Shown: positions 1-64,000 of the stretch, one piece after another
Layout of the letters: each line of letters begins with the position of its first letter
How positions within the stretch are numbered: the stretch's first letter is position 1
Source of the DNA: a virus
Taxonomy: Duplodnaviria; Caudoviricetes
Direction: 5' to 3' (one strand)
Virus record (IMG/VR): IMGVR_UViG_3300030330_006022
Span: 32,001 to 96,000 of that record
DNA length: 64,000 nucleotides
The notes under the pieces: generated by a model
What the model was told of the DNA's origin: nothing
Database searches by the model: none
What the model saw: only the letters and a program-made list of their open reading frames with translations
Program-made: the position numbers and the translations under genes

Positions 1-40
1 TAGTTAGTATTGTAGTATGTTGACATAGGAAGGTGATTTT

Positions 41-598
41 ATGCTGCTTAATTTGCTTTTATGGGCTTGCGATAACCCAATACCAAGTGACTCTTCAGGT
101 CCAAAAGAAGAAGTTGTTGAATCTCCCATATATTGGGATGAGTGTTCTTTCAATGGTGGAGACCACATATGTGATGTTTCTTTATCAACCGCTGATGGTG
201 GCTTTGACAATATATATTCTCATTATGGTGAAGTAATCGTTGTCGATGTCTCTGCTATGTGGTGCGGACCTTGTCAAGAAGCTGCTTGGAACTCTAACTC
301 AATAAATGTTACTGCTGATGGTGTTACTTGGATTACTATTTTAATAGAAAATCTTGACGGAGAAGTTCCAACTCAAGAAGACGGACAGTTTTGGGGAGAC
401 TACTTTGGAATATGGCACAATGAAATTTGGCTTGGTTCTTCAGATAACAGAGATTACGAAGGTGTTACTGGTTTTGCTAATACAGGTTGGCCCTACTTTG
501 TTATTCTTGACAAAGATCTTCGCATACGTATTGTCCAGCAGGGCTGGAATAAAGAACAAATTTTACAACATATTGCCGATTTAAAATCTGAGTTATAG
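41..598 (+). CDS. Thioredoxin-like (TlpA/redoxin-type) putative lipoprotein
   Basis: SAMWCGPC active-site motif, cis-Pro-like GWP then FVILDK; short hydrophobic N-terminus ending WAC; GGAAGG upstream. Confidence 0.75.
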   Translation: MLLNLLLWACDNPIPSDSSGPKEEVVESPIYWDECSFNGGDHICDVSLSTADGGFDNIYSHYGEVIVVDVSAMWCGPCQEAAWNSNSINVTADGVTWITILIENLDGEVPTQEDGQFWGDYFGIWHNEIWLGSSDNRDYEGVTGFANTGWPYFVILDKDLRIRIVQQGWNKEQILQHIADLKSEL

Positions 599-623
599 TT
601 ACTAATAGACGGAGGGTCTATGT

Positions 624-1604
624 ATGCTTTTATTTTTAATTTCTTGTTTATCTGATCATTATTTGACACACAAAATTGTAGAGGAACGAATCTTATACGA
701 TACAGCTTACGTCGAAGTTATTGTGGAGGTCGAAAAAGAAGTTGAGGTCGAAGTTGAGGTCGAAGTAGAGGTTGAGGTAGAAGTCGAAGTACCTGAGAAT
801 TATCCTCTCTGGTCTCAAACATATATCCAACCTTCTCTTGGTAATGGAGTTGATATACTTTGGGTTGTTGATCCATCTGGATCTATGATGAATAATTGGC
901 CTCAAGTTGTTCTTGGTGTTGAACAAATGATGTTAGCTTTACCAACAAATGTTAATTGGCGTTTGGAAATTATTCCAACAGATCATATAAGAGCAAAAAA
1001 TTTGCAATCTTTTCCCATACTTCCGGGAGACTCATTACAAACAGCTCAAGCTCATTTACAAAACAACATCCAGGGTCATTGGGAAAAAGGTATGGATGCT
1101 GTAAAAGATTACATGACACAAAATTTAGATGCCCTACAGTGGATGAGACCTAATGTTGCCCTTTTGATTATTTTTGTATCTGATGAGAATGATTCATCAA
1201 GTCAAACTTCTTCTCAATTTATTCAATGGGTACAGTACCAAAGAACAGAAGTTTATGTTACCTCAATTGTTAATGTAGACCCTGCTAACTCTTTATGCCC
1301 TACAGAATATTCTAACTGGGATATTGGGACTGATTATATGGATATTGCAAATTATTTTAGTGGTATTACGATTGACATTTGTGAGACTGATTGGACTTCT
1401 GGTGTAACACAAGCTGCTCAACAAGTTCATCTTATAGATGAAATACAACTAGACTATACTCCTGTTGATGTAGATCACATTGAAGTTTTGGTAGATAATG
1501 TCGTGTGGACTGACTGGACTTGGGATGAACCAAATAATAAAATAATTTTTTCTGTTATGCCACCAGAAGGATCAATCATAACTGTTTCTTATAACTATTT
1601 ATAA
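624..1604 (+). CDS. von Willebrand factor A domain putative lipoprotein with (EV)n linker
   Basis: MIDAS-like DILWVVDPSGSM and IIFVSDEND; N-terminus MLLFLISC; GGAGG SD. Confidence 0.7.
   Translation: MLLFLISCLSDHYLTHKIVEERILYDTAYVEVIVEVEKEVEVEVEVEVEVEVEVEVPENYPLWSQTYIQPSLGNGVDILWVVDPSGSMMNNWPQVVLGVEQMMLALPTNVNWRLEIIPTDHIRAKNLQSFPILPGDSLQTAQAHLQNNIQGHWEKGMDAVKDYMTQNLDALQWMRPNVALLIIFVSDENDSSSQTSSQFIQWVQYQRTEVYVTSIVNVDPANSLCPTEYSNWDIGTDYMDIANYFSGITIDICETDWTSGVTQAAQQVHLIDEIQLDYTPVDVDHIEVLVDNVVWTDWTWDEPNNKIIFSVMPPEGSIITVSYNYL
711..791 (+). repeat. Degenerate 6-bp tandem repeat (GARGTN)n encoding VEVEVE...
   Basis: gaagttgaggtcgaagttgaggtcgaagtagaggttgaggtagaagtcgaagta. Confidence 0.9.
1595..1601 (+). 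promoter_or_regulatory. Candidate phage late promoter motif CTATTTA
   Basis: CTANTTA motif recurs just upstream of structural/head-like genes; here 8 nt before ATG 1610. Confidence 0.4.
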
Positions 1605-1609
1605 ACGTT

Positions 1610-2071
1610 ATGAAAATTAGAATAAAAAGAAAAATTGAAGAAAGGTGTCAAAAAGGCTATAAAACTCATCACAAGAGAAAAACAAAAAAGATGTTTGGAA
1701 AAACATATCGCAATTGTGTGAAAGCCGAAGAAGGCAAAGATCCTGCAAAAGGCACTGGTAAAAAACCAAAAGGTTCTGGTAGAAGATTATATACTGATGA
1801 AGATCCAAGCGATACAGTATCAGTAAAATTTTCGACAGTTCAAGATATAAAAGACACTTTATCCAAACCTTCTTTTAAATCAAAGAGTCATAAAAGACAA
1901 TCGCAAATAATTAATCTTATACATCAAAGATCTAGAGCAGCTTATAAAAACGCAAAAGATCCAAAAGCAAAAGCTAGGCTCAAAAAAGCATTTGAGTATG
2001 CCGAAAAGCGTAAAGAAGCTTCAAAGAAAAAAACACAACGAATGAGGAAACAAAAAAATGAATCAACATGA
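1610..2071 (+). CDS. Lys-rich hypothetical phage protein, probable internal head protein
   Basis: 153-aa ORF; modules start after IEE and AEE; resembles small basic proteins of T4-like marine phages. Confidence 0.6.
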   Translation: MKIRIKRKIEERCQKGYKTHHKRKTKKMFGKTYRNCVKAEEGKDPAKGTGKKPKGSGRRLYTDEDPSDTVSVKFSTVQDIKDTLSKPSFKSKSHKRQSQIINLIHQRSRAAYKNAKDPKAKARLKKAFEYAEKRKEASKKKTQRMRKQKNEST

Positions 2072-3038
2072 CCAGACAAAAAAGCGTAGGGTACGCATAA
2101 CGGAAAAAAAGAAAAAGTCTAGTGGTAAAAAGGATGCTTGCTATCACAAGGTTCGTTCTCGTTATGACGTATGGCCCTCAGCATATGCCTCTGGTGCTCT
2201 TGTAAAATGTCGTAAAGTTGGAGCAGCTAATTGGGGTAATTCTAAAAAAAACGAAGAGGTAGAAAAACACTCTGAAGATGAAATTTTAGATGCTGAAGAA
2301 GAAAAGAAATTACGCAAAGTGCAAAAACAATTAAAAAAGTCTGTAAAAGCACATGACAAGCAGCAAGAAATTATAGATGATATAGTTGATGAAGCTAAAA
2401 AAAAGAAAGCTGGAACTGAATCTTCAAAAGAATCTTCTCTTCGAGATTGGTTTGGTAGAAAAGGTGCCAAAGGAAAAAAGAAAGGCTGGGTAGATTGTAA
2501 TGCACCTGATGGTAAAGGTGGATATAAATCTTGTGGAAGATCTGATGGTGAAAAAAGATCAAAATACCCTTCTTGTAGACCTACACCTGGTGCTTGTAAA
2601 GAAAAAGGTAAGGGTAAGTCTTGGGGTAAAAAAGCTGCGAAAGCAAGAAAGAATGAGGCATTAAAATATAATGGAGATCCAACAATTTTGGAAGCATTTA
2701 GAGGTGCAACTCTAGATGATGGAACACTTGTTTGTGAAGCCTGTTTATTTGAACAGTTACAGGAAGCATCTTGTGGTTGTCCTAATCTTGTTATGGAAGC
2801 AAAGTACCAAGGAAGAACTGTTACACTCAACAAACCTACTAGGGGTGATGTTAAAAAATTCAAAGTGTATGTTAAAGATCCTAAAACTGGTAATGTTAAA
2901 AAGGTAAATTTTGGTGATCCTAACATGAAGATTAAAAAATCTAATCCAAAACGCAGAAAATCATTTAGAGCAAGACATAATTGTGATAATCCAGGACCTA
3001 AAACAAAAGCAAGGTACTGGTCATGTAAAAAATGGTAA
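2058..3038 (+). CDS. Lys/Cys-rich modular phage protein, probable processed internal head polyprotein
   Basis: Modules KDACY..WPSAYASG, LRDWF..GWVDC and AKYQG..FGDPNM..SFRARHNC..YWSC separated by x-x-E sites. Confidence 0.65.
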   Translation: MNQHDQTKKRRVRITEKKKKSSGKKDACYHKVRSRYDVWPSAYASGALVKCRKVGAANWGNSKKNEEVEKHSEDEILDAEEEKKLRKVQKQLKKSVKAHDKQQEIIDDIVDEAKKKKAGTESSKESSLRDWFGRKGAKGKKKGWVDCNAPDGKGGYKSCGRSDGEKRSKYPSCRPTPGACKEKGKGKSWGKKAAKARKNEALKYNGDPTILEAFRGATLDDGTLVCEACLFEQLQEASCGCPNLVMEAKYQGRTVTLNKPTRGDVKKFKVYVKDPKTGNVKKVNFGDPNMKIKKSNPKRRKSFRARHNCDNPGPKTKARYWSCKKW

Positions 3039-3042
3039 TACA

Positions 3043-3126
3043 TTAATATATTCCAGCTGTATAATGTAAAAATATATTATTATAATAAAAGAAAATATAT
3101 AAAAGAAAAAAATTATATAAAAACAT
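3043..3126 (-). CDS. Putative 27-aa hydrophobic peptide MFLYNFFLLYIFFYYNNIFLHYTAGIY
   Basis: Minus-strand TAAGGAGG SD (3143-3136) 9 nt before ATG, downstream of a consensus minus-strand promoter; region is very AT-rich so it may be non-coding. Confidence 0.3.
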   Translation of the reverse strand: MFLYNFFLLYIFFYYNNIFLHYTAGIY

Positions 3127-3155
3127 TTGACAAATCCTCCTTAAGATGTTATACT
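3127..3155 (+). promoter_or_regulatory. Sigma70-type promoter TTGACA-N17-TATACT with extended -10 TG
   Basis: ttgacaaatcctccttaagatgttatact; AT-rich upstream. Confidence 0.75.
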
Positions 3156-3204
3156 GTATTAACAGTTACTAATTAATTTGATAATCCTCCCAGATTATAT
3201 TCAT

Positions 3205-3233
3205 ATTATAACATAGGATAACTAAAATGTCAA
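3205..3233 (-). promoter_or_regulatory. Sigma70-type promoter on minus strand, TTGACA-N17-TATAAT with extended -10 TG
   Basis: Reverse complement reads ttgacattttagttatcctatgttataat. Confidence 0.7.
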
Positions 3234-4297
3234 GTAATTTAGATAAAAAAATGAAAATTTCTTTTGATTGGGATAATACTATCTCAATGTCGTACTTAGA
3301 TGAGGACTCTAGAGTACCAAAATTTATACATCAAGGTTATAATCAAGAATATATTGATAAAATGATCAATTATATCAAAGAAGGACATGAAGTTTGGATA
3401 GTAACTTCCAGAGTTAGAGATTTAGAAGATGATTTTCCTAAAGAAAGAATAACTTATCACCTTAGAACTCTAGGTATTATTAATTATTTCCCTCCAGAAC
3501 GTATAATTTATACTAATAGAGAACTAAAAGCACCTACATTGTTACACTTAGGCATTGAATTACATCATGATGATGACTTAGAAGAAATAATTGCTTGTAA
3601 AGAAGCAGGAATTAAGTGTATAAGAGCTTTAGAAATTCATGAAGACTCTGATAAAGTGGCTAAAGGAATTATTGCAGACTCCTCAGGCAAGATTTTGTTG
3701 TTAAAACGTACTGATGGCACAAAAAGATGGGACTTACCCGGTGGTCATGTTAAAGAAGTAGAGTTAGAAAGAGGATATCAAGGCATTACAGACGGTTACG
3801 AAAGAGAAGTAGCAGAAGAAACAGGCTTATTAGTACCTAATGAGCAAGAAATTTATAGATTTGATAACTTTTGGAATGACAAACATACAAAAATAATAAC
3901 ATTTTTTACTCAATTTCCCACAGAAGAACCTCCTGTTGACTTAAAAATACAAGACAAGCTAGAAAACTCTGAGTTTGTTTGGGTTTCAAAGCAAAATTTA
4001 CCAGCTTACCTTAACCATTCTACTGAAGTTTGCAAAGAAGCAGTAGAATATTGGCTTTCTATAGATGATGAAGTACTTAAAGAAGCAGCTTATTTAGCCT
4101 CTCAGTCAAAAAAATGGTTTAAAATGAAAAAACGTCTAGTAGGTTATGGTGGAAACAAACATTCTGGTGGTGGAAAAGGTCACACAAAGCCTAGTTTTAA
4201 AAAATCTAAGTCTGGACCATCCGATTTTTCTGTTTTAGAAGAAGAAATTGAAGATAAAAAATCAATAAAGGTAAAAATAGCAAAAAAAAAAGTTTAA
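3227..4297 (+). CDS. HAD-like phosphatase / Nudix hydrolase fusion with basic C-terminal tail (start may be 3251)
   Basis: ISFDWDNT (DxD), IVTSR, HHDDD; Nudix WDLPGGH...REVAEETGL. Confidence 0.75.
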   Translation: MSSNLDKKMKISFDWDNTISMSYLDEDSRVPKFIHQGYNQEYIDKMINYIKEGHEVWIVTSRVRDLEDDFPKERITYHLRTLGIINYFPPERIIYTNRELKAPTLLHLGIELHHDDDLEEIIACKEAGIKCIRALEIHEDSDKVAKGIIADSSGKILLLKRTDGTKRWDLPGGHVKEVELERGYQGITDGYEREVAEETGLLVPNEQEIYRFDNFWNDKHTKIITFFTQFPTEEPPVDLKIQDKLENSEFVWVSKQNLPAYLNHSTEVCKEAVEYWLSIDDEVLKEAAYLASQSKKWFKMKKRLVGYGGNKHSGGGKGHTKPSFKKSKSGPSDFSVLEEEIEDKKSIKVKIAKKKV

Positions 4298-4302
4298 ATT
4301 CT

Positions 4303-4647
4303 ATGCTTGATAACCTTATACGTGATTTAGAGACTAAAACGACAAAAGAATACAAAAGTGAGTGGGATATAACGTTAGAAAAGCACTATACTAAGCTCTG
4401 GTCACTAATTTGCGATAAAAAATCAGTTATGTTACAGCCAATTCACCTAAATATTCCAGAAAAACAATTATTTTACTCAAAATCTGATAAAAAGAACTTA
4501 TTTCTTGGACCTACATGGCAAATGTACTTAGTTTCTGAAAAAATAGACGAAAATGGACGTGTTATGGTATATTCACCTTATTTATTTGCACAAGGACAGA
4601 TATTTTTAGTACCAAAGGAGCTAATAATACGTCTTGGGTACAATTAA
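4303..4647 (+). CDS. Hypothetical protein
   Basis: 114-aa ORF tightly packed between neighbours. Confidence 0.6.
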   Translation: MLDNLIRDLETKTTKEYKSEWDITLEKHYTKLWSLICDKKSVMLQPIHLNIPEKQLFYSKSDKKNLFLGPTWQMYLVSEKIDENGRVMVYSPYLFAQGQIFLVPKELIIRLGYN

Positions 4648-4773
4648 ATGGAAAATTTTGTACAAAAAATCGTTTTATACACTATTTTAAGCCTATTTTG
4701 GCTTATTTTTTATCATTTTGTAGGTTTTGAGGTGTGTGTAATACTAATTTTACTAATTATTATGACAAAATGA
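4648..4773 (+). CDS. Small membrane protein, 41 aa (not in ORF track)
   Basis: ATG directly after the upstream TAA; MENFVQKIVLYTILSLFWLIFYHFVGFEVCVILILLIIMTK fills the gap exactly. Confidence 0.6.
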   Translation: MENFVQKIVLYTILSLFWLIFYHFVGFEVCVILILLIIMTK

Positions 4774-4782
4774 GGGCAAATT

Positions 4783-5190
4783 ATGAAAATTTCTAAAGAA
4801 AAACTACAAAAAATCATCAAAGAAGAGCTAGAAATGGCTCAAAATACCTCTGAAATGGCCTATTCTGGTCCTAAAATGGGTGCTAAAATGGACGATTTAG
4901 AGGGTGAAATGGCTAAAAATCAACTACTTCACGTTGCTAAATATGCTATTGCAATGGCTAGCAAGCTTGATGATAACCAAGAATTAGAATCTTGGGTTCA
5001 ATCTAAACTAACTTTAGCTAAAGATTATGTATCAAAAGTTAAACATTATCTTGAAAATGAGTTACAAGTAGATATGCCTGAGCCCTCTAATGAAGATATA
5101 GAACAAATAATGAAAAAATGCGAACAACAGGGTACTGAAAAGAAAAACTATGCTGGTGAAGGCAAATTTTATTATGACATCGGACAATAA
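4783..5190 (+). CDS. Putative internal head protein
   Basis: N-terminal MKISKEKLQKIIKEE then a helical module EGEMAKNQL..LESWVQSKLTLAKDY; GAGG SD; CTAATTA at 4753-4759. Confidence 0.6.
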   Translation: MKISKEKLQKIIKEELEMAQNTSEMAYSGPKMGAKMDDLEGEMAKNQLLHVAKYAIAMASKLDDNQELESWVQSKLTLAKDYVSKVKHYLENELQVDMPEPSNEDIEQIMKKCEQQGTEKKNYAGEGKFYYDIGQ

Positions 5191-5200
5191 GGAGGAGAAA

Positions 5201-5434
5201 TTGCTTGGTGGACTATATGTAGATAAATTTAAAATAGGTCAATATGTTGAGTGGAGATCAATAATAAGAGATAAAAACTATGAAGAAACAGTAAAAACAC
5301 ACCAAGGCTTGATAACTGATGTTCTTGCTGTCGATGTAGGATCTAGAAATGTTTGGTATGCTAAAGTACTGAGAAATGATGGAAAAGAAGATTTGATTTT
5401 ACTATCAAAAATAAGAAAAATAGAAACTAATTAA
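5201..5434 (+). CDS. Small hypothetical protein, SH3-like beta-barrel pattern (probable TTG start)
   Basis: TAAGGAGG 5 nt before in-frame TTG 5201; FKIGQYV..GLITDV pattern. Confidence 0.5.
   Translation: MLGGLYVDKFKIGQYVEWRSIIRDKNYEETVKTHQGLITDVLAVDVGSRNVWYAKVLRNDGKEDLILLSKIRKIETN
5427..5433 (+). promoter_or_regulatory. Candidate late promoter motif CTAATTA, 4 nt before ATG
   Basis: No SD before ATG 5438; same spacing at 8822 and 30682. Confidence 0.45.
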
Positions 5435-5437
5435 ATT

Positions 5438-6331
5438 ATGCCTTGCAAAATAAACAATAATTCCAATTTTGATGTATCTGAAGTAGAAGACCTCTTACAA
5501 GATTTGTTTTCTTTTTCTCAAAATCGTTTTGGTTTTCAAAAACCACCAGTTCTAAACCTAATGTCTGATGAAAATAACACGTCTCCATTAGGAAAAACAG
5601 CTCACTATGATCCTAATAGTATGGAAATTACCATTTACGTTGATGGTAGACACCCAAAGGACATAATGAGATCGTTTTCACACGAACTAGTACACCATAA
5701 CCAGAATGAAAATGGAATGTTTGACAATATACAGGGAGATAATGAAGATGGATATGCACAATCTAATCCTCATTTGAGAAAAATGGAAAAAGAAGCCTAT
5801 TTAAAAGGCAACATGTGCTTTCGAGATTGGGAGGATGGCTATAAATCTTCCAATCCAAACATTTTAAATGAAAGGAGAATATATAAAATGTCAATAAAAG
5901 ATTGGAAAGATAAAGAACTTAACACACTTCTTAATGAACGTTGGGGTTTTTCAATGGATTTAAGTAAACTTAATGAAAATAAAAAACCTGACTTCCCAGA
6001 TGTTGATGGCGATGGGGATAGAGAAGAACCTATTTCAAAAGCTCAAAAAGATAAAAAAGAAAAAGGTGGAGACGATAAGTCTAAAAAGAAAGCTAAAAAA
6101 GGTGAAATCCCACCACAACTAAAACAGCATGTAAAAGGAAAAAAAGAAGAATCAGAAGAAGAAGAAGTAAAAGAATCAGAAGATAAAAAAGAAAAATTCA
6201 AAAAAGGCTTGAAAGGTGAATTAGACGATACAGCAGATCAAAAAGTAGACCCAAAACTAAAGCAAAAAATAATAGATTCTTTAACTATATCTCAACTACA
6301 AGCTGCTTTAGATAAAAAGAAAAATAAATAA
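5438..6331 (+). CDS. HExxH zinc-metallopeptidase-like domain plus charged C-terminal modules
   Basis: SFSHELVHHNQ and downstream EKEAY; DVDGDGD Ca-binding-like motif; repeated LNE sites. Confidence 0.6.
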   Translation: MPCKINNNSNFDVSEVEDLLQDLFSFSQNRFGFQKPPVLNLMSDENNTSPLGKTAHYDPNSMEITIYVDGRHPKDIMRSFSHELVHHNQNENGMFDNIQGDNEDGYAQSNPHLRKMEKEAYLKGNMCFRDWEDGYKSSNPNILNERRIYKMSIKDWKDKELNTLLNERWGFSMDLSKLNENKKPDFPDVDGDGDREEPISKAQKDKKEKGGDDKSKKKAKKGEIPPQLKQHVKGKKEESEEEEVKESEDKKEKFKKGLKGELDDTADQKVDPKLKQKIIDSLTISQLQAALDKKKNK

Positions 6332-7299
6332 TGAAAATAAAAGTAAATAAAAAAATAAAAGAAAGCTCAGCAATGGGAGCAGGTGGTATGCAAGGTTTTT
6401 CTGGGCATATGGTCAATAATGGCTCCCGTAAAAAGGAAAAAAAAGATATGCGAATACAAGAAGAAGAATTAACAGAAAAATTGATGCGAAAATATATCCG
6501 TAACAAAATTCGTCAAAACTTGTATGAAGAAAAAAAACAACAAGAAGCTGAAGAGCATAAGTTGAGACTGGTTATTAGGTCTCTTATAAAAGAAGCAAAA
6601 GAAGCAGCTAATCCTCACCCAAATACTGGTATTAACAAACTTCGAGATGCATTTCGTAAAGCCAAACCTACTTTAAAAACAAAGTATCAACAACTTACTT
6701 CTTCCAAAGAACAAAGAGAGACTTTTGCTGCTCATATGTTAAGAGCGTTTGTTCGCTTATTTGATGAACTGGATGCTCTTCAAGCAAAAGGTGATGTTGA
6801 AGGCGAAATAGAAGATATTGAAACAGCAGTTGGTGAAGCTCCAGGATTGGGTCTAGAAGCTCCTCCAGAAGATCAAGAGGCTGATGATGTTGAAGATGAA
6901 ATTGAAGACCTCTTAGAGGCTATTTTAAAAGAAGTTGCCGTTGATGTAAAAACAGATGATGAAATAGATGTTGTTTCTGATGAAGAAGAAAAACAAAAAG
7001 AAGATAACAAAACACAAGCAGAAAAAGATTTTGATAAGAAAAAAGAATCTGATAAAGAAAAAGAAGAGTTTGGTGCTGGTCTAGATGGCGATGCCACAGG
7101 ACGCAATCAAGCATTTGATGCTTTTCGTTTGGTTCAAACTTATTTTTCTGATGCTTACTTAGATCTATCAAACGAAGAAGATCAAAAAATGTATCGTGAT
7201 TGGTGTCTATATAACATGAAACTGTTATTTCAAAACTTTGAAGAATCTCTCCCAACTAATCCTGAAGAACCAAATATTGAAAATCCTGAAGGTGCTTAA
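6331..7299 (+). CDS. Acidic hypothetical protein, probable internal head/scaffold-like
   Basis: MKIKVNKKIKE start, multiple IKE/LKE motifs, TAATG coupling. Confidence 0.55.
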   Translation: MKIKVNKKIKESSAMGAGGMQGFSGHMVNNGSRKKEKKDMRIQEEELTEKLMRKYIRNKIRQNLYEEKKQQEAEEHKLRLVIRSLIKEAKEAANPHPNTGINKLRDAFRKAKPTLKTKYQQLTSSKEQRETFAAHMLRAFVRLFDELDALQAKGDVEGEIEDIETAVGEAPGLGLEAPPEDQEADDVEDEIEDLLEAILKEVAVDVKTDDEIDVVSDEEEKQKEDNKTQAEKDFDKKKESDKEKEEFGAGLDGDATGRNQAFDAFRLVQTYFSDAYLDLSNEEDQKMYRDWCLYNMKLLFQNFEESLPTNPEEPNIENPEGA

Positions 7300-7652
7300 T
7301 GTGGCAAAAAAAGCGAAATGAAGTGAAGGGTAAGTCTTATTATTATTCTACTATTAATCGCCTACAGAAAGAAAAGAAAATTGACGAAGTTTTCCTCTCA
7401 AGAATCAATCAATTAACTTTAGAAGAATTGATAGCTGTTAAACTAGAAGCTGCAGCTAGATTCATTAATCACAAATTATATGGTTTTCCAATATGGAAAT
7501 CATTACATTATGTTTGCAGAGAGGCAGTGCTAATGTTCGCACTTTCTTCAACAAGGTCTATTAACGATGCGGCATCATTTTTGGGCATATCTCAATCAGA
7601 AATAAAAGAAAATATAAAAAAATATCAAATTTCTCTTGACAACAAAGAATAA
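7299..7652 (+). CDS. Fis-like helix-turn-helix protein
   Basis: C-terminal ALSSTRSINDAASFLGIS..IKENIKKY matches the Fis/NtrC-type HTH pattern. Confidence 0.6.
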   Translation: MWQKKRNEVKGKSYYYSTINRLQKEKKIDEVFLSRINQLTLEELIAVKLEAAARFINHKLYGFPIWKSLHYVCREAVLMFALSSTRSINDAASFLGISQSEIKENIKKYQISLDNKE

Positions 7653-7664
7653 ACGTGTTATAAT
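7636..7664 (+). promoter_or_regulatory. Consensus sigma70 promoter TTGACA-N17-TATAAT, extended -10
   Basis: ttgacaacaaagaataaacgtgttataat. Confidence 0.85.
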
Positions 7665-7689
7665 ATTATTATTAATCTTTGGAGAGAGG

Positions 7690-8490
7690 ATGAAAAAAAT
7701 AGTTTTATTTGACATGGATGGCACACTAACACCACCAAGAAAAGAATTAGATCGTGATTTGATTCCTGCGTTACGAGAACTCGCTAAAATAAGCGATATC
7801 GGAATTGTTACTGGATCTGATCATAATTACGTTTTGCAACAAATGGGCTTGTTGATGGAGAATAGTGAGATACGTTACAAATTACATATCCTCCCCTGTA
7901 ACGGCACAAAATATTATCCTCCTCCCCAAGCTGCCACTCACTCGCACCAACTAGCCTTCGAAAAAAACATGAGAGAAGAATTAGGTGAATTGGGATTTAC
8001 TACAATCATGCGACATATTCTTCAACGACAAGCCCAGTTGCATCTTTATAACATTCCAATGACAGGACATTTTGTAGACTATAGAGGCTCTATGATTAAC
8101 TGGTGTCCTATAGGAAGAAATGCTAATGATAATGATAGAGAAAGGTTTATCTTATTTGACAAAGACAATTCAGATTTTAGAATGGGAGAGATTAGATCTT
8201 TTACAAAATTTTTAGAAAGAAGTTTTATGAAAGATAGATTACAAATAAAATTAGGTGGAGAAACATCTTTTGATATTTATCCTATAGGTTGGAATAAAAC
8301 CTTTGCTCTTCAACATTTTGAAGATTATCAATGTTGGTTCGTTGGAGATCGTTGTGGAGAAAATGGAAATGATCAAGCTATTTATGAAAGGCTTAGGGTT
8401 CATGGAAGATCTTTTGAAGTAAAATCAACAAAAGATACTTTAAATTTAATTTTTGATGAAATAATCCCAAGAATCGCTAACGACAGATAG
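7690..8490 (+). CDS. Eukaryote-type phosphomannomutase (HAD IIB, PMM2/Sec53-like)
   Basis: LFDMDGTLT, YRGSMINWCPIGR, GGETSFDIYPIGWNK, FVGD..GENGND; start at ATG 7690 after GGAG, the track start lies in the promoter. Confidence 0.85.
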   Translation: MKKIVLFDMDGTLTPPRKELDRDLIPALRELAKISDIGIVTGSDHNYVLQQMGLLMENSEIRYKLHILPCNGTKYYPPPQAATHSHQLAFEKNMREELGELGFTTIMRHILQRQAQLHLYNIPMTGHFVDYRGSMINWCPIGRNANDNDRERFILFDKDNSDFRMGEIRSFTKFLERSFMKDRLQIKLGGETSFDIYPIGWNKTFALQHFEDYQCWFVGDRCGENGNDQAIYERLRVHGRSFEVKSTKDTLNLIFDEIIPRIANDR

Positions 8491-8501
8491 GTTTTATGAT
8501 T

Positions 8502-8825
8502 ATGAAAATTTTTTATTTAAATCGCCTTGAGGATGAATCTGGTGTTTCTGGCACTGGACGAGTTGCTCAAGGTTTTATTTTTGATAACGGTAAAGTTGCC
8601 CTAACTTGGTTATCGGAACATCCATCAGTTACAATTTATGACAACATAGGAGAGGTACACGCTATACACTCTCACGATGGAAAAACAGAAGTCGAGATGT
8701 TACCTGATTTTAAAAGAGCGTTTAATGAACTTAAATCATTTATTGAAAATTTTTCTCTTTCTGAAGTATGCATTTCTAAGGTTTCACCTGAGTCACCAGC
8801 AGGAAAACTGATAACTAAAAACTAG
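8502..8825 (+). CDS. Conserved phage-type hypothetical protein
   Basis: FYLNRLEDESGVSGTGRVAQG..W..HSHDGKT pattern; AGGT SD. Confidence 0.6.
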   Translation: MKIFYLNRLEDESGVSGTGRVAQGFIFDNGKVALTWLSEHPSVTIYDNIGEVHAIHSHDGKTEVEMLPDFKRAFNELKSFIENFSLSEVCISKVSPESPAGKLITKN

Positions 8826-8828
8826 TTA
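8822..8828 (+). promoter_or_regulatory. Candidate late promoter motif CTAGTTA, 4 nt before GTG
   Basis: No SD before GTG 8833. Confidence 0.4.
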
Positions 8829-8832
8829 TGAA

Positions 8833-9324
8833 GTGGATAAATTATATACATTAAAGCTGGACGCATCGTGGAGGCCCATAGAAGTTATTGACGCTTTTAA
8901 GGGCGTAAATATGGTGCTAGGAGGCCGTGCGAGAGTCTTGGAGTGTTATGACACCGGACCACATCCAACGGTCAAATTTCCGGCTGTTATAGTCCTTAAA
9001 ACATACATACACAAACGGAAGTTTACAATGACCTGTAATCGGAAAAATGTCGTTTGGAGAGATAAAAACACCTGTCAATATTGTGGAGGTGTTTTTTCTT
9101 TTAAAGATTTAACAATGGATCATGTTCTTCCCCAATATCATGGTGGAGAAAAAACATGGGAAAATATTGTTTCTGCCTGTAAAAGGTGTAATGGAAAGAA
9201 AGGTCATAAAAAACTTGAAGAAATTTCAATGAATCTCTTGACAAAACCAAAAAAACCTGCTATAACTATAAGAGACTATTATAGACAAATAAGGTTTCCC
9301 GAATGTTGGGATAAGTATATTTAA
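8833..9324 (+). CDS. HNH endonuclease (McrA-like family)
   Basis: RDKNTCQYCG..LTMDHVLP..GG..WENIVSACKRCNGKK. Confidence 0.9.
   Translation: MDKLYTLKLDASWRPIEVIDAFKGVNMVLGGRARVLECYDTGPHPTVKFPAVIVLKTYIHKRKFTMTCNRKNVVWRDKNTCQYCGGVFSFKDLTMDHVLPQYHGGEKTWENIVSACKRCNGKKGHKKLEEISMNLLTKPKKPAITIRDYYRQIRFPECWDKYI
9238..9266 (+). promoter_or_regulatory. Possible sigma70 promoter inside the HNH gene (TTGACA-N17-TATAAC, TG extended)
   Basis: ttgacaaaaccaaaaaaacctgctataac; last -10 base is non-consensus. Confidence 0.45.
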
Positions 9325-9334
9325 AGGAGAAAAG

Positions 9335-9769
9335 ATGAATAAACCTAATATTGTTGCCGTGAGCGGAGGCTTTGATCCTGTTCACATTGGACATGTTCGC
9401 ATGATACAAGATGCTTCACTTCATGGTGATGTGTTGGTTATAATTAATTCGGATGCATGGCTGATGCGAAAAAAAGGATATGTCTTTATGCCATGGGAAG
9501 AAAGAGCTGAAATCATGGGAAATATAAAAGGTGTTAAATATGTAACACATGTGGACGACTCAGATGGAACAGTTTGTGAAGCACTTAGTAGAATGAAACC
9601 AGATATTTTTGCTAATGGTGGCGATCGTAAAACCGAAAATACACCAGAAATGAATTTGTGTGATCATATTGGAATTGAAATGATGTGGGCTGTTGGAGGT
9701 AGTGACAAACCACAATCCTCATCTTGGTTAGTTAATAAATTAAAGGAGAATAAAAATGGACTCAAATGA
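9335..9769 (+). CDS. Cytidylyltransferase-like nucleotidyltransferase (HIGH motif, TagD/RfaE-like)
   Basis: SGGFDPVHIGH, NSD, ER, ANGGDR; AAGGAG SD. Confidence 0.85.
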   Translation: MNKPNIVAVSGGFDPVHIGHVRMIQDASLHGDVLVIINSDAWLMRKKGYVFMPWEERAEIMGNIKGVKYVTHVDDSDGTVCEALSRMKPDIFANGGDRKTENTPEMNLCDHIGIEMMWAVGGSDKPQSSSWLVNKLKENKNGLK

Positions 9770-10010
9770 ATTTTCAGAAAAATTAATGAGATTGTCATTG
9801 GACTTACAAAATTGGCCTCAATCAAAACAAAGACAATTTACAGAATTGCTTTATGCTGCAAAGAAAGCATATGAAATAGGATTGACACAAGAACAGATAC
9901 AATTAATTGTAGTATCTGCCATACAAATAGCCAAAAACCCAGATATAAAACAATTATTTTCTGTTTTAACTGGAGAGTTTGATATAAATCCTGATGATGA
10001 TTTTCAATAA
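9756..10010 (+). CDS. Hypothetical protein
   Basis: 84-aa ORF with AAGGAG SD. Confidence 0.6.
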   Translation: MDSNEFSEKLMRLSLDLQNWPQSKQRQFTELLYAAKKAYEIGLTQEQIQLIVVSAIQIAKNPDIKQLFSVLTGEFDINPDDDFQ

Positions 10011-10022
10011 TTAATAAACAAG

Positions 10023-10047
10023 AGCGAGGAGAAATCCTCGCTTTTTT
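10023..10047 (+). terminator. Rho-independent terminator
   Basis: AGCGAGGA-GAAA-TCCTCGCT stem-loop followed by a T run. Confidence 0.85.
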
Positions 10048-10048
10048 G

Positions 10049-10055
10049 CTATTTA
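10049..10055 (+). promoter_or_regulatory. Candidate late promoter motif CTATTTA directly after the terminator
   Basis: No sigma70 promoter visible between the terminator and gene 10083. Confidence 0.5.
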
Positions 10056-10082
10056 TAAGTAAATTGTTGTTGAGGTATAAGA

Positions 10083-13000
10083 ATGAACAAAAAAGCTATC
10101 TTAAAAGAACTGGTGAAAGACCCAGAAATAAAAAACTTATTTAATATGGGATTTTCTCGATCCATCGTAAACAAACTTATCATTGAAAGTTTAATGAAAG
10201 AAGACGCTCCTGATTATCCGGATAAGATAAAGAATACAATAACACAACTAAATCGTGATCTGAAACAAGTTGAATTGACCCTTAACGTAGAAGTAAGGGG
10301 TTCTCCAGATGACTCAGAAATACAAATAAAAGCAAAACAAGCTTTAGCCGCTGTTAAAGAGCTCTTTGGTAAATATAGTGAAATGGTTAATCAATATATA
10401 TTAAACAATAAGGGTAAAGAAGAAGATCTAGAAACACAAAATAGTATTAATAATTTAATTCAAAATTTTGAAAACAAACTTCAACAAAAAGTAGAAATTT
10501 CGGATATCGGACCAGCAGAATTGTTTAAATCATTAATTGCCATCAAAGCAGGCCCTGGTAGCACATTTGGACAAAATGATTACGATGTACTAATGCGGTC
10601 TTTTGACACTACAAAACTTTTAGTAGACGCAATATATAAGCATAGACACGGAGACGATGATCCATTTGCAGAATTAAAACAAAAGTATGATGATTCTGAT
10701 TTTATGAAAGCTGTACCACCAACAGAACAAGCTACTGTATACAAGTTTTTGCAAATTCTTAAAAAAGAAAACTTGATCAACGAATCTATTGGAGATATTG
10801 TCACCACGCTTAATTTAGATAAGAAAGGGCTAACAAAAGCATTCGCACAGTTAGAGAAAGATGAACAAGCAATAATTAGACGATTATTAGGTGAAAAATC
10901 TGAACTTTTTATCAATATGTTACGGTCGGAAGAACCAGGAACAGGTGAAGACTCTGAAGAAATGCCACCAGAGGTTTTAGCATTTTTACAAGATATAGCT
11001 GATTTTATTATAAAAAGTAAATTAAAAGAATTAAATCCTGAGAAAATTAAAGATGCCGATGAAGAAGTTATAAAAAAAGCATTAAAACAAGTTGGAACTC
11101 TTGATGATGATAAAGGAACTGTGTCTAAAAAAGACTTTGATTTAGCTGATGAAACTCCTGATTCTGTTAAAAAAGGCTTGTTAGACAGAGCAGCGAAACT
11201 TGGTCTTAGTGAAAATATTGTCTTAAATGAAGCACCAGAATTTTACGAAAAATTTCTAGAAGCTGGAAAAAACGATCCAGATTTTAAAGGTCATTTTCCA
11301 ACATCTGAGCAAATGCAAAGTTTTTCTTCCATGGAAGGCGAAAAAGCAGAAAAAATTGGATCTTATTTTAAAGATGATACCAGTGTAACAGCTGCAATTG
11401 AAAAAATAAAACAATTAATGAATCCAGAGGGAGAGCTTAGAATAGACCCCTCTTTGATATCAGGCGCAGAGGAAGATGAAATTGTAGATGAAACTGACTC
11501 AATAACAAAACAAACAGCTGTTGAAGCATATACAAAAGCTGGCAAGGAAGGAGGAAAAACCTTTCGCAATACCCTGATCAAATTTTTTGATGAGTTTATG
11601 ACAACTAGATATATTAGTGATCAAACACAAATATTTAATGATTTTTTGGACTCCATCGAAACTTTTAAAAAACGACTCACAACATCAAAATTAAGAGCTC
11701 AAAATGAAAGTTTAATAAAAGAAAACACAACCCAAGAATATTCTAACAAAGAAGTATCGGAGATTAAAAAAGCTGAATTAAATTTTCTCAAATCAATGAA
11801 ATTGATTACAGATGAACTTGACAGATTAGATAAAAATGGACAATCAGTTCTTGCTAGTGCTCAAAAAAGATTTATAATGAAACAAGCAGAAACAATGCAG
11901 AATGAAATTGAAACTTTATTTAATTTAGTAGCCGGCGCAACTGTTGATACACTAAAAGAAGAAAAAACAGTTTTTAAAACAAGAAAAGATAAGGTGCAAT
12001 TTGTTAAAAATGTTTTTAACTCGCTAGAGCCAAGACTTCAAAAATTTGATGAATTGATGACAAGTTTTGAAAACGCACCTGGTGATGAAGAAGTTCAACT
12101 AGAAGATATATTTTCTTCTCTTGACTTTTTTGATGCTAACTTAAAAAAACTAAAACCTCTATTTGATACTAAAAACACTTACTTCACTAAAAATAAAATA
12201 AAAATTGAAGATTTATCTAATTTGTTACAACAAATGAAAAGAGCATTTGTGTTAGTCTATAAAACACTAAAACCAACAACTGAAGATGGAGAAATTACAG
12301 AAGAAACAAGAGAAAAAGTTTTAGAAAAATTAAAAAGAATATCTACTGCTATCGCTAAATATATTGGACCTGTAAGTAAAATAGGTACCACAGAAATACC
12401 AGAAATACCAGCCGACAAAGAAGCAGATGCTGAAGAGGGTGAGGACGAAATTCCCAAAGCTGGAGAAAAATATGAAGTTATTGGCGAAAACGGTGGTAAT
12501 TTAGATTCAGAATTGCCGAAAGGAAGTGTAATTCAAATTATTGAAATTGAAAAGATTGAAGATACCACCACTGCTAATGATTATGCTATTAAGTATAAGA
12601 AACTCGGAGAAGATGGATACGATGGAGATGGTAATATTTCCATCGAAGACTTTTTTAAAATATTTAAAAAAGTTGAAGGCGAAGAAGACGATACTCCACC
12701 AGGATTGCCTAAAGTTGGTGAGAAATATAAAGCTTTAAGAAAAATTTCTGAGGATTTAGATGAAGGTGAAGTTATGGAGATTACCAATGTTGAACTCAAA
12801 TCTAATGATGCTGGAACTAAGAAGTTTTATAAAATATCTTATACAACACCATCCGGTAAATTAGAGCTAGATGCTTTTCTTGAAGACGACCTTGAGAGAT
12901 TCTTAAGAAAATTTGAAAAAGTTGAAGGCGATGAGGAAGCAGATGTAAGTCCAGAAGAAGTCGATGAGAAACTAACTGAAATAGCAAAAACAATAATCAG

Positions 13001-13997
13001 AAGAAATATTGAGGAGATAGGTAGTATAGTTAAAGACATTACAACAACAAAAAGCATTAGAGATGAAGAAAAAGCTAGAGAAAAAGTACAAAGAACTTTT
13101 GCACAAAGTCAGAAGTTTAATCAATTTGCTCGAGAAATAGTTGTTGATGAAGAGGTGCTTCAAAGACCAGAAAATATTAAAAGTTTTTTAGCTGATTTGG
13201 ATGCTCCTTACGACCAAGATGCTGCTGGTCTTGTGCTAAGTAAGTTAGAAGAACTTGTGTTTAAAATATCAGACAAAAGAAAAACCCAAAGTGTAAGCCC
13301 AGATGATTTAAAACAATTAGTAGATTCAAAAATAGGAAAAGCTTTTATAAGTGATGCCAACCTAACACTATTAGCAAAAGCGTTTTATAAAAATCCTGCG
13401 GATTCTTTATCTAAATTAAAAAGTGCTGTTAATAGTGAAACTAAAACTTCACTTCCTCCAAATCCGGACAACTTTGACCAAGAAGAATTTGAACAATTAG
13501 TAAAAACAAAATTACTAATTGGAGGAATTAAAGAAGATAAAGACCCAAGCAAACAAGACGACGAACTTTATGATGCAGTAGATTCAATACAAGAAAGATT
13601 AAAAGCCTTTAGAGACCAAGTATCAAAAATGAAAAAGTGGAGCATTCAATCCAACAAAAGAGAAATATTTATACTTTTTTATACTGTAGCAGAGTTATTT
13701 AAAAGTTTTAGATTTATTAAAAAACACCTAGATGCTAACAACCCTAAAAAAGCAAAAGCAAAAGCATTTGATCTTTTTACCGTATCTAAAGGTTTAGCTA
13801 CGCCAACTAGCTCATTTGATAAAAATGCTCCTCTATTAGTTTCTTACAACCCAGCAATTTCTGGGTTTATAAGCCCAAAAGAACAAGAAGAGGCTCCAAA
13901 AACACCAAAGAAAGAACAAATTGAAAAAAAATTAGAAGTCATAATCGAACGGTTTATAAACCAAAGGAAGCAACAATGGCGAAAAAGAACTATGTGA
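10083..13997 (+). CDS. Large acidic helical hypothetical protein (1304 aa), probable internal virion protein
   Basis: Long ORF with GAGG SD; MKE/INE/LNE/IKE/LKE sites punctuate the sequence; internal tandem domain duplication. Confidence 0.65.
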   Translation: MNKKAILKELVKDPEIKNLFNMGFSRSIVNKLIIESLMKEDAPDYPDKIKNTITQLNRDLKQVELTLNVEVRGSPDDSEIQIKAKQALAAVKELFGKYSEMVNQYILNNKGKEEDLETQNSINNLIQNFENKLQQKVEISDIGPAELFKSLIAIKAGPGSTFGQNDYDVLMRSFDTTKLLVDAIYKHRHGDDDPFAELKQKYDDSDFMKAVPPTEQATVYKFLQILKKENLINESIGDIVTTLNLDKKGLTKAFAQLEKDEQAIIRRLLGEKSELFINMLRSEEPGTGEDSEEMPPEVLAFLQDIADFIIKSKLKELNPEKIKDADEEVIKKALKQVGTLDDDKGTVSKKDFDLADETPDSVKKGLLDRAAKLGLSENIVLNEAPEFYEKFLEAGKNDPDFKGHFPTSEQMQSFSSMEGEKAEKIGSYFKDDTSVTAAIEKIKQLMNPEGELRIDPSLISGAEEDEIVDETDSITKQTAVEAYTKAGKEGGKTFRNTLIKFFDEFMTTRYISDQTQIFNDFLDSIETFKKRLTTSKLRAQNESLIKENTTQEYSNKEVSEIKKAELNFLKSMKLITDELDRLDKNGQSVLASAQKRFIMKQAETMQNEIETLFNLVAGATVDTLKEEKTVFKTRKDKVQFVKNVFNSLEPRLQKFDELMTSFENAPGDEEVQLEDIFSSLDFFDANLKKLKPLFDTKNTYFTKNKIKIEDLSNLLQQMKRAFVLVYKTLKPTTEDGEITEETREKVLEKLKRISTAIAKYIGPVSKIGTTEIPEIPADKEADAEEGEDEIPKAGEKYEVIGENGGNLDSELPKGSVIQIIEIEKIEDTTTANDYAIKYKKLGEDGYDGDGNISIEDFFKIFKKVEGEEDDTPPGLPKVGEKYKALRKISEDLDEGEVMEITNVELKSNDAGTKKFYKISYTTPSGKLELDAFLEDDLERFLRKFEKVEGDEEADVSPEEVDEKLTEIAKTIIRRNIEEIGSIVKDITTTKSIRDEEKAREKVQRTFAQSQKFNQFAREIVVDEEVLQRPENIKSFLADLDAPYDQDAAGLVLSKLEELVFKISDKRKTQSVSPDDLKQLVDSKIGKAFISDANLTLLAKAFYKNPADSLSKLKSAVNSETKTSLPPNPDNFDQEEFEQLVKTKLLIGGIKEDKDPSKQDDELYDAVDSIQERLKAFRDQVSKMKKWSIQSNKREIFILFYTVAELFKSFRFIKKHLDANNPKKAKAKAFDLFTVSKGLATPTSSFDKNAPLLVSYNPAISGFISPKEQEEAPKTPKKEQIEKKLEVIIERFINQRKQQWRKRTM

Positions 13998-15313
13998 TCG
14001 ATACATCGGTCTTCCTAACAGATAGCTCCTGTCTGTTTAAGTTCGGCAACAATGATTTATTTATTGCCCATAAAGTTTTAGAAGAAATTGATAAACACAA
14101 AAAACGTCAAGACTCCGTTGGATTTCATGCAAGACATACAATAAAAGTGCTTGATGAATTACGCGAAAAGGGCTCTTTAAGCAAAGGACTTCGTCTTGGT
14201 AAGGGAATGGGTATCTTGAAGGTTGAAGAGGCTTCTAGACCCCTTCCTGGCTCTTTATCAATGCGTGTTCCTGATCATCAAATACTTGGTGTTGCTCTTG
14301 CTGTCCAAGAAGCTTATCCAAAGAGAAAAACTGTTGTTTTATCTCGAGACATAAACATGAGAGTCATAGCTGATTCTTGTGGTTTATTATCCGAAGATTA
14401 CGAAACAGAAAAGGTAATTGAAGATATTGAAAAGATATATACTGGTTTTCTTGAGATAGTTGTAGATGATGAACTAATAGAGCAATTTTATGATGACGAA
14501 GAAGTGTATTTTGATGAATTATTTCAAAAAGAGCACAAAGTAAAGTTATACCCAAATCAATTTCTTATTCTTATTTCTTCTTCAAACCCAAAAAAGTCTG
14601 CTTTGGCAAGATTTGTTTTAGATGAAAAGCCAATTGAAAAAATAAGAGATGATGTTAGCAATCTAACTATGGGAATTTTTCCAAGAAACAAAGAACAAAA
14701 GTTTTCTTATGATTTATTATTTGATGAATCAATTAAATTTGTTTCTCTTATTGGTAAAGCTGGATCTGGTAAGACACTTATGGCAATTGCTGCTGGTATG
14801 GAACAAACTCTTTCCCTTAAAACGTCTAACAATAAATACAGAAAAATTGTTGTATCTCGACCTGTACAGCCTCTTGGGAAAGACATTGGTTTCCTACCTG
14901 GGACGATGCACGAAAAGATGATGCCATGGTTGATGCCAATTCAAGACAATCTGGAAACAATTATGGGAGAAGATAAGACTTATCTCAATGAGTATGTTGA
15001 AAGAGGTAAGATACAAATTGAAGCTCTTACTTACATACGTGGTCGATCAATAAATAATGCGTTTATCGTTATTGATGAAGCTCAAAACTTAACAGCTCAT
15101 GAAGTTAAAACTATCCTTACTCGTGTTGGAGAAAATACTAAAATTGTACTAACTGGTGACATTGAACAAATAGATAATATCTACACAAATGAAACATCAA
15201 ATGGTTTAACATATGCTGTGGAAAAATTTAAATCCCAAGATATATCAGGGCATATAACATTCCTTAAAGGTGAACGTTCGAGACTAGCAACAATTTCTTC
15301 AAAAATTCTTTAG
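13976..15313 (+). CDS. phoH: PIN-domain PhoH-family ATPase (PhoH2/YlaK-like)
   Basis: N-terminal PIN YVIDTSVF..LSRDINMR; GKAGSGKT Walker A, IGFLPG, RGRS, DEAQN, GDIEQID. Confidence 0.9.
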   Translation: MAKKNYVIDTSVFLTDSSCLFKFGNNDLFIAHKVLEEIDKHKKRQDSVGFHARHTIKVLDELREKGSLSKGLRLGKGMGILKVEEASRPLPGSLSMRVPDHQILGVALAVQEAYPKRKTVVLSRDINMRVIADSCGLLSEDYETEKVIEDIEKIYTGFLEIVVDDELIEQFYDDEEVYFDELFQKEHKVKLYPNQFLILISSSNPKKSALARFVLDEKPIEKIRDDVSNLTMGIFPRNKEQKFSYDLLFDESIKFVSLIGKAGSGKTLMAIAAGMEQTLSLKTSNNKYRKIVVSRPVQPLGKDIGFLPGTMHEKMMPWLMPIQDNLETIMGEDKTYLNEYVERGKIQIEALTYIRGRSINNAFIVIDEAQNLTAHEVKTILTRVGENTKIVLTGDIEQIDNIYTNETSNGLTYAVEKFKSQDISGHITFLKGERSRLATISSKIL

Positions 15314-15340
15314 TTTGACAAAAAAGATTCTATTTATGCC

Positions 15341-15369
15341 TTGACAAATTTATTCTATCGTGTTATAAT
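15341..15369 (+). promoter_or_regulatory. Consensus sigma70 promoter, extended -10
   Basis: ttgacaaatttattctatcgtgttataat; CTATTTA at 15330-15336 just upstream. Confidence 0.85.
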
Positions 15370-15392
15370 TATATTACTACTTTGGAGAATAA

Positions 15393-16064
15393 ATGAACTG
15401 GTTAGAAGAATCTATTAAAAGATCAAAAAAACTAAAGGATCATTACATGCTAAGGGGAATTGACATATATGTTAAAGACCAACTACCTCAAGATATTGAT
15501 GTAGACTTTGTTATAAAGTATGTTGCAAAAAGATTACCTGACCACGTTTTGTCTAATATAGATATTATTTATATTGGACACTTTCAAGATCTTATAGATC
15601 GTGACATTAATGCTTTATGGCAAAATGGAGCAATCTATATCACTAATGATCAAGATAATGAAATGGATATGATTGACGATCTAATTCATGAAATAGCTCA
15701 CTCAAATGAAAAACAATTTGAACGTATAATATATGAAGACGGAAAACTTGAAAAAGAGTTTTTATATAGACGTAAAAAAATTGCTCAAATTCTTGTTGAA
15801 AAGGGTTATGGAGTCCCCACTGGTTTTATATATGATATTTCTTACAATAAAGATATTGATGATTTTTTGTATGAGAAAGTTACATATGATGTTTTGTGGC
15901 AAATAATTCCAGGAATCTTTCCTTCACCTTATGCCGTTACTTCTATAAGAGAATATTGGGCTAAAGGGTTTGAACAGTTTTATATGGGTGACGGTGCTGA
16001 TCTTAAAGAAACTTCACCAGTCTTATTTTCCAAGTTAATGCAGTTAAATGACTTGGAGGATTAA
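15393..16064 (+). CDS. HExxH zincin-like protein
   Basis: LIHEIAHS and downstream REYWAKGFE. Confidence 0.6.
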   Translation: MNWLEESIKRSKKLKDHYMLRGIDIYVKDQLPQDIDVDFVIKYVAKRLPDHVLSNIDIIYIGHFQDLIDRDINALWQNGAIYITNDQDNEMDMIDDLIHEIAHSNEKQFERIIYEDGKLEKEFLYRRKKIAQILVEKGYGVPTGFIYDISYNKDIDDFLYEKVTYDVLWQIIPGIFPSPYAVTSIREYWAKGFEQFYMGDGADLKETSPVLFSKLMQLNDLED

Positions 16065-16837
16065 TGCATATATCATATTCAGAACTTAAAACATGGGCAG
16101 AGTGCGCATGGAAACACAAACTTATATATATTGACAGAGTCAATAAATTTGTTGGAAACGAATACACAGCTTTTGGTAGAGCTTTGCACCTTTTGTGTGA
16201 ACATGCCATAGAAGATAAAATACAAGAAGAAGATTACGATGATTTTTGGGATATAGCTTTTGAAAAAGAAATAATGGATCTTTTAAAAAAGAATGTTGAC
16301 TTAGAGCAAAATATTATAGATATCATGTCCAACCAAGCAAAACGAATATCACCTCAAATAATTCCACAGGTTATAAAAAAGTTTCAGAATTATGAAGTGT
16401 TTTCAGTTGAAGAAAAGCTATATCTTGATATCCCTGAACTTGAAGATTGTAAATTTAAAGGTTTTATAGACCTTGTATTGAAAACAGATGATGGCAAATA
16501 TCATGTTATTGATTGGAAAACATGTTCTTGGGGTTGGGATGCAAAAAAACGCTCTGACAAATATGTAACATATCAATTAACACTTTACAAAAAATTCTTT
16601 TGTTTAAAGCACAATATAGATCCAAAATTAGTTGAGACACATTTTGCCTTACTAAAAAGAACAGCAAAAAAAGATAACGTTGAAATTTTTCGTGTCACTT
16701 CAGGTCCTCGCAAAGTCCAAAATGCTACTGATCTTCTAGTAAAGGCAGTAAGGTCAATATTTAACAAAGCACATTTTAAAAACAGAGGGTCTTGTTCTTA
16801 TTGTGAATTCAACAACACAGAACACTGTCCTAGATAA
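16064..16837 (+). CDS. Cas4-like / RecB-family PD-(D/E)xK exonuclease with probable Fe-S cluster
   Basis: HISYSEL..C, GFIDLV..VIDWKT, YQLTLY, C-terminal CSYC..C. Confidence 0.85.
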   Translation: MHISYSELKTWAECAWKHKLIYIDRVNKFVGNEYTAFGRALHLLCEHAIEDKIQEEDYDDFWDIAFEKEIMDLLKKNVDLEQNIIDIMSNQAKRISPQIIPQVIKKFQNYEVFSVEEKLYLDIPELEDCKFKGFIDLVLKTDDGKYHVIDWKTCSWGWDAKKRSDKYVTYQLTLYKKFFCLKHNIDPKLVETHFALLKRTAKKDNVEIFRVTSGPRKVQNATDLLVKAVRSIFNKAHFKNRGSCSYCEFNNTEHCPR

Positions 16838-16861
16838 AAATAAAAAAAAATAAAAAAAAAC

Positions 16862-16890
16862 TTGACAAAGCAAAACCAACGTGTTATAAT
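16862..16890 (+). promoter_or_regulatory. Consensus sigma70 promoter with extended -10 and A-tract UP element
   Basis: ttgacaaagcaaaaccaacgtgttataat preceded by aaaataaaaaaaaataaaaaaaaa. Confidence 0.85.
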
Positions 16891-16912
16891 AGTAATAAAA
16901 AAGAGGTGACCT

Positions 16913-18157
16913 TTGTCAAAAATAAAAATATTAACACTTTCCGACCACCCTCTATCACCTTCCGGCGTTGGAACTCAAACGAAGTATTTCTGTGAGTCCC
17001 TACTTAAGACCGGAAGGTATTCTATTGTATCATTGGGTGGCGCAATAAAACATCAAAACTACAATCCAATACAAGTAGATCCATATGGAGAAGATTGGAA
17101 AATAGTTCCTGTTGATGGTTACGGAACACAAGAAATGATACGATCAGTAATCAAAACCGAAGGTATTGATTTGCTTTGGTTTATGACCGACCCCCGATTC
17201 TGGGGCTGGCTATGGGAGATAGAAAATGAAATTAGACCGCTTTGTCCAATGGTTTATCATCATGTTTGGGACAATTTTCCTGCACCTTACTTTAATAGGG
17301 ATTTTTACTTATCTAACGATCACATTGTCACTATTTCTAAAGTTACTCATGAAATTGTTAAACAAGTAGCACCAGAGATTTCATCAACATATTTACCACA
17401 CTCAGTGAATCCAGATATATTTAAACCTTTAGCTGATAAGCAAATTGAAGAAATAAGAACATCTTCTCTTCAAGAAGAAGATCGGTCTAAAGTTATTTTC
17501 TTTTGGAACAACAGAAATGCTAGAAGAAAACAATCGGGAACTCTTGTTTGGTGGTTTAAGGAATGGCTAGATAAAGAAAATCTTCATGATAAAGCCCAGC
17601 TAATTATGCATACAGAACCTAAAGATCCTCACGGACAAGACTTAGAGCACATAATTAGCCACCTAGGTCTACATAACAGACAAGTAATGTTATCAACTAA
17701 AAAAATAGCTCCTGAACATTTGGGTCATCTATATAATATGGTAGATTGCACTATAAACATTTCAGATGCTGAAGGTTTTGGATTAGCCACACTAGAGTCG
17801 CTTTCTTGTGGAACTCCAATTATAGCCACAATGACCGGTGGTCTTCAAGAACAGGTCACGGATGGAAATGAAGAATTTGGTGTTGGATTATTTCCAAGAG
17901 CTAAAGCCATTATTGGTTCTCAACAAGTTCCTTATATTTATGAAGATAGGGTTGATAAAGCACAATTTCACTCCGCTTTATCAAAAATCTACAAAATGGG
18001 CAAAGAAGAAAGACAAAGACTTGGATCTTTAGGTAGACAACATGTTGAGAAAAATTATAATTTCAACAAATTACAACACAAGTGGGTAGGAATAATAGAC
18101 AAAATTATTGAAGAAAGAGGTTCATATAATGGAATTAGATTTAAGGAGGTTGCGTAA
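16913..18157 (+). CDS. Glycosyltransferase, GT-B/GT4-like
   Basis: NRNARRK, AEGFGLATLE (EX7E); TTG start with GAGGTG SD. Confidence 0.85.
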   Translation: MSKIKILTLSDHPLSPSGVGTQTKYFCESLLKTGRYSIVSLGGAIKHQNYNPIQVDPYGEDWKIVPVDGYGTQEMIRSVIKTEGIDLLWFMTDPRFWGWLWEIENEIRPLCPMVYHHVWDNFPAPYFNRDFYLSNDHIVTISKVTHEIVKQVAPEISSTYLPHSVNPDIFKPLADKQIEEIRTSSLQEEDRSKVIFFWNNRNARRKQSGTLVWWFKEWLDKENLHDKAQLIMHTEPKDPHGQDLEHIISHLGLHNRQVMLSTKKIAPEHLGHLYNMVDCTINISDAEGFGLATLESLSCGTPIIATMTGGLQEQVTDGNEEFGVGLFPRAKAIIGSQQVPYIYEDRVDKAQFHSALSKIYKMGKEERQRLGSLGRQHVEKNYNFNKLQHKWVGIIDKIIEERGSYNGIRFKEVA

Positions 18158-19401
18158 TGAAAAAAAAGATATATGTTAGAGGTCCCGTGTTATCACAATC
18201 AGGATATGGTGAACAGTCACGTTTTGCCCTGAGAGCCTTAAAGAGTAGAGAAGATCTATTTGATATTTATATTCAACCAATACCATGGGGTAAGACTGGC
18301 TGGATCTGGGAAGATACAGAGTTTCGAAGATGGATGGATCAAAGAATAACGCAAACCCAAGTCTTGTTACAACAAAAGCAATTGAGTCCTGATATAAGTT
18401 TGCAAATTACAATACCAAACGAATTTGAGAAAATAGCTCCAATCAACATAGGCTATACAGCTGGTATAGAAACTAACAAGTGCTCCCCTCAATGGCTACC
18501 TAAGTGTAATGATATGGATAAAGTACTGGTTGTTTCAGAACACGCAAAATCCTCTATAGTGAATACAGTAGCAACAGCTACCAATAATAATACTGGAGAA
18601 TCTTTTGATTATAAATGTGAAACTCCTGTAGAAGTTGTATGGGAAAATACAGTAAGATCAGAACCAGAAGAAATACCAGGCTTTGATCTAGAATTTGATA
18701 AAAACTTTTTAGTAGTTTCGCAACTTGGCCCTAGAAAGAATTTTGAAAATACTGTATGTTGGTTTGTTGAAGAATTTATTGATCAAGAAGTTGGATTGGT
18801 TGTAAAGACTAATTTTAAAGGAAACTCAATTGGAGATTTTACACAAGTAGAAAAACACCTTAAGTCTCTTCTTGGACGATATCAAAATCGTAAGTGTAAA
18901 GTTTATCTACTTCATGGGGATCTTAATCCTGGTCAAATGACCTCTTTGTATTCTAATTCTAAAATCACAGCTTTAGTAAATATTTCTCATGGCGAAGGTT
19001 TTGGCTTACCTATATATGAAGCAGCAAGAGAAAGTCTACCTATAATTACATGTGGCTGGTCTGGTCAACTAGATATCCTACATCATGGAGAGAAAGGGTA
19101 TTTTAAATCTGTTGATTATACATTAAGACCAGTACAACAACAAGCAAGGTGGAATGGTGTGATTGAAGAAGATGCTATGTGGGCTTTTGCCGATCAAGGA
19201 TCTTACAAAATGGCACTAAGGTATGTAGCAAAAAATAAAAGTGAATTGAAAGAACAATCAGCTAAATTAAAAGATTTAGTGTTGGAAAAATTTTCTGATG
19301 AAAAGTTGTTTGATTTATTCTGTAAATCAATAGTTGAAGAAGAAATGGATATTGACTCTTGGCTAGAAGAATTAGAATCAGGTATGGTAGAAAGTGAATA
19401 A
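18157..19401 (+). CDS. Glycosyltransferase, GT-B/GT4-like
   Basis: SGYG, PRKN, GEGFGLPIYE. Confidence 0.85.
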   Translation: MKKKIYVRGPVLSQSGYGEQSRFALRALKSREDLFDIYIQPIPWGKTGWIWEDTEFRRWMDQRITQTQVLLQQKQLSPDISLQITIPNEFEKIAPINIGYTAGIETNKCSPQWLPKCNDMDKVLVVSEHAKSSIVNTVATATNNNTGESFDYKCETPVEVVWENTVRSEPEEIPGFDLEFDKNFLVVSQLGPRKNFENTVCWFVEEFIDQEVGLVVKTNFKGNSIGDFTQVEKHLKSLLGRYQNRKCKVYLLHGDLNPGQMTSLYSNSKITALVNISHGEGFGLPIYEAARESLPIITCGWSGQLDILHHGEKGYFKSVDYTLRPVQQQARWNGVIEEDAMWAFADQGSYKMALRYVAKNKSELKEQSAKLKDLVLEKFSDEKLFDLFCKSIVEEEMDIDSWLEELESGMVESE

Positions 19402-20233
19402 AATATATTATTTTTCTGATTTGTTAGTAGAAGATCTGGTTGGCGGTGGTGAACTAAATGACTATGAACTTTGCAGTATGCTTTTAAAAAAAGGATACAA
19501 ACTAACAAGATTAAGAACAAAAGAGATTAAACAAGAACACTTGGACAAAAAATATATTTACATTGTTTCTAATTTTGTAGGCTTAAGACCGGAGTACAAA
19601 GAATACTTAATTAAAAACTGTAAATATATAATTTATGAACACGATCACAAATATCTTGCTTCAAGAAATCCAGCAATATATGAAAATTATCAAGCTCCAG
19701 AAAACAAAATAATCAACAAAAGTTTTTACGAAAACGCACAAATGGTTTTTTGTCAAAGTTCTTTTCATAAAAGCATAATCCAGAAAAATCTACAAATAGA
19801 AAATGTTTATAATGTATCTGGAAACTTATGGTCTATTGATAGTTTAGAAACAATGAGACTTCTGAGTAAAAGGGACAAAAATGATTGTTTCTCTATTTTG
19901 AATTCTATGATAGAACATAAAAACACTAGAGAAGCTGCTTTTTATTGTGATAAAAAAAACTTTAAATATACATTAATATCATCTAGAAATTATCAAGAGT
20001 TTCTTAATATGCTTTCTAGTAATAGTAAGTTTCTTTTTCTTCCTAAAACACCTGAAACTTTATCTAGAGTTGTGGTTGAAGCAATGATGATGAATGTAAA
20101 AGTTGTTACAAATAAAAAAGTAGGCGCATCGTATGAGCCTTGGTTTAATAGAAAAGGAGAAGATTTGATAGACTTTATGTTAAACAAAAGAGAGCATATA
20201 CTTAATAAAGTTTTAGAGGTGTTAGGTGAATAG
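19394..20233 (+). CDS. Putative glycosyltransferase (GT-B)
   Basis: GGGE start motif, PETLSRVVVEA (EX7E). Confidence 0.6.
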   Translation: MNKIYYFSDLLVEDLVGGGELNDYELCSMLLKKGYKLTRLRTKEIKQEHLDKKYIYIVSNFVGLRPEYKEYLIKNCKYIIYEHDHKYLASRNPAIYENYQAPENKIINKSFYENAQMVFCQSSFHKSIIQKNLQIENVYNVSGNLWSIDSLETMRLLSKRDKNDCFSILNSMIEHKNTREAAFYCDKKNFKYTLISSRNYQEFLNMLSSNSKFLFLPKTPETLSRVVVEAMMMNVKVVTNKKVGASYEPWFNRKGEDLIDFMLNKREHILNKVLEVLGE

Positions 20234-20972
20234 TCATTTTAAAATAATAGTTCCACTCTACAATGTTCAAGAGTGGATTAAGCTTTGTCTAAGATCTATT
20301 AAAGGTCAAACATATCGTAATTTTGAATGCATAATTATTGATGATATATCAACTGACAACAGTGTAGAAATAATAAAACAAGAGATTGGCAATGATGATA
20401 GATTTAAATTAATTGTAAATACAGAAAAAAAATATGCTTTAAAAAACATACATGATGCGTTAATCGATTGTAACCCTAATGATGAAGATGTTATAGTAAC
20501 AGTAGATGGAGATGATTGGCTAGCGAATAAAGATGTTTTAAAAACATTAAATGAAGTGTATTCTTCTAATAATTGTTGGATGACTTATGGTAGCTATGCC
20601 GAATACCCTTCTAAAACAAGAGGTAAATTTGCTAAACAAATACCACAACAAGTCATAGATAAAAACTTATTTAGAAAACACGAATGGTGCTCTTCTCATT
20701 TAAGAACTTTTAAACACCACTTATGGAAATCTATTAACAAAGAGGATTTAATAAATCCAGAAACAGGCAAGTTTATTAAAGCTGCATGGGACTTGGCTTT
20801 TATGTTTCCAATGTTGGAAATGTGTGGTAATAAATCTTTTTTCATCGATAAGGTACTGTACATTTATAATAGAGGCAATCCTCTAAACGAAGACAAAGTA
20901 AACCACAGCGTTCAATTAAACGAAGAAAGAATTGTCCGCAATAAAGAAGTATATAATAGGATAGAGAATTGA
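20226..20972 (+). CDS. Glycosyltransferase family 2
   Basis: IIVPLYN, IIDDISTD, VDGDD. Confidence 0.9.
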   Translation: MNSHFKIIVPLYNVQEWIKLCLRSIKGQTYRNFECIIIDDISTDNSVEIIKQEIGNDDRFKLIVNTEKKYALKNIHDALIDCNPNDEDVIVTVDGDDWLANKDVLKTLNEVYSSNNCWMTYGSYAEYPSKTRGKFAKQIPQQVIDKNLFRKHEWCSSHLRTFKHHLWKSINKEDLINPETGKFIKAAWDLAFMFPMLEMCGNKSFFIDKVLYIYNRGNPLNEDKVNHSVQLNEERIVRNKEVYNRIEN

Positions 20973-21805
20973 AAAAAGTAAGTTTAAACATGATCAAAGG
21001 ACCCTTTCAGCACGATATATGTTCTTCTGCTTTAAATACAAACAAGTATGTAGATTGGAAAAAGGATAATTCTGCTGATATATCTTGCCACATTGATTAC
21101 GGATTGCTGGACAAGATAGATAGTACAAAAGAAAATTATGGTTGGGTATGTGAAAGCAGCGCCATAGTTCCATCTGTCATCAAAGAAGTTGTAAAAAACA
21201 AAGAGTCTTACAAAAAAAAATTTAAATACATTTTTACTTGTGATAGTAGAATTGTAAACTTGGATAAAGATTTTTTTAAATTTACTATGCCATCAGCTTT
21301 GCCTTGGATACAAAATAAAAAGATATACAAAAAAACTAAATTAGTTTCTTTTATTGGTTCTAACAAAAAGATGTGTAAAGGCCACCTTTACAGACAAGAG
21401 ATGATAGAAAAATACAAGGATAAAGTAGATCATTATGGTAGAGGTTTTAAAAACAAGGAGCTTCCATGGATGATAGAAAAAGAAAGTGGAAAAATATTAG
21501 GTCTAAAAGAATATATGTTTTCTTTTGCAATGGAAAACACAAACCATGAATACGCATTTTGCGAAAAAACAACTGATTGTTTTGCCACTGGAACCATTCC
21601 AATATATTGGGGTGGAAAAGGAATTAAAGAATTTTTTGATCCTAAAGGCATTATATTTATAGAGGATTTAAACTCTATAGATGAGTTAAATGAGGAATTA
21701 TATAATTCAAAAATTGAATATATTGAGTCTAATTTTAAAAAACTAAACAGCCTATTAACATCAGAAGACTATTTTGTGAAAAACTACATAAGAGGTGAAG
21801 CTTGA
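20969..21805 (+). CDS. GT10-like (alpha-1,3-fucosyltransferase-type) glycosyltransferase
   Basis: YMFSFAMEN..CEK..DCF..GTIPIYWG. Confidence 0.8.
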   Translation: MKKVSLNMIKGPFQHDICSSALNTNKYVDWKKDNSADISCHIDYGLLDKIDSTKENYGWVCESSAIVPSVIKEVVKNKESYKKKFKYIFTCDSRIVNLDKDFFKFTMPSALPWIQNKKIYKKTKLVSFIGSNKKMCKGHLYRQEMIEKYKDKVDHYGRGFKNKELPWMIEKESGKILGLKEYMFSFAMENTNHEYAFCEKTTDCFATGTIPIYWGGKGIKEFFDPKGIIFIEDLNSIDELNEELYNSKIEYIESNFKKLNSLLTSEDYFVKNYIRGEA

Positions 21806-22668
21806 TAACTTGTAAATTTGCTGGTGGCTTGGGAAACAATTTGTTTCAGTTTGCTAATGTTTTTGCATTACATAGAAGACATAATGTTCCCTACTGTATT
21901 CAAAGAGATTTTCAAAGATTAACTTTTGATGGAAAGTTGTTAAAAGACGAACTTAGATTTAAACAAGCTCATGTCTTGGAATTTCAAGAATTATTTGAAA
22001 ATAAGCTTCCTTATATTGAAGAGTTAGCTGTGAACACTAAAAATATGAGCAACTATTATCATCATGATTTGGATGGAAGTAGTAATTTTTTGTTTTCGGA
22101 AGTTAAATTTAAAGATAATACAATGTATTATGGATACTATCAATCTGATAAATATTTTATGGATTCAAATTTGAAAGAAGAGCTGGTTGTCAATCGTGAC
22201 ATCACTGATATTATAAAGGATAGATACGCTGAACTTTTCAACAAACCAACAATTTCATTACAATATAGACTTGGTGGAGATAGAAAGTTAAACAAGATTC
22301 AAAAGTTTCACAAAAACTTAAACCCAAGTTATTACACTAAAGCAGTTGAAGAAATATCAAGCATAACTGGTAAAAAAATTAGTGATTTCAATATTCTAGT
22401 TTTTTCTGATGATCTGGAACTAGCTAAAAAAGCTCTGTCATATACTACTTTAGATTGTGTTTATGTCGAAAACAAAAACAATATAGAAGATTTTATACAC
22501 ATGTCTATATGTGATCATAATATAATAGGAAACTCAACTTTTGCTTGGTGGGCTGCCTACATGAATAAAAACAGCGGATTAGTTATTGCTCCAAAAGATT
22601 TTTTTGGAAAAAATTATAGTAATTTTTTATTAGATGATTTCTATCCCACTGAATGGATAATTTTATAA
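21802..22668 (+). CDS. GT11-like (alpha-1,2-fucosyltransferase-type) glycosyltransferase
   Basis: GGLGNNLFQ, GYYQS, FSDD, CDHNIIGNSTFAWWAAY. Confidence 0.85.
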   Translation: MITCKFAGGLGNNLFQFANVFALHRRHNVPYCIQRDFQRLTFDGKLLKDELRFKQAHVLEFQELFENKLPYIEELAVNTKNMSNYYHHDLDGSSNFLFSEVKFKDNTMYYGYYQSDKYFMDSNLKEELVVNRDITDIIKDRYAELFNKPTISLQYRLGGDRKLNKIQKFHKNLNPSYYTKAVEEISSITGKKISDFNILVFSDDLELAKKALSYTTLDCVYVENKNNIEDFIHMSICDHNIIGNSTFAWWAAYMNKNSGLVIAPKDFFGKNYSNFLLDDFYPTEWIIL

Positions 22669-22678
22669 GGAGAAATAG

Positions 22679-23605
22679 TTGAAAATTATTGGATTAGGAA
22701 AATATGTACCAGAAAGAATCTTGCCAAATGAAGAAATACAGAAAACTGTCAATACAACTTCAGAGTGGATTAAAAGCAAGCTTGGTATAAGTGAGAGAAG
22801 GATTAGCAATAGCGATGAAAAAACTTCCGATCTTGCCTTTAAAGCTAGTTTAAAAGCTTTAAAATCTTGTAATAACTCTATTGATGATATTGATTTGATT
22901 ATTGTTGCAACTTCAACACCAGATAGAAAAAGCCCATCAACTGCTTGTATATTACAAGAAAAATTTGATTGTAAAAATATACCGGCTTTTGATATAAATG
23001 CTGTTTGTTCGGGTTTTATATATGGACTTGATTTGTGTAATTCTTTATTAAACGAAAACAAATACAATAAAATTTTGCTAGTAGGAGCAGAACAGTACTC
23101 TACTATTACAAATTGGGAAAGCAGAGATTGTGTTTTCTTTGGAGATGGTGCTGGTGCTGTTGTGCTAGAAAAAGACGAAACCAGTTTTTTCAAATCAATT
23201 ATAAAAGCTGATGGCAAAGGAAAAGAAAACTTTACAGTTCCTTCTGGAGAAAAGTATTTTAAAATGAACGGAAAAGAAGTGTTTAAGCATGCTACAAATG
23301 TTCTTCCAAGTTCTATAAAACAATTGCTACACGAGAACAATCTAAAATCAAGCGATATTGCCTTGTGTGTTCCTCACCAGCCTAGTATAAGGATTCTTGA
23401 ATTAACAGCTAAAAAAATAGGCTTATCGTTTGATAAAATAGCAAGAACAATGCATAAGTATGCTAATACTGCTGGTGCTTCTATTCCTGTTACTTTGTGT
23501 GATGCTTTTGAACAAGGAAGATTAAAGAAAGGTGATTTAATTTTATTTACAGCCGTAGGTTCTGGATGGACTTGGGGTTCTGCAATTATAAGGTGGGCGA
23601 TATGA
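22679..23605 (+). CDS. fabH: 3-oxoacyl-ACP synthase III (FabH)
   Basis: Catalytic Cys (AVCSGF), His (PHQ), Asn (ANTAGAS); FGDGAGA; GSGWTWG. Confidence 0.92.
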   Translation: MKIIGLGKYVPERILPNEEIQKTVNTTSEWIKSKLGISERRISNSDEKTSDLAFKASLKALKSCNNSIDDIDLIIVATSTPDRKSPSTACILQEKFDCKNIPAFDINAVCSGFIYGLDLCNSLLNENKYNKILLVGAEQYSTITNWESRDCVFFGDGAGAVVLEKDETSFFKSIIKADGKGKENFTVPSGEKYFKMNGKEVFKHATNVLPSSIKQLLHENNLKSSDIALCVPHQPSIRILELTAKKIGLSFDKIARTMHKYANTAGASIPVTLCDAFEQGRLKKGDLILFTAVGSGWTWGSAIIRWAI

Positions 23606-24252
23606 AAAAAATGTTAATTATTGGTGGATCTGGTGGTATTGGAAAAGAAATGACAAAACTGTTTTCAGATAAATATGAAGTTTTATCATGTAGTTCTAAA
23701 ACTTTTGATATAACTAACTTGCCCTTTCTAGATAGGTTTTTTAGTCTTAATACATATGATATTATTCTAAATGCTTCTGGTTACAATTATGATTCTTTTG
23801 TTCATAAATATAGTATAAAAAATATACATGAGGTTGACAAAATGATTGATATCAATGTAAAAGGTAATTTAAACCTACTTTCAGCTTGCCTCCCTGGTAT
23901 GAGAAAACAAGGAAATGGTAGAATAATATTTTTATCTTCTGTTTTGTCAACGATGCCTGTAGCAGGAACATCAGTATATTCCGCATCCAAAGCTTTTATA
24001 GATAATTTAGTCAAAACTGTAACTTTAGAAAACTTATCTAAAGGCATAACTTGTAATTCTATACAATTAGGATATTTTGATGCTGGAATGGCACATAGAA
24101 TTCCTGAAAAAATTATCAATAATATAGTAGATGGTATTCCATTAAAAAGATTGGGAAAAATGGAAGAACTTTACAACACAATAGAGTATCTTATAAACAC
24201 AGAGTATGTTTCTGGTACTTCAATAAAAATAAATGGAGGCATTGATTTATGA
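23602..24252 (+). CDS. FabG-like short-chain dehydrogenase/reductase
   Basis: GGSGGIG, NASG, YSASK, IPLKRLG; ATGA overlap with fabH. Confidence 0.85.
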   Translation: MKKMLIIGGSGGIGKEMTKLFSDKYEVLSCSSKTFDITNLPFLDRFFSLNTYDIILNASGYNYDSFVHKYSIKNIHEVDKMIDINVKGNLNLLSACLPGMRKQGNGRIIFLSSVLSTMPVAGTSVYSASKAFIDNLVKTVTLENLSKGITCNSIQLGYFDAGMAHRIPEKIINNIVDGIPLKRLGKMEELYNTIEYLINTEYVSGTSIKINGGIDL

Positions 24253-24770
24253 AACATGGAATAGACTTTTATATAAATGATGATGTTGTAATCAAAAGAA
24301 ATGAAACAGCAATATTTGGCAACCATGTTGCCATCGACAAAGGCTTTTACTGTACTACTCAAATAAATGTAGGTGATTATGTTCACATTTCTCCTTACTG
24401 TACTGTAATAGGTGGAAAAGATGGCATGTTTATAATGGAAGACTTCACAGGTCTTTCAGCTGGATGTAGAGTAGTTTGTTGTGGAGATGATTACATCTCA
24501 GGACACTTGATGAACCCAACTGTGCCAATAAAATATAGAAAAGTAAAAAATGATAAAGTTGTTTTAAAAAGATTCAGTTGTTTAGGGACAAATTGTGTTG
24601 TATTACCAGGTGTGGTAATTGCAGAAGGTTCAGTTATAGGAGCTAATTCTTTGGTAAATAAATCAACAGAACCTTGGACTGTTTATGTTGGTAGTCCGGC
24701 AAAACCAATAAAAAAAAGATCTAAAGAGTTATCTTATAAATTTGCTAAGGAGCTTGGGTATGAATTATAA
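24249..24770 (+). CDS. Hexapeptide-repeat (left-handed beta-helix) acyltransferase
   Basis: LGTNCVVLPGVVIAEGSVIGANSLV..YVGSPAKPIK. Confidence 0.9.
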   Translation: MKHGIDFYINDDVVIKRNETAIFGNHVAIDKGFYCTTQINVGDYVHISPYCTVIGGKDGMFIMEDFTGLSAGCRVVCCGDDYISGHLMNPTVPIKYRKVKNDKVVLKRFSCLGTNCVVLPGVVIAEGSVIGANSLVNKSTEPWTVYVGSPAKPIKKRSKELSYKFAKELGYEL

Positions 24771-25659
24771 CGCAAAAGATGATTATGTTAATAAAGACTC
24801 TATGTCTATGCCATGGGTTGAATCACCTTTTTTTGAATCTATTTTACAAAACTTAGATGTATCTGAAGAATTAAAAAGTATGGCTAGAAAATACAACAAA
24901 GACGGTTATGTGATTTTAGATTTAAACTTAGATGATGACATAATATTTAAAATCAATGAAGATGTAAAACAAATCATAAAATCTAAAAATTTTGTGGGAC
25001 AAGAGAAATATGAATATACAGATCACAGAAGGCTTTTCCAAGCTTGGAAAAAAAGTAAAAATGTAAGAAGTTTAACAAAAAACGAGAAGATACTAAGTGC
25101 CTTAAGATTTCTTTATAATAGAGAACCTTTTGCTTTTTCAACAATTAATTTTACTAATCCAACTTCACAACCTCTACACAGCGATACGATACATTTCAAC
25201 TCCTATCCAAAAGGATGGATGGTTGGTGTTTGGGTTGCTTTTGAAGACTGTGACGTGTCAAATGGAGCTTTGAGAGTTGTTAAAGGTAGTCATAAATGGA
25301 AAGAGTACGATTATAACTGTATAAATATAATCCACCCAGATAACAGAGATGATGGAGAAAAAAAATCATACAGAGATTATGATCAATTTGTCAGAAGATT
25401 AGTTGTGTCAAAGAACGCAAAAGAAGATTCTGTTGTAATGAAAAAAGGACAAGCAATTATTTGGTCTGCTAATTTACTTCATGGCGGTACACCAGTTGAA
25501 AATGATAAGGTTACAAGAAGATCCCAAGCCATTCATTACTTTTTTCATGGATGTAAAAAATATTACACACCAATGTTTTCAGAACCAATGTTAGGCAAGT
25601 ACGCTGAAAAATGGTGTAATGAGAAAGAAAATGTATTCACATATAAGGAGAAAAAATAA
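24760..25659 (+). CDS. PhyH-family 2OG-Fe(II) dioxygenase
   Basis: LHSD (HxD), VWVAFED, NGAL..GSH, LLHGG, RRS; AAGGAG SD. Confidence 0.85.
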   Translation: MNYNAKDDYVNKDSMSMPWVESPFFESILQNLDVSEELKSMARKYNKDGYVILDLNLDDDIIFKINEDVKQIIKSKNFVGQEKYEYTDHRRLFQAWKKSKNVRSLTKNEKILSALRFLYNREPFAFSTINFTNPTSQPLHSDTIHFNSYPKGWMVGVWVAFEDCDVSNGALRVVKGSHKWKEYDYNCINIIHPDNRDDGEKKSYRDYDQFVRRLVVSKNAKEDSVVMKKGQAIIWSANLLHGGTPVENDKVTRRSQAIHYFFHGCKKYYTPMFSEPMLGKYAEKWCNEKENVFTYKEKK

Positions 25660-26255
25660 TGTCTTTTCAAGTAATTGCTGATTTTGAGAAAGAAATAGCT
25701 AATTTCTTCGGAGCTCCATATGCAGTAGCAGTGGATTGCTGCACACACGGAATTGAGCTTTGCTTAAGAATGAAGCAAGTTAAAAAAATAAAAGTCCCAA
25801 AGAGAACTTACTTATCTGTTCCAATGTTAGCTAACAAACTTAATATTGATCTGGAGTGGACCAATCAGGTGTGGCAAGATTATTATCATCTAACTGATGA
25901 CATAATTGATGCTGCTGTTTTATGGAGAAAGAACAGTTATATTGCTGGTACATATATGAGTGTGAGTTTCCAATTTAGAAAACACTTAAGTCTTGGTAGA
26001 GGTGGTATAATATTGTTTGATAAAGAAGAAGATTTCGACACATTGAAAAGAATGTCTTATGATGGAAGACACCCAGACCAACGATGGCACTTGCAGAATA
26101 TAAAAACTATGGGATATCATTACTACATGACTCCTGAAACAGCTGAACTTGGTTTACAAAAGCTTCCTGAAGCAATTGAAAGAAAACCAAAACAATGGGT
26201 TTATACAGATTGGCCCGATCTAACTACAATGGATTTTTTTAAGGAGAACAAATGA
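25659..26255 (+). CDS. DegT/DnrJ-like PLP sugar aminotransferase, short form
   Basis: FE..A..FG..AVAVDCCT, IIDAA, SFQFRKHL..GRGG. Confidence 0.8.
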   Translation: MSFQVIADFEKEIANFFGAPYAVAVDCCTHGIELCLRMKQVKKIKVPKRTYLSVPMLANKLNIDLEWTNQVWQDYYHLTDDIIDAAVLWRKNSYIAGTYMSVSFQFRKHLSLGRGGIILFDKEEDFDTLKRMSYDGRHPDQRWHLQNIKTMGYHYYMTPETAELGLQKLPEAIERKPKQWVYTDWPDLTTMDFFKENK

Positions 26256-27169
26256 AAATATTATTATTAGGATCAACCGGTTTTATTGGTAGTAACCTAA
26301 AAACAAGACTAGAAAAAGAAGGACACACGATTTTTACTGCTGAAAGATCTAGTGGAGTAGATATAAGAAGATACAACGATATTCGCTTCACTATAAAATA
26401 CACCAAACCAGATGTCATTTACAATTTAGCTTCTCACGGTGGCAGTGTGCACTATGTAAGAAATAACTCAGCTGATGTTTTTCAAGACAATGTTTTAATG
26501 GCAATTAATTTATACAAAGCCATTTCAGAAGTTAACAAAGATATAAAGGTTATACAGCCTTTCTCTAACTGTTCTTATCCTGGAAAAAGTGATGTCCAAT
26601 ATGAAGAAGAGTGGTTGGATGGCGATGTACATCCATCAGTATTTTCTTTTGGTAATTCTAAAAGAACAATTTTTTATTTATCAAAATGTTACAAACAGCA
26701 ATACGGAATAAGATCAGTAAACATATTGTTTCCTAATACTTATGGCCCTGGTGACTCTTTAGATCCAAACCACACACATGCTTTAAACGGCATGATCATA
26801 AGGATGCTAGAGGCTCAAAAAAAAGGTGACGAAGAATTTGTAGTCTGGGGGACTGGTTCTCCTATTAGAGAGTGGGCTTATATTGATGATTTTATAGAGG
26901 TACTAGTTAGGTGCTTAGAGATCGAAGGTCAAGAGTATCCTGTAAACATGGGCCAAGAAAAAGGATATTCTATTGCTGAATCTGCTGGTTTGATTAAAAG
27001 AGCCTGCAAGTTTAAAGGAAAGATAACTTTCGACACAAAATATAGAGATGGAGACCCAGTTAAAATAGTAAGTGGAGAAAAGTTCAAACAATTATTTAAA
27101 GACTTTGAGTTCTTTGATCACTATCAAGGAATAAAAAATACAGTAAAATACTATAAGGAGAAAAAATGA
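26252..27169 (+). CDS. GDP-fucose synthase (Fcl/WcaG)-like epimerase/reductase
   Basis: GSTGFIG, SNCSYP, NTYGPGD, HTH, VVWGTGSPIREW; YxxxK reads FGNSK. Confidence 0.8.
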   Translation: MKILLLGSTGFIGSNLKTRLEKEGHTIFTAERSSGVDIRRYNDIRFTIKYTKPDVIYNLASHGGSVHYVRNNSADVFQDNVLMAINLYKAISEVNKDIKVIQPFSNCSYPGKSDVQYEEEWLDGDVHPSVFSFGNSKRTIFYLSKCYKQQYGIRSVNILFPNTYGPGDSLDPNHTHALNGMIIRMLEAQKKGDEEFVVWGTGSPIREWAYIDDFIEVLVRCLEIEGQEYPVNMGQEKGYSIAESAGLIKRACKFKGKITFDTKYRDGDPVKIVSGEKFKQLFKDFEFFDHYQGIKNTVKYYKEKK

Positions 27170-28104
27170 AAAAAATATTGATCACAGGCGGAGCTGGTTA
27201 TGTTGGTACTACATTAATACCACTTCTACTTGGAAAAGGATATGAAGTTACTGTCATAGATAGCTTGATATTCAATAATGGTGACAGACTAATACCCTTT
27301 ATGTCAAATGAAAATTTTAGTTTTGTAAAAGGAGATGTTAGAGACTTAAAATTATTAAGTGGGCTAGTAGGTGGTAAAGATGTAGTAATACATTTGGCTG
27401 CGTATGTTGGCTTTCCTTTGTGCAGACTAAAAGGAGAAAAAGAATCATATGATGTGAACACAAAAGCAACTGAAGATTTGGTTAATATGTTAGAAGAAAA
27501 CCAGTATCTACTTTTTGGCTCAACAGGTTCAAACTATGGTGAAGTTGTAGGTTTGTGTACTGAGGAAACACCACTAAACCCTCTATCAATTTATGGTAAA
27601 ACTAAAACTGATGCTGAAAGAATTGTAATGACGCGTAAAAATTCAACAGCTTTTCGTTTTGCCACAGCTTTTGGAATTTCACCTAGAATGAGACTAGACC
27701 TTTTAGTAAATGATTTGACCTATAAAGCAATGACGGAAGGATATGCTGTTATTTATGAATCTCATTTTTTGAGAACATTTATCCACGTTAGAGATTTGGC
27801 AAGATCTTTTCTTTTTGCAATCGAAAACCAAGAAAAAATGATTTCTAATGTTTATAATGTTGGTTCTAATAAGATGAATCATACAAAAAGGGAAGTCTGC
27901 GAAAAGATAAATGAGCAAGTGCCAAATGCTTTTTTCCATCATGCTTCAATCAAAGAAGACCCAGATAAAAGAAATTATAAAGTATCTTATGATAAAATAA
28001 ACTCTCTAGGATTTGAAGTTGAGGTAGACTTAGAAACAGGTATTAAGGAAATTAAAGATTGTGTCATATTATTAGAAAACTCTCTGAGGTATAGAAATGT
28101 CTAA
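27166..28104 (+). CDS. NAD-dependent nucleotide-sugar epimerase/dehydratase
   Basis: ITGGAGYVG, HLAA, YGKTK, RMRLDLLVN. Confidence 0.9.
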   Translation: MKKILITGGAGYVGTTLIPLLLGKGYEVTVIDSLIFNNGDRLIPFMSNENFSFVKGDVRDLKLLSGLVGGKDVVIHLAAYVGFPLCRLKGEKESYDVNTKATEDLVNMLEENQYLLFGSTGSNYGEVVGLCTEETPLNPLSIYGKTKTDAERIVMTRKNSTAFRFATAFGISPRMRLDLLVNDLTYKAMTEGYAVIYESHFLRTFIHVRDLARSFLFAIENQEKMISNVYNVGSNKMNHTKREVCEKINEQVPNAFFHHASIKEDPDKRNYKVSYDKINSLGFEVEVDLETGIKEIKDCVILLENSLRYRNV

Positions 28105-28399
28105 AGATATAACATTTGAAGAATACTACGAGCACTACTTGACATTACACCAAAACAAATGGTGTAGAAGACTTCATGTTTTAGGACAGATAATGACTAT
28201 TGCTTTTGTTGTTATTTGTATTAAATATAGTTTGTGGTTATTGTTGCTAGCAACACCGTTTGTAGTTTATCCTTTTGCTTGGACTGGTCATTACATCTTT
28301 GAAAAAAATGAACCTGCTGCGTTTAAAAACCCTTTGTGGGCTAAAGCTTGTGATTGGGTTATGCTAAAGGATATAATAATAGGTAAAATACCGTTTTAA
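28097..28399 (+). CDS. DUF962/Mpo1-like membrane protein
   Basis: YLTLHQ..CRRLH, FAWTGHYIFEKNEPA..P. Confidence 0.8.
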   Translation: MSKDITFEEYYEHYLTLHQNKWCRRLHVLGQIMTIAFVVICIKYSLWLLLLATPFVVYPFAWTGHYIFEKNEPAAFKNPLWAKACDWVMLKDIIIGKIPF

Positions 28400-28409
28400 G
28401 GAGAAAAAA

Positions 28410-29261
28410 ATGAAAAAAGTATTAGTAACAGGTGGTTGTGGATTTGTAGGAAGTAATTTGGTAGATATACTGATTAATAGCGGTAATCATGTTACTGTTA
28501 TCGATGACCTGTCTTTTGGTAAAAAAGAATATTGTAATATAAAAGCAAAATATATATTTGATGATTTTAAAAAGGTGTTAAATAATCACGAAGAAAAATA
28601 TGATGTAATATATCATTTAGCAGCTGAGGCTAGAATACAACCATCTTTTAAAAATCCTCTGTATACTTGTGAAAACAATTCTTATGGAACTGCAATAGTT
28701 TGTGAATATGCAAGAAAAAACAATTCCATGATTGTGTATGCTGGTTCTAGTTCATTTTATGGTGGTGTGTATTTAAATCCATATGCATTCGCAAAATGGC
28801 AAGGTGAAGAAGTCATACAAATGTATACTAAAGTATATAATGTGAAAAGCGGAATAGCCAGGTTCTTTAATGTTTATGGGCCTAGAAACCCTTTGATAGG
28901 TCAATACACACCCGTGGTAGCTATTTTTGAACAGCAAATGCTAGACTTTAAACCACTAACAATTGTTGGAGACGGAGAGCAAAGAAGAGACTTTACTCAC
29001 GTATATGATATATGTCAAGGGTTAATTGACATTTCTTTGGAAGATAGACAAGGAGAGGTATACAACCTAGGAACAGGTAAAAACTTTTCCATAAATGAGT
29101 TAGCTGACTTATTTGGTGGAGAGAAAAAGTACTTACCTGCTAGACCTGGAGAAGTTAGAGTAACACTTGCTGACACATCTAAAATAAATAAAGCAACTGG
29201 CTGGAAAGCCAAATACGATTTAGAAAAATACATAAAGGAGTTTAAAAATGAAATTATCTGA
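28410..29261 (+). CDS. NAD-dependent epimerase (UDP-glucose 4-epimerase-like)
   Basis: VTGGCGFVG, HLAA, YAFAK, RFFNVYG, GDGEQRRDFTHV. Confidence 0.9.
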   Translation: MKKVLVTGGCGFVGSNLVDILINSGNHVTVIDDLSFGKKEYCNIKAKYIFDDFKKVLNNHEEKYDVIYHLAAEARIQPSFKNPLYTCENNSYGTAIVCEYARKNNSMIVYAGSSSFYGGVYLNPYAFAKWQGEEVIQMYTKVYNVKSGIARFFNVYGPRNPLIGQYTPVVAIFEQQMLDFKPLTIVGDGEQRRDFTHVYDICQGLIDISLEDRQGEVYNLGTGKNFSINELADLFGGEKKYLPARPGEVRVTLADTSKINKATGWKAKYDLEKYIKEFKNEII

Positions 29262-29433
29262 TCAAGCACTTGGAGCTATTATGATGGCTCTTCAAAAGTC
29301 TCTACTAGAGCAATCTGATATCACACCCGTCTTAAAAGGTATGGAGTTTGATATAATGGACAACGGAGAGCTTCTTGTTAAGAATCCTCCTGTTGTCAAA
29401 ACAAATGTAAACGTTGGCGTTAAAGATGCCTAG
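29248..29433 (+). CDS. Small hypothetical protein
   Basis: 61-aa ORF with AAGGAG SD. Confidence 0.6.
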   Translation: MKLSDQALGAIMMALQKSLLEQSDITPVLKGMEFDIMDNGELLVKNPPVVKTNVNVGVKDA

Positions 29434-29674
29434 ATACGTCTACAGATGTTCTAAATGCGAAGGAGAGTTTCAAGTTCGTCATGGAATGAGTGAAACTCAG
29501 GAACATTGTGAATTGTGTGAGGCTACAGGAACTCTTCAACGCATCCCTCAACTAACTTCCATTTCTAAACCTCCGTCGGAAGAGGGAAAGAGAGTTAAAG
29601 AAGCTATTGAGGATAATAAGAAAATATTTAAAGAACTATATAACGAAGCGAGGACACAAACATATGACGATTGA
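29426..29674 (+). CDS. FmdB-family zinc-ribbon protein
   Basis: MPRYVYRCSKC..F..CELC. Confidence 0.75.
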   Translation: MPRYVYRCSKCEGEFQVRHGMSETQEHCELCEATGTLQRIPQLTSISKPPSEEGKRVKEAIEDNKKIFKELYNEARTQTYDD

Positions 29675-30089
29675 TGCTGCTCTTACAATTGTGCTTTTAG
29701 GGAGCCTAGGATGTAATTTATTGGCCGCTGTTTACATTAGAGACATACTAGGTAGGCTTGGCTGGTTAACGCAAAATTTGGCTAATTTAACGGAATTAAT
29801 AAGAGGTTTTCAAAACCACATTAGAGGTGTCCATGAGCTTGAGAAGTTTTATGGAGACAAAGATTTAAAATTACTTGTTCAACATACAAGTGATTTGATA
29901 GAGGTCATGGATGATTATTTAGAGGTTGGATTGGATTCTGAATTAATCGAGGAAGAACTAACCGAGGACAACACAAATGACACAACGAAAAAGAAAACCG
30001 AGAACAAAAAGGATGTATTTTACTCAGATACACGAGGACGCGATTCTGAAGTATTGCGATCCGGCTACGACTTATCTGGAAAAGTGTGA
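29664..30089 (+). CDS. Hypothetical membrane-anchored protein
   Basis: N-terminal TM segment then coiled region; GAGG SD. Confidence 0.55.
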   Translation: MTIDAALTIVLLGSLGCNLLAAVYIRDILGRLGWLTQNLANLTELIRGFQNHIRGVHELEKFYGDKDLKLLVQHTSDLIEVMDDYLEVGLDSELIEEELTEDNTNDTTKKKTENKKDVFYSDTRGRDSEVLRSGYDLSGKV

Positions 30090-30678
30090 ACTATATGAAA
30101 ATTTAATACAACCTGCTTTTTCTGAAATGGTTGATAAAATAGTATTCACTTATAGGTTTACCACTTTACCTAATATAGAAGATCTTAGAGAGGACTGCAA
30201 AGTTTGGCTCACCACTATATTAGCTAAATATGACCCCAATCGTGGATCAAAAGCATTTTCATACTTTTCAGTAATAACAAAAAATTGGTTTATTCACCAA
30301 GTAAAGAAAAACTCTAAAAGAGCAAAAAGAGAAGTTGATTTTGAATCAGCGGATGCTGAGTTAGAAAAAGCAAAACTAACAACTAGAAACCTATATGTAG
30401 AACAACAAATAGAAAAAGAGTTCTGGGAACACTTGTGGGCTGAAATAAACAGCTGGGAAGTATCTATTATGAATGAAAATGAAAAGAAAGTATACAATGC
30501 TGTTAAAATTCTTTTAAACTCAAAAGAAGAAATAGATATTTTTAATAAAAAAGCAATATATTTTTATCTCAGGGAAATAACAGATTTAAACACAAAGCAA
30601 ATTGTTTCTCAACTAAACAAGATGAGAAAAAAATACAAAACTTTCAAGTACAAATGGGATAATCACAAATTTGAGTGA
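29977..30678 (+). CDS. Phage RNA polymerase sigma factor (probable late sigma)
   Basis: Sigma region-2-like EDLREDC..KYDPNRGSKAFSYFSVITKN; no obvious region 4; sits just before the structural module. Confidence 0.7.
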   Translation: MTQRKRKPRTKRMYFTQIHEDAILKYCDPATTYLEKCELYENLIQPAFSEMVDKIVFTYRFTTLPNIEDLREDCKVWLTTILAKYDPNRGSKAFSYFSVITKNWFIHQVKKNSKRAKREVDFESADAELEKAKLTTRNLYVEQQIEKEFWEHLWAEINSWEVSIMNENEKKVYNAVKILLNSKEEIDIFNKKAIYFYLREITDLNTKQIVSQLNKMRKKYKTFKYKWDNHKFE

Positions 30679-30681
30679 TAA

Positions 30682-30688
30682 CTAATTA
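30682..30688 (+). promoter_or_regulatory. Candidate late promoter motif CTAATTA, 4 nt before ATG
   Basis: Heads the baseplate gene block. Confidence 0.5.
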
Positions 30689-30692
30689 TTAT

Positions 30693-30980
30693 ATGTCAAA
30701 AAAATTAGATGAAATTATACAAAAAACACTCGCCAACATTGAAGAAGACCGATTAGTTACTCGAGATCTACTTGAAGATGCTATGGAATATCTTGCAAAA
30801 GATGAACATCGTCATAGAGAAATTGGTCTCACTCTAGCTAAGTATGTTGAAACTTTACAGCGTTCAAACGAACAAATGGTAAAGGTCGCTTCGCTTATTC
30901 AAAAAGAAGAAAAGAAAGAAGACGGAATCTCCAAAGAAGAAATGGATAACATATTTTCTGCAATTGCGGAGGAAGAATAA
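30693..30980 (+). CDS. Hypothetical coiled-coil protein
   Basis: ATG 30693 in the frame of track ORF 30675. Confidence 0.6.
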   Translation: MSKKLDEIIQKTLANIEEDRLVTRDLLEDAMEYLAKDEHRHREIGLTLAKYVETLQRSNEQMVKVASLIQKEEKKEDGISKEEMDNIFSAIAEEE

Positions 30981-32149
30981 TGTCTGGTTGTGGAAATGAT
31001 AAGAAAAAATCTTTCTTAAGCAAACCTACTGCTAGAGTTAGGAATAGAAGAGCTGAGATTGAAAGAGCACAAAGAGAAGCAGCAGGCACATTAACAGGTA
31101 AAACTATCTTTAGAGCTAGAGTTGTTGCCCTCCCAGCTCAAGAAACTGCCGGTATAAAAATGGCAGATGGAGTAGCATTAGAAGGTTTCTCTGATTCTTT
31201 GTTTCAACTAAAAGAAGGTAGTTTTACCATGGTAAATTATGTTAGAGTTTTTGGCTTAGATGGGTCTTTACCAGACCCGGCAGAACCAGGTATTACAACT
31301 GATTCAGCAGTAATCGCCATGGCAATGCACGGACCAGCATATGCACCAGAATATATGAATTTAAAGTGTGGAGATATCATAGCAGTACAATTTGAAGAGG
31401 CTCCTGCAACACAATTATCCAACCAAATACCAAAAGTGATAAGCAAGTTTGAGAGCGATGAAGCATACGCCGACAGAGTCAGAGCTAATTTAGGAGCTAG
31501 TACTAGTGTTTTCTTAGGACTAGATAGTTCTTCTTTTCTTGGAGGCAACAACAACCCATCAGGCTTTGACAATATAATATTCGAACTAGAGTCTAAGATT
31601 CCAATCGCTACAGGTATAAAAAAATCACCAAATATACCAGGTTTAACTCAGATAGTTGAAAATGAATACAAAATATGGGTGGGTAAAAAAGAAACCAACC
31701 AAGATGTTTATCAAACTTTGAAAAAATATTGGGACAATATACAATATGCAGGCTGGACACCCTCAGGTGACCCATGGTCAGCAGCTTTTATTTCTTGGAT
31801 TTTAAAAGACCATGGATTCCCAAAAGCTTCTGCTCATCGAATATACTCAAATTCTGCTTTACAAAACAGAATAGCTTCAAAAAAAGGTTGGCAACTTTTT
31901 TCTCTTTTACGAGAAACTCCAAAAGTTTCTGTTGGGGATGTTATGGTTAAGCCTCGTTATCCACAACCTCCTAACTATAAAGCAACACACGGCGATGCAG
32001 TCTATAAAATATCTAATAATATCGCCTACTTAACAGGTGGTAATGTTGGCGACACAATGGTAATAAATGTTGCTGTTAAACTAAATCCTGATGGTACTGT
32101 AAAAAATCGGCAAAAGTACGTCGCAATTTTAAAAAAAATAGAGGATTAA
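30980..32149 (+). CDS. Baseplate-region protein with C-terminal CHAP-like (DUF2272-type) domain
   Basis: PWSAAFISW..H..Y..GD..HGDAV..GGNV. Confidence 0.6.
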   Translation: MSGCGNDKKKSFLSKPTARVRNRRAEIERAQREAAGTLTGKTIFRARVVALPAQETAGIKMADGVALEGFSDSLFQLKEGSFTMVNYVRVFGLDGSLPDPAEPGITTDSAVIAMAMHGPAYAPEYMNLKCGDIIAVQFEEAPATQLSNQIPKVISKFESDEAYADRVRANLGASTSVFLGLDSSSFLGGNNNPSGFDNIIFELESKIPIATGIKKSPNIPGLTQIVENEYKIWVGKKETNQDVYQTLKKYWDNIQYAGWTPSGDPWSAAFISWILKDHGFPKASAHRIYSNSALQNRIASKKGWQLFSLLRETPKVSVGDVMVKPRYPQPPNYKATHGDAVYKISNNIAYLTGGNVGDTMVINVAVKLNPDGTVKNRQKYVAILKKIED

Positions 32150-32152
32150 CAA

Positions 32153-33166
32153 ATGTCAATTTTTAGAAACAAAACACCAGAATTTTTAAAAGATGAAGTT
32201 TTAAATGGTATTAAGAGACCTGGTTTGCTACACACCAGATACTTTGAACCAATGCCAACATATGAAAAAGCTGAAGCCGAATTTATACTTCCTGATGCCT
32301 TATTCACAGATGGAGAAAATGATGGTGGTGATCAAAAATTAAATTGTGGCATAGTTTTTGGTAGAGATAGAGACTCGCATCTAATGTCGGGTTATGGTAA
32401 AATTGGAGGAACACCATGTGCTGCTATCGACATAGTAGCCGGTAGGATGTCTTCTGCTAACACCAAGAAGGGCTTGTTTGGTAAAAAATTTGAACCTGTT
32501 GAAAGGGATACGCTAGTAGGAAGAAACTTTTTCTCTGATGCTTCTAGAATATATATAAGTCAAAAATGTGATATAGACCACTACTTTGGTTTACCCGATG
32601 GTAATTTTGGTAGACCAAAAGGAGAAGCTGGGATAGGCGTAAAATCAGACCATGTTAGAATAATAGGTAGAGATTCGATTAAACTATTTGCAGGTTCTGC
32701 TAGAGCCGATAATCTAGGTATTCAAGGAGAACTTAATTCAAATGGTGATCAACTAATGAAATCAAAAATAGAATTTATAACTGACTTAGATGCAAAAACA
32801 CAACCACTTGTCTTAGGGTCTAATCTAGTTGAATTTTTAGATGAAGTATTAGATAAGATATCTGATTTGCAGCAAGCTTTCTTTTTGACAAATGTAAATA
32901 TTATAAAATTAGAAGCTGCATTGGCAAGTCATTTTCACATTGGTGGTGGTTTAGGTTATGTAACTGTAGGACCAGATCCTATACTTGCTTCAGTGTGTTT
33001 AAATGATATAAAAACAAACGTGCAGAAGATAACTGACAATGTTTCAAATGTTTTAAACTTTGAAGTTATGAGAGTAAACTATTTAGGATTGCCAAACTCA
33101 AACAACCCAGATCATAGAATAAAGACTGCAAAAAGTATTTTAAGCAGTAACGTATACACAACATAG
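32153..33166 (+). CDS. Putative baseplate central spike (gp5/gpV-like)
   Basis: Beta-rich body, coiled segment, then HxH (SHFH); baseplate context. Confidence 0.5.
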   Translation: MSIFRNKTPEFLKDEVLNGIKRPGLLHTRYFEPMPTYEKAEAEFILPDALFTDGENDGGDQKLNCGIVFGRDRDSHLMSGYGKIGGTPCAAIDIVAGRMSSANTKKGLFGKKFEPVERDTLVGRNFFSDASRIYISQKCDIDHYFGLPDGNFGRPKGEAGIGVKSDHVRIIGRDSIKLFAGSARADNLGIQGELNSNGDQLMKSKIEFITDLDAKTQPLVLGSNLVEFLDEVLDKISDLQQAFFLTNVNIIKLEAALASHFHIGGGLGYVTVGPDPILASVCLNDIKTNVQKITDNVSNVLNFEVMRVNYLGLPNSNNPDHRIKTAKSILSSNVYTT

Positions 33167-33174
33167 AGGAAATT

Positions 33175-36100
33175 ATGCCTGCAAAGTATCAAAGTATCAA
33201 TAGGATAAAAAAAAATAAATTAATAATAAAAGCAAATAACACAGACAACAACTCTGAGTTATATTTTTGGATTAAAGTTAGAGTGACAGAAAGTGATCCA
33301 ATTGGCGATGATATAATTTATGTTAAAAACATACCTTGGCCTTTTGACATAGAGGCTAAGTTGTATAAAAGAGGAAGACTCACTAATAATGTAAAATTTA
33401 ACAAAGTGACTTATAGTAGCACTGATAAGAAATTAACGATAAAATTTGAAACCTCAGGTGAAAAAAGTAAAAATAGAGAAAAGCATGCTCATTTTTTGAA
33501 AAAATTTAGAAACTTGAAAATGACAGAGGACAGTGGCAATAAAAAAGGGATACAAAGATACAGAATCATACTTCAAAACGCTGCCTCTAGTGATATTAGA
33601 AACTACATAGAAGAAAATTATACCAACTTTGACTCTTTTCAAATTATAGGAGGTTTTGTAGAAAAAGGAACGTGGAAGCCTAATTCAGCATTAAAAAATG
33701 ATGAAGACAAAAGTAAAGGTGATTTAATCTCTACTTTTGTAAGCGAACTAGAATATGAATCTATAAACGTCCCACCAGAAGCAAAACCAAAATCAAAAGT
33801 TGAAAGAAAAGAGTTTTTAAGCAATCTTGGTGTTAAGAAAAAAACCCCCACTATACACGCACCTGGGCCTGTTTTTGGACATAAGCCAAAAATTAAAGCA
33901 TTATCTAATAGTGATGGTTGCACACCAACTGAACTATCAGATCCAGATGGAAAAGCATCTGAGTTTTTTGAGTTATATGAAGAGGTGTGCGCTCCATTAC
34001 CGGATGATGATGATATTTTGGAAAATTATCCAGATGATATATTTGTTAAGGCGTGTCCAACTTGTGTGCCTAATTTAAGCGCAACTCCTCTTGAGTGGTG
34101 GATAGAAGAGAATTTACCTAGAGATCGTGGAGAACCTTTTGAAGGTTTTAGGTATGGTCAAGTCTGGTTAAATGAAAAATTATGTGAATATAAAGTGGTG
34201 CTAAGAGATTTAGAAACTTACAGCTTAGGTGGTTTTAACGAATATACTAATTTTAACAACAGGCAAGTTGTAATAGATAGAATGTCTCATGCAAGAAGAG
34301 CAGGTATTCAATTAATACTTGAAGAAACTGGTAAAGCTGTCACAGATAATATAATATGCGCTAATTTACCAAATATATCGACAGCAGATCGAGATGATTG
34401 TATTAGCATACCTTCTGATATTGAAATTGAAACATACAAGATCAACCTACAATTTCCACCTCAAATTCAAGTTATAAAACAAAATATAGATACAGATCAA
34501 AATGATGGCACTTACATGACACTATACGGTGTCTCATCATCTGTTGAGTTTCAACAGTATCTTTTAAATCCCAAAGCATTAGAGATTTACTCTAAGTCTG
34601 AAATATATGCTTACAAAACAGCAACAGCTCAATATGCAAAACAACTAAACCCTTGTTATGTGATATCTGTCCCAGCAAATTTGATAAATATGCAGAGTGA
34701 TGATTTAGTATCTGAGGCAAATGAAAAATTTGAAGAACAATCAGAAGATCCAGATAATAAAGAGGTTGAAGGTTTAAACTCAGTTGTAATTAGAGGAACA
34801 GAACTTAATAATATTTTTAAAATAGATCTACCGAATATATTTGAGATATTTGGAGAATATCAAGCCAACTTTCTTTACTTTCAAAATGGAACTTTGAGAA
34901 TCGAGACGCTTGGTGGTGGTAGCAAAAAATTCTATCTTTTTCAATATCCACAAAAATTTAAACAATTTTATGCTGATATTAAAAATCTTTTAGAAAATAA
35001 TGGATTTAGATTGCGTAACAAAGATGATGGATTCAAACACGCGTATGAAATAAAAATTAGAGTCGATGATGAGTTTAAGATAAAAAAGGTAAAAGCAAAG
35101 TATATAGGTTGTCCTTGGAAAACATGTAGAAGAGGACTTAAAGCATTTAAAAACAAATACGCAAATGAAACAACTTTAATATCATATGTCATAAAAAGTG
35201 AAACCATGCAGAAAAATATAGGTAATGAATTACCTCCTTGGCTTGATTATATCATCGAGTATACATATCCAAGACTTTTGGTTTCATATGGCAACACAGA
35301 CAGAGAGGTAAACTTTGAAAGCTGCCTTAACAGCGATAACAAGGACCCTAATGATCCTGGTAGTATGGTAAATCTAGATGTAGATGAATTCTTAGAAGAT
35401 TTTTTATTATCTTTAGTTAGTAGTTTTTCTGGTGCTTTACAGTACTCACTAAACAGTTTAAACTGTAGGACATTAGCTGAGTACAGTCCTTTAGGTTATG
35501 AAAAACTATTTGAACCTTTAACTCAAATGGGTCAACACCCTGACGTAGTACAGACCATAGCAGACTATGGAGCATTTAATCAGGGCTTGGATGATGTAAT
35601 TGGAATTAAATCTAAAACTAAAAAAACATATAAAAAGCTTATGAAAGGAGCTGGTTCTTTTGAATTTAATTTTTTTCAAAGATTAACAGGAGTAACTACA
35701 AAAGAATATGTCAAAGAGTTTAGGTCTAATGCTGGAGAGGCAATAGGTGAATTGTTTACTAAAATGCGACCTTGTGATTGGGAAAAAATACTACTAGATC
35801 TTTTACGGTGTTTAATGAAAGGCTTAAACGCAAATACAGCTTTAAAAAAAATAGCAAAAGCCTTGATGGGTGACTTAGACCCTGTTAGCTTTGCTAGAGT
35901 GTTTAAAGGATTACCACCAGAGGTTCAATTAGAAGTTCAAGAAGATATTGTAAATGCTTTAAAAAGAATACCATGGTTTGCTGAACAATACGAAGAGTTT
36001 AACATTGAAGATTTTGTTGCTTTATCTAACAATAAAACTAAAGAAAATGCAAATTCTTACGAAGAAGAAAGAGATAAACTGGAAAACCCACCGGAAACAC

Positions 36101-39100
36101 AGCAAGCAGATCCAAGTAACGCAGATAAGATACAAAACGAAAGAGACAATAAAGAGAAAAAACAAGCAGAAATAGAATCTTTAATGATAGATTATGAAGA
36201 ACAGTTAGAAATTAATGAAATGTTTTTTGTAATTGAAAGTGAACTTGTAGAGTTGCGAGATAAAGATGCCGATTTATTAACACAAATTTTAGATTATAGG
36301 GTACTTGTTTCCGAAACTGGAGGAGAATTAGAAAGTTATGAACAAAGCTATATTGATGAACTTGAAAGACAACACGAAGAAGTTAAAGCTGCAAGAATTT
36401 TAAAACAAGAGCAATATGATTTGTGGAAAAATGTTGTTTATGTAGACGAAGAAAATACAGAGTTGGTGTCTGATCTTATGCTTTATTCGATAGAATCAAT
36501 AAAACAATCAATAAATAGTTCTAACCTAGCCTTACTAGAAGAACTAACAAAAGACTACAGCCCAAATGCATATGAAAAAGCCACTAGAGAAATAATAACC
36601 ATCATAGGGGAAGCATACATAGACTTAATTGTAGAAAAGCTGAATATAGTTCAACTACAAAATTTAGTAGATTCTTTACCTGGTTCAGATCTCTTTGTTA
36701 GTGTTTTCAAAGCTGCTTTGTGTCCCCATAAAGAAATATTTGATGTTTGGAGTAAAGCTGCCTGGGCTGGTATGGAAATCAACCCTTGTAAAAGCACAAG
36801 TTGGAAAATTCCACCTATACCTGAAATACCAAAATTAAACTTATTATATATATTAAACTTTTTAAAAGAACAATTTCTTTTAGCCTTAGTAAGAGCAATT
36901 GTTGCCGTGCTTATTTCGTATTTTATGAAATCTTTACAACTTCTTTTAGACAAATTATGCGATATTTTATCGGGGGCGATGGGTGCTTTGTTTAACAATT
37001 CAGGCGAAGGTACTTTGTTTGATGCTGTAGCAGAAGCATTTTGCGATGATTTGTTTGACACAGACGGCTCTGGAGGGGCACCTCAAGACGACTCAGGTGT
37101 TAATACAGTAATTGATGCTTTAAAACAAAATTCTAACTATTGTCCACCTAACAAAGAAGTTAATAAAGAAGTAGTGTACAAATGGGGTCTGGCGATATCT
37201 GAGCAAGTCCCATTAGAGTTTTGGCAAAAATTAATGACAGAAGGTGGCATAGCTGCTGAAGACCCTTTGATGCAATTAGTTTGGGAAATAACAAAGCAGT
37301 TTCCTGAAATGGAATGCTACTTTCAAGATATAAGTGATTTGTTAAGTTTCTTTAACATATTAAAAAGTTACTTACCAGAAGGCACAGCTATACAAATAGA
37401 AGACACCCTTAACACACTAGAGTACAATTCAACTGGTAACGAACTTTGCAAAATGTTTTGTTCTGATTTTAACACTGGGCTTGAAGACGACTTACCAGAC
37501 TACCCTTTTGATGTTGATACCAGTGAAGTATCTCAAACATTTGAAGATTTGCTAGATGCATTTTACGGCGGCCCTGATTCCGCTTTGGAGGATTTATTAA
37601 GAGACATAGCAGATGATCCATTTTCCGCAGCTGCTTATTGTGACGATATAAGAAATGCCAATGATATAGGTGAAGACAATTTATCTGGTAAACAACCATT
37701 AGTACCACCAGAGCCACAAGAATTAACAGAACTGAGAGAAGAGATTGTGGATTCTGTTTTTTCTAATTTAGAAGTTGCTTATAATAACGATATGATAATT
37801 GATTTTGATTCGTTCTTTAATAACCTCTTAGCAGATAAAGATAATAAAAAACTCACTAAAGGTGAATTGTTTGATCCTTCACATGAGTTTAGAGAAAAAA
37901 CAAACCTTTTGTTTCCTAATTCTGCCAACAATGCTAATGAGCACGAATTAATGTGGTATCGTGGAGGTTTTATTAAAAAGTTCTTTATGAGAGTAAATTC
38001 AGTACTTGGAGACCCATCTTCTGGTGAGCAATCCCAAGCTTCAGCAGATCTAGATGATGTAGAAGTTGAAGATGAAGAGGGTGATGAAGGAGGTATTTTA
38101 AAGAAAGCAATAGCAAAGGCAAAAGAACTTATACAAAAATTCCAAGACGCATTTGCAGAAAAATTTGGTTTTAATGGTCCAATAAAAACATTATTTATGA
38201 TTTTTAAACTAGACTTTCCTATTGCTAGAAACCTGTTTCCAAGAACAGTAGGGATAAATTATTTAGAAAGCTTACAAGACAATAAGCCAAAATATGTATT
38301 AAAAAAACTACCATATGATAAAGAAGAGATTTGGTATGGATTTGATATTGAAGAAATTGATTTAAAATCCAACCCTTCAGCTAATGTAACTAATAGAGAA
38401 TACCTACAAAAAGATGATGATATACACATATATTACGACTCACCTGAGGGTTATAGAGTTGAAACTGGTTTTTCTAGTAACTACATACCTGATCCTGAGA
38501 GTCCTAATTTTTATGCTTCTTGTTATGTCGAATATGACCAATCTGCTGAACCCCCTGGAAGTTCAAACTTAACAGATCAAGATGATGAGGGAAATGAAGT
38601 AGCTGTATTTCCTGGCTTATTTGGCGGTAATCCGAACTCAACTAAGATAAGAGAACCAGTTTTTTCTGCTGTGGTACCAATAGATACCTCATATTATCAA
38701 AAAACATACGAAACTTATGTTGAAGGGTATACTCAAAATTCTTTAAATTCTCATTTTAGACAATCTGGTTTTTTTACTAAAAAAGAACAATTACAATCGT
38801 ATGCATTTAAAAAATACATAACCTACAAAATACATGAAGAAGCAGGAATACCAACAGATCATTTGAAATTTTCTACAATACATCCAAGTACTGACAGTCT
38901 TTACGCTACACTATATAACAGTAATAGTGACTTAAGATTTAATGATGATTATGGTTCATTATTATTTTACGACAGAGTAGCTCAAGACGCAATAAGTGTT
39001 TTTATGAAAACCGTTTTAGGGAGTGGAACATACAGAGTAGGTAATTCCATTCAACCTCCAAATGCTTTTAGGTTTGGCTATTCATCAGAACATAGATTAG

Positions 39101-41904
39101 ATGGTGATGACTTAACGTATGTAGACCCTGATAAAGCAGGGCGCAATAAGAAAAGCCAATGGGATTATACTCACGATGAAGAAGAAAAAGTATTAGGAGT
39201 TTCTGCAACAAAAAACCAAAGAGTGGTGTTTCTAAACCCTGAAATATATGGTGGTAGTTATAAAAGACCAAAGATATATATAAAACCAGCACTTTATAGT
39301 GGAGTGTTGGGCGTTATGCAATATTTTGTACCTGAGCCTGATGGATGTGAACCAACTAATGAAATAAAATTGTTTACTTCTGATATAAAAAAAGAAATTC
39401 TCACTATGGAAAAAAAGCTAACACGCGATAAAAGAATGAACTTTGATCCAAATTGCGTAAAAGAAGCTGCTTTTGATTTGATCGCGGACAGCTCTAGTCA
39501 TGCTTATATGCATGGGTCTGTTAAGTTAACAATAAGAACTTATATACTTGAATTGTTTTTAAGATCTTTGCCGATATTTTTACAAATTAATCTGTCTGAG
39601 AAAAACTTTGATGATGTTTTTAATTCGTTTATTTTTAAAAGAATGAAAGCTGGATTACTTGAAACACCTGAAAATTTTAGTTTTAGAAAATACAGTAAAA
39701 TAAAATACTGGTACTTGTTCTTAGAACAAATGGTACAGTCTGTTGAAAGAGAGGTGCTATTAGGTTCAATATATAAAGATGATAATTTGGATGAACTCTT
39801 TAAAAGAATAAGAGAGATAAGAAAAAATTATTACGAACCAGATAGAAGTGATTGGAAAATATTGAAAAAAATAAAAAAAATAAAACTGGTAAAGGCTGGT
39901 CCAAAAGGAACAGACGATCAATATAAAGAATCAATAAACGGTAGACAATACAAATTAAGCAGCCTTAGGGACTATGATGTGAGGTTTGAGTTTAAAGATG
40001 GTGTTGAGTATAATAAATTTGACAACAAATATAAAACTTTGCTAAAGAAAATGGTAAAATCAGTTATACTTATTGGTCTTGGTGAAGATGGCGAGAGATA
40101 TGTACAGTCAACAAATGAGTATATAAATTTTAGTGTTTGGACTATGGGTTTTAAAGAATTTAAAAATGTTTTTAGAATTTATTCAATATATCTAAACGAA
40201 GACACAGCAGAAAAAATATCTTATTATCTAATAGCTCAAGAACTAAAATCATATATAAACCGCTTTAAAGATGATTTAATTTCTGGTTCTATGGAAGCAC
40301 CTCAAGTGTTTGATATTAAAAAGTATGTACTGAACCCAGAATCAGGCCTATCAATAGGACCAGACATATTAATAGGCACAAGAGATGCAGAGCTAACCTC
40401 AACATCTATTGAGGGATATGGAGATGTTAACGATTATACAACATTTGGAGAGAATGAGGTTTTAACAATTAACAACGCAAGTGGTTGTAGTTTTTCAACA
40501 CAACAAAGAATAATAAAGTTTTTAAACAAACAAAGCGACGATTCACATGGCTATTTTATAGTTCAAAAATATGTTCTTATAACATCTGTAAAGACCCAAC
40601 CACTAGGATCACCTGAAAGAATAATATACGACACTTTTAAATCATTAGAAGGTAAAAGAATATCAATAGCAAAGTTTCAAGAAAAAGTATTTAGTATAAT
40701 ATCATCAGGTATAACTTTTGGAAATACAGCTTCTATATCTGATTATTTCGGTGACGCTTCTCTAGATGATTCTGGAAGTGGTTACTCTGGATCTATAGGT
40801 ATAAAGTTTGGTGTAAGATTGGCCTATATTAGAAATGATTTACCAGTAAGTGGTAGTAGAAAAGTTAGTGGCACAGGACTAGGTGCATTTGCACCAATCA
40901 CAGTTCAGGCTGCTAATGCTGTGTTTGGTAGTGCAACTGGAAAAGTTATGCCAATAGAATTGTTAAATCATGAAGCTGATGTAGCTGATTTTCCAATGCA
41001 GGAGTTTTTGTACCAAAGGTGTTCACAAAATAATATAAGTGAAGATATTAAATGTTATTTAGATAGAATGTGTGAGAAAGAAGAGTTTGACTTTTTAATG
41101 GAATTTTGCTTTCCATTTAAAAGAGTCATATCTTTAATTATGATCAATGCTTACTATGGCTATGTGGAATCAATAGGAAAAGGAGAAGGAGAAAGATATC
41201 GTGGAGCTGAAGAGCCATATCATGACTGGAAGTACAAAATACTTCAACAAACAAAAGAACAACTAAGAACAATGTTTTCTAGACATTATAAAGCTAGGGA
41301 TATTAATATTAGTGAAAGAAGAAAACGCTCAGCAGATTGGTTGAAAGCAAATATACCTGATGTTAACATTAATATTGATAGGCTGTCTGTAAAATGGTGG
41401 CAATTAATGAGGTTGCATGATAGGCCATATAATAAATATGGTGATGCTTGTATAGATGGAGCACTTGGTTCATTTAATCAAAACCTACCACCAGCACCAG
41501 TATCTCCTGACAACAAAGAATCAGGCGTATCAGTATCAGGTCTTACTTTTTCTGGAGGTAATACAGCGTTTAGAACTTCAACTCCTGAACCATGTGATTT
41601 GGGTAAAGTTCAAAACGGAAAACTAGGGCAACTAATAGCTGCTGAAAAATCTTTAAAAACAGCAGGTATTGCAAAAAATTCAACTAAGAAACCACTGTTT
41701 TCTCGCGAATCTAGAAACAAAGTAGTGAAACAAATAAGAAAAAGCCCAAATGGAAATACTAAAAAAATTAAAGAGATACCAATTAAATCAGCTCCTAGAA
41801 GAGTAGAGAAGATAACAACCTCGACATCCAAGGGTGTTAGAAATAAAATGAAGAATAATAAAACTAAAAAAGTTGGAAATCCAAAAAATTTTAGTAAAAA
41901 ATAA
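33175..41904 (+). CDS. Giant virion-associated hypothetical protein (2909 aa)
   Basis: Uninterrupted ORF between the spike and gp25-like genes; Cys-rich, with coiled-coil and hydrophobic helices. Confidence 0.7.
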   Translation: MPAKYQSINRIKKNKLIIKANNTDNNSELYFWIKVRVTESDPIGDDIIYVKNIPWPFDIEAKLYKRGRLTNNVKFNKVTYSSTDKKLTIKFETSGEKSKNREKHAHFLKKFRNLKMTEDSGNKKGIQRYRIILQNAASSDIRNYIEENYTNFDSFQIIGGFVEKGTWKPNSALKNDEDKSKGDLISTFVSELEYESINVPPEAKPKSKVERKEFLSNLGVKKKTPTIHAPGPVFGHKPKIKALSNSDGCTPTELSDPDGKASEFFELYEEVCAPLPDDDDILENYPDDIFVKACPTCVPNLSATPLEWWIEENLPRDRGEPFEGFRYGQVWLNEKLCEYKVVLRDLETYSLGGFNEYTNFNNRQVVIDRMSHARRAGIQLILEETGKAVTDNIICANLPNISTADRDDCISIPSDIEIETYKINLQFPPQIQVIKQNIDTDQNDGTYMTLYGVSSSVEFQQYLLNPKALEIYSKSEIYAYKTATAQYAKQLNPCYVISVPANLINMQSDDLVSEANEKFEEQSEDPDNKEVEGLNSVVIRGTELNNIFKIDLPNIFEIFGEYQANFLYFQNGTLRIETLGGGSKKFYLFQYPQKFKQFYADIKNLLENNGFRLRNKDDGFKHAYEIKIRVDDEFKIKKVKAKYIGCPWKTCRRGLKAFKNKYANETTLISYVIKSETMQKNIGNELPPWLDYIIEYTYPRLLVSYGNTDREVNFESCLNSDNKDPNDPGSMVNLDVDEFLEDFLLSLVSSFSGALQYSLNSLNCRTLAEYSPLGYEKLFEPLTQMGQHPDVVQTIADYGAFNQGLDDVIGIKSKTKKTYKKLMKGAGSFEFNFFQRLTGVTTKEYVKEFRSNAGEAIGELFTKMRPCDWEKILLDLLRCLMKGLNANTALKKIAKALMGDLDPVSFARVFKGLPPEVQLEVQEDIVNALKRIPWFAEQYEEFNIEDFVALSNNKTKENANSYEEERDKLENPPETQQADPSNADKIQNERDNKEKKQAEIESLMIDYEEQLEINEMFFVIESELVELRDKDADLLTQILDYRVLVSETGGELESYEQSYIDELERQHEEVKAARILKQEQYDLWKNVVYVDEENTELVSDLMLYSIESIKQSINSSNLALLEELTKDYSPNAYEKATREIITIIGEAYIDLIVEKLNIVQLQNLVDSLPGSDLFVSVFKAALCPHKEIFDVWSKAAWAGMEINPCKSTSWKIPPIPEIPKLNLLYILNFLKEQFLLALVRAIVAVLISYFMKSLQLLLDKLCDILSGAMGALFNNSGEGTLFDAVAEAFCDDLFDTDGSGGAPQDDSGVNTVIDALKQNSNYCPPNKEVNKEVVYKWGLAISEQVPLEFWQKLMTEGGIAAEDPLMQLVWEITKQFPEMECYFQDISDLLSFFNILKSYLPEGTAIQIEDTLNTLEYNSTGNELCKMFCSDFNTGLEDDLPDYPFDVDTSEVSQTFEDLLDAFYGGPDSALEDLLRDIADDPFSAAAYCDDIRNANDIGEDNLSGKQPLVPPEPQELTELREEIVDSVFSNLEVAYNNDMIIDFDSFFNNLLADKDNKKLTKGELFDPSHEFREKTNLLFPNSANNANEHELMWYRGGFIKKFFMRVNSVLGDPSSGEQSQASADLDDVEVEDEEGDEGGILKKAIAKAKELIQKFQDAFAEKFGFNGPIKTLFMIFKLDFPIARNLFPRTVGINYLESLQDNKPKYVLKKLPYDKEEIWYGFDIEEIDLKSNPSANVTNREYLQKDDDIHIYYDSPEGYRVETGFSSNYIPDPESPNFYASCYVEYDQSAEPPGSSNLTDQDDEGNEVAVFPGLFGGNPNSTKIREPVFSAVVPIDTSYYQKTYETYVEGYTQNSLNSHFRQSGFFTKKEQLQSYAFKKYITYKIHEEAGIPTDHLKFSTIHPSTDSLYATLYNSNSDLRFNDDYGSLLFYDRVAQDAISVFMKTVLGSGTYRVGNSIQPPNAFRFGYSSEHRLDGDDLTYVDPDKAGRNKKSQWDYTHDEEEKVLGVSATKNQRVVFLNPEIYGGSYKRPKIYIKPALYSGVLGVMQYFVPEPDGCEPTNEIKLFTSDIKKEILTMEKKLTRDKRMNFDPNCVKEAAFDLIADSSSHAYMHGSVKLTIRTYILELFLRSLPIFLQINLSEKNFDDVFNSFIFKRMKAGLLETPENFSFRKYSKIKYWYLFLEQMVQSVEREVLLGSIYKDDNLDELFKRIREIRKNYYEPDRSDWKILKKIKKIKLVKAGPKGTDDQYKESINGRQYKLSSLRDYDVRFEFKDGVEYNKFDNKYKTLLKKMVKSVILIGLGEDGERYVQSTNEYINFSVWTMGFKEFKNVFRIYSIYLNEDTAEKISYYLIAQELKSYINRFKDDLISGSMEAPQVFDIKKYVLNPESGLSIGPDILIGTRDAELTSTSIEGYGDVNDYTTFGENEVLTINNASGCSFSTQQRIIKFLNKQSDDSHGYFIVQKYVLITSVKTQPLGSPERIIYDTFKSLEGKRISIAKFQEKVFSIISSGITFGNTASISDYFGDASLDDSGSGYSGSIGIKFGVRLAYIRNDLPVSGSRKVSGTGLGAFAPITVQAANAVFGSATGKVMPIELLNHEADVADFPMQEFLYQRCSQNNISEDIKCYLDRMCEKEEFDFLMEFCFPFKRVISLIMINAYYGYVESIGKGEGERYRGAEEPYHDWKYKILQQTKEQLRTMFSRHYKARDINISERRKRSADWLKANIPDVNINIDRLSVKWWQLMRLHDRPYNKYGDACIDGALGSFNQNLPPAPVSPDNKESGVSVSGLTFSGGNTAFRTSTPEPCDLGKVQNGKLGQLIAAEKSLKTAGIAKNSTKKPLFSRESRNKVVKQIRKSPNGNTKKIKEIPIKSAPRRVEKITTSTSKGVRNKMKNNKTKKVGNPKNFSKK

Positions 41905-41931
41905 TAATTAAAAAAGAGAGGGAGTGGATAG

Positions 41932-42351
41932 ATGAGCACTAAAGAATATTTTCAAATATCAATACCAAAAGATATAACCGTAGAAATACCACTGAATTTT
42001 GATTCAGATAAACCAGGATTTACTAGACTGTCTGAGGAACAAATTAAAGATGTAATTAACTACAATATTAAATCTATAATATTAACTTCTCCTGGGGAAC
42101 GATTCGACTCCAGCTTTGGCGTGGGACTAAGAAGCTATCTTTTTGAAAACAATCTTTCTAACACAAGAGGACAAATAAAAAGTTCAATATCAAGACAAAT
42201 ATCTAGGTATATGCCATGGCTATCAAATTTTGATGTTTCTGTCTCAACTTTTAGCGAGGGTCAAGCAATTAACATATCTATAAAATATGAACTAAGAAAC
42301 CCATCTATAATTGAAAATTATGATATGTCTCTTTCTCTGACAGATTTATAG
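41932..42351 (+). CDS. Baseplate wedge protein, T4 gp25-like
   Basis: NIKSIILTSPGER..FGVGLRSYLFE..I.RYMP. Confidence 0.85.
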   Translation: MSTKEYFQISIPKDITVEIPLNFDSDKPGFTRLSEEQIKDVINYNIKSIILTSPGERFDSSFGVGLRSYLFENNLSNTRGQIKSSISRQISRYMPWLSNFDVSVSTFSEGQAINISIKYELRNPSIIENYDMSLSLTDL

Positions 42352-42367
42352 TTTTTACTACAATAAT

Positions 42368-42374
42368 CTATTTA
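42368..42374 (+). promoter_or_regulatory. Candidate late promoter motif CTATTTA
   Basis: In the short gap before the gp6-like gene. Confidence 0.45.
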
Positions 42375-42392
42375 CTCTGTGAGGGTTATAAG

Positions 42393-44198
42393 ATGCCAAA
42401 ACAAAAGAATGTACCTATAAAATATACTAGTAGAGATTTTACTACTATAAAACAAGACTTAATTGAACACGCCAAAAGATATTACCCAGATGATTATAAT
42501 GATTTTTCTGAGGCTTCTTTTGGATCTTTAGTGTTTGACACTGTTGCCTATGTCGGTGACGTATTATCATACTATGTTGACTATTCAGTTAATGAAAGTT
42601 TTTTAGATTCTGCTCTAGAATTTTCTAATATTAGAAAGCATGCTAAAAATTTAGGTTATAGATTTACTGGTGTTCCCGTAGCTGAGGGAATTATGGCTTT
42701 TTTTATTAGAGTTCCGTCTATTGTTGAGGGTAATGCTCCTGATACTGATTATCTTCCAATTTTAAAAAAAGGATCAGAGTTTGCTTCAGGTAATGGCTCA
42801 ACATTTACGCTTCTTGAAGATGTAAACTTTGGTGCCCCTGAGAATGATTTTATAGGAGCTACGTTTACACAAGATGGTGGAACACAAGAGTTTGCTGTAA
42901 GGGCATATGGGATGGTAAGTTCAGGAAAAGTTTTATCCACAGATATTGATTTGACTAGTGCAACATTTGAAAAATTCAGAAAAGTTAGAGTTGATGATGG
43001 ATCTGTTACCGAAATAATGAAAGTTGAAGACTCAGAAGGAAACATATTTTATGAAGTTGACTACCTAAGTCAAGAAACTGTTTTTATTGAAACTACAAAT
43101 CAAAGTGCCATGTCCGATGGAGTACGTTCAATAATCAAACCATTTGTAACTGCTAGAAGATTCACAGTTTTTCAAGAGAATAACAGTACTTTTTTACAAT
43201 TTGGTTTTGGAAGTGACAATGATGATGACTCTGGCCTTGCTGATCCTTCAAAAGTAGCAATAAAAATGCATGCTAAAGACCACATAACCCACACTGCTAT
43301 TGATCCTACAAAATTATTAGGCACTGATAAGCTTGGAATATCACCTCAAGGTACGATCTTAACAATAACTTATAAGAAAAACGATAGAGCTAATCCTTCA
43401 TCTGCTGCTAATACTATTAAAACAGTTGTAAAAGCAGATTTTAAATTTATGAACGAACAAAATTTAATACCAGCAACAGTCGTAACAGTTAGAAATAGTT
43501 TAGAGTGTTCAAATGAAAAACCAATGGTTGCACCACAACTATCTGTCACTAGCGATGAGTTAAAAATTAGATCGAGAAACTTTTTTGCAACTCAAAATAG
43601 AGCTGTGACTAAACAAGATTATGAAGCAATAGCCTACAATATGCCAAATAAGTTTGGTAGTTTAAAGAGAGTAAACATTGTCAACAATCCTTTCGCTACA
43701 AATAAAGAGTTAATTATGTACGTTGTATCTGAAAACAATGAAGGTCTTTTAACACAAACTGAAAGTATTACGAAACAAAATCTAAAGTCTTGGCTAGAAC
43801 AATACAGTTCTATTAATGATATAGTAAAAATTAATGATGCTAAAATAATAAACTTCGCTATAGATTTCGAGGTAAAAACAGATAACAGGTATGATACTAC
43901 CGGTGTTTTAGCTGATGCTGTTGATAGAATTAAATTTAAATACAGCGAAAAATTTTATATTGGAGAGCCAATATATATAAATGATATTTTCAACATTCTT
44001 TCAAAAACAGAAGGTGTGATTGATGTGGTGAAAGTAAAAATATTAAACAAATCTTCAAACGACGGTCCAGGTTATAGTTCTATACCATTTATTATGGATG
44101 ATGTTATAAGTAATGATGCTACATATTACAAAGCTCCAAAAAATGTTCTTTTTGAATTAAGATACCCAGACCAAGATATTACAGGAAAAGCTTCATAA
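42393..44198 (+). CDS. Baseplate wedge subunit, T4 gp6/J-like
   Basis: YTSRDF..IK..L, NESFLDSA, LQFG, QNRAVTKQDY. Confidence 0.85.
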   Translation: MPKQKNVPIKYTSRDFTTIKQDLIEHAKRYYPDDYNDFSEASFGSLVFDTVAYVGDVLSYYVDYSVNESFLDSALEFSNIRKHAKNLGYRFTGVPVAEGIMAFFIRVPSIVEGNAPDTDYLPILKKGSEFASGNGSTFTLLEDVNFGAPENDFIGATFTQDGGTQEFAVRAYGMVSSGKVLSTDIDLTSATFEKFRKVRVDDGSVTEIMKVEDSEGNIFYEVDYLSQETVFIETTNQSAMSDGVRSIIKPFVTARRFTVFQENNSTFLQFGFGSDNDDDSGLADPSKVAIKMHAKDHITHTAIDPTKLLGTDKLGISPQGTILTITYKKNDRANPSSAANTIKTVVKADFKFMNEQNLIPATVVTVRNSLECSNEKPMVAPQLSVTSDELKIRSRNFFATQNRAVTKQDYEAIAYNMPNKFGSLKRVNIVNNPFATNKELIMYVVSENNEGLLTQTESITKQNLKSWLEQYSSINDIVKINDAKIINFAIDFEVKTDNRYDTTGVLADAVDRIKFKYSEKFYIGEPIYINDIFNILSKTEGVIDVVKVKILNKSSNDGPGYSSIPFIMDDVISNDATYYKAPKNVLFELRYPDQDITGKAS

Positions 44199-45646
44199 TG
44201 ACTATAAAAAGATATTTTGCTACGGCAGATAATACAATTTCTAACGCTTTTGATCAATCTCTATTAACTACGAATAGAGCAACTGGTTCAAATATGGGAG
44301 AAGCAGACATACTTGAAGTGTTTCAAATATACGCCCAGTCTTCCTCCTCTTCTGGTCTTTCTAGTGAACTCTCTAGAGTATTAGTTCAATTTGACACCTC
44401 TGCAATTAGTACTGACAGAAGTAGTGGTGCTATTCCTGCTTCTGGTTCTGTATCTTTTTTTCTTAAACTTTACAATGCTCGTCACGCTTCAACGCTACCA
44501 GAAAACTATTCTATGACTATTTCTGCTGTTTCACAATCATGGCAAGAAGGTAATGGCTTAGACATGGTAAACTATACTGATAAAACATATGATTTAACTG
44601 GGTCTAATTGGGTTCGTAGAGGCTCAATGGGTGAATGGAATGTTACTGGTGGTACATATCATGCTTCCCCAACATACACAGCTACATTTAATGAAGGTTA
44701 CGAAGACTTAGAAGTTGACGTTACCACATTAGTTGAGCAGTGGGTTAATAGTGAAGGTAATGTTTTAGGTTCAAAAGACAACTATGGATTTGGAATCAGA
44801 TTGTCAGATTCTTTTGAATCAGCCCTTAAGTCGTTTTATACGAAGAAATTTTTTGCTCGCGGGTCAGAGTTTTACTACAAAAGACCTGTTCTTGAAGCTA
44901 GATGGGATGGCTCTGTGAAAGATGATAGAAGCTATTTTTTTGCTTCTTCTTCACTAGCACCCGCTGCTGATAACTTAAATACGTTATATCTATATAATAG
45001 TATTAGAGGTGTTTTAAGAAACATTCCTGCCGTTGGGACTAGTGATATTGAAGTTTCGCTTTACGACTCAGCTGGAGGATCACAAATAGGATCTACTTTC
45101 ACTGGTTCTCATGTTTCTACTGGTATATATAAATGTCAAGTCTTTGCTGACACTGCTGAAACTTCAATTGTAGATGTGTGGCATTCTGGTGGTGTTGAGT
45201 ATCACACAGGATCAATTACAGTTAATCCTTTTTCTACAAACATATACAACCCATCAGATCGTTATATACTTAATATTTCAAATTTAAAAGAATATTATGG
45301 ACCTAATGAGACTGCAAGGTTTAAACTTTATGTAAGACCGAGAAATTGGTCACCAAATATATATACTGTCGCCAAATCAGCACCTCAAACTACGACAATA
45401 TCAAGTGCTTCGTATGAAATATGTAGAGCATATGATAATTATCCCGTTATTCCATTTGGAACTGGCTCTACCAATCACACAATGTTATCTTATAACGTAT
45501 CAGGTAACTATTTTGATTTAGATATGTCAATATTTGAAACCGATCAAATGTATACAATTAAGTTTGCTTTTTATGATGATGGTGTAGGGTCTTGGAATGA
45601 ACAGTCATATAAATTTAATTTTAAAGTGAGAAGCGATGTCTATTAA
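44198..45646 (+). CDS. Baseplate/tail structural protein, beta-rich
   Basis: SRVLVQFD..WQEGNG..RPVLEARW pattern of beta-sandwich virion domains; TAATG coupling to gp6-like. Confidence 0.6.
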   Translation: MTIKRYFATADNTISNAFDQSLLTTNRATGSNMGEADILEVFQIYAQSSSSSGLSSELSRVLVQFDTSAISTDRSSGAIPASGSVSFFLKLYNARHASTLPENYSMTISAVSQSWQEGNGLDMVNYTDKTYDLTGSNWVRRGSMGEWNVTGGTYHASPTYTATFNEGYEDLEVDVTTLVEQWVNSEGNVLGSKDNYGFGIRLSDSFESALKSFYTKKFFARGSEFYYKRPVLEARWDGSVKDDRSYFFASSSLAPAADNLNTLYLYNSIRGVLRNIPAVGTSDIEVSLYDSAGGSQIGSTFTGSHVSTGIYKCQVFADTAETSIVDVWHSGGVEYHTGSITVNPFSTNIYNPSDRYILNISNLKEYYGPNETARFKLYVRPRNWSPNIYTVAKSAPQTTTISSASYEICRAYDNYPVIPFGTGSTNHTMLSYNVSGNYFDLDMSIFETDQMYTIKFAFYDDGVGSWNEQSYKFNFKVRSDVY

Positions 45647-48600
45647 AGATTTATTCAATAAAAAAATTGTTACACAAAACACGATAACAGAATTAACAAA
45701 TAGTGTAGAATCAATAGAGCTTGTTAAAGAAGTGGAAAAAAGAAACAGGACTTTTTTTCCAAATCTAGATTTTGCCGACCCTGCTTCGTTTGTTCATTTC
45801 GGCTCAGCAAAAGAATACTACACTTCTGCAATAAAAAGAATATATTCATCTTTTCCTTATGATGGATCTGAAACAGAAAAATTAAAGTTTAAAAATAATT
45901 CCACTTATCTTGATCAATGGATGTTAGAAAATAAATACCCTAGATCCACTGGGTATGCTTTGTTTTCTGCTAACGGATGGGGAACTGGTACAACTATTAA
46001 TGATGAAGACGGAGTAGCACAATATGGCCTTCCTGATTCCATAGAATACATTTATTCAGCTGGAGGAACTCATTCTGCTTCTATAGAACAACACACAGAA
46101 TCTGCTAATGTAATTACTGAAGGTTTAGCAAAAGCTTTTGAAAAAGCAGTTATATATGATACCAATAAAAACAGAACAACCAGTTTTAGAATGAAAATGG
46201 ATGATGGTATTAGTATACAGTTTTGGTTAAAAAAGGAAGCCTTTGATATATCTAAAACTAAAAAGGAAGTAATTTTAGATTTATGGAATGGTAACGCTTC
46301 TGATTCTGCTGACTATGGTAGACTTACTTTGGAAATATCTGGAGCTGCTGCTAATGAATCCTCAATTTATTTAACTTTGTATTCTGGTTCATCTGGTATA
46401 ACAAGACAAGCCATATGCACCACAGATTATGATTCTGGTTCTTTGGCAAATGGTGCTTGGACTCATCACTCTGTTACAGCTAGAGCAGCAAGTCAAAAAC
46501 TTTTTGTAAAATATTATAAAGATGGACTAATCAATAGTTCTTCTGTTTTTGCAACTAGTTTGACTTTGGGAGAAATACCTGGTAGAATTAATGGATACAT
46601 TGGTAGTCTACAGACATCTGCTCATGGTGACGCGTATCGTGACTCTGGGAACATGGTAGGTGCTGGTAAACTTTCAGCCTCCATGGATGATTTTAGGTTT
46701 TGGAAAAAAGCACTAACAAGTGAATATATCTATAACACTTGGTATTGGCCCATTGGTGGAGGTGTAAACACAGACGACTATAGAACTGATTTGGGGATCT
46801 ATTATAAATTCAATGAAGGAATAATGAACAACCCTTCATATGACTCAATAGTATTAGATTACTCTGGTAGAATAGCCAATGGTATATGGTATGGCTATGA
46901 TAGCTATTCAAGATCTACAGGATCTGCGTTTACAGAGACAGAACCTGGTGATCCAATTATAAGATCAGGTCATCCTTTGATTTCTAGTTTAATAACAGAA
47001 ATGGAAGCAAGTGGTTCTTTATATGATGAAACAAACACTTCTAACATATACGATTCCATTCCCGCTTGGTTAAGAGAAGAAGATGAAGAAAATAATAATA
47101 TAAAATACTTGTACCAAATACTCTCTTCATATTTAGACACACTATATACTCAAATTTCTGAAATACCAAAGTTAAAAGATAAAGACTATTTTTCAGGATC
47201 TTCTGAGCCGTATTTCTTTATGGAAAGATTATTGAAAGATCAAGGTCTAATAACTCCCAATGCATTTGTAGAAGGAGATGTCCTAGAATATTTTTGGGAT
47301 AGAAATAACACAGGTGACAGATTTGAAAAAAATATAGAAAACACAAAAAGAAAAATCTATAATAACATTTACAACAATTTAGAATACATATACAAAACAA
47401 AAGGAACAGAAAAATCATTTAGAAATCTTTTGCGCTGTTATGGTATTGATGACGAGTTGGTAAAACTAAATGTTTACACTGATAATGGTAAGCATTATAT
47501 AAAAGATAGATATAAAGACACCTCAGTAAAGACAAAGGTGTTAAATTTAAATAAAAAAAGCAGAACAGCAGGTAGAATTATACAAACTTCTTCGAGTGCT
47601 AATACGCTTACTTTTATATCTGGCTCTGGTGAGGAAATAAAACAAGAAAAATTTTCTGCTTTTTCGTTAGAAGGCGGAGTTATATTTCCACAGAAAAAAG
47701 ATTTTGGAGAAACAGGATACTATGAAGTAACCAGTCTATCCTCTTCTTTGTTTGGCTTTCACCAAGCTAATCCAGACGACCCTTCAGATTATACTTGGCA
47801 CAGTAATGATGTAGCAAATTTACAAGTATATGCTGTAAAGCCAAGTATTTTTTCTACTTCAGCTAAATTTGTTGTTACTAATTATGATGCTAGTATTCGT
47901 TTTGAAACTGATTTTTATGAAGATGTCTACGATGCACAGAGATGGAACTTTCAATTATCTATTAAACCAAATGGATACCCAAATGCTGGAGCATATTCAC
48001 AAGATGAAGAGCCGCAATACACTGCTAGGTTATATGGTATAACCCATCAATTTGGGGACGTTAAACATCAATTTGAGATCACTTCTCCTGTTAATTTTAC
48101 AATAGGTTCAGCTATTTTGTCAAATGCTAAAAGGGTTTACCTTGGTTGCCACGCAACAAACTTTACTGGGTCTTCACACATAGAAACAGATGTAGTGTTT
48201 GATTCTCTGAGAGTTTGGATGGATGAGTTAAATAATGAGTCTATAAAAATTCATAACTTGGATGCTTCTAACTATGGTCATGACAAAGTCTACAACAATA
48301 CTACAATATTTAATTATGGAATATCAAGTTCCATTGAGATTCCTGGCTATGATTCTCTAATTTTACACTGGAATTTTGATCAAAACTCTTCAGCAGATTC
48401 TTCAGGAGAGTTTGTAGTTAAGGATTTTTCAAGTGGCTCCGTGGACACGTTTGCGACAGCAAAAATAGTTATACAAGACGCAGGGGGAATATCACATGGT
48501 GACACATTTGGACTTGTTGATAGCGCAGGAACAGTAATTGAATATTTAGTAAATGGTGGCTTAGCTTTTGAATCTGGTGGTGGCAGTGGCGCTGTTGTTC

Positions 48601-51600
48601 CTGTAGGTTTTCTAGGTGTTGGTGGTGGTATTGCTGGTAAAGTAAAAGCAGCTAAAGCAATAGAACATGCAATTAACAATACAACAACTACAAACTATAC
48701 TGCTGTTTCAAATGGTGTAGATACAGTAACAATAACTCAAGGTACAAAAGGGCCCATAGGAAACAGGACGAATCTAGATTCAATTGGCTTTACAACTGTG
48801 TCTAATTTTACTGGTGGTTTTAGTACAGACAAGTATGGGTGGGCATCTAAAATTTTAGAGAGTCAAAATGAAGGTCGCGCTTTAGGTTTTCCTGCTAATG
48901 ACACAAATCCAGTAAAAACTGAAATGATATACTCTAGGAAAAAAGAGCTACCAGAAATTTCTTTTACCAACGACAGAATTACTATTATGGGTAATGAAGA
49001 AGAATATTTCTTAGAGGATGAGGATACAACTGATAACGTATTTGCTTTAGAAAAAAGCATGTATCAATCGATATCAGAAGAGATGTTAAGAACATTTTCT
49101 ACTGTTAAAGAATATTCTAATTTATTTACTAAACCTCTAGACTTTTATAAATTAGAATATAAGAAGTTAAGATTAGCTAGAGGTTTGTTTTTTGATAGAG
49201 TAGAAGAAAACCCTAATTTAGACAAATACACAGACTACTTTAAATGGATAGACTCTTCCTTATCATTTTTTATAGAACAATTAAAACCAGCATCTGTGAC
49301 GTTTTTAAATAGTGTTGCCAATGTTGTAGAAAGTCATATATTTGAGAGACCAAAATACGACAGAAAGTTTCCGCTTTTGGACACTAAAACAGCAACCCAA
49401 GGTGTAGTAAAGTCTGTTGGGGAGTTGACCTACAATTGGAAGTTTGGTCACTCACCTGAATACAAAACAGGAGCAACTCCAAACACTCATTGTCTTTGGA
49501 AAAGAGAACGGGAAGAAAGAACAGGTGATTTAGCTTCTGTTAGAAATACTATTAGAGATGTGTTAACAACTGAAAATAAAACTTATATTGCTTTTCTGGG
49601 GGATAATGATAAAAATGCTTATCTAAAACCAAACTATGTAACTAGAAGGTTTTCAAAACCCTACAAACTAGACGTTGATTTAGGTGTAAACTTACATGGT
49701 GGTACAAACTATAACCAACAAAAAAATAGAAATTTCATTTACAATGTTACTAGACCACATGGAGCTAAAACAAATTTAGGAATACCAGTTAACGTAGCTG
49801 TTGTTGGTGTTGGACCAGGACATGACATAGTTAATTCTAACTTGTGTGATGATATTGAAGATCCATCAGAAGTTAAAGATTATAACTTTGTTATAACAGT
49901 TGGAAAAGACTCCTCTGGTGACGGACAGGCACCAGCTACTGCATCTTTAGAATATGCTTATAAAGTTAAAGGACACTATGCAGCTCCGTTCAATTTGATA
50001 TCAGGATCTGAGACAGCTGGTGCCAATAAATTGGTTAATGACAGCTATTCAGCTTCAGTTATATTAACAAACCTACATTCTGATACGACATATTTTGAAA
50101 ACGATATCCCAATGCAAGGTCCTTTTACACAAACTTGGGTTGGAGGACATCAGTCTAGACATGTTGACATAAACCAATACGACCCAGCATTAAGAACTTC
50201 AGGTGGAGCTGACCCTACATTAAACAATCTAGATGATCAATATTCAAGACCAGAAGCATTTAGATTACTATTTGGTGACCACCCTGATGAAGCTGTAAAT
50301 GATGGAGCTATAGGTATCGTAGGACCAGATTATGGCGGTCCTTACCCAGATACAACCAGACAATGGGCAATTTATTATCGCGACTTTAGAGGTAAAAGAC
50401 CATATAACATTCAAAATGTTAGTGGCTCTAGAACTATGTTGGGTAATTATAACAAAAGATATGAATATTTTAACTCTGTTGGAAGATTAGAAAACAATAA
50501 CAGATTGAAGAAAGCAGCTTCTGACACTGAATATAATTTAAGTGGTACATTTTTACCACCAGAAATACAAACAGCTTTGCCTCAGACTACTCATCCATTG
50601 ACTATGTTTGGTATATCACCTTCATCAAATGGAAATGTTTTTGGTAATGTGATATCAGAATCTGCTTCTCCAGATGGAGAAAATAATAGAATAAACGCAA
50701 TCAATCAAATAATAAGACCAATTGTTTTAGCATCTGGTTCAATGCTTGTTACCGGTTCTACACTTTACAAAGCACCATATTCTGCTTCACTAAATATACA
50801 ACCAATACCTTATCAAGGATTACATCAAGCTTATCACTTTCAAGTCTCTGGAGCAACTGACTATTACGAAATATATTCAGGTTCTTTTGACGTACAAACA
50901 GTGCCTCATGCTGGTATCCATCAAACTTACTATTTTAAAGTAACGGGATCAACCCACAATGAAATAATTGATAACATTTATACAGGTTCTTTTGATATTG
51001 ATGCGGCCCCAAGAGCCCCAATTCATGATTTTTTGTATTTTAGAATCTCAGGATCTACTGATGCAACTGATAGTAGTTTATTAAAAATTACAGCAAGTTC
51101 AACTCAAAAACATTTTGAAATAGATAATAACGGCTTCACAGGTACCACTGATGCCATAAGAGTTCCAACAAAGACAGTTTCTTCAACAAATGTAGCAAGT
51201 ATTAGAAGCGCTACAGATGCTGACAATAAGCTTTTTGTGGACACTACATATAGCGGAATAGGTACTAGTGATGTTTCTGTATCTTTCTGGTTTAATCCTT
51301 ATGACATTAATGGATCTCTTGGAACTGACGACGATGCACAAGAAACTTATATAAGATTTGCTGATAATTTTCAAGATGCTTTAATTATACACTGGAATAA
51401 ATACAGGTTTACAGTTGAGGTTGAAAACACATCAGGCACAGATAGATTCAAAAAATTTACTACGAATTATAACAACAGCACCGGTTGGAAACACGCAACA
51501 GTTACAGTAGGTATGAATAATTTAAGTACAGTAAGCCCAAAATTATACATTAACGGAGTAGAACACACAGGCGTGTTTGGTTCATTCAACGCACCAGGAG

Positions 51601-54600
51601 GAAGTTCAAGAACTATTGACATGTTGATTGTAGGATTTAAAAATGGAAACTCTTCTAATGGACCCGCAATGCATGATCTTGTTATTTGGGATAAAGTGCT
51701 GAATGCAGACGAAGCTTGGGAAGCATATAAAAATGGTTTAAAAAATCAAGATTTCTCAACCCACAGTGCAAATTCTAATATAGTTAATCATTATTTATTT
51801 GGTGAAGAAGCAACTCTATCTCATCTTTCTTCTGGTGACACCGTTGATTCTCCTAGAAATTTGTCTTCAAATTATGGTAGTGAACCTGGGAATGTTCTTA
51901 TAGACAGCACCAGTAATAGCATGAAAATACTAGATCACTCAATGAATCAATATAACGCTAACTTAACAAACACTCAATTTTGGGATAGTTTAAAAACTTC
52001 ACTAAACACAGAGTTTTCAGGATATACAGCAAATTATATTTCAGGAGGAATGGCACAATTCTTTTTAAGAAAAGATGCCCCAGGGCAGAACAGTATAAAT
52101 GTTGTCACAATCGGTAATGCTTTTTCATCTCCTGCTGGTCGACCTGGAAATGCTGCTATAGCTAGTGATTTAGAAGATGGAGATACTATCTCTATTTCTG
52201 GTAGTACTTTTACTGTGAGACACACAACATCAGGTTCAGCACCAACAGACTTTGTTGTTGGTGAATTGTATAGAAATGCTATACTGTTTCCAGAGTCAAC
52301 AGAAAATCGCATTCATTTAAAACATGAAGACTACACCAACCCTTCATCAGACAATATATCTTTTTCATTTTGGATTAGATCAAATAATGCAACTGGTGGA
52401 GGAAACAAATTTATATTTTTGTCAGAAGATGCCTCTTCAGACAATGCTATTTGGATATATATTTATGAAGACGAATTACGAGTCTACACTTTAAATGGTA
52501 GTGGTACTAAAAACCATAAGTACAATGGAGCTATAGTAGAAGGAATATGGGATCACTTTACCATTTTTATTAACACAACAGATATGACGGATGTTAATGT
52601 ATATAAAAATGGAACATTATTGTCTACTACTGGTGAATCAGGATCAGGTACAGGAGCAACAAGAGATGTAAGGAAGATCTACATAGGAGATGCTGATGGT
52701 AACTCAAGTAATAGTGAACTTCAAGGCTCTCTGCAAGACTTTGTAATCTGGAACACTGGTTTAAATTTGTATGATGCCAAAACTCTTTACAATTCTGGGT
52801 CTTGGTTTGATCCTAGTTCACATATTTCTGCTTCTTATATACATGATTGGTGGCCTCTTGGTAACGGACCAGGAATGCCTTCATCAGGATCTAACATAAA
52901 CTCTGTTACTACTTTTGAACCCGAGGTTGGCTCTCACCCACTTGTAAAAGGAACAGACTGTGACGATGAAGTTTTTATAACAGATGGGATAATTGAAAGA
53001 GCAAAAGACGATCCAGTTTTTTATACTCACGTTGCTCACCATATTGATGCTAACACAAACTATTCTGCTTCAAGTGTTGACAATGGGTCTACTGGTAGAA
53101 TTAATATGCACCAAACCTCCTCTGTTGTTATTACAGACACACTAGCAAATTCAAACGATACATTTTCCAATGAAGCAGCTTTTGGTGTTGATGTTCGTAT
53201 AAATTATATATCTGGTGCCGTTCATGGACAGCAAGTTCAAATTGAAGATGAAGTTTTCTTTATCTCAACAGCTAGTTCTCCAACAACTTGGGCATCTAGT
53301 TCTGGTGGAATCCAAGTAAACTCCACAGGATCAGAATTTTGGAATCATTTATCTGGTGCTATCCAACAATACCTTCCCGAATATACTGCTTCTTATTACA
53401 TATATGACAATCAAGCACGTTTCTTTGTTAGAAATGGAGAATCTGGATCACAAGCAAATGATACTTTATCTATTGGTGGCGGAAGCTGGTCAGACCATGG
53501 TACAGTTATTGGTTCTGATATGTCCGCTAGTTCTAATCTCACGGACGGAGACACTTTAAGTCTTGATGGAGACACTTTTACTTTACGATATACAAATTCT
53601 GGCTCAGCCGCAGGAGACTTTGTCGTTGGATCAAGTTATAGAAAAGCTTTAAATTGGAAAGCAGCCACAGGCGCTTCAGCAAAAAAGATGAGTCTAAAAA
53701 ATGTAAGTTTTGATGGAGCTAGTTTAGAAGATGTAATATCATTTTCTTTTTGGGTTAAGTTTGATCAGGATGACACTCCTGGTGACGTACAATACATACT
53801 TAATGGGTATGACTCTGCGGGCAATTTAGCAATTGGTATTTACAGATCTGGTAAAGATATACTTATAGAACTTTATAATACTAGCAGTGCAGTGCGAAAC
53901 TATTTTACGACTAGTGATGCCTTACTATCTGGTAAATGGTACTCAGTAAGCATAAAAGTTGACACCTCTGATATTGACACTACATGTGTTGTTTATATAA
54001 ATGGCCAATTGCAGTCAATCACTGGGGCAGGTTCAGCACCTGGTGCAGCTCGAACCTTGGGAAGAATTTATATTGGAGATTCTGCTGGTGATTTTCACTC
54101 AAACGAACTACAAGGCTCTTTACAAGACTTTGTAATTTGGAATACAGGATTGGGATCACAAGATGCTGAAATTCTTTACAATTCAGGTTCTTGGTTAGAC
54201 ATACACTCTCACCCTTCTGCATCTTATATATGGGATTGGTGGAGACTAGGAAATGAAGATCCTAGTAAGCCTTCGGGTTCTGCTTGGACTTCGGTGCCTA
54301 TAGTGCCGACAATTGGAAGACACGATTTGCAGTTTGACGACGATGCTGCTTCAAAGATTTTTGTAACAGACGGAATCATTGAGAACAAAAAAACCAACTC
54401 TGAATTAAAAACTCATATAGCTAGTACAATAGCAGCACAAACAGTGTTCTCAGCTTCCGTTAGTTCTATACTTTTAGAGGTAACTGCGGCGACAGATATA
54501 CATTCAACAGGTTCTTTCTCAAAGGATGGAACAACGTTTGGATCATTATCAGGAATTGAGTTTGTAAAATACGGAAATTATTACTCTGGTTCGGTTCCTA

Positions 54601-57533
54601 ATAATACACTTGTTTTTGAAGGAAAGACTTTTCACGTATCAGCTTCAACAACACCAACAGATCCTTATACAATTGTTGGAAACAATGTTTACGTTTATTC
54701 TCATCAAGATCTTGACACAACTTGGTGGGGTAATTTATCAGGGGCAATAGAAGCCGCTCTTCCTGCTTTTACAGCCTCCTATTTTCAAAGTGGTACTATG
54801 GGTCACTTTTTTGTTAGAAACGCCACCACAGGCTCTACAGGCAACACAACCATAACAGAATCAGGCGACACCTTTATGAATGAATATGTTGTAGTAGGAA
54901 CTGATACTTCTGGTAGTTCAACATTAGCAGATCAAGATACTTTAAGAATAATGGATAATAACCCTCGGGCAGATTTATCCGTACCACATACCATAACAGT
55001 TGGTCACACAACTTCAGGTAGTGTCGGAACAAACACAGGTGCAAATTATAGAAAATCTTTATGCTGGCCACCAGCAGCGGGATCTAGTAAACAAGTTCAT
55101 ATTAAAAATACGCAATATGAAAATCCAACATCTAATAATATAGCTATATCTTTTTGGTTAAAAAGAGATCATACCTTTTTCCAACACGCTGATTCTAGAG
55201 TAATATTTGAATTTCATAGCGATACAGCAGCAGATTTTGTGCTTAGAGGGTACACGCTTCCTGAAAGCTTAGTAGTTCTTGCAGCAGGAAAAACCGGAGC
55301 TGGAATTGGGGATGCGTACCGATTTACCTTAACGGAAACAGCAGGCATTTGGAATCATTATGTATTAAATATAGATACAACCGATGTTGAAACAGATTCA
55401 GTAACTTTACACATGAACGGGCAAATCCAAAGCCCGGAGTATACAAATTATTCAACCTCTGGAGAATTATATGATCTTGATGAGATATATATTGGTGATG
55501 CTAAACAAGATAATGACTCAAGTGAGTTGCAAGGAACATTACAAGATTTTGTCGTTTGGAATACACCTCTAACAGCTCAAGATGCAATAACGCTTTATAA
55601 CTCGGGATCGTGGTTAGATATTCACTCTCATGTCTCAGCTTCTCACATATGGGATTGGTGGATGCTTGGAGAAGAAACATCAAAAAACCCTGATGATGCT
55701 TTAGCAGGCTCTGATTTTCCAATATTGCCAACAATTGGAAGACACAGTTTGTTTGCTGGTGATGATGCTATAGGTATAATAAATGTTTCAGGAGGTATAA
55801 AACACAACAGTAAAACAAATTCAGATTTTTGGAACTCTATATCAGCATCAATAGAAGCAAACACAGAGTTTAAAACTCATGTAAGTTCTTCAAGTTCTAG
55901 TCTCTACACTATGACAGCATCAACTCAAATAACTGGTGCGATGATGAGATTGGGAGAAAAGGACAGCTTACCAACCGTTGAAGCTTCTTTTACAAAAACC
56001 GGAAATACTTTCTCAATTTCTCAACAAGTTATTAGAGGAGCTGATACACTAAACCAACAAAGATATGCAAACGCAGGAGCTAATGCTGGAGATAGATTCA
56101 CAATAAGTCCAAATTATGAAGAATCTGTTACCACTCAATTTATACTAGACATAAGCGGTGGACAAGCTGACACATCTTCTCCATTTTACACCAAAGTTGG
56201 AAATGATTATCATATATTCTCCTCAGCTTCAACAAATGATGAATTTTGGTTAAGAGTTTCTGGAGCAGTTTATGCTGCTTACCCTGCTTATAGTACAATA
56301 AGCTCTTCTACTTTGAATGTCACAGAATCACTTACAGGCCCAACAAGATTTAGTTTTACTGGTTCTCAGCCTCCAGATGTATGTTCTATACTTGATCTAG
56401 ACCACATTAACAATAGAAATTTATCAACGACTGGTTCATCTTTTAATACCCCTGGTGGGATTTTAGGGGGTTTTGATCAGGTTGTTGAATGTGCCTTAAT
56501 TAATGTCATTGAGAAAGAATCTGATTTCCTAACAGGGTCAACAAGAAACAAAACAGTTATAACATCACGCTTTTCTGCACCTGGTGGAGTTGAAGTACAG
56601 ACATACGGTTATCTTGACGCTTATGCTAGAGAATATTCAGTTCACAATTCATTGAACTATAGAAACTTGTCTGTTAGAGGTTCAGGAAGTGGTGAAAGCG
56701 GCTCTGTTGACGGAATGAGTATAAGAATGAACAACCAGATTGGTACTAGAGATGGACTAAGAACACTCTATCAACGTCCCATGGGACTTGCAGGAACTGA
56801 TTTAGTTTACGGTTCAGCTAATTCTTCAGATTATGAATACTCTGCTTCTTTTCATAAAGTTCCTAGAAACACACTAGTAACTATACGCCCTAGTTCTTCT
56901 GTCAATGAAATAAGGGCAACCGCTTCAATAACACCTTTAGATGGAGGACATACTACTTCCACCAGTGGCTTGACTTTTATTATCGATGATGGTGTTAATT
57001 TACCAATCACTTATACCTTTGGCGCATCTACAGCAAGAGTAAGTGAAACAGAAACATCCATTTTTTACACTATTAATAGTAGTTCTATGACTAGCGTTGC
57101 TACAGCAATAGATAAAATTGTACCTGCTATCAATCTAGCATTTAATAATAAAGATAGTATAATTCAAGCAACAGATGAAACCACAATTGTTGGTTTAACT
57201 TCTTCTGTGCCTGGAAGTTTTATTAACGGTAAAACAATCACCGGAACATATATTGCTGATGGCATTGGATCTATGGTTGGATTTACTGGTGGAGAAATTT
57301 CTGTTGTACCTAATATTGTTGAAAGAAGCAATAATTATAACTTTAACTCTGTTTTGCCTTCATCTGATTACAATTATAGTTGGGTAACTTCTTCACTTGG
57401 AGATAATTATAGTGTAAGAAGTGGAACACAAAAAGTGTTTGGTTATTGGCCCAAAAATGGTATACATTCTTCGTCTACTGGATTTGATTCGGCAATAACC
57501 TTCCCAACAGCCTCAGAAATAAGTGGAGTTTAG
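45636..57533 (+). CDS. Giant baseplate/tail-fibre protein (3965 aa) with gp7/P2-gpI-like motif and multiple LamG domains
   Basis: IYKTKGTEKSFRNLLRCYG; repeated LamG signatures SFW..W.H..YxNG..IG..G.LQDFVIWN. Confidence 0.8.
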   Translation: MSIKDLFNKKIVTQNTITELTNSVESIELVKEVEKRNRTFFPNLDFADPASFVHFGSAKEYYTSAIKRIYSSFPYDGSETEKLKFKNNSTYLDQWMLENKYPRSTGYALFSANGWGTGTTINDEDGVAQYGLPDSIEYIYSAGGTHSASIEQHTESANVITEGLAKAFEKAVIYDTNKNRTTSFRMKMDDGISIQFWLKKEAFDISKTKKEVILDLWNGNASDSADYGRLTLEISGAAANESSIYLTLYSGSSGITRQAICTTDYDSGSLANGAWTHHSVTARAASQKLFVKYYKDGLINSSSVFATSLTLGEIPGRINGYIGSLQTSAHGDAYRDSGNMVGAGKLSASMDDFRFWKKALTSEYIYNTWYWPIGGGVNTDDYRTDLGIYYKFNEGIMNNPSYDSIVLDYSGRIANGIWYGYDSYSRSTGSAFTETEPGDPIIRSGHPLISSLITEMEASGSLYDETNTSNIYDSIPAWLREEDEENNNIKYLYQILSSYLDTLYTQISEIPKLKDKDYFSGSSEPYFFMERLLKDQGLITPNAFVEGDVLEYFWDRNNTGDRFEKNIENTKRKIYNNIYNNLEYIYKTKGTEKSFRNLLRCYGIDDELVKLNVYTDNGKHYIKDRYKDTSVKTKVLNLNKKSRTAGRIIQTSSSANTLTFISGSGEEIKQEKFSAFSLEGGVIFPQKKDFGETGYYEVTSLSSSLFGFHQANPDDPSDYTWHSNDVANLQVYAVKPSIFSTSAKFVVTNYDASIRFETDFYEDVYDAQRWNFQLSIKPNGYPNAGAYSQDEEPQYTARLYGITHQFGDVKHQFEITSPVNFTIGSAILSNAKRVYLGCHATNFTGSSHIETDVVFDSLRVWMDELNNESIKIHNLDASNYGHDKVYNNTTIFNYGISSSIEIPGYDSLILHWNFDQNSSADSSGEFVVKDFSSGSVDTFATAKIVIQDAGGISHGDTFGLVDSAGTVIEYLVNGGLAFESGGGSGAVVPVGFLGVGGGIAGKVKAAKAIEHAINNTTTTNYTAVSNGVDTVTITQGTKGPIGNRTNLDSIGFTTVSNFTGGFSTDKYGWASKILESQNEGRALGFPANDTNPVKTEMIYSRKKELPEISFTNDRITIMGNEEEYFLEDEDTTDNVFALEKSMYQSISEEMLRTFSTVKEYSNLFTKPLDFYKLEYKKLRLARGLFFDRVEENPNLDKYTDYFKWIDSSLSFFIEQLKPASVTFLNSVANVVESHIFERPKYDRKFPLLDTKTATQGVVKSVGELTYNWKFGHSPEYKTGATPNTHCLWKREREERTGDLASVRNTIRDVLTTENKTYIAFLGDNDKNAYLKPNYVTRRFSKPYKLDVDLGVNLHGGTNYNQQKNRNFIYNVTRPHGAKTNLGIPVNVAVVGVGPGHDIVNSNLCDDIEDPSEVKDYNFVITVGKDSSGDGQAPATASLEYAYKVKGHYAAPFNLISGSETAGANKLVNDSYSASVILTNLHSDTTYFENDIPMQGPFTQTWVGGHQSRHVDINQYDPALRTSGGADPTLNNLDDQYSRPEAFRLLFGDHPDEAVNDGAIGIVGPDYGGPYPDTTRQWAIYYRDFRGKRPYNIQNVSGSRTMLGNYNKRYEYFNSVGRLENNNRLKKAASDTEYNLSGTFLPPEIQTALPQTTHPLTMFGISPSSNGNVFGNVISESASPDGENNRINAINQIIRPIVLASGSMLVTGSTLYKAPYSASLNIQPIPYQGLHQAYHFQVSGATDYYEIYSGSFDVQTVPHAGIHQTYYFKVTGSTHNEIIDNIYTGSFDIDAAPRAPIHDFLYFRISGSTDATDSSLLKITASSTQKHFEIDNNGFTGTTDAIRVPTKTVSSTNVASIRSATDADNKLFVDTTYSGIGTSDVSVSFWFNPYDINGSLGTDDDAQETYIRFADNFQDALIIHWNKYRFTVEVENTSGTDRFKKFTTNYNNSTGWKHATVTVGMNNLSTVSPKLYINGVEHTGVFGSFNAPGGSSRTIDMLIVGFKNGNSSNGPAMHDLVIWDKVLNADEAWEAYKNGLKNQDFSTHSANSNIVNHYLFGEEATLSHLSSGDTVDSPRNLSSNYGSEPGNVLIDSTSNSMKILDHSMNQYNANLTNTQFWDSLKTSLNTEFSGYTANYISGGMAQFFLRKDAPGQNSINVVTIGNAFSSPAGRPGNAAIASDLEDGDTISISGSTFTVRHTTSGSAPTDFVVGELYRNAILFPESTENRIHLKHEDYTNPSSDNISFSFWIRSNNATGGGNKFIFLSEDASSDNAIWIYIYEDELRVYTLNGSGTKNHKYNGAIVEGIWDHFTIFINTTDMTDVNVYKNGTLLSTTGESGSGTGATRDVRKIYIGDADGNSSNSELQGSLQDFVIWNTGLNLYDAKTLYNSGSWFDPSSHISASYIHDWWPLGNGPGMPSSGSNINSVTTFEPEVGSHPLVKGTDCDDEVFITDGIIERAKDDPVFYTHVAHHIDANTNYSASSVDNGSTGRINMHQTSSVVITDTLANSNDTFSNEAAFGVDVRINYISGAVHGQQVQIEDEVFFISTASSPTTWASSSGGIQVNSTGSEFWNHLSGAIQQYLPEYTASYYIYDNQARFFVRNGESGSQANDTLSIGGGSWSDHGTVIGSDMSASSNLTDGDTLSLDGDTFTLRYTNSGSAAGDFVVGSSYRKALNWKAATGASAKKMSLKNVSFDGASLEDVISFSFWVKFDQDDTPGDVQYILNGYDSAGNLAIGIYRSGKDILIELYNTSSAVRNYFTTSDALLSGKWYSVSIKVDTSDIDTTCVVYINGQLQSITGAGSAPGAARTLGRIYIGDSAGDFHSNELQGSLQDFVIWNTGLGSQDAEILYNSGSWLDIHSHPSASYIWDWWRLGNEDPSKPSGSAWTSVPIVPTIGRHDLQFDDDAASKIFVTDGIIENKKTNSELKTHIASTIAAQTVFSASVSSILLEVTAATDIHSTGSFSKDGTTFGSLSGIEFVKYGNYYSGSVPNNTLVFEGKTFHVSASTTPTDPYTIVGNNVYVYSHQDLDTTWWGNLSGAIEAALPAFTASYFQSGTMGHFFVRNATTGSTGNTTITESGDTFMNEYVVVGTDTSGSSTLADQDTLRIMDNNPRADLSVPHTITVGHTTSGSVGTNTGANYRKSLCWPPAAGSSKQVHIKNTQYENPTSNNIAISFWLKRDHTFFQHADSRVIFEFHSDTAADFVLRGYTLPESLVVLAAGKTGAGIGDAYRFTLTETAGIWNHYVLNIDTTDVETDSVTLHMNGQIQSPEYTNYSTSGELYDLDEIYIGDAKQDNDSSELQGTLQDFVVWNTPLTAQDAITLYNSGSWLDIHSHVSASHIWDWWMLGEETSKNPDDALAGSDFPILPTIGRHSLFAGDDAIGIINVSGGIKHNSKTNSDFWNSISASIEANTEFKTHVSSSSSSLYTMTASTQITGAMMRLGEKDSLPTVEASFTKTGNTFSISQQVIRGADTLNQQRYANAGANAGDRFTISPNYEESVTTQFILDISGGQADTSSPFYTKVGNDYHIFSSASTNDEFWLRVSGAVYAAYPAYSTISSSTLNVTESLTGPTRFSFTGSQPPDVCSILDLDHINNRNLSTTGSSFNTPGGILGGFDQVVECALINVIEKESDFLTGSTRNKTVITSRFSAPGGVEVQTYGYLDAYAREYSVHNSLNYRNLSVRGSGSGESGSVDGMSIRMNNQIGTRDGLRTLYQRPMGLAGTDLVYGSANSSDYEYSASFHKVPRNTLVTIRPSSSVNEIRATASITPLDGGHTTSTSGLTFIIDDGVNLPITYTFGASTARVSETETSIFYTINSSSMTSVATAIDKIVPAINLAFNNKDSIIQATDETTIVGLTSSVPGSFINGKTITGTYIADGIGSMVGFTGGEISVVPNIVERSNNYNFNSVLPSSDYNYSWVTSSLGDNYSVRSGTQKVFGYWPKNGIHSSSTGFDSAITFPTASEISGV
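52161..56040 (+). repeat. Three ~1.4-kb internal repeats, each carrying a LamG domain
   Basis: ELQG(S/T)LQDFV(I/V)WNT..LYNSGSW..DWW at about 52720, 54105 and 55525, with DNA-level similarity. Confidence 0.85.
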
Positions 57534-57534
57534 A

Positions 57535-60500
57535 ATGAGCAATATACCTTTAGACTTTGTTGGTTTAAATACATTAGTAAAAGAAGAGATAGACCCAGAT
57601 ACAAATACAATAGGAAACACAAATGCAAAAGCATTAAAGTTTAATAAGACTGATGAGATATACAATTTAGAGCTAACCCAATCAGCTGGGTATTCTTATT
57701 TGGTAAATTACGGTGCGCAGGGATATACTCAAACAGGCCCTTTGTCTTATTCTTTTTGGATAAAAATGAACTGGGATGCGCTTTCTAGTTTGACAATACC
57801 ATTTGCTTTGATCTCTTCTGGACACTGGACAAATGGTCAATTTTTTACTATCGTACTTTACGAATCTGATGGGTCAAGCCTCACGTACAGAATTAACACA
57901 AATAATACCGGCGGTACCGATACAGTTTTTGATGGGTCAAGAATATTAAATATTGATTTTACTGATTCTAGTTCTAATACAAGAGCTCTTATTAGTCAAG
58001 TTGTTCTTAACGCTTTTGAAGCTTTAAATTTAACTAATTGGCAATTTTCTCGGGAAGGTTTTGGAGAAAACCCCGTCTTTATAAAAGCTACGTCACCATT
58101 ACAAAAAATTACTTTTAATGATGATGATATTGGTGGAGCTATATCTCCCATAAGAACACCTTTGCTTTACAGAATTATCGGCTTTGATACTACAGGAGAT
58201 AGTTTTTTTGGTATAATTAAAGATGATTACTTACTTCACACACCAGGGTTGGCAGATGGTGGAAATAATACTGAATTTATATTTAGGCACTCAGCCAGTG
58301 ATGGAACAATAAAAACAGCCACTTGGGAGTTAAATACTTACCTTAGCGGTCTTGATTGGGCAGGTTGGGACGACTGGGCTCATATAGTCGTTTCTTGGGA
58401 TGGAAACTTTAATAATTCTGTAATACTTTATGTAAATGGAATAAACATAGGAGCAGGATCTCAAAACAGCGTAGACAAAATAGAAAAGAAAGCCATAAGT
58501 CAGATTGCGATAGGTTTTCCAAAATCTATACCAACAGTAACCACATATCACCCTAGTTCTTTAAATGCAGAAATTAAACATGTTGCCACTTACAACAAAA
58601 CGCTAAATCAAAACGATATTGATTTAATATATTCTAACGGGTTTGTAGAAAATATTGCAAAAATATCAACACTAAAACCTTTCATAATAGATTATTGGAA
58701 ATTTGGAGATGACTTATCATTAAACTTTGATGATACAATTCAAAATAATACTGATATTGAACCATCTTATGGAATAAACACATTAAGAACTGTCAACACT
58801 TTTACCATATCAAAAGGCCTAATACCAGAAATAAGAAATAAAGAAGTTCTTTTAACTAAAGTTGTTCGAACAAGAGTGGCAAATGAGTATTTTACTATGA
58901 ACCCAGATTTAGTTGATGATGATGGTAATGTTATATATGTCGACTCAACTAATCAAGTTTTAAGAACAAATGGTCAAATTGAATATGAAGATTATTTAAT
59001 TGCTTTAAATATACACAGAAATGGACCTTATGGGTATTCATCTTTTAAACAAATTAGGGCTCATGAAAACCCTGTTACAAGATATCATAAAAAAAATAAT
59101 ATTTTTTCTTTTTCTCCAGAAGAAGGTTTTAGAAGAACAGTTATCAAAGATGGAAAAGTAATATCTCAACACACAGATAAACGAGGACCAGTAACAAATT
59201 TTGAAAATGAAAGCCCAGTAATAATGAACAAAAAACCCTTTGAAGCAATTGTGGATGTTTTTATAGAACAGGGTGGAGACCAATTTGAAGAAAAAGTAAA
59301 ACTTAAAACATCTTATGCAAGTCAACTGGATTACTTTAACAATGAAATAATAAATCAGCAGCTTGGGTTGGATGAACAAAGAGATCACTTTTATGAAGAA
59401 ATGAAAAGTTTGTATATGGGAGTTGATCCTGAATCTTCAATAGTTACGGGTGTGGATAGCGTAAAGTTATCTCAAACTATTTTTCCAACAGATCTTTATA
59501 CAAATAAATCTTTTACCAAACAAAGACCCAGCTTTAATTCTAATTTTTGGAGAAAAAATAGAAATGATAGGATTCTTTTAGATCAAGATAATGGCTTTGG
59601 GTATTCTGTTCCTTCTCAATCAATGTGGCCTTTAGATGCGGTAGCAAATTTTGAAACTCAAACCCTCATCGGCTCAGATGGAAATTTTAGAATCTTTAGC
59701 CCCTCTTTAGCAAAAGCTATAAATGACGGCGGCACAGTGACAAATGCTTCTAGATTTACATTTCCCGAGTCTCACCCTTCAACCCCAGGCAGTATATTTT
59801 TTGAAGTTGTTAACAAAGGGTCTTTGGCTGCTCGTTTTTACGGAAGACAGAGCAGTCATTATATAGGAACCAATGAAGTAGATGGACTTAACGTAAAATT
59901 AAAAATTGAACCTGCGATTGCTCATCTGTACGATGGATTTAGTAGAGTTGCTACAAATATGAGAACTGCTTTTGTTGGGTCTCCAAATAATTATGACTCT
60001 ACAACAGACTTTACTCTTAACACATACACAAGAAAAGGAGCTTATATAGCTAGAAGTGCTGGTTTACACAACTCATCTAGCCCACAAGTGGCAAGAGTAA
60101 ACTATATGAGAGTAAAAAACATATATTTAGATAATATTAACACAAATGATAGTAATGCTAGATATAGAGCTAAATGGTTAGCTGATTTTAGAAACTGTAC
60201 TTTATCCTACTGGAACGCAGCAGGTGCTGATTCTAGTAATAATACTGGATTTGGTACACTTATGATAGATTTTAGTTCTAGTAAATCACCAGTAGCCCAT
60301 ACTGGCGATGGAGTTGTAACAGGTACTGGAACAAACCGACAAAGTGGTAATGGTCCCGGTGCTCTATCAATATCAGGATCTGGAGATATTGATAAACTAA
60401 GAAGGCACATATTTTTTGCTACAAGTTCTGTTAATGTAAGTTCTACTTCTGGTGGAGGAACTACTACACACTATACCACTACAACAGGTGACAATATGCT

Positions 60501-63500
60501 GGTTGTCAGACTAGGAACAAAATGGACGAAAGATCCAAGTGGTGAAAATCCGGAAGATTATTACGGTAACGTTAGTCACGATCCAGCCCTTGGAATTCAA
60601 TCTGGAGTGGACAACAATGGAGCTGTTGATTTTATTTTTGATGGTATTTTTAGTATAAATAACCCACTTAAACAAACTCATCACAGCACAACTGAACTGG
60701 ATATTACATGTAGAAATTCTAGATATTTAACTTATATACAGTCTCACTTTCTAGTTTCTTTAAAACAAAATCTAGAATCAGATGCTGGTGAAGCAGCTTT
60801 TAGTGCTAGTTGCTATTTAGCAATAAATGGTAAATTTATTGCCCCAACAAGAATCGTAGACCCATATGGATTTTTATCTCGTACTAATTATACCGATGCT
60901 GGTGGTGTAGAGTATGCACCACAAACTTGGACCGCAAAAGATGTTGAACCAACAGATGTTATTTGGTTTCAAGGTGGAGATGGAGTAACTAAAACTTCTG
61001 GTGGTACTCCTATAGCTGAGGTTGAAAATGCTCCAACAAACTTTCAATATTTTTCCGATATAGCATTATTCAAAGGATCTTTAGATCATTCAGAAAACAG
61101 CATGTCAGAAACATTAACAATTAGAAATGGTTCAGGAGCCAGTCAAGATATAACTCTTACTAGAGACAGAAACTCAGCACACGGTTTTTCGTTTAACAAT
61201 ACAATTACAATTGTTGTAAACTTAGCTGCTGCGAACGCTGGTAGCAAGTGTTTAGTAGACTTTTCTGTAAACTCATCAGGAAATATGACAATCGCTATTA
61301 CACCAAATACGGGTCTATCTCCTACATGTTCTAGAACTGCTCTTGTTGCTGCTATTAATGATGGCGAACATTCTGATTTGACCGTAACTGGTCACGATCT
61401 CGTAGACTTTACCGCGGCTGCTGGTGGTGCTTCTGATGGCACTGCTATAGAATCAATGCCAGCTACTAATTTTCCTGGAGCCACAAGGTTCAGTGGTTTT
61501 AATAATTCTTCTATCGGTTTTGTTGGTAAAATACCTTTCATAGCTGGTACAAATGGTGCTGGAGGAGATGAGCAGCAAATTGGAGTACGATATGTTGATT
61601 ACAACACTGCCATGACAAACTTTAACGATCAGGCTACTGGTACTCCTTTAGAAGGTCCATACCTTTGGTACAATTTTGAAAACAATCACAGAGGTGAGGC
61701 TTCCGTTAATCAATATGATGTTTTTGGTTTTGAAGATGTATCCGTTAATACAGCAGTTGCAGCTTCAAGTTATGATTACCTTGCTACAATGGGATATCTA
61801 CACGGTGATTTATCAGGTAAGGGATTTCTAGAAAATCAAAATATACCTGGGCTTGTTGGACCAATAACAACTACGCATCGTTTAAATAATGGATCTTTTG
61901 CTGATTTTATAGCCGCTCCTGGGGATAATCTAGCAACATACACAATAGAACAAGGTCTCATGAGTGATTACTCACCAGCTAGTAATTTTAACTCACCAGT
62001 AGAACCATCTATTCCTCTTGGTGGATTTACAGGAGATAATTCTCGACAAGGACCAGGTGTATTACAAAACTCTTACAGTCAATTTGCTAGAGGTTTGACC
62101 ACTTCTACCCCTCTCGACCTCCAATTATCAGCATCGGCTTTTTACTCTAGAAGACATACATTAACAGCTTCTACTTCTGTTGTTAATCCATTTTTTACAA
62201 ACTTGTCTGGTGGCACAATTCATGGAATAACTGCGTCTCAATTATACTTGGGAACAGCTTTGTGGGAGGCTCCTCAACAAGCAGGATTTTTCAATAACGA
62301 AGGGACATTTGTATCTGCTTCAAAAGATCCTTTCTATGATACATATGGAGAGTATGCTGAAGAAATAACTAAAATAGGAAAAGGCTACTCTGTTGTGCCT
62401 GAGTTTAGAATATCAACTCAAATAGAACACTATTTATCTCAGGGACCTTTGGCAAGTAAGAATGATTTTTTAGAATTAACAGGAGGTTTATCAACACTAC
62501 AGAAAAGTTCACAAAATAATTTTTATAAAATATACACAAATTCAGAATTTATTAAACATTTTAAAGTTGTTAGAGATGATCATAAGAAAATGTTTGATCC
62601 CTACAAAATAACGCTAAGTTGTAAAGCGATTAAAAAGTTTCTTCCTTACAAAGGTTTTTATCCTGCCGAAAGAACAGTTGAAATGGCAAAACAATTTTAT
62701 TCTTCTTATGGTTCTAATGTAATTACAACAGCTAGCATAGGCCTGACAGGAAATAGCTATTTTGCAAATCAAACTTATCCAGTTCAATATTTACTAAATC
62801 CTTTGTTTGGGCCCGGAGTGCTTTACAATACAATCAAGTCAGGTATAGCTTGCGATTATCCAGTAATTACTTCTTCAATGAACACTACCGGAAGTGTTGT
62901 TGGAGATTATCATATAAACGACTTTTTTGACACAAGAATACCATTTGAAGCTTTAGTTGAACCAGAAAAGTATTTAGCAAACAATACTTTATTTTCTAAT
63001 GAGCCCGATCCAAACGGTAATACATTTACAGAAGTTGCATGGAATGGTCAGGGAAACAATCTGTACAAACTACAGATGAATAATTTTCTAGCTGAAGTCG
63101 GAGAATTCTTTTTAGAAAATCAAAATTATACTACAATAACTTCACTACCTCAAGGAGATCCCAACTTTGGTAACGCTGAAGCTGGTAAAGTATATTCAAT
63201 GCGTTTAAAAATGTTTAGAACTATAACTGGTCAAAAATCTTCTGGAAATGGTCCAAAAGGAATTAAGTATGGATTACCTCAAGATACAGGCTCAATGAGT
63301 GAAGCTTTTACTATGTACTCTAGACCATCAGCATTTGGTCCTCCAACAAAAATGTCTGCTTCTTCGTTTACAACAAAAGCATGGAATAAGTTTAAAAAAC
63401 AAAACAGCGTTAATTTTCTTTATAACACAGCATCGACATATGTTGCTGTTACGTCTTCTAATCCAAATGATGGCTATAATTGGCCTTTCACACCTCCATA

Positions 63501-64000
63501 TTATCATGGAGAAGCATGGGCAGACATAACATTTGTTCCACCAAGTGCAGAATCAAAAAAATATACTCTACCTGAAATTATCAACAATTCATCTGTTGAA
63601 TTTTGTAGATATTTTGAAAAAGATCACACACCGGGATCAGCCAAAGCAACAGTAACTATTCAAACTTTGGTACTAACACGAGATATCAAAGGTGTAGACA
63701 CTAGTACAGTTACGGTTGTTTTTGCCGATGATGCTGAAAATCCGGATAATAAATGTTTAGTTGATTTTGCTGTTGTTGATGGTAATACTACAATTACAAT
63801 TACAAGAGATGGTGATGGTACAACTTGCTCTAGAAATGCTTTAAAAGCTGCTATTAACGATGGTTCACATGCCGATTTAATTGTAACAGGCCACAGCCAG
63901 GTTGAGTTTAGTGTTACAAATACACCAACAGATGGAACTAACGCTATGACCGCAGAAACAGTTACTTTTTCTGGTGGAGCAGGTAATTTTTTCAGTTTAG
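57535..64000 (+). CDS. Second giant tail/baseplate protein, >2150 aa, runs off the window (absent from ORF track)
   Basis: GGAG SD, ATG 57535, no in-frame stop to 64000 on manual reading; starts MSNIPLDFVGLN, has an N-terminal LamG (SFWIK..HIVVSWDG..LYVNG). Confidence 0.85.
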   Translation, partial: MSNIPLDFVGLNTLVKEEIDPDTNTIGNTNAKALKFNKTDEIYNLELTQSAGYSYLVNYGAQGYTQTGPLSYSFWIKMNWDALSSLTIPFALISSGHWTNGQFFTIVLYESDGSSLTYRINTNNTGGTDTVFDGSRILNIDFTDSSSNTRALISQVVLNAFEALNLTNWQFSREGFGENPVFIKATSPLQKITFNDDDIGGAISPIRTPLLYRIIGFDTTGDSFFGIIKDDYLLHTPGLADGGNNTEFIFRHSASDGTIKTATWELNTYLSGLDWAGWDDWAHIVVSWDGNFNNSVILYVNGINIGAGSQNSVDKIEKKAISQIAIGFPKSIPTVTTYHPSSLNAEIKHVATYNKTLNQNDIDLIYSNGFVENIAKISTLKPFIIDYWKFGDDLSLNFDDTIQNNTDIEPSYGINTLRTVNTFTISKGLIPEIRNKEVLLTKVVRTRVANEYFTMNPDLVDDDGNVIYVDSTNQVLRTNGQIEYEDYLIALNIHRNGPYGYSSFKQIRAHENPVTRYHKKNNIFSFSPEEGFRRTVIKDGKVISQHTDKRGPVTNFENESPVIMNKKPFEAIVDVFIEQGGDQFEEKVKLKTSYASQLDYFNNEIINQQLGLDEQRDHFYEEMKSLYMGVDPESSIVTGVDSVKLSQTIFPTDLYTNKSFTKQRPSFNSNFWRKNRNDRILLDQDNGFGYSVPSQSMWPLDAVANFETQTLIGSDGNFRIFSPSLAKAINDGGTVTNASRFTFPESHPSTPGSIFFEVVNKGSLAARFYGRQSSHYIGTNEVDGLNVKLKIEPAIAHLYDGFSRVATNMRTAFVGSPNNYDSTTDFTLNTYTRKGAYIARSAGLHNSSSPQVARVNYMRVKNIYLDNINTNDSNARYRAKWLADFRNCTLSYWNAAGADSSNNTGFGTLMIDFSSSKSPVAHTGDGVVTGTGTNRQSGNGPGALSISGSGDIDKLRRHIFFATSSVNVSSTSGGGTTTHYTTTTGDNMLVVRLGTKWTKDPSGENPEDYYGNVSHDPALGIQSGVDNNGAVDFIFDGIFSINNPLKQTHHSTTELDITCRNSRYLTYIQSHFLVSLKQNLESDAGEAAFSASCYLAINGKFIAPTRIVDPYGFLSRTNYTDAGGVEYAPQTWTAKDVEPTDVIWFQGGDGVTKTSGGTPIAEVENAPTNFQYFSDIALFKGSLDHSENSMSETLTIRNGSGASQDITLTRDRNSAHGFSFNNTITIVVNLAAANAGSKCLVDFSVNSSGNMTIAITPNTGLSPTCSRTALVAAINDGEHSDLTVTGHDLVDFTAAAGGASDGTAIESMPATNFPGATRFSGFNNSSIGFVGKIPFIAGTNGAGGDEQQIGVRYVDYNTAMTNFNDQATGTPLEGPYLWYNFENNHRGEASVNQYDVFGFEDVSVNTAVAASSYDYLATMGYLHGDLSGKGFLENQNIPGLVGPITTTHRLNNGSFADFIAAPGDNLATYTIEQGLMSDYSPASNFNSPVEPSIPLGGFTGDNSRQGPGVLQNSYSQFARGLTTSTPLDLQLSASAFYSRRHTLTASTSVVNPFFTNLSGGTIHGITASQLYLGTALWEAPQQAGFFNNEGTFVSASKDPFYDTYGEYAEEITKIGKGYSVVPEFRISTQIEHYLSQGPLASKNDFLELTGGLSTLQKSSQNNFYKIYTNSEFIKHFKVVRDDHKKMFDPYKITLSCKAIKKFLPYKGFYPAERTVEMAKQFYSSYGSNVITTASIGLTGNSYFANQTYPVQYLLNPLFGPGVLYNTIKSGIACDYPVITSSMNTTGSVVGDYHINDFFDTRIPFEALVEPEKYLANNTLFSNEPDPNGNTFTEVAWNGQGNNLYKLQMNNFLAEVGEFFLENQNYTTITSLPQGDPNFGNAEAGKVYSMRLKMFRTITGQKSSGNGPKGIKYGLPQDTGSMSEAFTMYSRPSAFGPPTKMSASSFTTKAWNKFKKQNSVNFLYNTASTYVAVTSSNPNDGYNWPFTPPYYHGEAWADITFVPPSAESKKYTLPEIINNSSVEFCRYFEKDHTPGSAKATVTIQTLVLTRDIKGVDTSTVTVVFADDAENPDNKCLVDFAVVDGNTTITITRDGDGTTCSRNALKAAINDGSHADLIVTGHSQVEFSVTNTPTDGTNAMTAETVTFSGGAGNFFSL

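Follow-up and report, generated by a model that had tools for sequence, protein, structure and literature searches.

A putative glycan-assembly island with a fixed core and variable accessory genes in T4-like marine phages

Glycosyltransferase (GT)-rich hypervariable islands have already been published for marine myophages, and they raise the question of which molecule, phage or host, receives the glycan. Here we address it for an uncultured marine T4-like phage, using a window of 64,000 nucleotides (positions 32,001 to 96,000) inside the 114-kb IMG/VR virus record IMGVR_UViG_3300030330_006022. The window is recognisably phage DNA: it encodes PhoH, baseplate proteins resembling gp25/gp6 and a gp55-like sigma factor. 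The original prediction, made from the letters of the window, was that its island glycosylates virion proteins.

Results

A fifteen-gene island behind a sigma-70-type promoter

The island (16913-29261) holds 15 genes, all on the + strand, with either an overlap or a gap of no more than 10 nt between one gene and the next (window ORFs, Pfam and NCBIfam); no membrane protein was found among them. The chain of overlaps runs on past the island through a 61-aa ORF and a Zn-ribbon gene to the gp55-like sigma gene. For comparison we used 80 related loci out of 250 in IMG/VR, with the Zn-ribbon gene as the anchor for delimiting the island slot. The flanking features are:

16064..16837, +, exonuclease (PHROG 69), conserved left flank, 79/80 loci
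16862..16890, +, sigma-70-type promoter (TTGACA-17 nt-TATAAT, 12/12, TG-extended -10), with the GT4a start 22 nt downstream
29248..29433, +, 61-aa ORF overlapping the last island gene and the Zn-ribbon gene; the conserved right flank begins here
29426..29674, +, Zn-ribbon (FmdB-like) protein, conserved right-flank marker of the island slot
29977..30678, +, gp55-like late sigma factor (PHROG 234), conserved right flank

The predicted tight coupling of the genes behind one promoter was borne out by these short spacings and by the 12/12 sigma-70 site. Perfect sites of this kind number 4 in the window versus 0.12 expected, and the island promoter scores 11-12/12 in closer relatives. It is preceded by an A-rich tract. 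No + strand terminator-like site was found beyond 26635 in a scan of the window, in agreement with the prediction that none would be visible ahead of the sigma gene; across the window, such sites show no excess (7 versus 7.5 in shuffles). The operon is surrounded by DNA-metabolism genes, namely PhoH and the exonuclease here and RNR, Erf and a helicase in Rhodothermus phage RM378. From its sequence, we read the operon as an early/middle unit, driven by a promoter of sigma-70 type or co-transcribed with the exonuclease. Whereas mycobacteriophages carry GT genes in the late structural operon, the marine phage island lies outside the late structural module.

Six glycosyltransferases and their supporting enzymes

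Pfam and NCBIfam recovered every enzyme class that had been named, each at its predicted position. The six GTs are:

16913..18157, +, GT4a, retaining GT-B (Pfam Glycos_transf_1, 2.7e-13)
18157..19401, +, GT4b, second core GT-B (Pfam), 80/80 loci
19394..20233, +, X, 279 aa, compact GT-B by fold, 52/80 loci
20226..20972, +, GT2 (GT-A; Pfam 1.3e-20), 21/80 loci
20969..21805, +, GT10-like, alpha-1,3/4-fucosyltransferase family (Pfam Glyco_transf_10, 48 bits versus cut-off 23.9), 8/80 loci
21802..22668, +, GT11-like, alpha-1,2-fucosyltransferase family (Pfam Glyco_transf_11, 66 bits versus cut-off 23.9), 9/80 loci

An invariant EX7E motif in GT4a (E287...E295) and GT4b (E280...E288) suggests that both are catalytically competent. 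GT4a is a clade-wide core gene (80/80 loci, 58-89% identity) with at least 7993 clusters in a large protein collection. The best solved relative of both enzymes is chlorovirus B736L, a virus-encoded, GDP-mannose-binding GT that is the top PDB match of GT4a (2.1e-13, end to end) and the sole PDB profile match of GT4b (2.2e-7); other nearest solved GT4 relatives of GT4a are BshA, sucrose-phosphate-synthase-like enzymes, TreT and PimB. X had no match in Pfam or NCBIfam. Its AlphaFold2 model (pLDDT 94.2) returned only GT-B enzymes from Foldseek (T4 AGT, Gtf3/GtfC and BshA, ~1e-7), and because X folds in this way the predicted count of three GT-B enzymes among six GTs holds. E221-x7-E229 of X is conserved.

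The remaining island genes, and a phosphomannomutase (PMM) gene elsewhere in the window, are:

22679..23605, +, FabH-type beta-ketoacyl-ACP synthase III (NCBIfam NF006829, 360 bits versus cut-off 249)
23566..24252, +, FabG-type 3-oxoacyl reductase, classical SDR (Pfam adh_short, 5.7e-29)
24249..24770, +, LbH sugar N-acyltransferase, AntD-like (Hexapep; left-handed beta-helix)
24742..25659, +, PhyH-family Fe(II)/2-oxoglutarate dioxygenase (Pfam PhyH, 3.5e-23)
25659..26255, +, mini sugar aminotransferase (DegT, 5.5e-15; 198 aa, PLP large domain only)
26252..27169, +, Fcl-like NDP-4-keto-6-deoxyhexose epimerase/reductase, extended SDR (NCBIfam GDP-L-fucose synthase, 2.1e-46)
27166..28104, +, GalE/RmlB-like extended SDR, NDP-sugar epimerase or dehydratase (Pfam, NCBIfam)
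28097..28399, +, Mpo1-like (DUF962) protein, 100 aa (Pfam PF06127, 2.8e-30), 3/80 loci
28410..29261, +, RmlB/GalE/GMD-like extended SDR, candidate 4,6-dehydratase (Pfam GDP_Man_Dehyd, 2.1e-40), last gene of the variable block
7636..8490, +, eukaryotic-type PMM (Pfam PMM, 5.1e-32; true start ATG 7691)

FabH is 50-57% identical to cellular FabH and at most 81% identical to other metagenomic copies; the FabG-type SDR scores below the cut-offs of the NCBIfam 3-oxoacyl-ACP reductase families. The best PDB match of the acyltransferase is the 3vbi series (7.4e-29), which we take to be AntD of anthrose biosynthesis. No counterpart of PhyH was found among relatives (0/80 loci). The predicted aminotransferase is indeed a DegT protein, but in a minimal 198-aa version, not the full-length form. 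Its Lys108 is invariant, the SFQFRK motif lines up with the AHBA synthase Lys that forms the Schiff base, and its AF2 model (pLDDT 88) best matches GDP-perosamine synthase, AtmS13 and ArnB in Foldseek (TM 0.65-0.70); it is present in 17 islands. The Fcl-like SDR scores 159 bits, under the 500-bit NCBIfam cut-off for GDP-L-fucose synthase. The PMM gene has its own perfect sigma-70 promoter (7636-7664) and may supply mannose-1-phosphate; PMM and a PMI-like cupin each occur in 10/12 near-complete relatives.

Given the Fcl-like SDR, the GT10/GT11 pair, the AntD-like acyltransferase and the perosamine-synthase-like aminotransferase, the fucose-like and N-acylated sugars first proposed are a reasonable expectation, namely a 6-deoxyhexose and an N-acylated amino sugar. 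The proposed likeness to flagellin glycosylation islands proved loose: no Maf-type transferase or nonulosonic-acid gene was detected by Pfam among the 15 island genes.

A fixed core and laterally exchanged accessory genes

Comparing cassettes across related phages, as had been suggested, revealed a fixed core and variable accessory genes in the 80 loci. The order PhoH-exonuclease-GT4a-GT4b is kept in 80/80 relatives, and the slot between the exonuclease and the Zn-ribbon/sigma genes is conserved; in relative G001 the DNA of the 61-aa ORF region is conserved as well, and the gp55-like sigma factor is 69-89% identical in G001-G003. Window genes past GT4a, GT4b, X and GT2 each recur in 0-21/80 loci. 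Island length ranges from 2.6 kb (GT4a and GT4b only) to more than 10 kb. The relatives' accessory ORFs, 599 in all, group into 207 clusters (113 are singletons) and encode GT1, GT2, FkbM and other methyltransferases, DegT, RmlC, hexapeptide transferases, UDP-glucose dehydrogenase and radical SAM proteins, a repertoire that by annotation is typical of glycan tailoring.

Accessory alleles are exchanged laterally among phages, because mini-DegT identity runs counter to GT4a identity (76-77% where GT4a is 59-65% identical, 34-35% where GT4a is 86% identical). Gene content, operon structure, core-plus-variable architecture and lateral exchange are all direct observations. Cultured phages also show the exonuclease-GT-GT synteny, with Flavobacterium (phage immuto), Microcystis (phage Mel-JY01) and Rhodothermus (phage RM378) as hosts.

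The acceptor of the glycan

Core synteny across hosts of three phyla favours a phage-borne acceptor, because the hosts of the cultured relatives span Bacteroidota, Cyanobacteria and Rhodothermus, whose envelopes differ. Outer baseplate and fibre proteins contain 60 [ST][GA]S motifs versus 13.6 expected (z = 14.5), an enrichment for which repeated domains are partly responsible and which is only suggestive of virion glycosylation. Counting against virion proteins as acceptors, the operon sits early/middle among DNA-metabolism genes, not in the late structural module, and the classical role of bacterial GT10 and GT11 is in LPS or O-antigen synthesis.

Remodelling of the host envelope through host export machinery is a serious rival, although we consider it rather unlikely. 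Soluble GTs can also work on lipid A-core or undecaprenyl-linked intermediates at the inner membrane face. The phage enzymes would assemble or lengthen a glycan attached to host lipid A-core, undecaprenyl-linked intermediates (O-antigen or capsule), S-layer or pilin; MsbA, Wzx, an ABC exporter and ligase would move the product outward, and the altered surface would stop superinfection or the loss of progeny on cell debris. Early/middle sigma-70 expression fits this account, as do GT10, GT11, GT2, SDR, DegT and LbH genes (the usual content of bacterial O-antigen/capsule loci), a hypervariability that mirrors host O-antigen diversity, and accessory genes (FabH) 50-57% identical to cellular homologues. 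Published readings of comparable pelagimyophage (PMC7029224) and cyanomyophage (PMC12801897) islands agree, favouring host O-chain modification.

The window's reported lack of any flippase, polymerase, ligase or priming transferase speaks against an envelope target, and we could extend it well beyond the window. None of 585 accessory ORFs in the 80 islands has three or more TM segments, and a search of 25 related records (12 with a completeness of 90% or more), whose controls were valid, found no Bac_transf, Wzx, Wzy_C or WecA-type gene. The lack of phage export genes fits the original preference for cytoplasmic protein glycosylation over O-antigen conversion, yet it is not decisive because MsbA, Wzx and ABC exporters of the host could finish the task. 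A host-specific acceptor is also hard to reconcile with two core GTs that persist in synteny across three host phyla with unrelated envelope glycans. The smallest islands consist of just GT4a and GT4b, and accessory alleles circulate between phages and do not follow the host.

Another cytoplasmic acceptor (a non-virion phage protein, a host protein in takeover or anti-defence, a small molecule or lipid, or a free oligosaccharide) seems improbable. Every enzyme is soluble, GT4a passes the Pfam model 'GT4 in conflict systems' (40.5 bits versus cut-off 26), and, besides B736L, the nearest solved GT4s are small-molecule or lipid glycosyltransferases; BshA, MshA and PimA set the precedent for such acceptors. 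However, fast-diversifying rare-sugar and tailoring genes (methyl, N-acyl, phosphonate) mark an exposed, recognised surface structure, a diversification that a metabolite or internal target would not show, and no candidate acceptor of this kind was identified.

DNA hypermodification, the alternative raised alongside the original prediction, is disfavoured and very improbable. In this reading, an oligosaccharide attached to a modified base would let phage DNA evade restriction, and an arms race with modification-dependent nucleases would drive the island's variability. A thymidylate-synthase homologue is needed for 5hmC, 5hmU or 5hoC, and a C5-methylase for the MT+TET route; no ThyA homologue was found in 25 records, of which 12 are near-complete genomes, and a search of 5 genomes turned up no C5-cytosine methylase or TGT/DpdA. 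No DNA glycan that we know of comes close to needing six GTs together with an N-acyl amino-sugar pathway. The island's early expression amid DNA-metabolism genes is compatible with a DNA target, and the top Foldseek match of X is T4 alpha-glucosyltransferase, a match no better than those to many GT-B enzymes. Mono- to trisaccharides have been documented on phage DNA (bioRxiv 10.1101/2023.12.21.572611; PMC13326640). In Flavobacterium phage immuto, which has a homologous island with the same synteny, LC-UV-MS found canonical dA, dC and dT, with fdPreQ1 replacing dG (PMC10516641).

Discussion

Glycosylation of virion proteins is the best reading of the island, and one that we hold tentatively; we infer which donors are used, in what order the steps run and, most of all, what the acceptor is. 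The island would be a clade-wide, fully soluble glycan-assembly system with a fixed core and a variable accessory set. GT4a and GT4b, usually backed by PMM and the PMI-like cupin, would place the first sugar or sugars, probably GDP-mannose-derived mannose, on a conserved cytoplasmic acceptor, and laterally exchanged accessory genes would yield strain-specific donors and extensions. One branch may lead through a 4,6-dehydratase-type SDR and the Fcl-like enzyme to a 6-deoxyhexose transferred by the GT10-like and GT11-like enzymes. In a second, the mini aminotransferase may produce a 4-amino-4,6-dideoxyhexose, which the AntD-like acyltransferase could N-acylate with a 3-hydroxyacyl group from FabH, FabG and host ACP, and PhyH may then hydroxylate the product; X and GT2 would add further residues. 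The operon would be read from the host sigma-70 promoter early to mid-infection, so the enzymes would be ready once late proteins appear.

The phage group that shares GT4a and GT4b is very abundant, and the remaining island genes vary per phage. With at least one of the phage's own virion proteins as the most likely acceptor, each strain would carry a different glycan coat.

A T4-like marine phage carries a predicted 15-gene glycosylation island

The island occupies 16913-29261 of the window, where 15 plus-strand ORFs overlap their neighbours or lie at most 10 nt from them. The phage, whose own IMG/VR virus record spans 114,350 bp (the window being its bases 32001-96000) and is estimated to be 63% complete, encodes the markers of a T4-like myophage, namely baseplate wedge proteins resembling gp25 and gp6, a late sigma factor resembling gp55, PhoH and an exonuclease. 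All large ORFs of the window lie on one strand, GC content is ~32-35% throughout, and we saw no compositional anomaly of the island relative to the rest of the window. A 1304-aa ORF upstream of PhoH (10083-13997) had no Pfam or PHROG match. The island genes and flanks discussed below are as follows.

16064-16837: exonuclease, left flank of the island slot
16913-18157, plus strand: GT4a, core glycosyltransferase
18157-19401, plus strand: GT4b, core glycosyltransferase
19394-20233, plus strand: X, 279-aa protein
24249-24770, plus strand: LbH (hexapeptide) acyltransferase
25659-26255, plus strand: mini-DegT, 198-aa sugar aminotransferase candidate
29426-29674: Zn-ribbon protein, right flank
29977-30678: gp55-like sigma factor, right flank

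Pfam and NCBIfam searches placed glycosyltransferases (GTs) and NDP-sugar modifying enzymes together in one operon: two GT4 enzymes, a GT2, a GT10 and a GT11; a FabH (360 bits, exceeding its NCBIfam subfamily cut-off); four SDRs, one of FabG type and three extended, of which one is Fcl-like (159 bits, under the equivalog cut-off); and a hexapeptide acyltransferase, a PhyH dioxygenase, a short protein of the DegT type and an Mpo1-like protein of 100 aa. X matched no Pfam or NCBIfam family, and its profile had no match in the PDB below E = 0.27; its AlphaFold2 model is a compact GT-B (pLDDT 94) for which Foldseek returned GT-B glycosyltransferases exclusively. Since X folds as a GT-B, the original prediction of six glycosyltransferases with three GT-B enzymes among them was correct. 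Megablast of the 12.3-kb island against GenBank phages gave no match.

A conserved core precedes a variable, exchanged periphery

A search for relatives with the GT10-like protein found none. Because the accessory genes are too divergent, we took the gp6-like protein and GT4a as anchors. The gp6-like query retrieved three related contigs, two of which hold a similar-sized island in the same slot, from the exonuclease to the Zn-ribbon and sigma genes. In those two, GT4a, GT4b and X (and, in one, GT2) are 36-86% identical to their window counterparts, and all downstream genes are different. One contig encodes a GT-D-like protein, a GNAT, a mini-DegT, a HAD protein, a nucleotidyltransferase, a GT2 and a GMD-like SDR; the other encodes a PseB/CapD-type dehydratase and a phosphonate module composed of a PEP mutase-cytidylyltransferase fusion, a split phosphonopyruvate decarboxylase and an Fe-ADH. 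The module, located inside the homologous island in 2 of 80 GT4a-bearing loci, represents a predicted phage-encoded potential for phosphonoglycan synthesis.

L011:9136-13059 (the same as L016:16557-20480), relative locus: phosphonate module
L056:13015-14961, relative locus: phosphonate module

These 80 loci were fetched and compared from 250 IMG/VR contigs retrieved with GT4a. PhoH, a 223-aa ORF, the exonuclease, GT4a and GT4b each occur in 73-80 of them, X in 52, GT2 in 21 and each other island gene of the window in 0-21. Where the right flank was reached, island length ranged from 2.6 kb (GT4a and GT4b alone) to 10.9 kb, placing the 12.3-kb island of the window among the largest. Complete members of the clade measure 185-204 kb, and the island takes up as much as ~7% of a 185-200 kb genome. 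In public metagenomes GT4a matches no fewer than 7993 protein clusters at 90% identity, on contigs never above phage size, which makes its gene set one of the most frequent among marine phages.

The 599 accessory ORFs of the 80 loci fell into 207 clusters, 113 of them singletons. Their representatives belong to families that tailor glycans: GT1, GT2, GT10, FkbM and other methyltransferases and hexapeptide transferases, along with DegT, RmlC, UDP-glucose dehydrogenase, radical SAM, cytidylyltransferase and PhyH proteins. Mini-DegT is 76-77% identical where GT4a is 59-65% identical, and 34-35% identical where GT4a is 86% identical; this discordance indicates, on sequence comparison, that accessory alleles move laterally among phages.

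Two GT4 enzymes with a predicted mannose supply

The EX7E motif is invariant in both GT4a and GT4b, and both look catalytically competent from their sequences. A GtfA/GtfB-like arrangement, in which GT4b would be the non-catalytic partner as in serine-rich-repeat adhesin glycosylation, was dropped because both enzymes keep this motif. The best solved relative of GT4a (end to end, 2.1e-13) and of GT4b (2.2e-7, the sole solved relative found by profile) is B736L of chlorovirus NY-2A, a GDP-mannose binder whose acceptor is not established (PMC9614988).

Two further genes of the phage concern mannose.

7636-8490, plus strand: eukaryotic-type phosphomannomutase (PMM; PF03332, 5e-32), with its own perfect sigma-70 promoter at 7636-7664, an RBS and its true start ATG at 7691
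G000:C1:7603-7926 (the phage's own record, 24 kb upstream of the window): PMI-like cupin (MannoseP_isomer, 6e-16)

PMM occurs in 10 of 12 near-complete relatives, as does the cupin. PMM probably feeds mannose-1-phosphate to the island, and the two proteins together suggest a phage-encoded route from fructose-6-phosphate to mannose-1-phosphate. A search of five genomes turned up no NDP-sugar pyrophosphorylase. We infer a GDP-mannose-centred donor supply in which the host is needed for the activation step. Elsewhere in the window, a 356-aa protein (3227-4297) has a NUDIX domain at residues 147-258 and an N-terminal part with a weak PHROG match to phosphoheptose isomerase. This protein may hydrolyse sugar nucleotides in connection with the glycan system.

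Accessory enzymes predict an N-acylated amino sugar

The LbH acyltransferase matches the PDB 3vbi series (7e-29), which we take to be AntD, the N-acyltransferase of anthrose biosynthesis. In Bacillus, the anthrose pathway (AntA-D) decorates the exosporium glycoprotein BclA. As in that pathway, the AntD-like enzyme stands beside a sugar aminotransferase and a hydroxyacyl-donor module, and by analogy this gene context predicts a 4-(3-hydroxyacyl)amino-4,6-dideoxyhexose on a glycoprotein. FabH and FabG would supply the 3-hydroxyacyl thioester, whereas the anthrose pathway uses an enoyl-CoA hydratase; the island also differs in its minimal 198-aa aminotransferase and in having no collagen-like BclA homologue.

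Mini-DegT belongs to a family of ~200-aa 'mini' aminotransferases, present in 17 of 80 islands, that do not have the C-terminal domain seen in every solved DegT enzyme. Its model consists of the PLP large domain alone (pLDDT 88), with GDP-perosamine synthase, AtmS13 and ArnB as nearest structures. The Schiff-base lysine is kept (SFQFRK aligned with its AHBA synthase counterpart SFQNGK), and K108 does not vary across an alignment of 17 homologues comprising the window protein and 16 others. Mini-DegT is a candidate sugar aminotransferase. Of the SDRs, one would be the 4,6-dehydratase and the Fcl-like one the epimerase/reductase, and GT10 and GT11 are fucosyltransferase families. The multi-sugar, fucose-like, N-acylated glycan originally proposed thus stands as a fair prediction from family-level knowledge.

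The island is a predicted early or middle transcription unit

A sigma-70 promoter matching at 12/12 positions, with a TG-extended -10, lies directly ahead of the island. Four perfect sigma-70 sites occur in the window against 0.12 expected; the three on the plus strand share TTGACA-N13-CGTG-TTATAAT and A-rich upstream tracts.

7636, plus strand: perfect promoter ahead of PMM
15341, plus strand: perfect promoter ahead of the 223-aa gene of unknown function
16862-16890, plus strand: perfect promoter ahead of the island

Terminator-like hairpins are no commoner than in shuffled sequence, and none was found on the plus strand near the island end. The chain of overlapping genes continues past the island through a 61-aa ORF and the Zn-ribbon gene to the sigma gene, bearing out the view of a single promoter with no visible terminator before the sigma factor.

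The sigma-70 promoter is kept at 11-12/12 in the closer subclade, and in the distant subclade GT4a directly adjoins the exonuclease gene. The GT genes therefore sit not inside a late structural operon but ahead of the late sigma gene, where they follow a sigma-70 promoter or are fused to the exonuclease unit; in both subclades they are predicted to form an early or middle transcription unit. The GT genes of mycobacteriophages, in contrast, lie in a late operon. Timing is of no help in choosing the glycan acceptor.

The core pair occurs in phages whose hosts span several bacterial phyla

An exonuclease-GT-GT synteny is common to Flavobacterium phage immuto, Microcystis phage Mel-JY01 and Rhodothermus phage RM378. 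Further downstream of the pair immuto carries GT2, WecE-type and methyltransferase genes, Mel-JY01 carries additional genes, and RM378 represents the minimal form, with the two GT genes alone. GT4a tblastn matches were confined to these three phages and one huge-phage contig, with no match in cyanomyophages or pelagimyophages.

The FabH homologues are a weak pointer to a Bacteroidota host. GT4a-bearing contigs are also binned into Flavobacteriales, Pelagibacter, Woesearchaeota, WOR-3 and Neomarinimicrobiota MAGs; we rejected host assignment by these inconsistent bins, which probably reflect mis-binning. The GT4a homologues in the WOR-3, Pelagibacter, Flavobacteriales and Woesearchaeota bins are likely mis-binned or mis-assembled phage contigs or regions. 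One such homologue (CP070664.1, 1482603-1495526), 64% identical over residues 3-312, lies in a 2.85-Mb MAG labelled 'WOR-3 bacterium chromosome'.

A phage-borne acceptor is favoured

No ORF with three or more TM-like segments was found among 585 accessory ORFs. The priming families Bac_transf (PF02397) and WecA/MraY-type (PF00953) were absent from the phage's own record and 24 relatives, as were Wzx (PF01943) and Wzy_C (PF04932); 12 of these 25 records are at least 90% complete, and the controls were positive. The glycan pathway is soluble, and the original statement that flippase, polymerase, ligase and initiating transferase are missing held across all 25 records. The island likewise encodes no membrane proteins of a Gtr (GtrABC) module, its GT2 being a soluble 248-aa protein, and has none of the initiating transferase, flippase and polymerase/ligase of a Wzx/Wzy- or ABC-dependent O-antigen or capsule locus.

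We rank glycosylation of the virion or of another phage protein first, as a tentative reading. The core GT pair is kept across phages of different hosts, sometimes alone, a distribution that points to a conserved acceptor travelling with the phage and so favours a phage-borne one. Three outer baseplate/fibre proteins of the window are enriched in the motif [ST][GA]S, an enrichment seen in no other window ORF.

44198-45646: 482-aa protein (z = 4.0)
45636-57533: 3965-aa protein (60 motifs against 13.6 expected, z = 14.5)
57523-end: 2547-aa protein (z = 3.3)

The motif often follows the end of a hydrophobic strand. The enrichment is real, but repeated domains and beta-strand-end turns account for part of it; we dropped the motif as a sequon, gave it no weight in choosing the acceptor and treat it as a lead only.

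Remodelling of the host envelope, the published reading of analogous islands (PMC12801897, PMC7029224), has in its favour that soluble GTs can use lipid-linked intermediates, which host exporters would then take over. It fits poorly with a GT pair and synteny kept across phages of Bacteroidota, Cyanobacteria and Rhodothermus, and with phages that carry the pair and nothing more; we regard it as less likely, though a serious contender. Third come other cytoplasmic acceptors, which seem improbable.

DNA comes last. Like phage DNA glycosylation systems (T4 alpha/beta-GT, RB69 arabinosyl-5hoC, MT/TET/GT clusters), the island combines early GT-B enzymes, a T4-like phage and glycan diversity, but both routes known to lead to DNA glycans depend on either a ThyA homologue or the MT/TET pair. 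ThyA (PF00303) was absent from all 25 records and C5-cytosine methylase (PF00145) from five genomes, each with a positive control, and TGT/DpdA was absent from the five genomes searched; the Tet_JBP profile (PF12851) matched nothing in the genomes, nor did it match its positive control, and it is given no weight here. By LC-UV-MS, the DNA of the cultured relative immuto contains canonical dA, dC and dT, with fdPreQ1 replacing dG and no glycosylated base (PMC10516641). Given the absent base-activating genes and the unglycosylated immuto DNA, hypermodification is very improbable.

Comparison with known glycosylation systems

GT-rich hypervariable regions are already published for cyanomyophages (P-SSM2, S-SCSM1, S-SCSM2R) and pelagimyophages, with host O-chain modification as the putative reading (PMC12801897, PMC7029224). 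Those marine T4-like myophages share with ours many soluble GTs (GT10, GT11, GT2, GT1), NDP-sugar epimerases and variable regions. They belong to a different phage lineage, however, and their islands lie inside a tail-fibre 'host recognition cluster', whereas this one is confined to a single slot ahead of the late sigma gene and is anchored by a universal GT4 pair.

Virion glycosylation is established for some mycobacteriophages (PMC12619734) and giant viruses (PMC9614988). The mycobacteriophage systems (Freeman et al. 2023, as cited in PMC12619734) reportedly have 1-4 GT genes within the late structural operon, in siphoviruses and myoviruses that infect Actinobacteria, and mass spectrometry located the glycans at the C-termini of their capsid and tail-tube proteins. 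Like Che8, Corndog and Myrna, our phage has soluble GTs and no export genes, and a glycan coat is the product proposed here. Unlike theirs, its system comprises 15 genes with full donor-sugar pathways in a predicted early/middle unit, has no sequence relationship to them and is known from its genes.

Chloroviruses carry capsid N-glycans with a conserved core and strain-specific decoration, and Megavirinae have fibril glycan clusters (PMC9614988). The resemblance extends to virus-encoded soluble GTs, pathways for rare bacterial-type sugars, and clade-specific clusters with a conserved core, a variable periphery and B736L-like core GTs; yet giant viruses infect eukaryotes, the B736L similarity is modest (2e-13 and 2e-7), and no other gene is held in common.

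The proposed likeness to bacterial flagellin glycosylation islands is loose: the 15 island proteins include no Maf-type transferase (MAF_flag10), NeuB or PseB-I in Pfam or NCBIfam, and similarities to LegB, LegC and PseC were weak and sub-threshold.

Implications for marine phages

Phage 'LPS-like' islands are usually assumed to modify the host O-antigen. Our analysis adds an assayable minimal unit of two conserved GT4 enzymes, a cross-phylum argument for a phage-borne acceptor, and three cultured phages (immuto, Mel-JY01 and RM378) for direct testing. A 2015 survey of Far-T4 phages does not mention glycosyltransferases. Within the limits of our literature searches, the fixed slot with its universal GT4 pair (usually with PMM and the PMI-like cupin), an open pool of accessory genes exchanged laterally and the cross-phylum conservation argument appear undescribed.

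We consider it possible, and put it forward tentatively, that a globally abundant marine and freshwater T4-like clade covers its own particles in glycans that are particular to each strain and laterally exchanged. The conserved two-enzyme pair would prime the chain, assembly would be cytoplasmic without an export step, and the likely targets would be the giant, lectin-bearing, [ST][GA]S-rich baseplate or fibre proteins; the sugars would be fucose-type, N-(hydroxyacyl) amino, methylated and even phosphonate-bearing. In that case virion glycosylation would be a common trait of phages and no longer a peculiarity of mycobacteriophages, and the particles would contribute glycan and phosphonate to marine organic matter. 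Were the virion to bear the glycan, views of how marine phages adsorb, decay, are grazed and evade defences would change, and the phosphonate-bearing variants would tie phages to the marine phosphonate pool.

Follow-up and report, generated by a model that had tools for sequence, protein, structure and literature searches.

The 64,000-nucleotide stretch of DNA analysed here (the window) is part of a 114-kb contig from an uncultured marine T4-like phage, and it carries a sugar island headed by two adjacent glycosyltransferase genes as well as a tail region that encodes several giant proteins (Table 1). Searching this tail region against a phage collection with megablast gave no match, and neither Pfam nor PHROGs assigned a family to p482, p3965, p2909 or the last ORF, save for one marginal ConA-like match. 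More than 4,400 homologues were found for p482 alone. The largest protein, p3965, contains a threefold internal repeat of ~460 aa with a ConA/LamG-like appearance (residues ~2100-3500), and the similarity of the gp6-like protein to that of jumbo myophage XacN1 is confined to the N-terminal ~100 residues.

Both glycosyltransferases exceed the curated cut-off of 26.4 bits for Pfam Glycos_transf_1 (GT4a 50.3 bits, GT4b 30.8 bits), and both display an EX7E motif in the C-terminal Rossmann domain, with E287 and E295 of GT4a invariant in 37 sequences, E280 of GT4b invariant and E288 kept in at least 90%. Their matches are generic to GT4, none marking a protein transferase, and the best solved-structure match of GT4a, PBCV-1 B736L (3oy2, E 1e-6), lies barely above other GT4 enzymes. 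All 80 related loci have both genes, whereas the other genes of the island change from phage to phage: GT2 occurs in 21 of these loci, GT10 and GT11 in 8 each, and FabH in 1. In the window, the cassette encodes p279 (possibly a short GT1-like protein), GT2, GT10, GT11, a FabH-like protein, an SDR, a hexapeptide acyltransferase, a PhyH-type dioxygenase, a DegT aminotransferase and three epimerase/dehydratases. We considered p279 and this GT2 as possible kin of the small GT2 downstream of GT4b in phages Mel-JY01, immuto and G007 (a complete IMG/VR genome), and found them unrelated.

Table 1. Features of the window (sites, occurrences of [ST][GA]S)
Feature	Position	Strand	Description and basis
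GT4a	16913..18157	+	Retaining GT4-family glycosyltransferase, candidate priming transferase; invariant EX7E
GT4b	18157..19401	+	Diverged GT4 paralogue, EX7E kept; directly after GT4a in 80/80 related loci
Variable sugar cassette	19394..29261	+	Downstream of GT4b; family assignments
p2909 C-terminal patch	40282..40857	+	Residues 2370-2559, all 5 sites of p2909; motif count
gp6-like baseplate wedge protein	42393..44198	+	0 sites; internal negative control and clade-placement marker
p482	44198..45646	+	First protein after gp6; CBM-like jelly roll, then Ig-like beta-sandwich domains
p3965	45636..57533	+	Giant baseplate/fibre protein; 60 sites
Last ORF	57523..64000	+	Full length 2547 aa, extends past window end; 12 sites within window

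A Sharply Defined Tripeptide Is Enriched in the Outer Tail Proteins

To quantify the tripeptide [ST][GA]S, we compared its count in each protein with the expectation from 1000 composition shuffles of that protein. The results show a strong excess in p3965 (60 sites vs 13.4 expected, z 12.6), in p482 (7 vs 1.9, z 3.9; residues 29, 82, 134, 302, 337, 403 and 422) and in that portion of the last ORF which lies inside the window (12 vs 5.3, z 3.0; 14 vs 5.7 over the full ORF). Counted over their full lengths, the three proteins have 81 sites against about 21 expected, the excess being about four- to fivefold. The excess is restricted to virion-surface proteins. The gp6-like protein and p1304 have no site (0.9 and 1.0 expected), and pooling all other ORFs of 150 aa or more from the 114-kb contig gives 22 against 21.4 expected. 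In p2909 there are 5 sites against 2.7 expected; its first 2349 residues have none (0 vs 1.8 for the N-terminal part), and all five fall in the last 560 aa, where 1.0 is expected (P 0.004). A first-pass annotation had described the outer tail proteins as saturated with this motif, which the shuffled controls bear out; its tallies for p482 (7), the last ORF (at least 10), the gp6-like and 1304-aa proteins (none) and p2909 (a few) were sound, and its figure of about 50 for p3965 was right as to the excess and too low as a count.

In p3965, z remained at 11.9-12.7 when shuffling was confined to blocks of 20, 40 or 100 residues, the first-order (dipeptide) expectation was 30.3 sites (P 1e-6), and 32 sites against 7.3 expected were left after removal of the threefold repeat. 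Each position is sharply defined (observed/expected): S (41/7.4) and T (19/5.9) alone are in excess at the first, G (37/7.6) and A (23/5.7) alone at the second, and S alone (60/13.3) at the third, where T is at chance (11/10.7). The codons that encode the sites are diverse, so that a motif acting at the DNA level can be discarded. In the enriched ORFs of phages that carry the GT4 pair, hydrophobic residues are favoured immediately before (1.44x) and after (1.49x) the motif, charged residues at the flanks are depleted (0.26x and 0.31x), as is proline after it (0.15x), and 579 chance sites in control phages have none of this context. The extended motif is PHI-[S/T]-[G/A]-S-PHI, in which PHI is a hydrophobic residue.

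The Motif Excess Travels with the GT4 Pair

We next grouped ten genomes according to the presence of the GT4 pair, the controls being those without GT4b (Table 2). Motif excess and pair are distributed together: five genomes have both, five have neither, and no discordant complete genome was found. Since all motif-positive genomes belong to one deep clade, this five-against-five split holds few independent contrasts, and within the clade effectively one (n=1), namely the loss in LR756508, which falls in the same gp6 clade as the window phage and whose p482 and baseplate homologues can be aligned and lack the motif. One further genome, G006, with the excess and no GT4 pair seen, was dismissed as a counter-example, being 70% complete and placed by synteny with G007 so that the pair would lie past the contig end.

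Table 2. Genome-wide motif excess and presence of the GT4a-GT4b pair
Genome	Pair	Observed/expected	ORFs with P<0.01
Window phage	present	2.43	3/63
Mel-JY01	present	2.15	13/156
immuto	present	2.13	9/116
RM378	present	2.17	6/96
G007	present	2.22	6/126
T4	without GT4b	0.79	0/128
P-SSM2	without GT4b	1.25	1
HTVC008M	without GT4b	1.47	1
Syn9	without GT4b	1.21	1
LR756508	without GT4b	1.41	0/327

The excess recurs in close IMG/VR relatives (n=5) whose domain architectures differ (20/3.4, 39/9.3, 28/5.9 and 24/5.4, observed/expected), and in immuto one protein of 373 aa holds 13 sites. In the homologous folds of sheath, gp13 and MCP the ratio is 3.0x (32 vs 10.7) for pair-bearing phages and 1.4x (15 vs 10.8) for the controls; neither terminase nor portal has a site. 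Only 8 of the 156 ORFs of Mel-JY01 match the pattern of motif presence and absence. Half of these eight encode glycosyltransferases (GT4b, two GT2s and a GT4-domain protein), and none encodes a kinase or acyltransferase.

The first-pass annotation had taken the sites as acceptors for the transferases of the island. The association holds for GT4a-GT4b and not for the island as a whole, because the other transferases and sugar genes vary and RM378 has both pair and excess without a cassette adjoining the pair. Such co-distribution with phage glycosyltransferase genes matches what is predicted for an acceptor motif. The most likely reading, in which we have moderate confidence, is that [ST][GA]S tags exposed virion proteins for O-glycosylation.

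Selection on the Motif and Its Structural Setting

The motif is under selection. Among 120 homologues of p482, 79% of sequences retain the motif Ser vs 46% for other Ser (P 0.006), and position 2 stays G or A in 97% vs 63%. Sites 29, 403 and 422 persist in 95%, 83% and 99%, and sporadic sites at about 49 other alignment columns are 2.0x enriched. The sites had been described as recurring at strand ends, which applies to some only: in a model of p482 (pLDDT 84), four of the seven lie in coil, two in mid-strand and one at a strand start. Foldseek comparison of this model with known structures gave generic beta-sandwich and CBM folds only. In p3965, the ends of the LamG-like units carry sites (LYNSGSW...SASYIWDWW); a scan for homologues of the repeat unit found 4 loci only, and AlphaFold reached a pLDDT of 38 from a 5-row alignment. 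The sites of the sheath all fall in its variable N-terminal and middle part, with none in the conserved C-terminal core.

These settings raise the possibility that PHI-[ST]-[GA]-S-PHI is simply this clade's way of building exposed beta-strands or turns, with both hydroxyls outward and the small residue packed between two hydrophobics, nothing being attached and the GT genes serving elsewhere. The flanks indeed alternate as in a beta-strand, the best-conserved blocks of repeated domains contain several sites, three p482 sites are near-invariant, and in the immuto fibre the motif occurs in periodic arrays. Nevertheless, the excess extends across unrelated folds (jelly roll, Ig-like, LamG-like, sheath, neck, capsid), the homologous proteins of LR756508, T4 and cyanophages fold without the motif, and non-homologous positions gain new sites at twice the chance rate. 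Threonine is a better strand former than serine and is nonetheless excluded at position 3. We consider a purely structural role unlikely, if worth serious attention. Some motif sites do lie within clearly structural repeats, such as the LamG-like unit ends and the SHAEG-type repeats of the immuto fibre, and the PHI-x-small-x-PHI pattern is also the look of a plain surface beta-strand; both observations count against glycosylation.

Candidate Readers of the Motif

Alternatively, the motif could be a tag for a different modification (phosphorylation or acylation, for example) or for an assembly or chaperone contact, while the GT4 pair and cassette would alter the host envelope (superinfection block) or the phage DNA. 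Sugar or LPS-type islands of marine myophages are usually credited with changing the host surface. Moreover, a PD-(D/E)XK nuclease and PhoH adjoin the pair, and phage glycosyltransferases that place varied glycans on DNA exist (bioRxiv 10.1101/2023.12.21.572611). Against this explanation, glycosyltransferases dominate the genes that track the motif, and the pair is kept in phages of Cyanobacteria, Flavobacterium and Rhodothermus, hosts of different phyla, which fits an acceptor borne by the phage better than a host-specific one. As to DNA, the complete genomes of Mel-JY01 and RM378 lack the classical hydroxymethyl-pyrimidine enzymes (ThyA/dCMP-hydroxymethylase family); a search for the Tet/JBP family gave no signal in any control genome and carries no weight here. 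We regard this alternative as improbable. That Ser/Gly/Thr-rich, internally repeated proteins yield such tripeptides by chance is scarcely credible, given that, even though Ser makes up 9-13% of the outer tail proteins and the threefold repeat holds 28 of the 60 p3965 sites, a 2- to 4.4-fold excess is left after local shuffles, dipeptide-preserving expectation and repeat removal, the permuted tripeptides SGT, SAT, GSS and SSG are close to chance, and equally Ser-rich giant proteins have no excess (P-SSM2 11 vs 13.4, Syn9 15 vs 14.4).

Discussion

In the glycosylation reading, PHI-[S/T]-[G/A]-S-PHI would be a selected tag on the outward proteins of the virion in a large clade of T4-like myophages from aquatic environments, found on the outer baseplate, fibres, neck and outer sheath domains, and mildly on the capsid. 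The GT4 pair would most likely act on protein, with the motif as its acceptor: GT4a-GT4b would read the tag in the cytoplasm of the infected cell, with one or both hydroxyls becoming O-glycosylated. The hypervariable downstream cassette would then make unusual nucleotide sugars and lengthen the glycan, with a strain-specific coat as the result. Our leading hypothesis is a glycan-coated baseplate or fibre. A further point speaks against glycosylation: a soluble reader of a tripeptide should also hit non-virion proteins, and in those of this contig the motif is not avoided (22 vs 21.4).

A more specific version, which is speculative and which we think has little chance of being right, is a two-enzyme, two-hydroxyl code, whereby GT4a and GT4b, each catalytically intact, would glycosylate one hydroxyl apiece of Ser/Thr-x-Ser and the cassette would extend the product into strain-specific glycans. 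The two hydroxyls of the dyad would point the same way from an exposed strand, the virion protein being already folded. If true, one of the most abundant groups of ocean myophages would have tails, necks and sheaths covered by serotype-like glycan coats, which would shape adsorption, aggregation or grazing.

To our knowledge, glycosylation of phage particles has been chemically proven in very few systems, and we know of no acceptor sequence for tailed phages of Gram-negative or aquatic hosts. If the glycosylation reading is correct, a three-residue tag would predict sugar-coated virion surfaces from sequence in a very abundant marine, freshwater and thermophilic clade, with the conserved GT4 pair as priming enzymes, and the hypervariable "LPS-like" islands of aquatic myophages would represent diversity of the virion coat rather than host manipulation. 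Three cultured members of the clade (Flavobacterium phage immuto, Microcystis phage Mel-JY01 and Rhodothermus phage RM378) make this reading testable.

Several known systems offer parallels. Chlorovirus PBCV-1 glycosylates its capsid with virus-encoded enzymes at non-canonical, N-linked acceptor sites. As proposed here, it has its own cytoplasmic machinery for structural proteins and non-canonical sites; it differs in being a giant virus of eukaryotes whose glycans are N-linked.

The Aah/TibC heptosyltransferases, which act on the autotransporters AIDA-I and TibA, are soluble cytoplasmic O-transferases that modify many Ser/Thr of a beta-rich surface protein (PMC3835316), a likeness that we propose for the GT4 pair. 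They recognise a short strand-loop-strand element rather than a long sequence and have no sequence consensus (PMC3835316), in contrast to the sharply defined tripeptide found here, and none of 20 island proteins has a Pfam match to the heptosyltransferase family.

A parallel in organization is with GtfA-GtfB, which prime serine-rich-repeat adhesins of Gram-positive bacteria (PMC6973325). There too, the acceptor has alternating serines with a small residue between, priming is cytoplasmic and performed by two adjacent GT-B proteins present in all loci, and variable extra transferases generate strain-specific glycans, with some loci having the pair only, as in RM378 (PMC6973325). The systems differ in that both Gtf partners bind each other and the acceptor through DUF1975, which GT4a and GT4b lack (Pfam scan, E <= 0.01), that GtfB is a non-catalytic chaperone whereas GT4a and GT4b both keep EX7E, and that Gtf acceptors are long disordered repeats instead of folded beta-rich domains (PMC6973325). 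No GtfA structure is among the 45 PDB sequence matches of GT4a.

Among phages, the jumbo myophage XacN1 encodes glycosyltransferases and is reported to have at least two virion glycoproteins (PMC5852040); like the window phage, it is a large myophage with such genes, and, unlike here, no sites or motif were defined for it. Finally, mycobacteriophage virions are glycosylated by phage-encoded glycosyltransferases (Freeman et al. 2023, Cell Host Microbe, as cited in PMC12619734 and PMC12801897). According to these citing accounts, the glycans are located at the C-termini of capsid and tail-tube subunits in siphophages of actinobacteria, whereas the sites described here are an internal tripeptide spread over baseplate, fibre, neck and sheath of T4-like myophages, and the candidate enzymes are a different, clade-specific GT4 pair. 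What the two would share, as far as those accounts go, is the principle of phage-encoded, cytoplasmic transferases that place glycans on the phage's own structural proteins and thereby coat the particle.

[ST][GA]S Tripeptides in the Outer Tail Proteins

The tripeptide Ser/Thr-Gly/Ala-Ser, proposed in the first-pass annotation as an O-glycosylation acceptor, was counted against composition shuffles in this uncultured T4-like myophage (114-kb contig, G+C ~33%, completeness 63% by CheckV). The window covers bases 32001-96000 of the contig. The predicted excess was borne out in the three ORFs that follow the gp6-like baseplate wedge gene: p3965, for which about 50 sites had been estimated, has 60 versus 13.4 expected (z 12.6), p482 has 7 versus 1.9 (z 3.9), and the in-window part of the last ORF 12 versus 5.3 (z 3.0). 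As claimed as well, gp6 and p1304 are devoid of sites (0.9 and 1.0 expected) and p2909 has few (5 versus 2.7). All five p2909 sites fall within its final 560 residues (1.0 expected) and none across residues 1-2349, suggesting that its C-terminal part alone is exposed on the particle; they are packed into ~190 residues near the C-terminal end (residues 2370-2559). The remaining ORFs of the contig, pooled, are at chance (22 versus 21.4), with no motif avoidance in non-virion proteins.

In p3965, z stays at ~12 when shuffling is confined to 20- to 100-residue blocks, and a dipeptide-preserving expectation of 30.3 (P 1e-6) leaves a twofold excess at the tripeptide level. A threefold repeat of ~460 aa holds 28 of the sites, and the other 2564 residues hold 32 versus 7.3 expected. 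The three tandem units are 30-48% identical to each other, and each terminates in a near-invariant block, LQDFVIWNT...LYNSGSW.D..SH.SAS.IWDWW, whose two motif copies are conserved better than any other residues there.

Coordinates of the loci discussed (window positions unless a phage is named)
Feature	Coordinates	Extracted locus
GT4a	16913-18157
GT4b	18157-19401
p279	19394-20233
Variable sugar cassette	19394-29261
p2909, segment with all five sites	40282-40857
gp6-like baseplate wedge gene	42393-44198
p482, first ORF after gp6-like gene	44198-45646
p3965, second ORF	45636-57533
Three ~460-aa units of p3965	51933-56135
Third ORF (2547 aa in full)	runs past window end
RM378, nuclease-like gene, GT4a, GT4b	8212-11893	L014:8048-11729
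Mel-JY01, small GT2	86292-86972	L026:6292-6969
Mel-JY01, putative chitinase		L010:17924-18955
immuto, tail spike protein		L011:35287-38448
P-SSM2, 597-aa ORF	18953-20746	L048-L049

Sequence Context and Selection on the Sites

Position 1 of the motif is S or T only, position 2 is G or A and weakly S, and position 3 is S only; SGT, SAT, TAT, GSS and SSG occur about as often as chance predicts. Codon choice at the sites is diverse, placing the signal in the protein and not in the DNA. We compared 358 sites from enriched ORFs of four phages with 579 chance occurrences in control phages. Hydrophobic residues are favored directly before (1.44x) and directly after the motif (1.49x), aromatic ones after it (1.84x), charged residues are nearly excluded (0.26x before, 0.31x after) and Pro is depleted after it (0.15x), preferences that are absent from the chance occurrences. 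Judged from sequence, this hydrophobic-hydroxyl-small-hydroxyl-hydrophobic alternation is what an exposed β-strand with two outer-face hydroxyls would be expected to look like. In the one good model, that of p482 (pLDDT 84; a CBM-like jelly roll and Ig-like domains), one site lies at a strand start, four in coil and two inside strands, so that the earlier placement of the sites at strand ends is only partly right.

The p482 family has >4,400 hits in marine metagenomes, many of them Tara samples. The giant proteins of five IMG/VR relatives (p482 identity 63-82%) differ widely in length and architecture; in all five, the p482 and giant homologues carry a four- to sixfold motif excess, and the gp6 and p2909 homologues none. 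Across 120 p482 homologues, the motif ratio is 4.5, and sites 29, 403 and 422 are present in 95%, 83% and 99%, other sites in 36-65%. The motif Ser is conserved in 79% of homologues versus 46% for other Ser (P 0.006), position 2 is G or A in 97% versus 63%, and, with common sites masked, sporadic sites at ~49 other columns occur at twice the chance frequency. Old sites have thus been preserved and new ones repeatedly fixed, which fits a tag better than the relic of one fold.

The Motif and the GT4 Pair Across Phages

The closest cultured relatives via gp6 are Microcystis phage Mel-JY01 and the Flavobacterium "immuto" phages (30-31% identity, full length). LR756508, an uncultured 484-kb phage, matches gp6 as closely and clusters with them and the window phage in the gp6 tree (support 100/100, inner branching unresolved). 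The genome-wide scan took in ORFs of 150 aa or more. The anticipated correlation between motif density and glycosyltransferase genes was recovered, observed/expected being 2.13-2.43 with the adjacent genes GT4a and GT4b (the pair) and 0.79-1.47 without GT4b, where the positive genomes form one deep clade with one in-clade negative, LR756508.

Genome-wide motif density and enriched ORFs
Genome	GT4 status	Observed/expected	ORFs with Poisson P<0.01
Own contig	pair	2.43	3/63
Mel-JY01	pair	2.15	13/156
immuto	pair	2.13	9/116
RM378	pair	2.17	6/96
G007 (complete 181.6-kb IMG/VR genome, another sub-lineage)	pair	2.22	6/126
T4	no GT4b	0.79	0/128
P-SSM2	no GT4b	1.25	1/169
HTVC008M	no GT4b	1.47	1/120
Syn9	no GT4b	1.21	1/110
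LR756508	no GT4b	1.41	0/327

Every enriched ORF to which a name can be given encodes a protein of the virion exterior: the tail sheath (7 versus 2.0 and 8 versus 2.6, with no site in the conserved C-terminal core), the gp13-like protein of the neck (4 versus 0.6 and 3 versus 0.3) and, to a mild degree, the major capsid protein. No sites occur in terminase or portal. Equally Ser-rich giant structural proteins of cyanophages are at chance (11 versus 13.4 and 15 versus 14.4), as are T4 gp7, gp10, gp12, gp34 and gp37. Pooled, sheath, gp13 and major capsid protein which are homologous folds, reach 32 versus 10.7 in pair phages and 15 versus 10.8 in controls, so the excess is not a property of the folds. 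That the motif is a purely structural idiom, to which the part of the excess inside conserved structural repeats would point, we consider rather unlikely.

The immuto tail spike (1053 aa) has 53 sites versus 12.1 expected, many in periodic TASY/SASF/SGSF arrays resembling bacterial serine-rich-repeat regions; others belong to SHAEG-type fibre repeats, so some of its excess is structural. Among the control phages, a single ORF is strongly enriched, that of P-SSM2 (20 versus 5.3); it is collagen-like with HSFSGSGSH-type low-complexity repeats, a phenomenon distinct from the dispersed motif.

LR756508 is the key case among the comparison genomes: its p482 homologues are still alignable and contain zero sites, and we found in it no GT4b orthologue and no GT2 at all. 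In 77 IMG/VR loci with gp6 38-45% identical to that of LR756508, there is a 4.2-fold motif excess downstream of gp6. Upstream of gp6, 80 related loci (L196-L275) show 0.48 of expectation (67 versus 140.9), which could reflect tag avoidance by non-target proteins, a deficit not seen in our contig.

Glycosyltransferases are the genes whose distribution follows that of the motif. Only eight of the 156 Mel-JY01 ORFs combine presence in immuto and G007 with absence from LR756508 and the four outgroups, and four of these eight are glycosyltransferases. Also among the eight is a "putative chitinase" (343 aa; 4 sites versus 0.5) just upstream of the baseplate genes.

The Glycosylation Island

The proposed glycosylation island proved real, with two adjacent 414-aa GT4 enzymes followed by p279, GT2, GT10, GT11, a FabH-like enzyme, SDR, hexapeptide acyltransferase, PhyH-type dioxygenase, DegT aminotransferase and three epimerase/dehydratases. 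Only its front is conserved: two close relatives share PhoH, p223, a PD-(D/E)XK nuclease, GT4a and GT4b at 76-96% identity, and the remainder is replaced. GT4b lies directly 3' of GT4a in 80 of 80 IMG/VR loci. Of these loci, 21 have GT2, 8 have GT10, 8 have GT11, one has FabH and none has PhyH. Both enzymes retain the catalytic EX7E motif. In the isolate collection, GT4a orthologues occur in immuto, Mel-JY01, LR756508 and Rhodothermus phage RM378 only, and GT4b orthologues in immuto and Mel-JY01; RM378 has a diverged copy in the ORF adjoining GT4a. There, ribonucleotide reductase directly follows the pair and no cassette lies alongside, so the pair may use a common host nucleotide sugar. The order nuclease-like gene, GT4a, GT4b is the same in RM378.

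Directly 3' of GT4b, p279 is kept in 51 of 80 related loci. It has no Pfam or NCBIfam match; its language-model features, 207 of them shared, resemble those of short viral Glycos_transf_1 proteins with a score of 0.96, so that it may act as a partner of the pair or itself be a truncated third GT-B transferase. In Mel-JY01, immuto and G007, GT4b is directly followed by a small GT2 of ~226 aa, which in RM378 lies nearby and whose presence and absence match those of the motif. The window lineage has no orthologue of this small GT2, to which neither p279 nor the local GT2 is related.

A Candidate Glycosylation Tag and Known Systems

A trans-acting reader is the best joint explanation of four facts: a single short motif is under selection on numerous unrelated exposed folds, the same folds dispense with it in relatives, internal proteins lack it, and it was repeatedly gained at new positions. 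That [ST][GA]S would be a glycosylation tag is the leading reading, which we hold at about even odds. The conservation of the pair in phages whose hosts belong to different phyla argues for a phage-borne acceptor. That the tag has another reader, or the transferases another target, seems improbable. DNA is a weaker candidate for the acceptor, given that no ThyA/dCMP-hydroxymethylase family gene is present in the complete genomes of Mel-JY01 and RM378, although bases could be modified by other routes. An artefact is very unlikely.

Our literature search found no description of the motif. Virion glycosylation is established in mycobacteriophages, as cited in PMC12619734, and suggested for XacN1 (PMC5852040). 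As autotransporter heptosyltransferases illustrate, a strand-loop-strand element on β-rich proteins can be recognised by a soluble enzyme (PMC3835316). The closest working analogy is the priming of serine-rich-repeat adhesins, whose alternating serines, with a small residue between, are modified in the cytoplasm by GtfA and GtfB, a conserved adjacent pair; further transferases, variable in number, extend the glycan, although in some species the pair occurs by itself (PMC6973325). GT4a and GT4b stand outside the GtfA/GtfB family, as they lack DUF1975 and both are catalytic.

Follow-up and report, generated by a model that had tools for sequence, protein, structure and literature searches.

The window, that is, the whole stretch of DNA analyzed here (64,000 nucleotides), derives from a 114-kb IMG/VR virus contig that is ~63% complete; it has 31-38% G+C, and its ORFs lie almost all on one strand. 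The source is an uncultured marine T4-like phage of a large myovirus group. The feature described below is contained entirely in P0001, an ORF of 3965 aa that is preceded, in the 5'->3' direction, by a gp6-like baseplate wedge gene and a ~480-aa gene (482-aa ORF), and is followed by a second giant ORF of more than 2159 aa. The same baseplate gene order occurs in the window, in the relatives L002 and L003 and in the contig of P0009; given its gp6-like neighbor and this conserved order, P0001 is assigned to the baseplate module and belongs to a T4-type set of genes. Upstream of P0001 lie a gene for a late sigma factor and a weak match to a baseplate hub/lysozyme, and other genes nearby encode PhoH and a glycosyltransferase and sugar-nucleotide island.

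Regarding its identity, P0001 had no match in PHROGs or, by tblastn/blastn, in 50,697 deposited phage genomes; Pfam returned sub-threshold matches only, none informative, and no sequence or profile similarity to any named baseplate protein emerged from PHROGs, Pfam or the deposited phages. The Atlas annotation merely reads "hypothetical protein, Viruses", and the viral_contigs scan with the window segment gave nothing informative on identity; a search of the window's contig for PF07068 stayed silent, as did its control. The family is marine-metagenomic and large: JGI metagenomes gave 205 confirmed stretches, IMG/VR 506, and none of its more than 500 members in IMG/VR has an annotated function.

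Two arrays in a loop of the scaffold

P0001 consists of a conserved scaffold and two arrays of small elements, listed in Table 1. In the insert-free family member L020, the scaffold motifs GENNRIN and SRFSAPGG are separated by a gap of ~20 residues, and in P0001 the array between them measures ~1,950 residues; by this alignment, the whole array is an insertion in a loop of the conserved scaffold. With anchors ~20 residues apart, the two ends of the array must lie close to each other, and hence the chain goes out and returns.

Table 1. Position of the genes, scaffold motifs, strands and bodies discussed in the text.
Feature	Position (nt)	Strand	Remarks
gp6-like baseplate wedge gene	42393..44198	+	phrog_219, E 1.3e-17; gene order kept in relatives
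Giant ORF P0001	45636..57533	+	scaffold aa 1-1690 and 3617-3965 conserved (family alignment); proposed nest within a single loop
Upstream scaffold anchor GENNRIN, aa 1681-1687	50676..50696	+	last conserved scaffold motif ahead of the array
Outgoing array a1 b2 a3 b4 a5 b6 a7, aa 1699-1806	50730..51053	+	seven short β-strands, in frame
Body 1, A1, aa 1807-2178	51054..52169	+	small α/β domain contiguous with strand 7; LamG head 1 (aa 1857-2060) inserted; presumed distal tip
Body 2, B2, aa 2179-2517	52170..53186	+	hairpin, LamG head 2 (aa 2218-2419), helix and strands; presumed partner strand 6
Body 3, A3, aa 2518-2634	53187..53537	+	small domain without LamG; presumed partner strand 5
Body 4, B4, aa 2635-2973	53538..54554	+	LamG head 3 (aa 2674-2882); presumed partner strand 4
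Body 5, A5, aa 2974-3096	54555..54923	+	small domain without LamG; presumed partner strand 3
Body 6, B6, aa 3097-3449	54924..55982	+	LamG head 4 (aa 3144-3355); presumed partner strand 2
Body 7, A7, aa 3450-3615	55983..56480	+	terminal-type small domain beside scaffold re-entry; presumed partner strand 1
Downstream scaffold anchor SRFSAPGG, aa 3644-3651	56565..56588	+	conserved motif past the array

The outgoing array has its seven strands at aa 1699-1707, 1715-1722, 1730-1739, 1747-1754, 1762-1771, 1782-1789 and 1797-1806, and the seven alternating segments of the original prediction were all found in the frame of P0001. It is composed of a leading a-type strand and of a ~32-aa hairpin unit (b plus a) present three times. 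Read from the sequence, the strands have the alternation of aromatic and aliphatic residues of sheet strands with a single buried face, and they are amphipathic. Among four seven-layer orthologues, this region is the best-conserved part of the insert, with a mean pairwise identity of 65% vs 33-61% for the bodies; the linkers reach up to 86%.

As for the returning array, HMMs built from pieces of the repeat placed seven bodies at aa 1807-3615, and they bear out the alternation of two body types and the four LamG domains that had been proposed, the boundaries proposed at first lying within a few residues of those of the HMMs. The parts made of the helix and the following strands cross-match between the A and B profiles, and by this comparison A and B are variants of one small α/β fold. 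A profile of the LamG-less A bodies retrieved nothing from the PDB sequences (best E 0.16). Two isolated domains elsewhere in the protein, at aa ~941-1065 and ~3775-3900, resemble this fold by eye and seem to have their first strand in sequence with the rest; the HMMs gave no match there, and the two are not counted as evidence.

Each body had also been predicted to lack its first strand. The B-type bodies begin right at the hairpin with no contiguous strand ahead, and the LamG-less A3, A5 and A7 carry an extra contiguous strand before the hairpin, placed like the strand that precedes the A1 hairpin; whether each body lacks a first strand is not readable from the sequence alone. Rather than filling a gap, the outgoing strand of an A level may extend a sheet. 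The extra strand of A3, A5 and A7 fits a variant with the same out-and-back topology, in which the bodies are complete and the outgoing strands zip onto their edges or onto the interdomain linkers by β-augmentation, giving a two-pass stalk. The model of the three-layer relative L006, described below, agrees with this variant in that A1, even with its own strand counted, has no more strands ahead of the helix than the terminal A body. However, the B-type bodies have no such strand, every small-domain array examined (L121 included) has an outgoing strand array of about equal number, and the strands are amphipathic and better conserved than the bodies; the variant is therefore considered unlikely.

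The four heads have, as the structural models confirm, the LamG/pentraxin/concanavalin-A-like jelly-roll fold. With VIA-align, the head of a B body in the L006 model was matched to 8hgg_C with Z 19.6 and an rmsd of 3.0 over 202 aligned residues, and to pentraxins with Z 17-19; Foldseek on the window's own model gave E 2.4e-11 to laminin LG4-5. The Pfam scores of P0001 are below the curated thresholds, namely 16.6 bits for PF02210 (cut-off 22.9) and 23.2 for PF07953 (cut-off 23.8), so that LamG membership rests on the fold and on the homologues, which carry precomputed PF13385 (Laminin_G_3). The fold searches with whole models were swamped by LamG matches and were silent on the small domain and on the placement of the strands.

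Strand and body numbers in relatives

Complete relatives were retrieved, and their strands were counted by eye and with a hairpin HMM, their bodies with HMMs. In the window lineage, seven strands accompany seven bodies in P0001, L002 (P0004), L003 (P0005) and L014; the numbers are 11/11 in P0003, 5/5 in L004 (P0006), 3/3 in L005 (P0009), L006, L008/9, L035, L029 and L031, and 1/1 in L010/11, L017, L019, L021 and L033. A second lineage, reached via L096 and the full-length form P0157, has a single strand type and one tip domain with a LamG head, after which come small domains that lack LamG; its numbers are 8/8 (P0157, P0159, P0162), 6/6 (P0158, P0164) and 2/2 (P0171-P0173, L022), and probably 8/8, 5/5 and 3/3 in P0161, P0170 and P0169, respectively, whose tip helix segment is missed by the HMM and whose count rests on one such tip domain. 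Strands therefore covary 1:1 with bodies in all the complete genes examined from both lineages, with no unequal pair among them, and the matched gain and loss anticipated by the original prediction is borne out with 1, 3, 5, 7 and 11 layers in one lineage and 2, 6 and 8 (3 and 5 probable) in the other.

Three proteins appeared at first to depart from this rule. The count mismatch of L016 is an artefact of the contig end: the contig is short, the ORF ends ~60 nt before its end, and the frame of the near-identical L015 continues. L121 and L096, which looked like tandem small domains without outgoing strands, both have strand arrays farther upstream.

The innermost unit bears a LamG domain in both lineages. 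In the window lineage every second level has one, and the proteins carry 1, 2, 3, 4 or 6 heads, four in the window; in the second lineage, proteins of 2-8 levels have one head, and the remaining levels are plain spacers.

The two arrays are parted by the tip domain, hence a single tandem duplication or deletion cannot change both, and equal numbers at nine different depths imply selection for a 1:1 structural correspondence between strands and bodies. These data bear on another reading of the locus, in which the strand region is independent, as a β shaft or a flexible linker, the bodies are beads on a string, and their equal numbers arose by chance or as a side effect of recombination. Simple tandem-repeat stalks are generally the most frequent design among adhesins of phages and bacteria, and the internal tandem repeat of P0001 (~460 aa, blastp E down to 1e-46) looks, by itself, like one of them. 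However, seven domains strung in one direction would end far from where they began, a poor fit to a loop insertion, which an out-and-back chain fits; moreover, the equality of the counts extends over two lineages and includes a paired loss in antiparallel register, described next, and the strand region is disordered when modeled alone. This reading is disfavored and highly improbable.

Regarding the register, an out-and-back nest requires that strands and bodies correspond in reverse order, and the six-layer protein P0164 discriminates between the two possible pairings. Its strand region, aligned globally with those of the eight-layer proteins, has one gap that coincides exactly with strands 2 and 3. 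If strand i is paired with body 9-i, as in an eight-layer nest, bodies 7 and 6 should be missing; under parallel pairing, bodies 2 and 3 should be. In the matrix of domain scores, the six bodies of P0164 match bodies 1, 2, 3, 4, 5 and 8 of P0157, P0159 and P0162, with bodies 6-7 absent; bodies 2-3 are retained, at 60-79% identity to the eight-layer forms. Strands 2-3 were thus lost together with bodies 6-7, and the alignments show that the register of this loss is antiparallel, as the nest requires. P0158 and P0157 are 75% identical in the aligned part of the nest, and P0158 has neither strands 4-5 nor bodies 4-5, a loss that fits both registers.

The 11-layer protein P0003 agrees with P0164. 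Its middle strands comprise one of the a3 type and three of the a5 type, and its middle bodies three of the A3 type and one of the A5 type, ordered as the nest requires; an a5-type strand in three copies with an A3-type body in three copies is what the nested pairing of a5 with A3 predicts. Counting by type, four of the four a/A pairs are consistent with nested pairing vs two of four with parallel pairing, and for the b/B pairs the values are 4/5 and 3/5. The test that discriminates the register comprises one event (P0164) and the type matching in P0003, and on both the predicted reverse order of strands and bodies holds. A tree of the B bodies placed the single B of the three-layer proteins inconsistently and was dropped as evidence on the register.

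Across depths, the elements that keep their identity are the outermost strands 1-2 and the terminal body at one end, and A1 with the innermost strand at the other. The junctions lie within homologous strands and linkers, and hybrid strands occur in P0158, L004 and L012; judged from these sequences, the two arrays seem at present to change by paired unequal recombination. Repeated insertion into a single loop is a possible origin of the architecture.

Structure predictions and the proposed path of the chain

Two AlphaFold2 runs were performed, with alignments taken from the retrieved loci. The first, on aa 1690-2640 of P0001, included the seven strands and bodies 1-3 and used a shallow alignment of 11 rows (pLDDT 68, pTM 0.53). 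In this model, strands 1-5 are coil (pLDDT 25-32), strand 6 is β with pLDDT ~55, and strand 7 is β with pLDDT 74-86; A1 and B2 are well modeled, A3 is poorly so (pLDDT 37-78), and strand 5 is disordered despite the inclusion of A3, its presumed partner. Order is thus confined to the two strands whose presumed partners, B2 and A1, are well modeled. Since strands 1-5 are coil, the strand region does not fold alone in the model; a region folding on its own, the outcome that would have spoken against the original prediction, was not seen where well-modeled partners were lacking.

The second run covered the complete three-layer nest of L006 (aa 1545-2490, 946 residues), also with a shallow alignment (15 rows; pLDDT 74, pTM 0.60). 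Here the three strands are all β, with pLDDT ~65, 64-67 and 71-91, and the bodies, including the terminal one, have pLDDT 70-90. The outer two strands of L006 are homologous to strands 1-2 of the window protein, which are disordered in the model that leaves out the outer bodies. Overall, the runs are consistent with the nest, only indirectly.

The L006 run also bears on a different arrangement, in which the strands complement the bodies of a neighboring copy of the protein and the array is an oligomerization device in the baseplate. T4-type baseplate proteins are multimeric, and a domain swap of this kind would likewise require matched counts. Against it, body 1 follows directly on the innermost strand, the ends of the insert must meet within one chain, and a run on the monomer orders all three strands of L006; such swapping is thus very unlikely.

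The reading preferred here, with a probability of about three in four, is that of a nested, out-and-back stalk in a loop of a baseplate-module protein. In it, the chain would leave the scaffold and lay down seven short amphipathic β-strands in succession; the distal A1, with its LamG head, would fold next, and the chain would return to the scaffold via six further bodies. Every outgoing strand would belong to the structure of a single returning body, the order being reversed: strand 7 goes with body 1, strand 6 with body 2, and the series ends with strand 1 and body 7. The product would be a rod-like stalk with two chain passes per level and a single anchor point on the baseplate protein, displaying four LamG heads with host-surface glycans as the probable ligands; glycan binding by the heads is predicted from their fold alone. 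The physical pairing of strands with bodies is inferred, as are the rigidity of the stalk and its location on the virion. Layers would be gained or lost only as sets of one strand and one body, making both the length of the arm and its valency tunable. That one small α/β fold is nested in itself up to 11 times, with paired gain and loss setting the length of the two-pass stalk and its lectin valency, appears reasonably probable. The sequence order, a1 b2 to a7 and then A1 B2 to A7, and the counts of 1-11 fit such a recursion.

We read the array as a putative receptor-binding arm on a baseplate-module protein, tuned in length and valency between phages, and it is a likely candidate for the arm with which a large group of uncultured marine myoviruses recognize their hosts. 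Depth is apparently a freely varying character: one family spans 1 to 11 levels, and relatives as close as 75% identity in the nest are set apart by exactly two layers. If the nest is real, a stalk with two chain passes per level starts and ends at one point of the scaffold, its first strand waits ~1,800 residues for its partner during folding, and any change of layers needs coordinated events at two distant sites of the gene. It would then represent a general and so far undescribed route by which a loop gives rise to a receptor-binding arm in phages, and a natural template for the design of extendable rigid protein rods.

Comparison with known systems

Domain insertion is common, but to our knowledge the nests described so far go no deeper than two or three levels, and their depth is fixed. 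The closest likeness is with RrgA, the tip adhesin of the pneumococcal pilus, where D3 is inserted in D2 and D2/D3 in D1, D1 and D2 each combine an N-terminal with a C-terminal segment, and binding is by the distal domain (PMC5333627). Like the arrangement proposed here, RrgA and the related tip pilins of Gram-positive bacteria are elongated adhesins whose chain runs out and back. However, RrgA has three levels, unrelated domain folds, a fixed depth and isopeptide locks, whereas P0001 would have seven levels (1-11 in relatives) of one repeated small fold, with the outgoing half reduced to a single strand and a depth that varies among close relatives; no sequence relationship between P0001 and RrgA was found. 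The literature yielded no precedent for such an arrangement beyond RrgA, which is not proof of absence, and serial nesting to 7-11 levels, with expansion by modules, appears to be previously undescribed.

As for the heads, they share their jelly roll with the LamG/pentraxin/concanavalin-A-like domains (PF13385, PF02210); here, they are always inserted within the small α/β domain. Carbohydrate-binding modules are known in loops of phage baseplate and tail proteins, presumably for host binding, as in the "evolved" Dit of siphophages. The likeness is that of a lectin-type module in a scaffold loop, but those insertions are single-level, whereas that of P0001 would be recursive and of variable depth.

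Finally, the stalks made of Ig-like/BIg tandem repeats also have a length set by the copy number of the repeat, which varies among relatives. In them, one repeat directly follows another along a chain of a single direction, and nothing elsewhere compensates for a change in copy number; in P0001, instead, a separate array of strands covaries 1:1 with the bodies, in reversed order, and the two ends of the insert share one anchor.

The proposed nest module at other insertion points

Regarding its distribution, the module formed by an outgoing array of strands and an array of returning bodies was also found at different insertion points in three relatives (L121, L029 and L031), indicating that the nest behaves as a transferable unit. 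In L121, it consisted of 7-8 strands, an inner module of ~700 aa and seven small domains. Further variants, with longer outgoing arrays and a different strand motif, occurred in the relatives L027 and L018, whose contigs stop short of the bodies so that only strands are countable; L027 had at least eight of them (aa ~1780-1900) ahead of its tip domain.

Gene boundaries and genomic setting

The 3965-aa giant ORF that carries the nest overlaps each of its neighbours by 11 nt: its ATG falls within the 3' end of a 482-aa ORF, and the GTG of the next ORF falls within its own 3' end. This arrangement suggests that translation is coupled across the baseplate module; an equivalent overlap (3001-3011) was called in the relatives L002 and L003. 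As for the start, the database copy of the giant protein, P0002, has 3936 aa versus the 3965 aa of the longest ORF, meaning that the gene caller's start lies 29 codons downstream (window 45636-45722).

Two other giant ORFs flank the baseplate genes; neither had a PHROG match, and their single Pfam match, DUF2889 on the 2909-aa ORF, was sub-threshold. In L003, the downstream neighbour of the giant gene carries PF13385 (LamG). Finally, a large island of glycosyltransferase, sugar-nucleotide and epimerase genes immediately precedes the late sigma factor gene and the baseplate genes, with two glycosyltransferase matches to phrog_2170 and one epimerase match to phrog_540.

Features in the window and, for L121, in the relative's protein
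Feature	Window (nt)	Protein	Setting	E-value
Giant ORF	33175-41904	2909 aa	flanks baseplate genes	
Giant ORF, runs past window end	57523-63999	>2159 aa	flanks baseplate genes	
Overlaps of nest-bearing ORF	45636-45646; 57523-57533			
Fifth, weaker LamG-like segment	46179-46724	aa 182-363	N-terminal scaffold	4e-8 (LamG HMM)
Isolated small domains	48450-48830; 56960-57340	aa ~941-1065; ~3775-3900		
PF07953 match	52260-52520	aa 2210-2296		
Glycosyltransferase island	16913-29261			
L121 nest module		aa ~1960-3500 of 4988	after SKFSAPGG scaffold motif	

Isolated domains and lectin-like segments

By eye, two isolated small domains of the giant protein resemble the nest unit, and both seem to follow the order strand, hairpin, helix and strands, with the first strand contiguous, unlike that of the nest unit; searches with the nest HMMs detected neither, so any homology to the unit is tentative.

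The LamG-like segment of the N-terminal scaffold has an equivalent position in most family members. A sub-threshold match to PF07953, the clostridial neurotoxin N-terminal receptor-binding domain (23.2 bits versus a cut-off of 23.8), was accompanied by structural matches to the Hc domains of BoNT and TeNT; these likenesses stem from the lectin-like jelly-roll common to both and do not point to a toxin.
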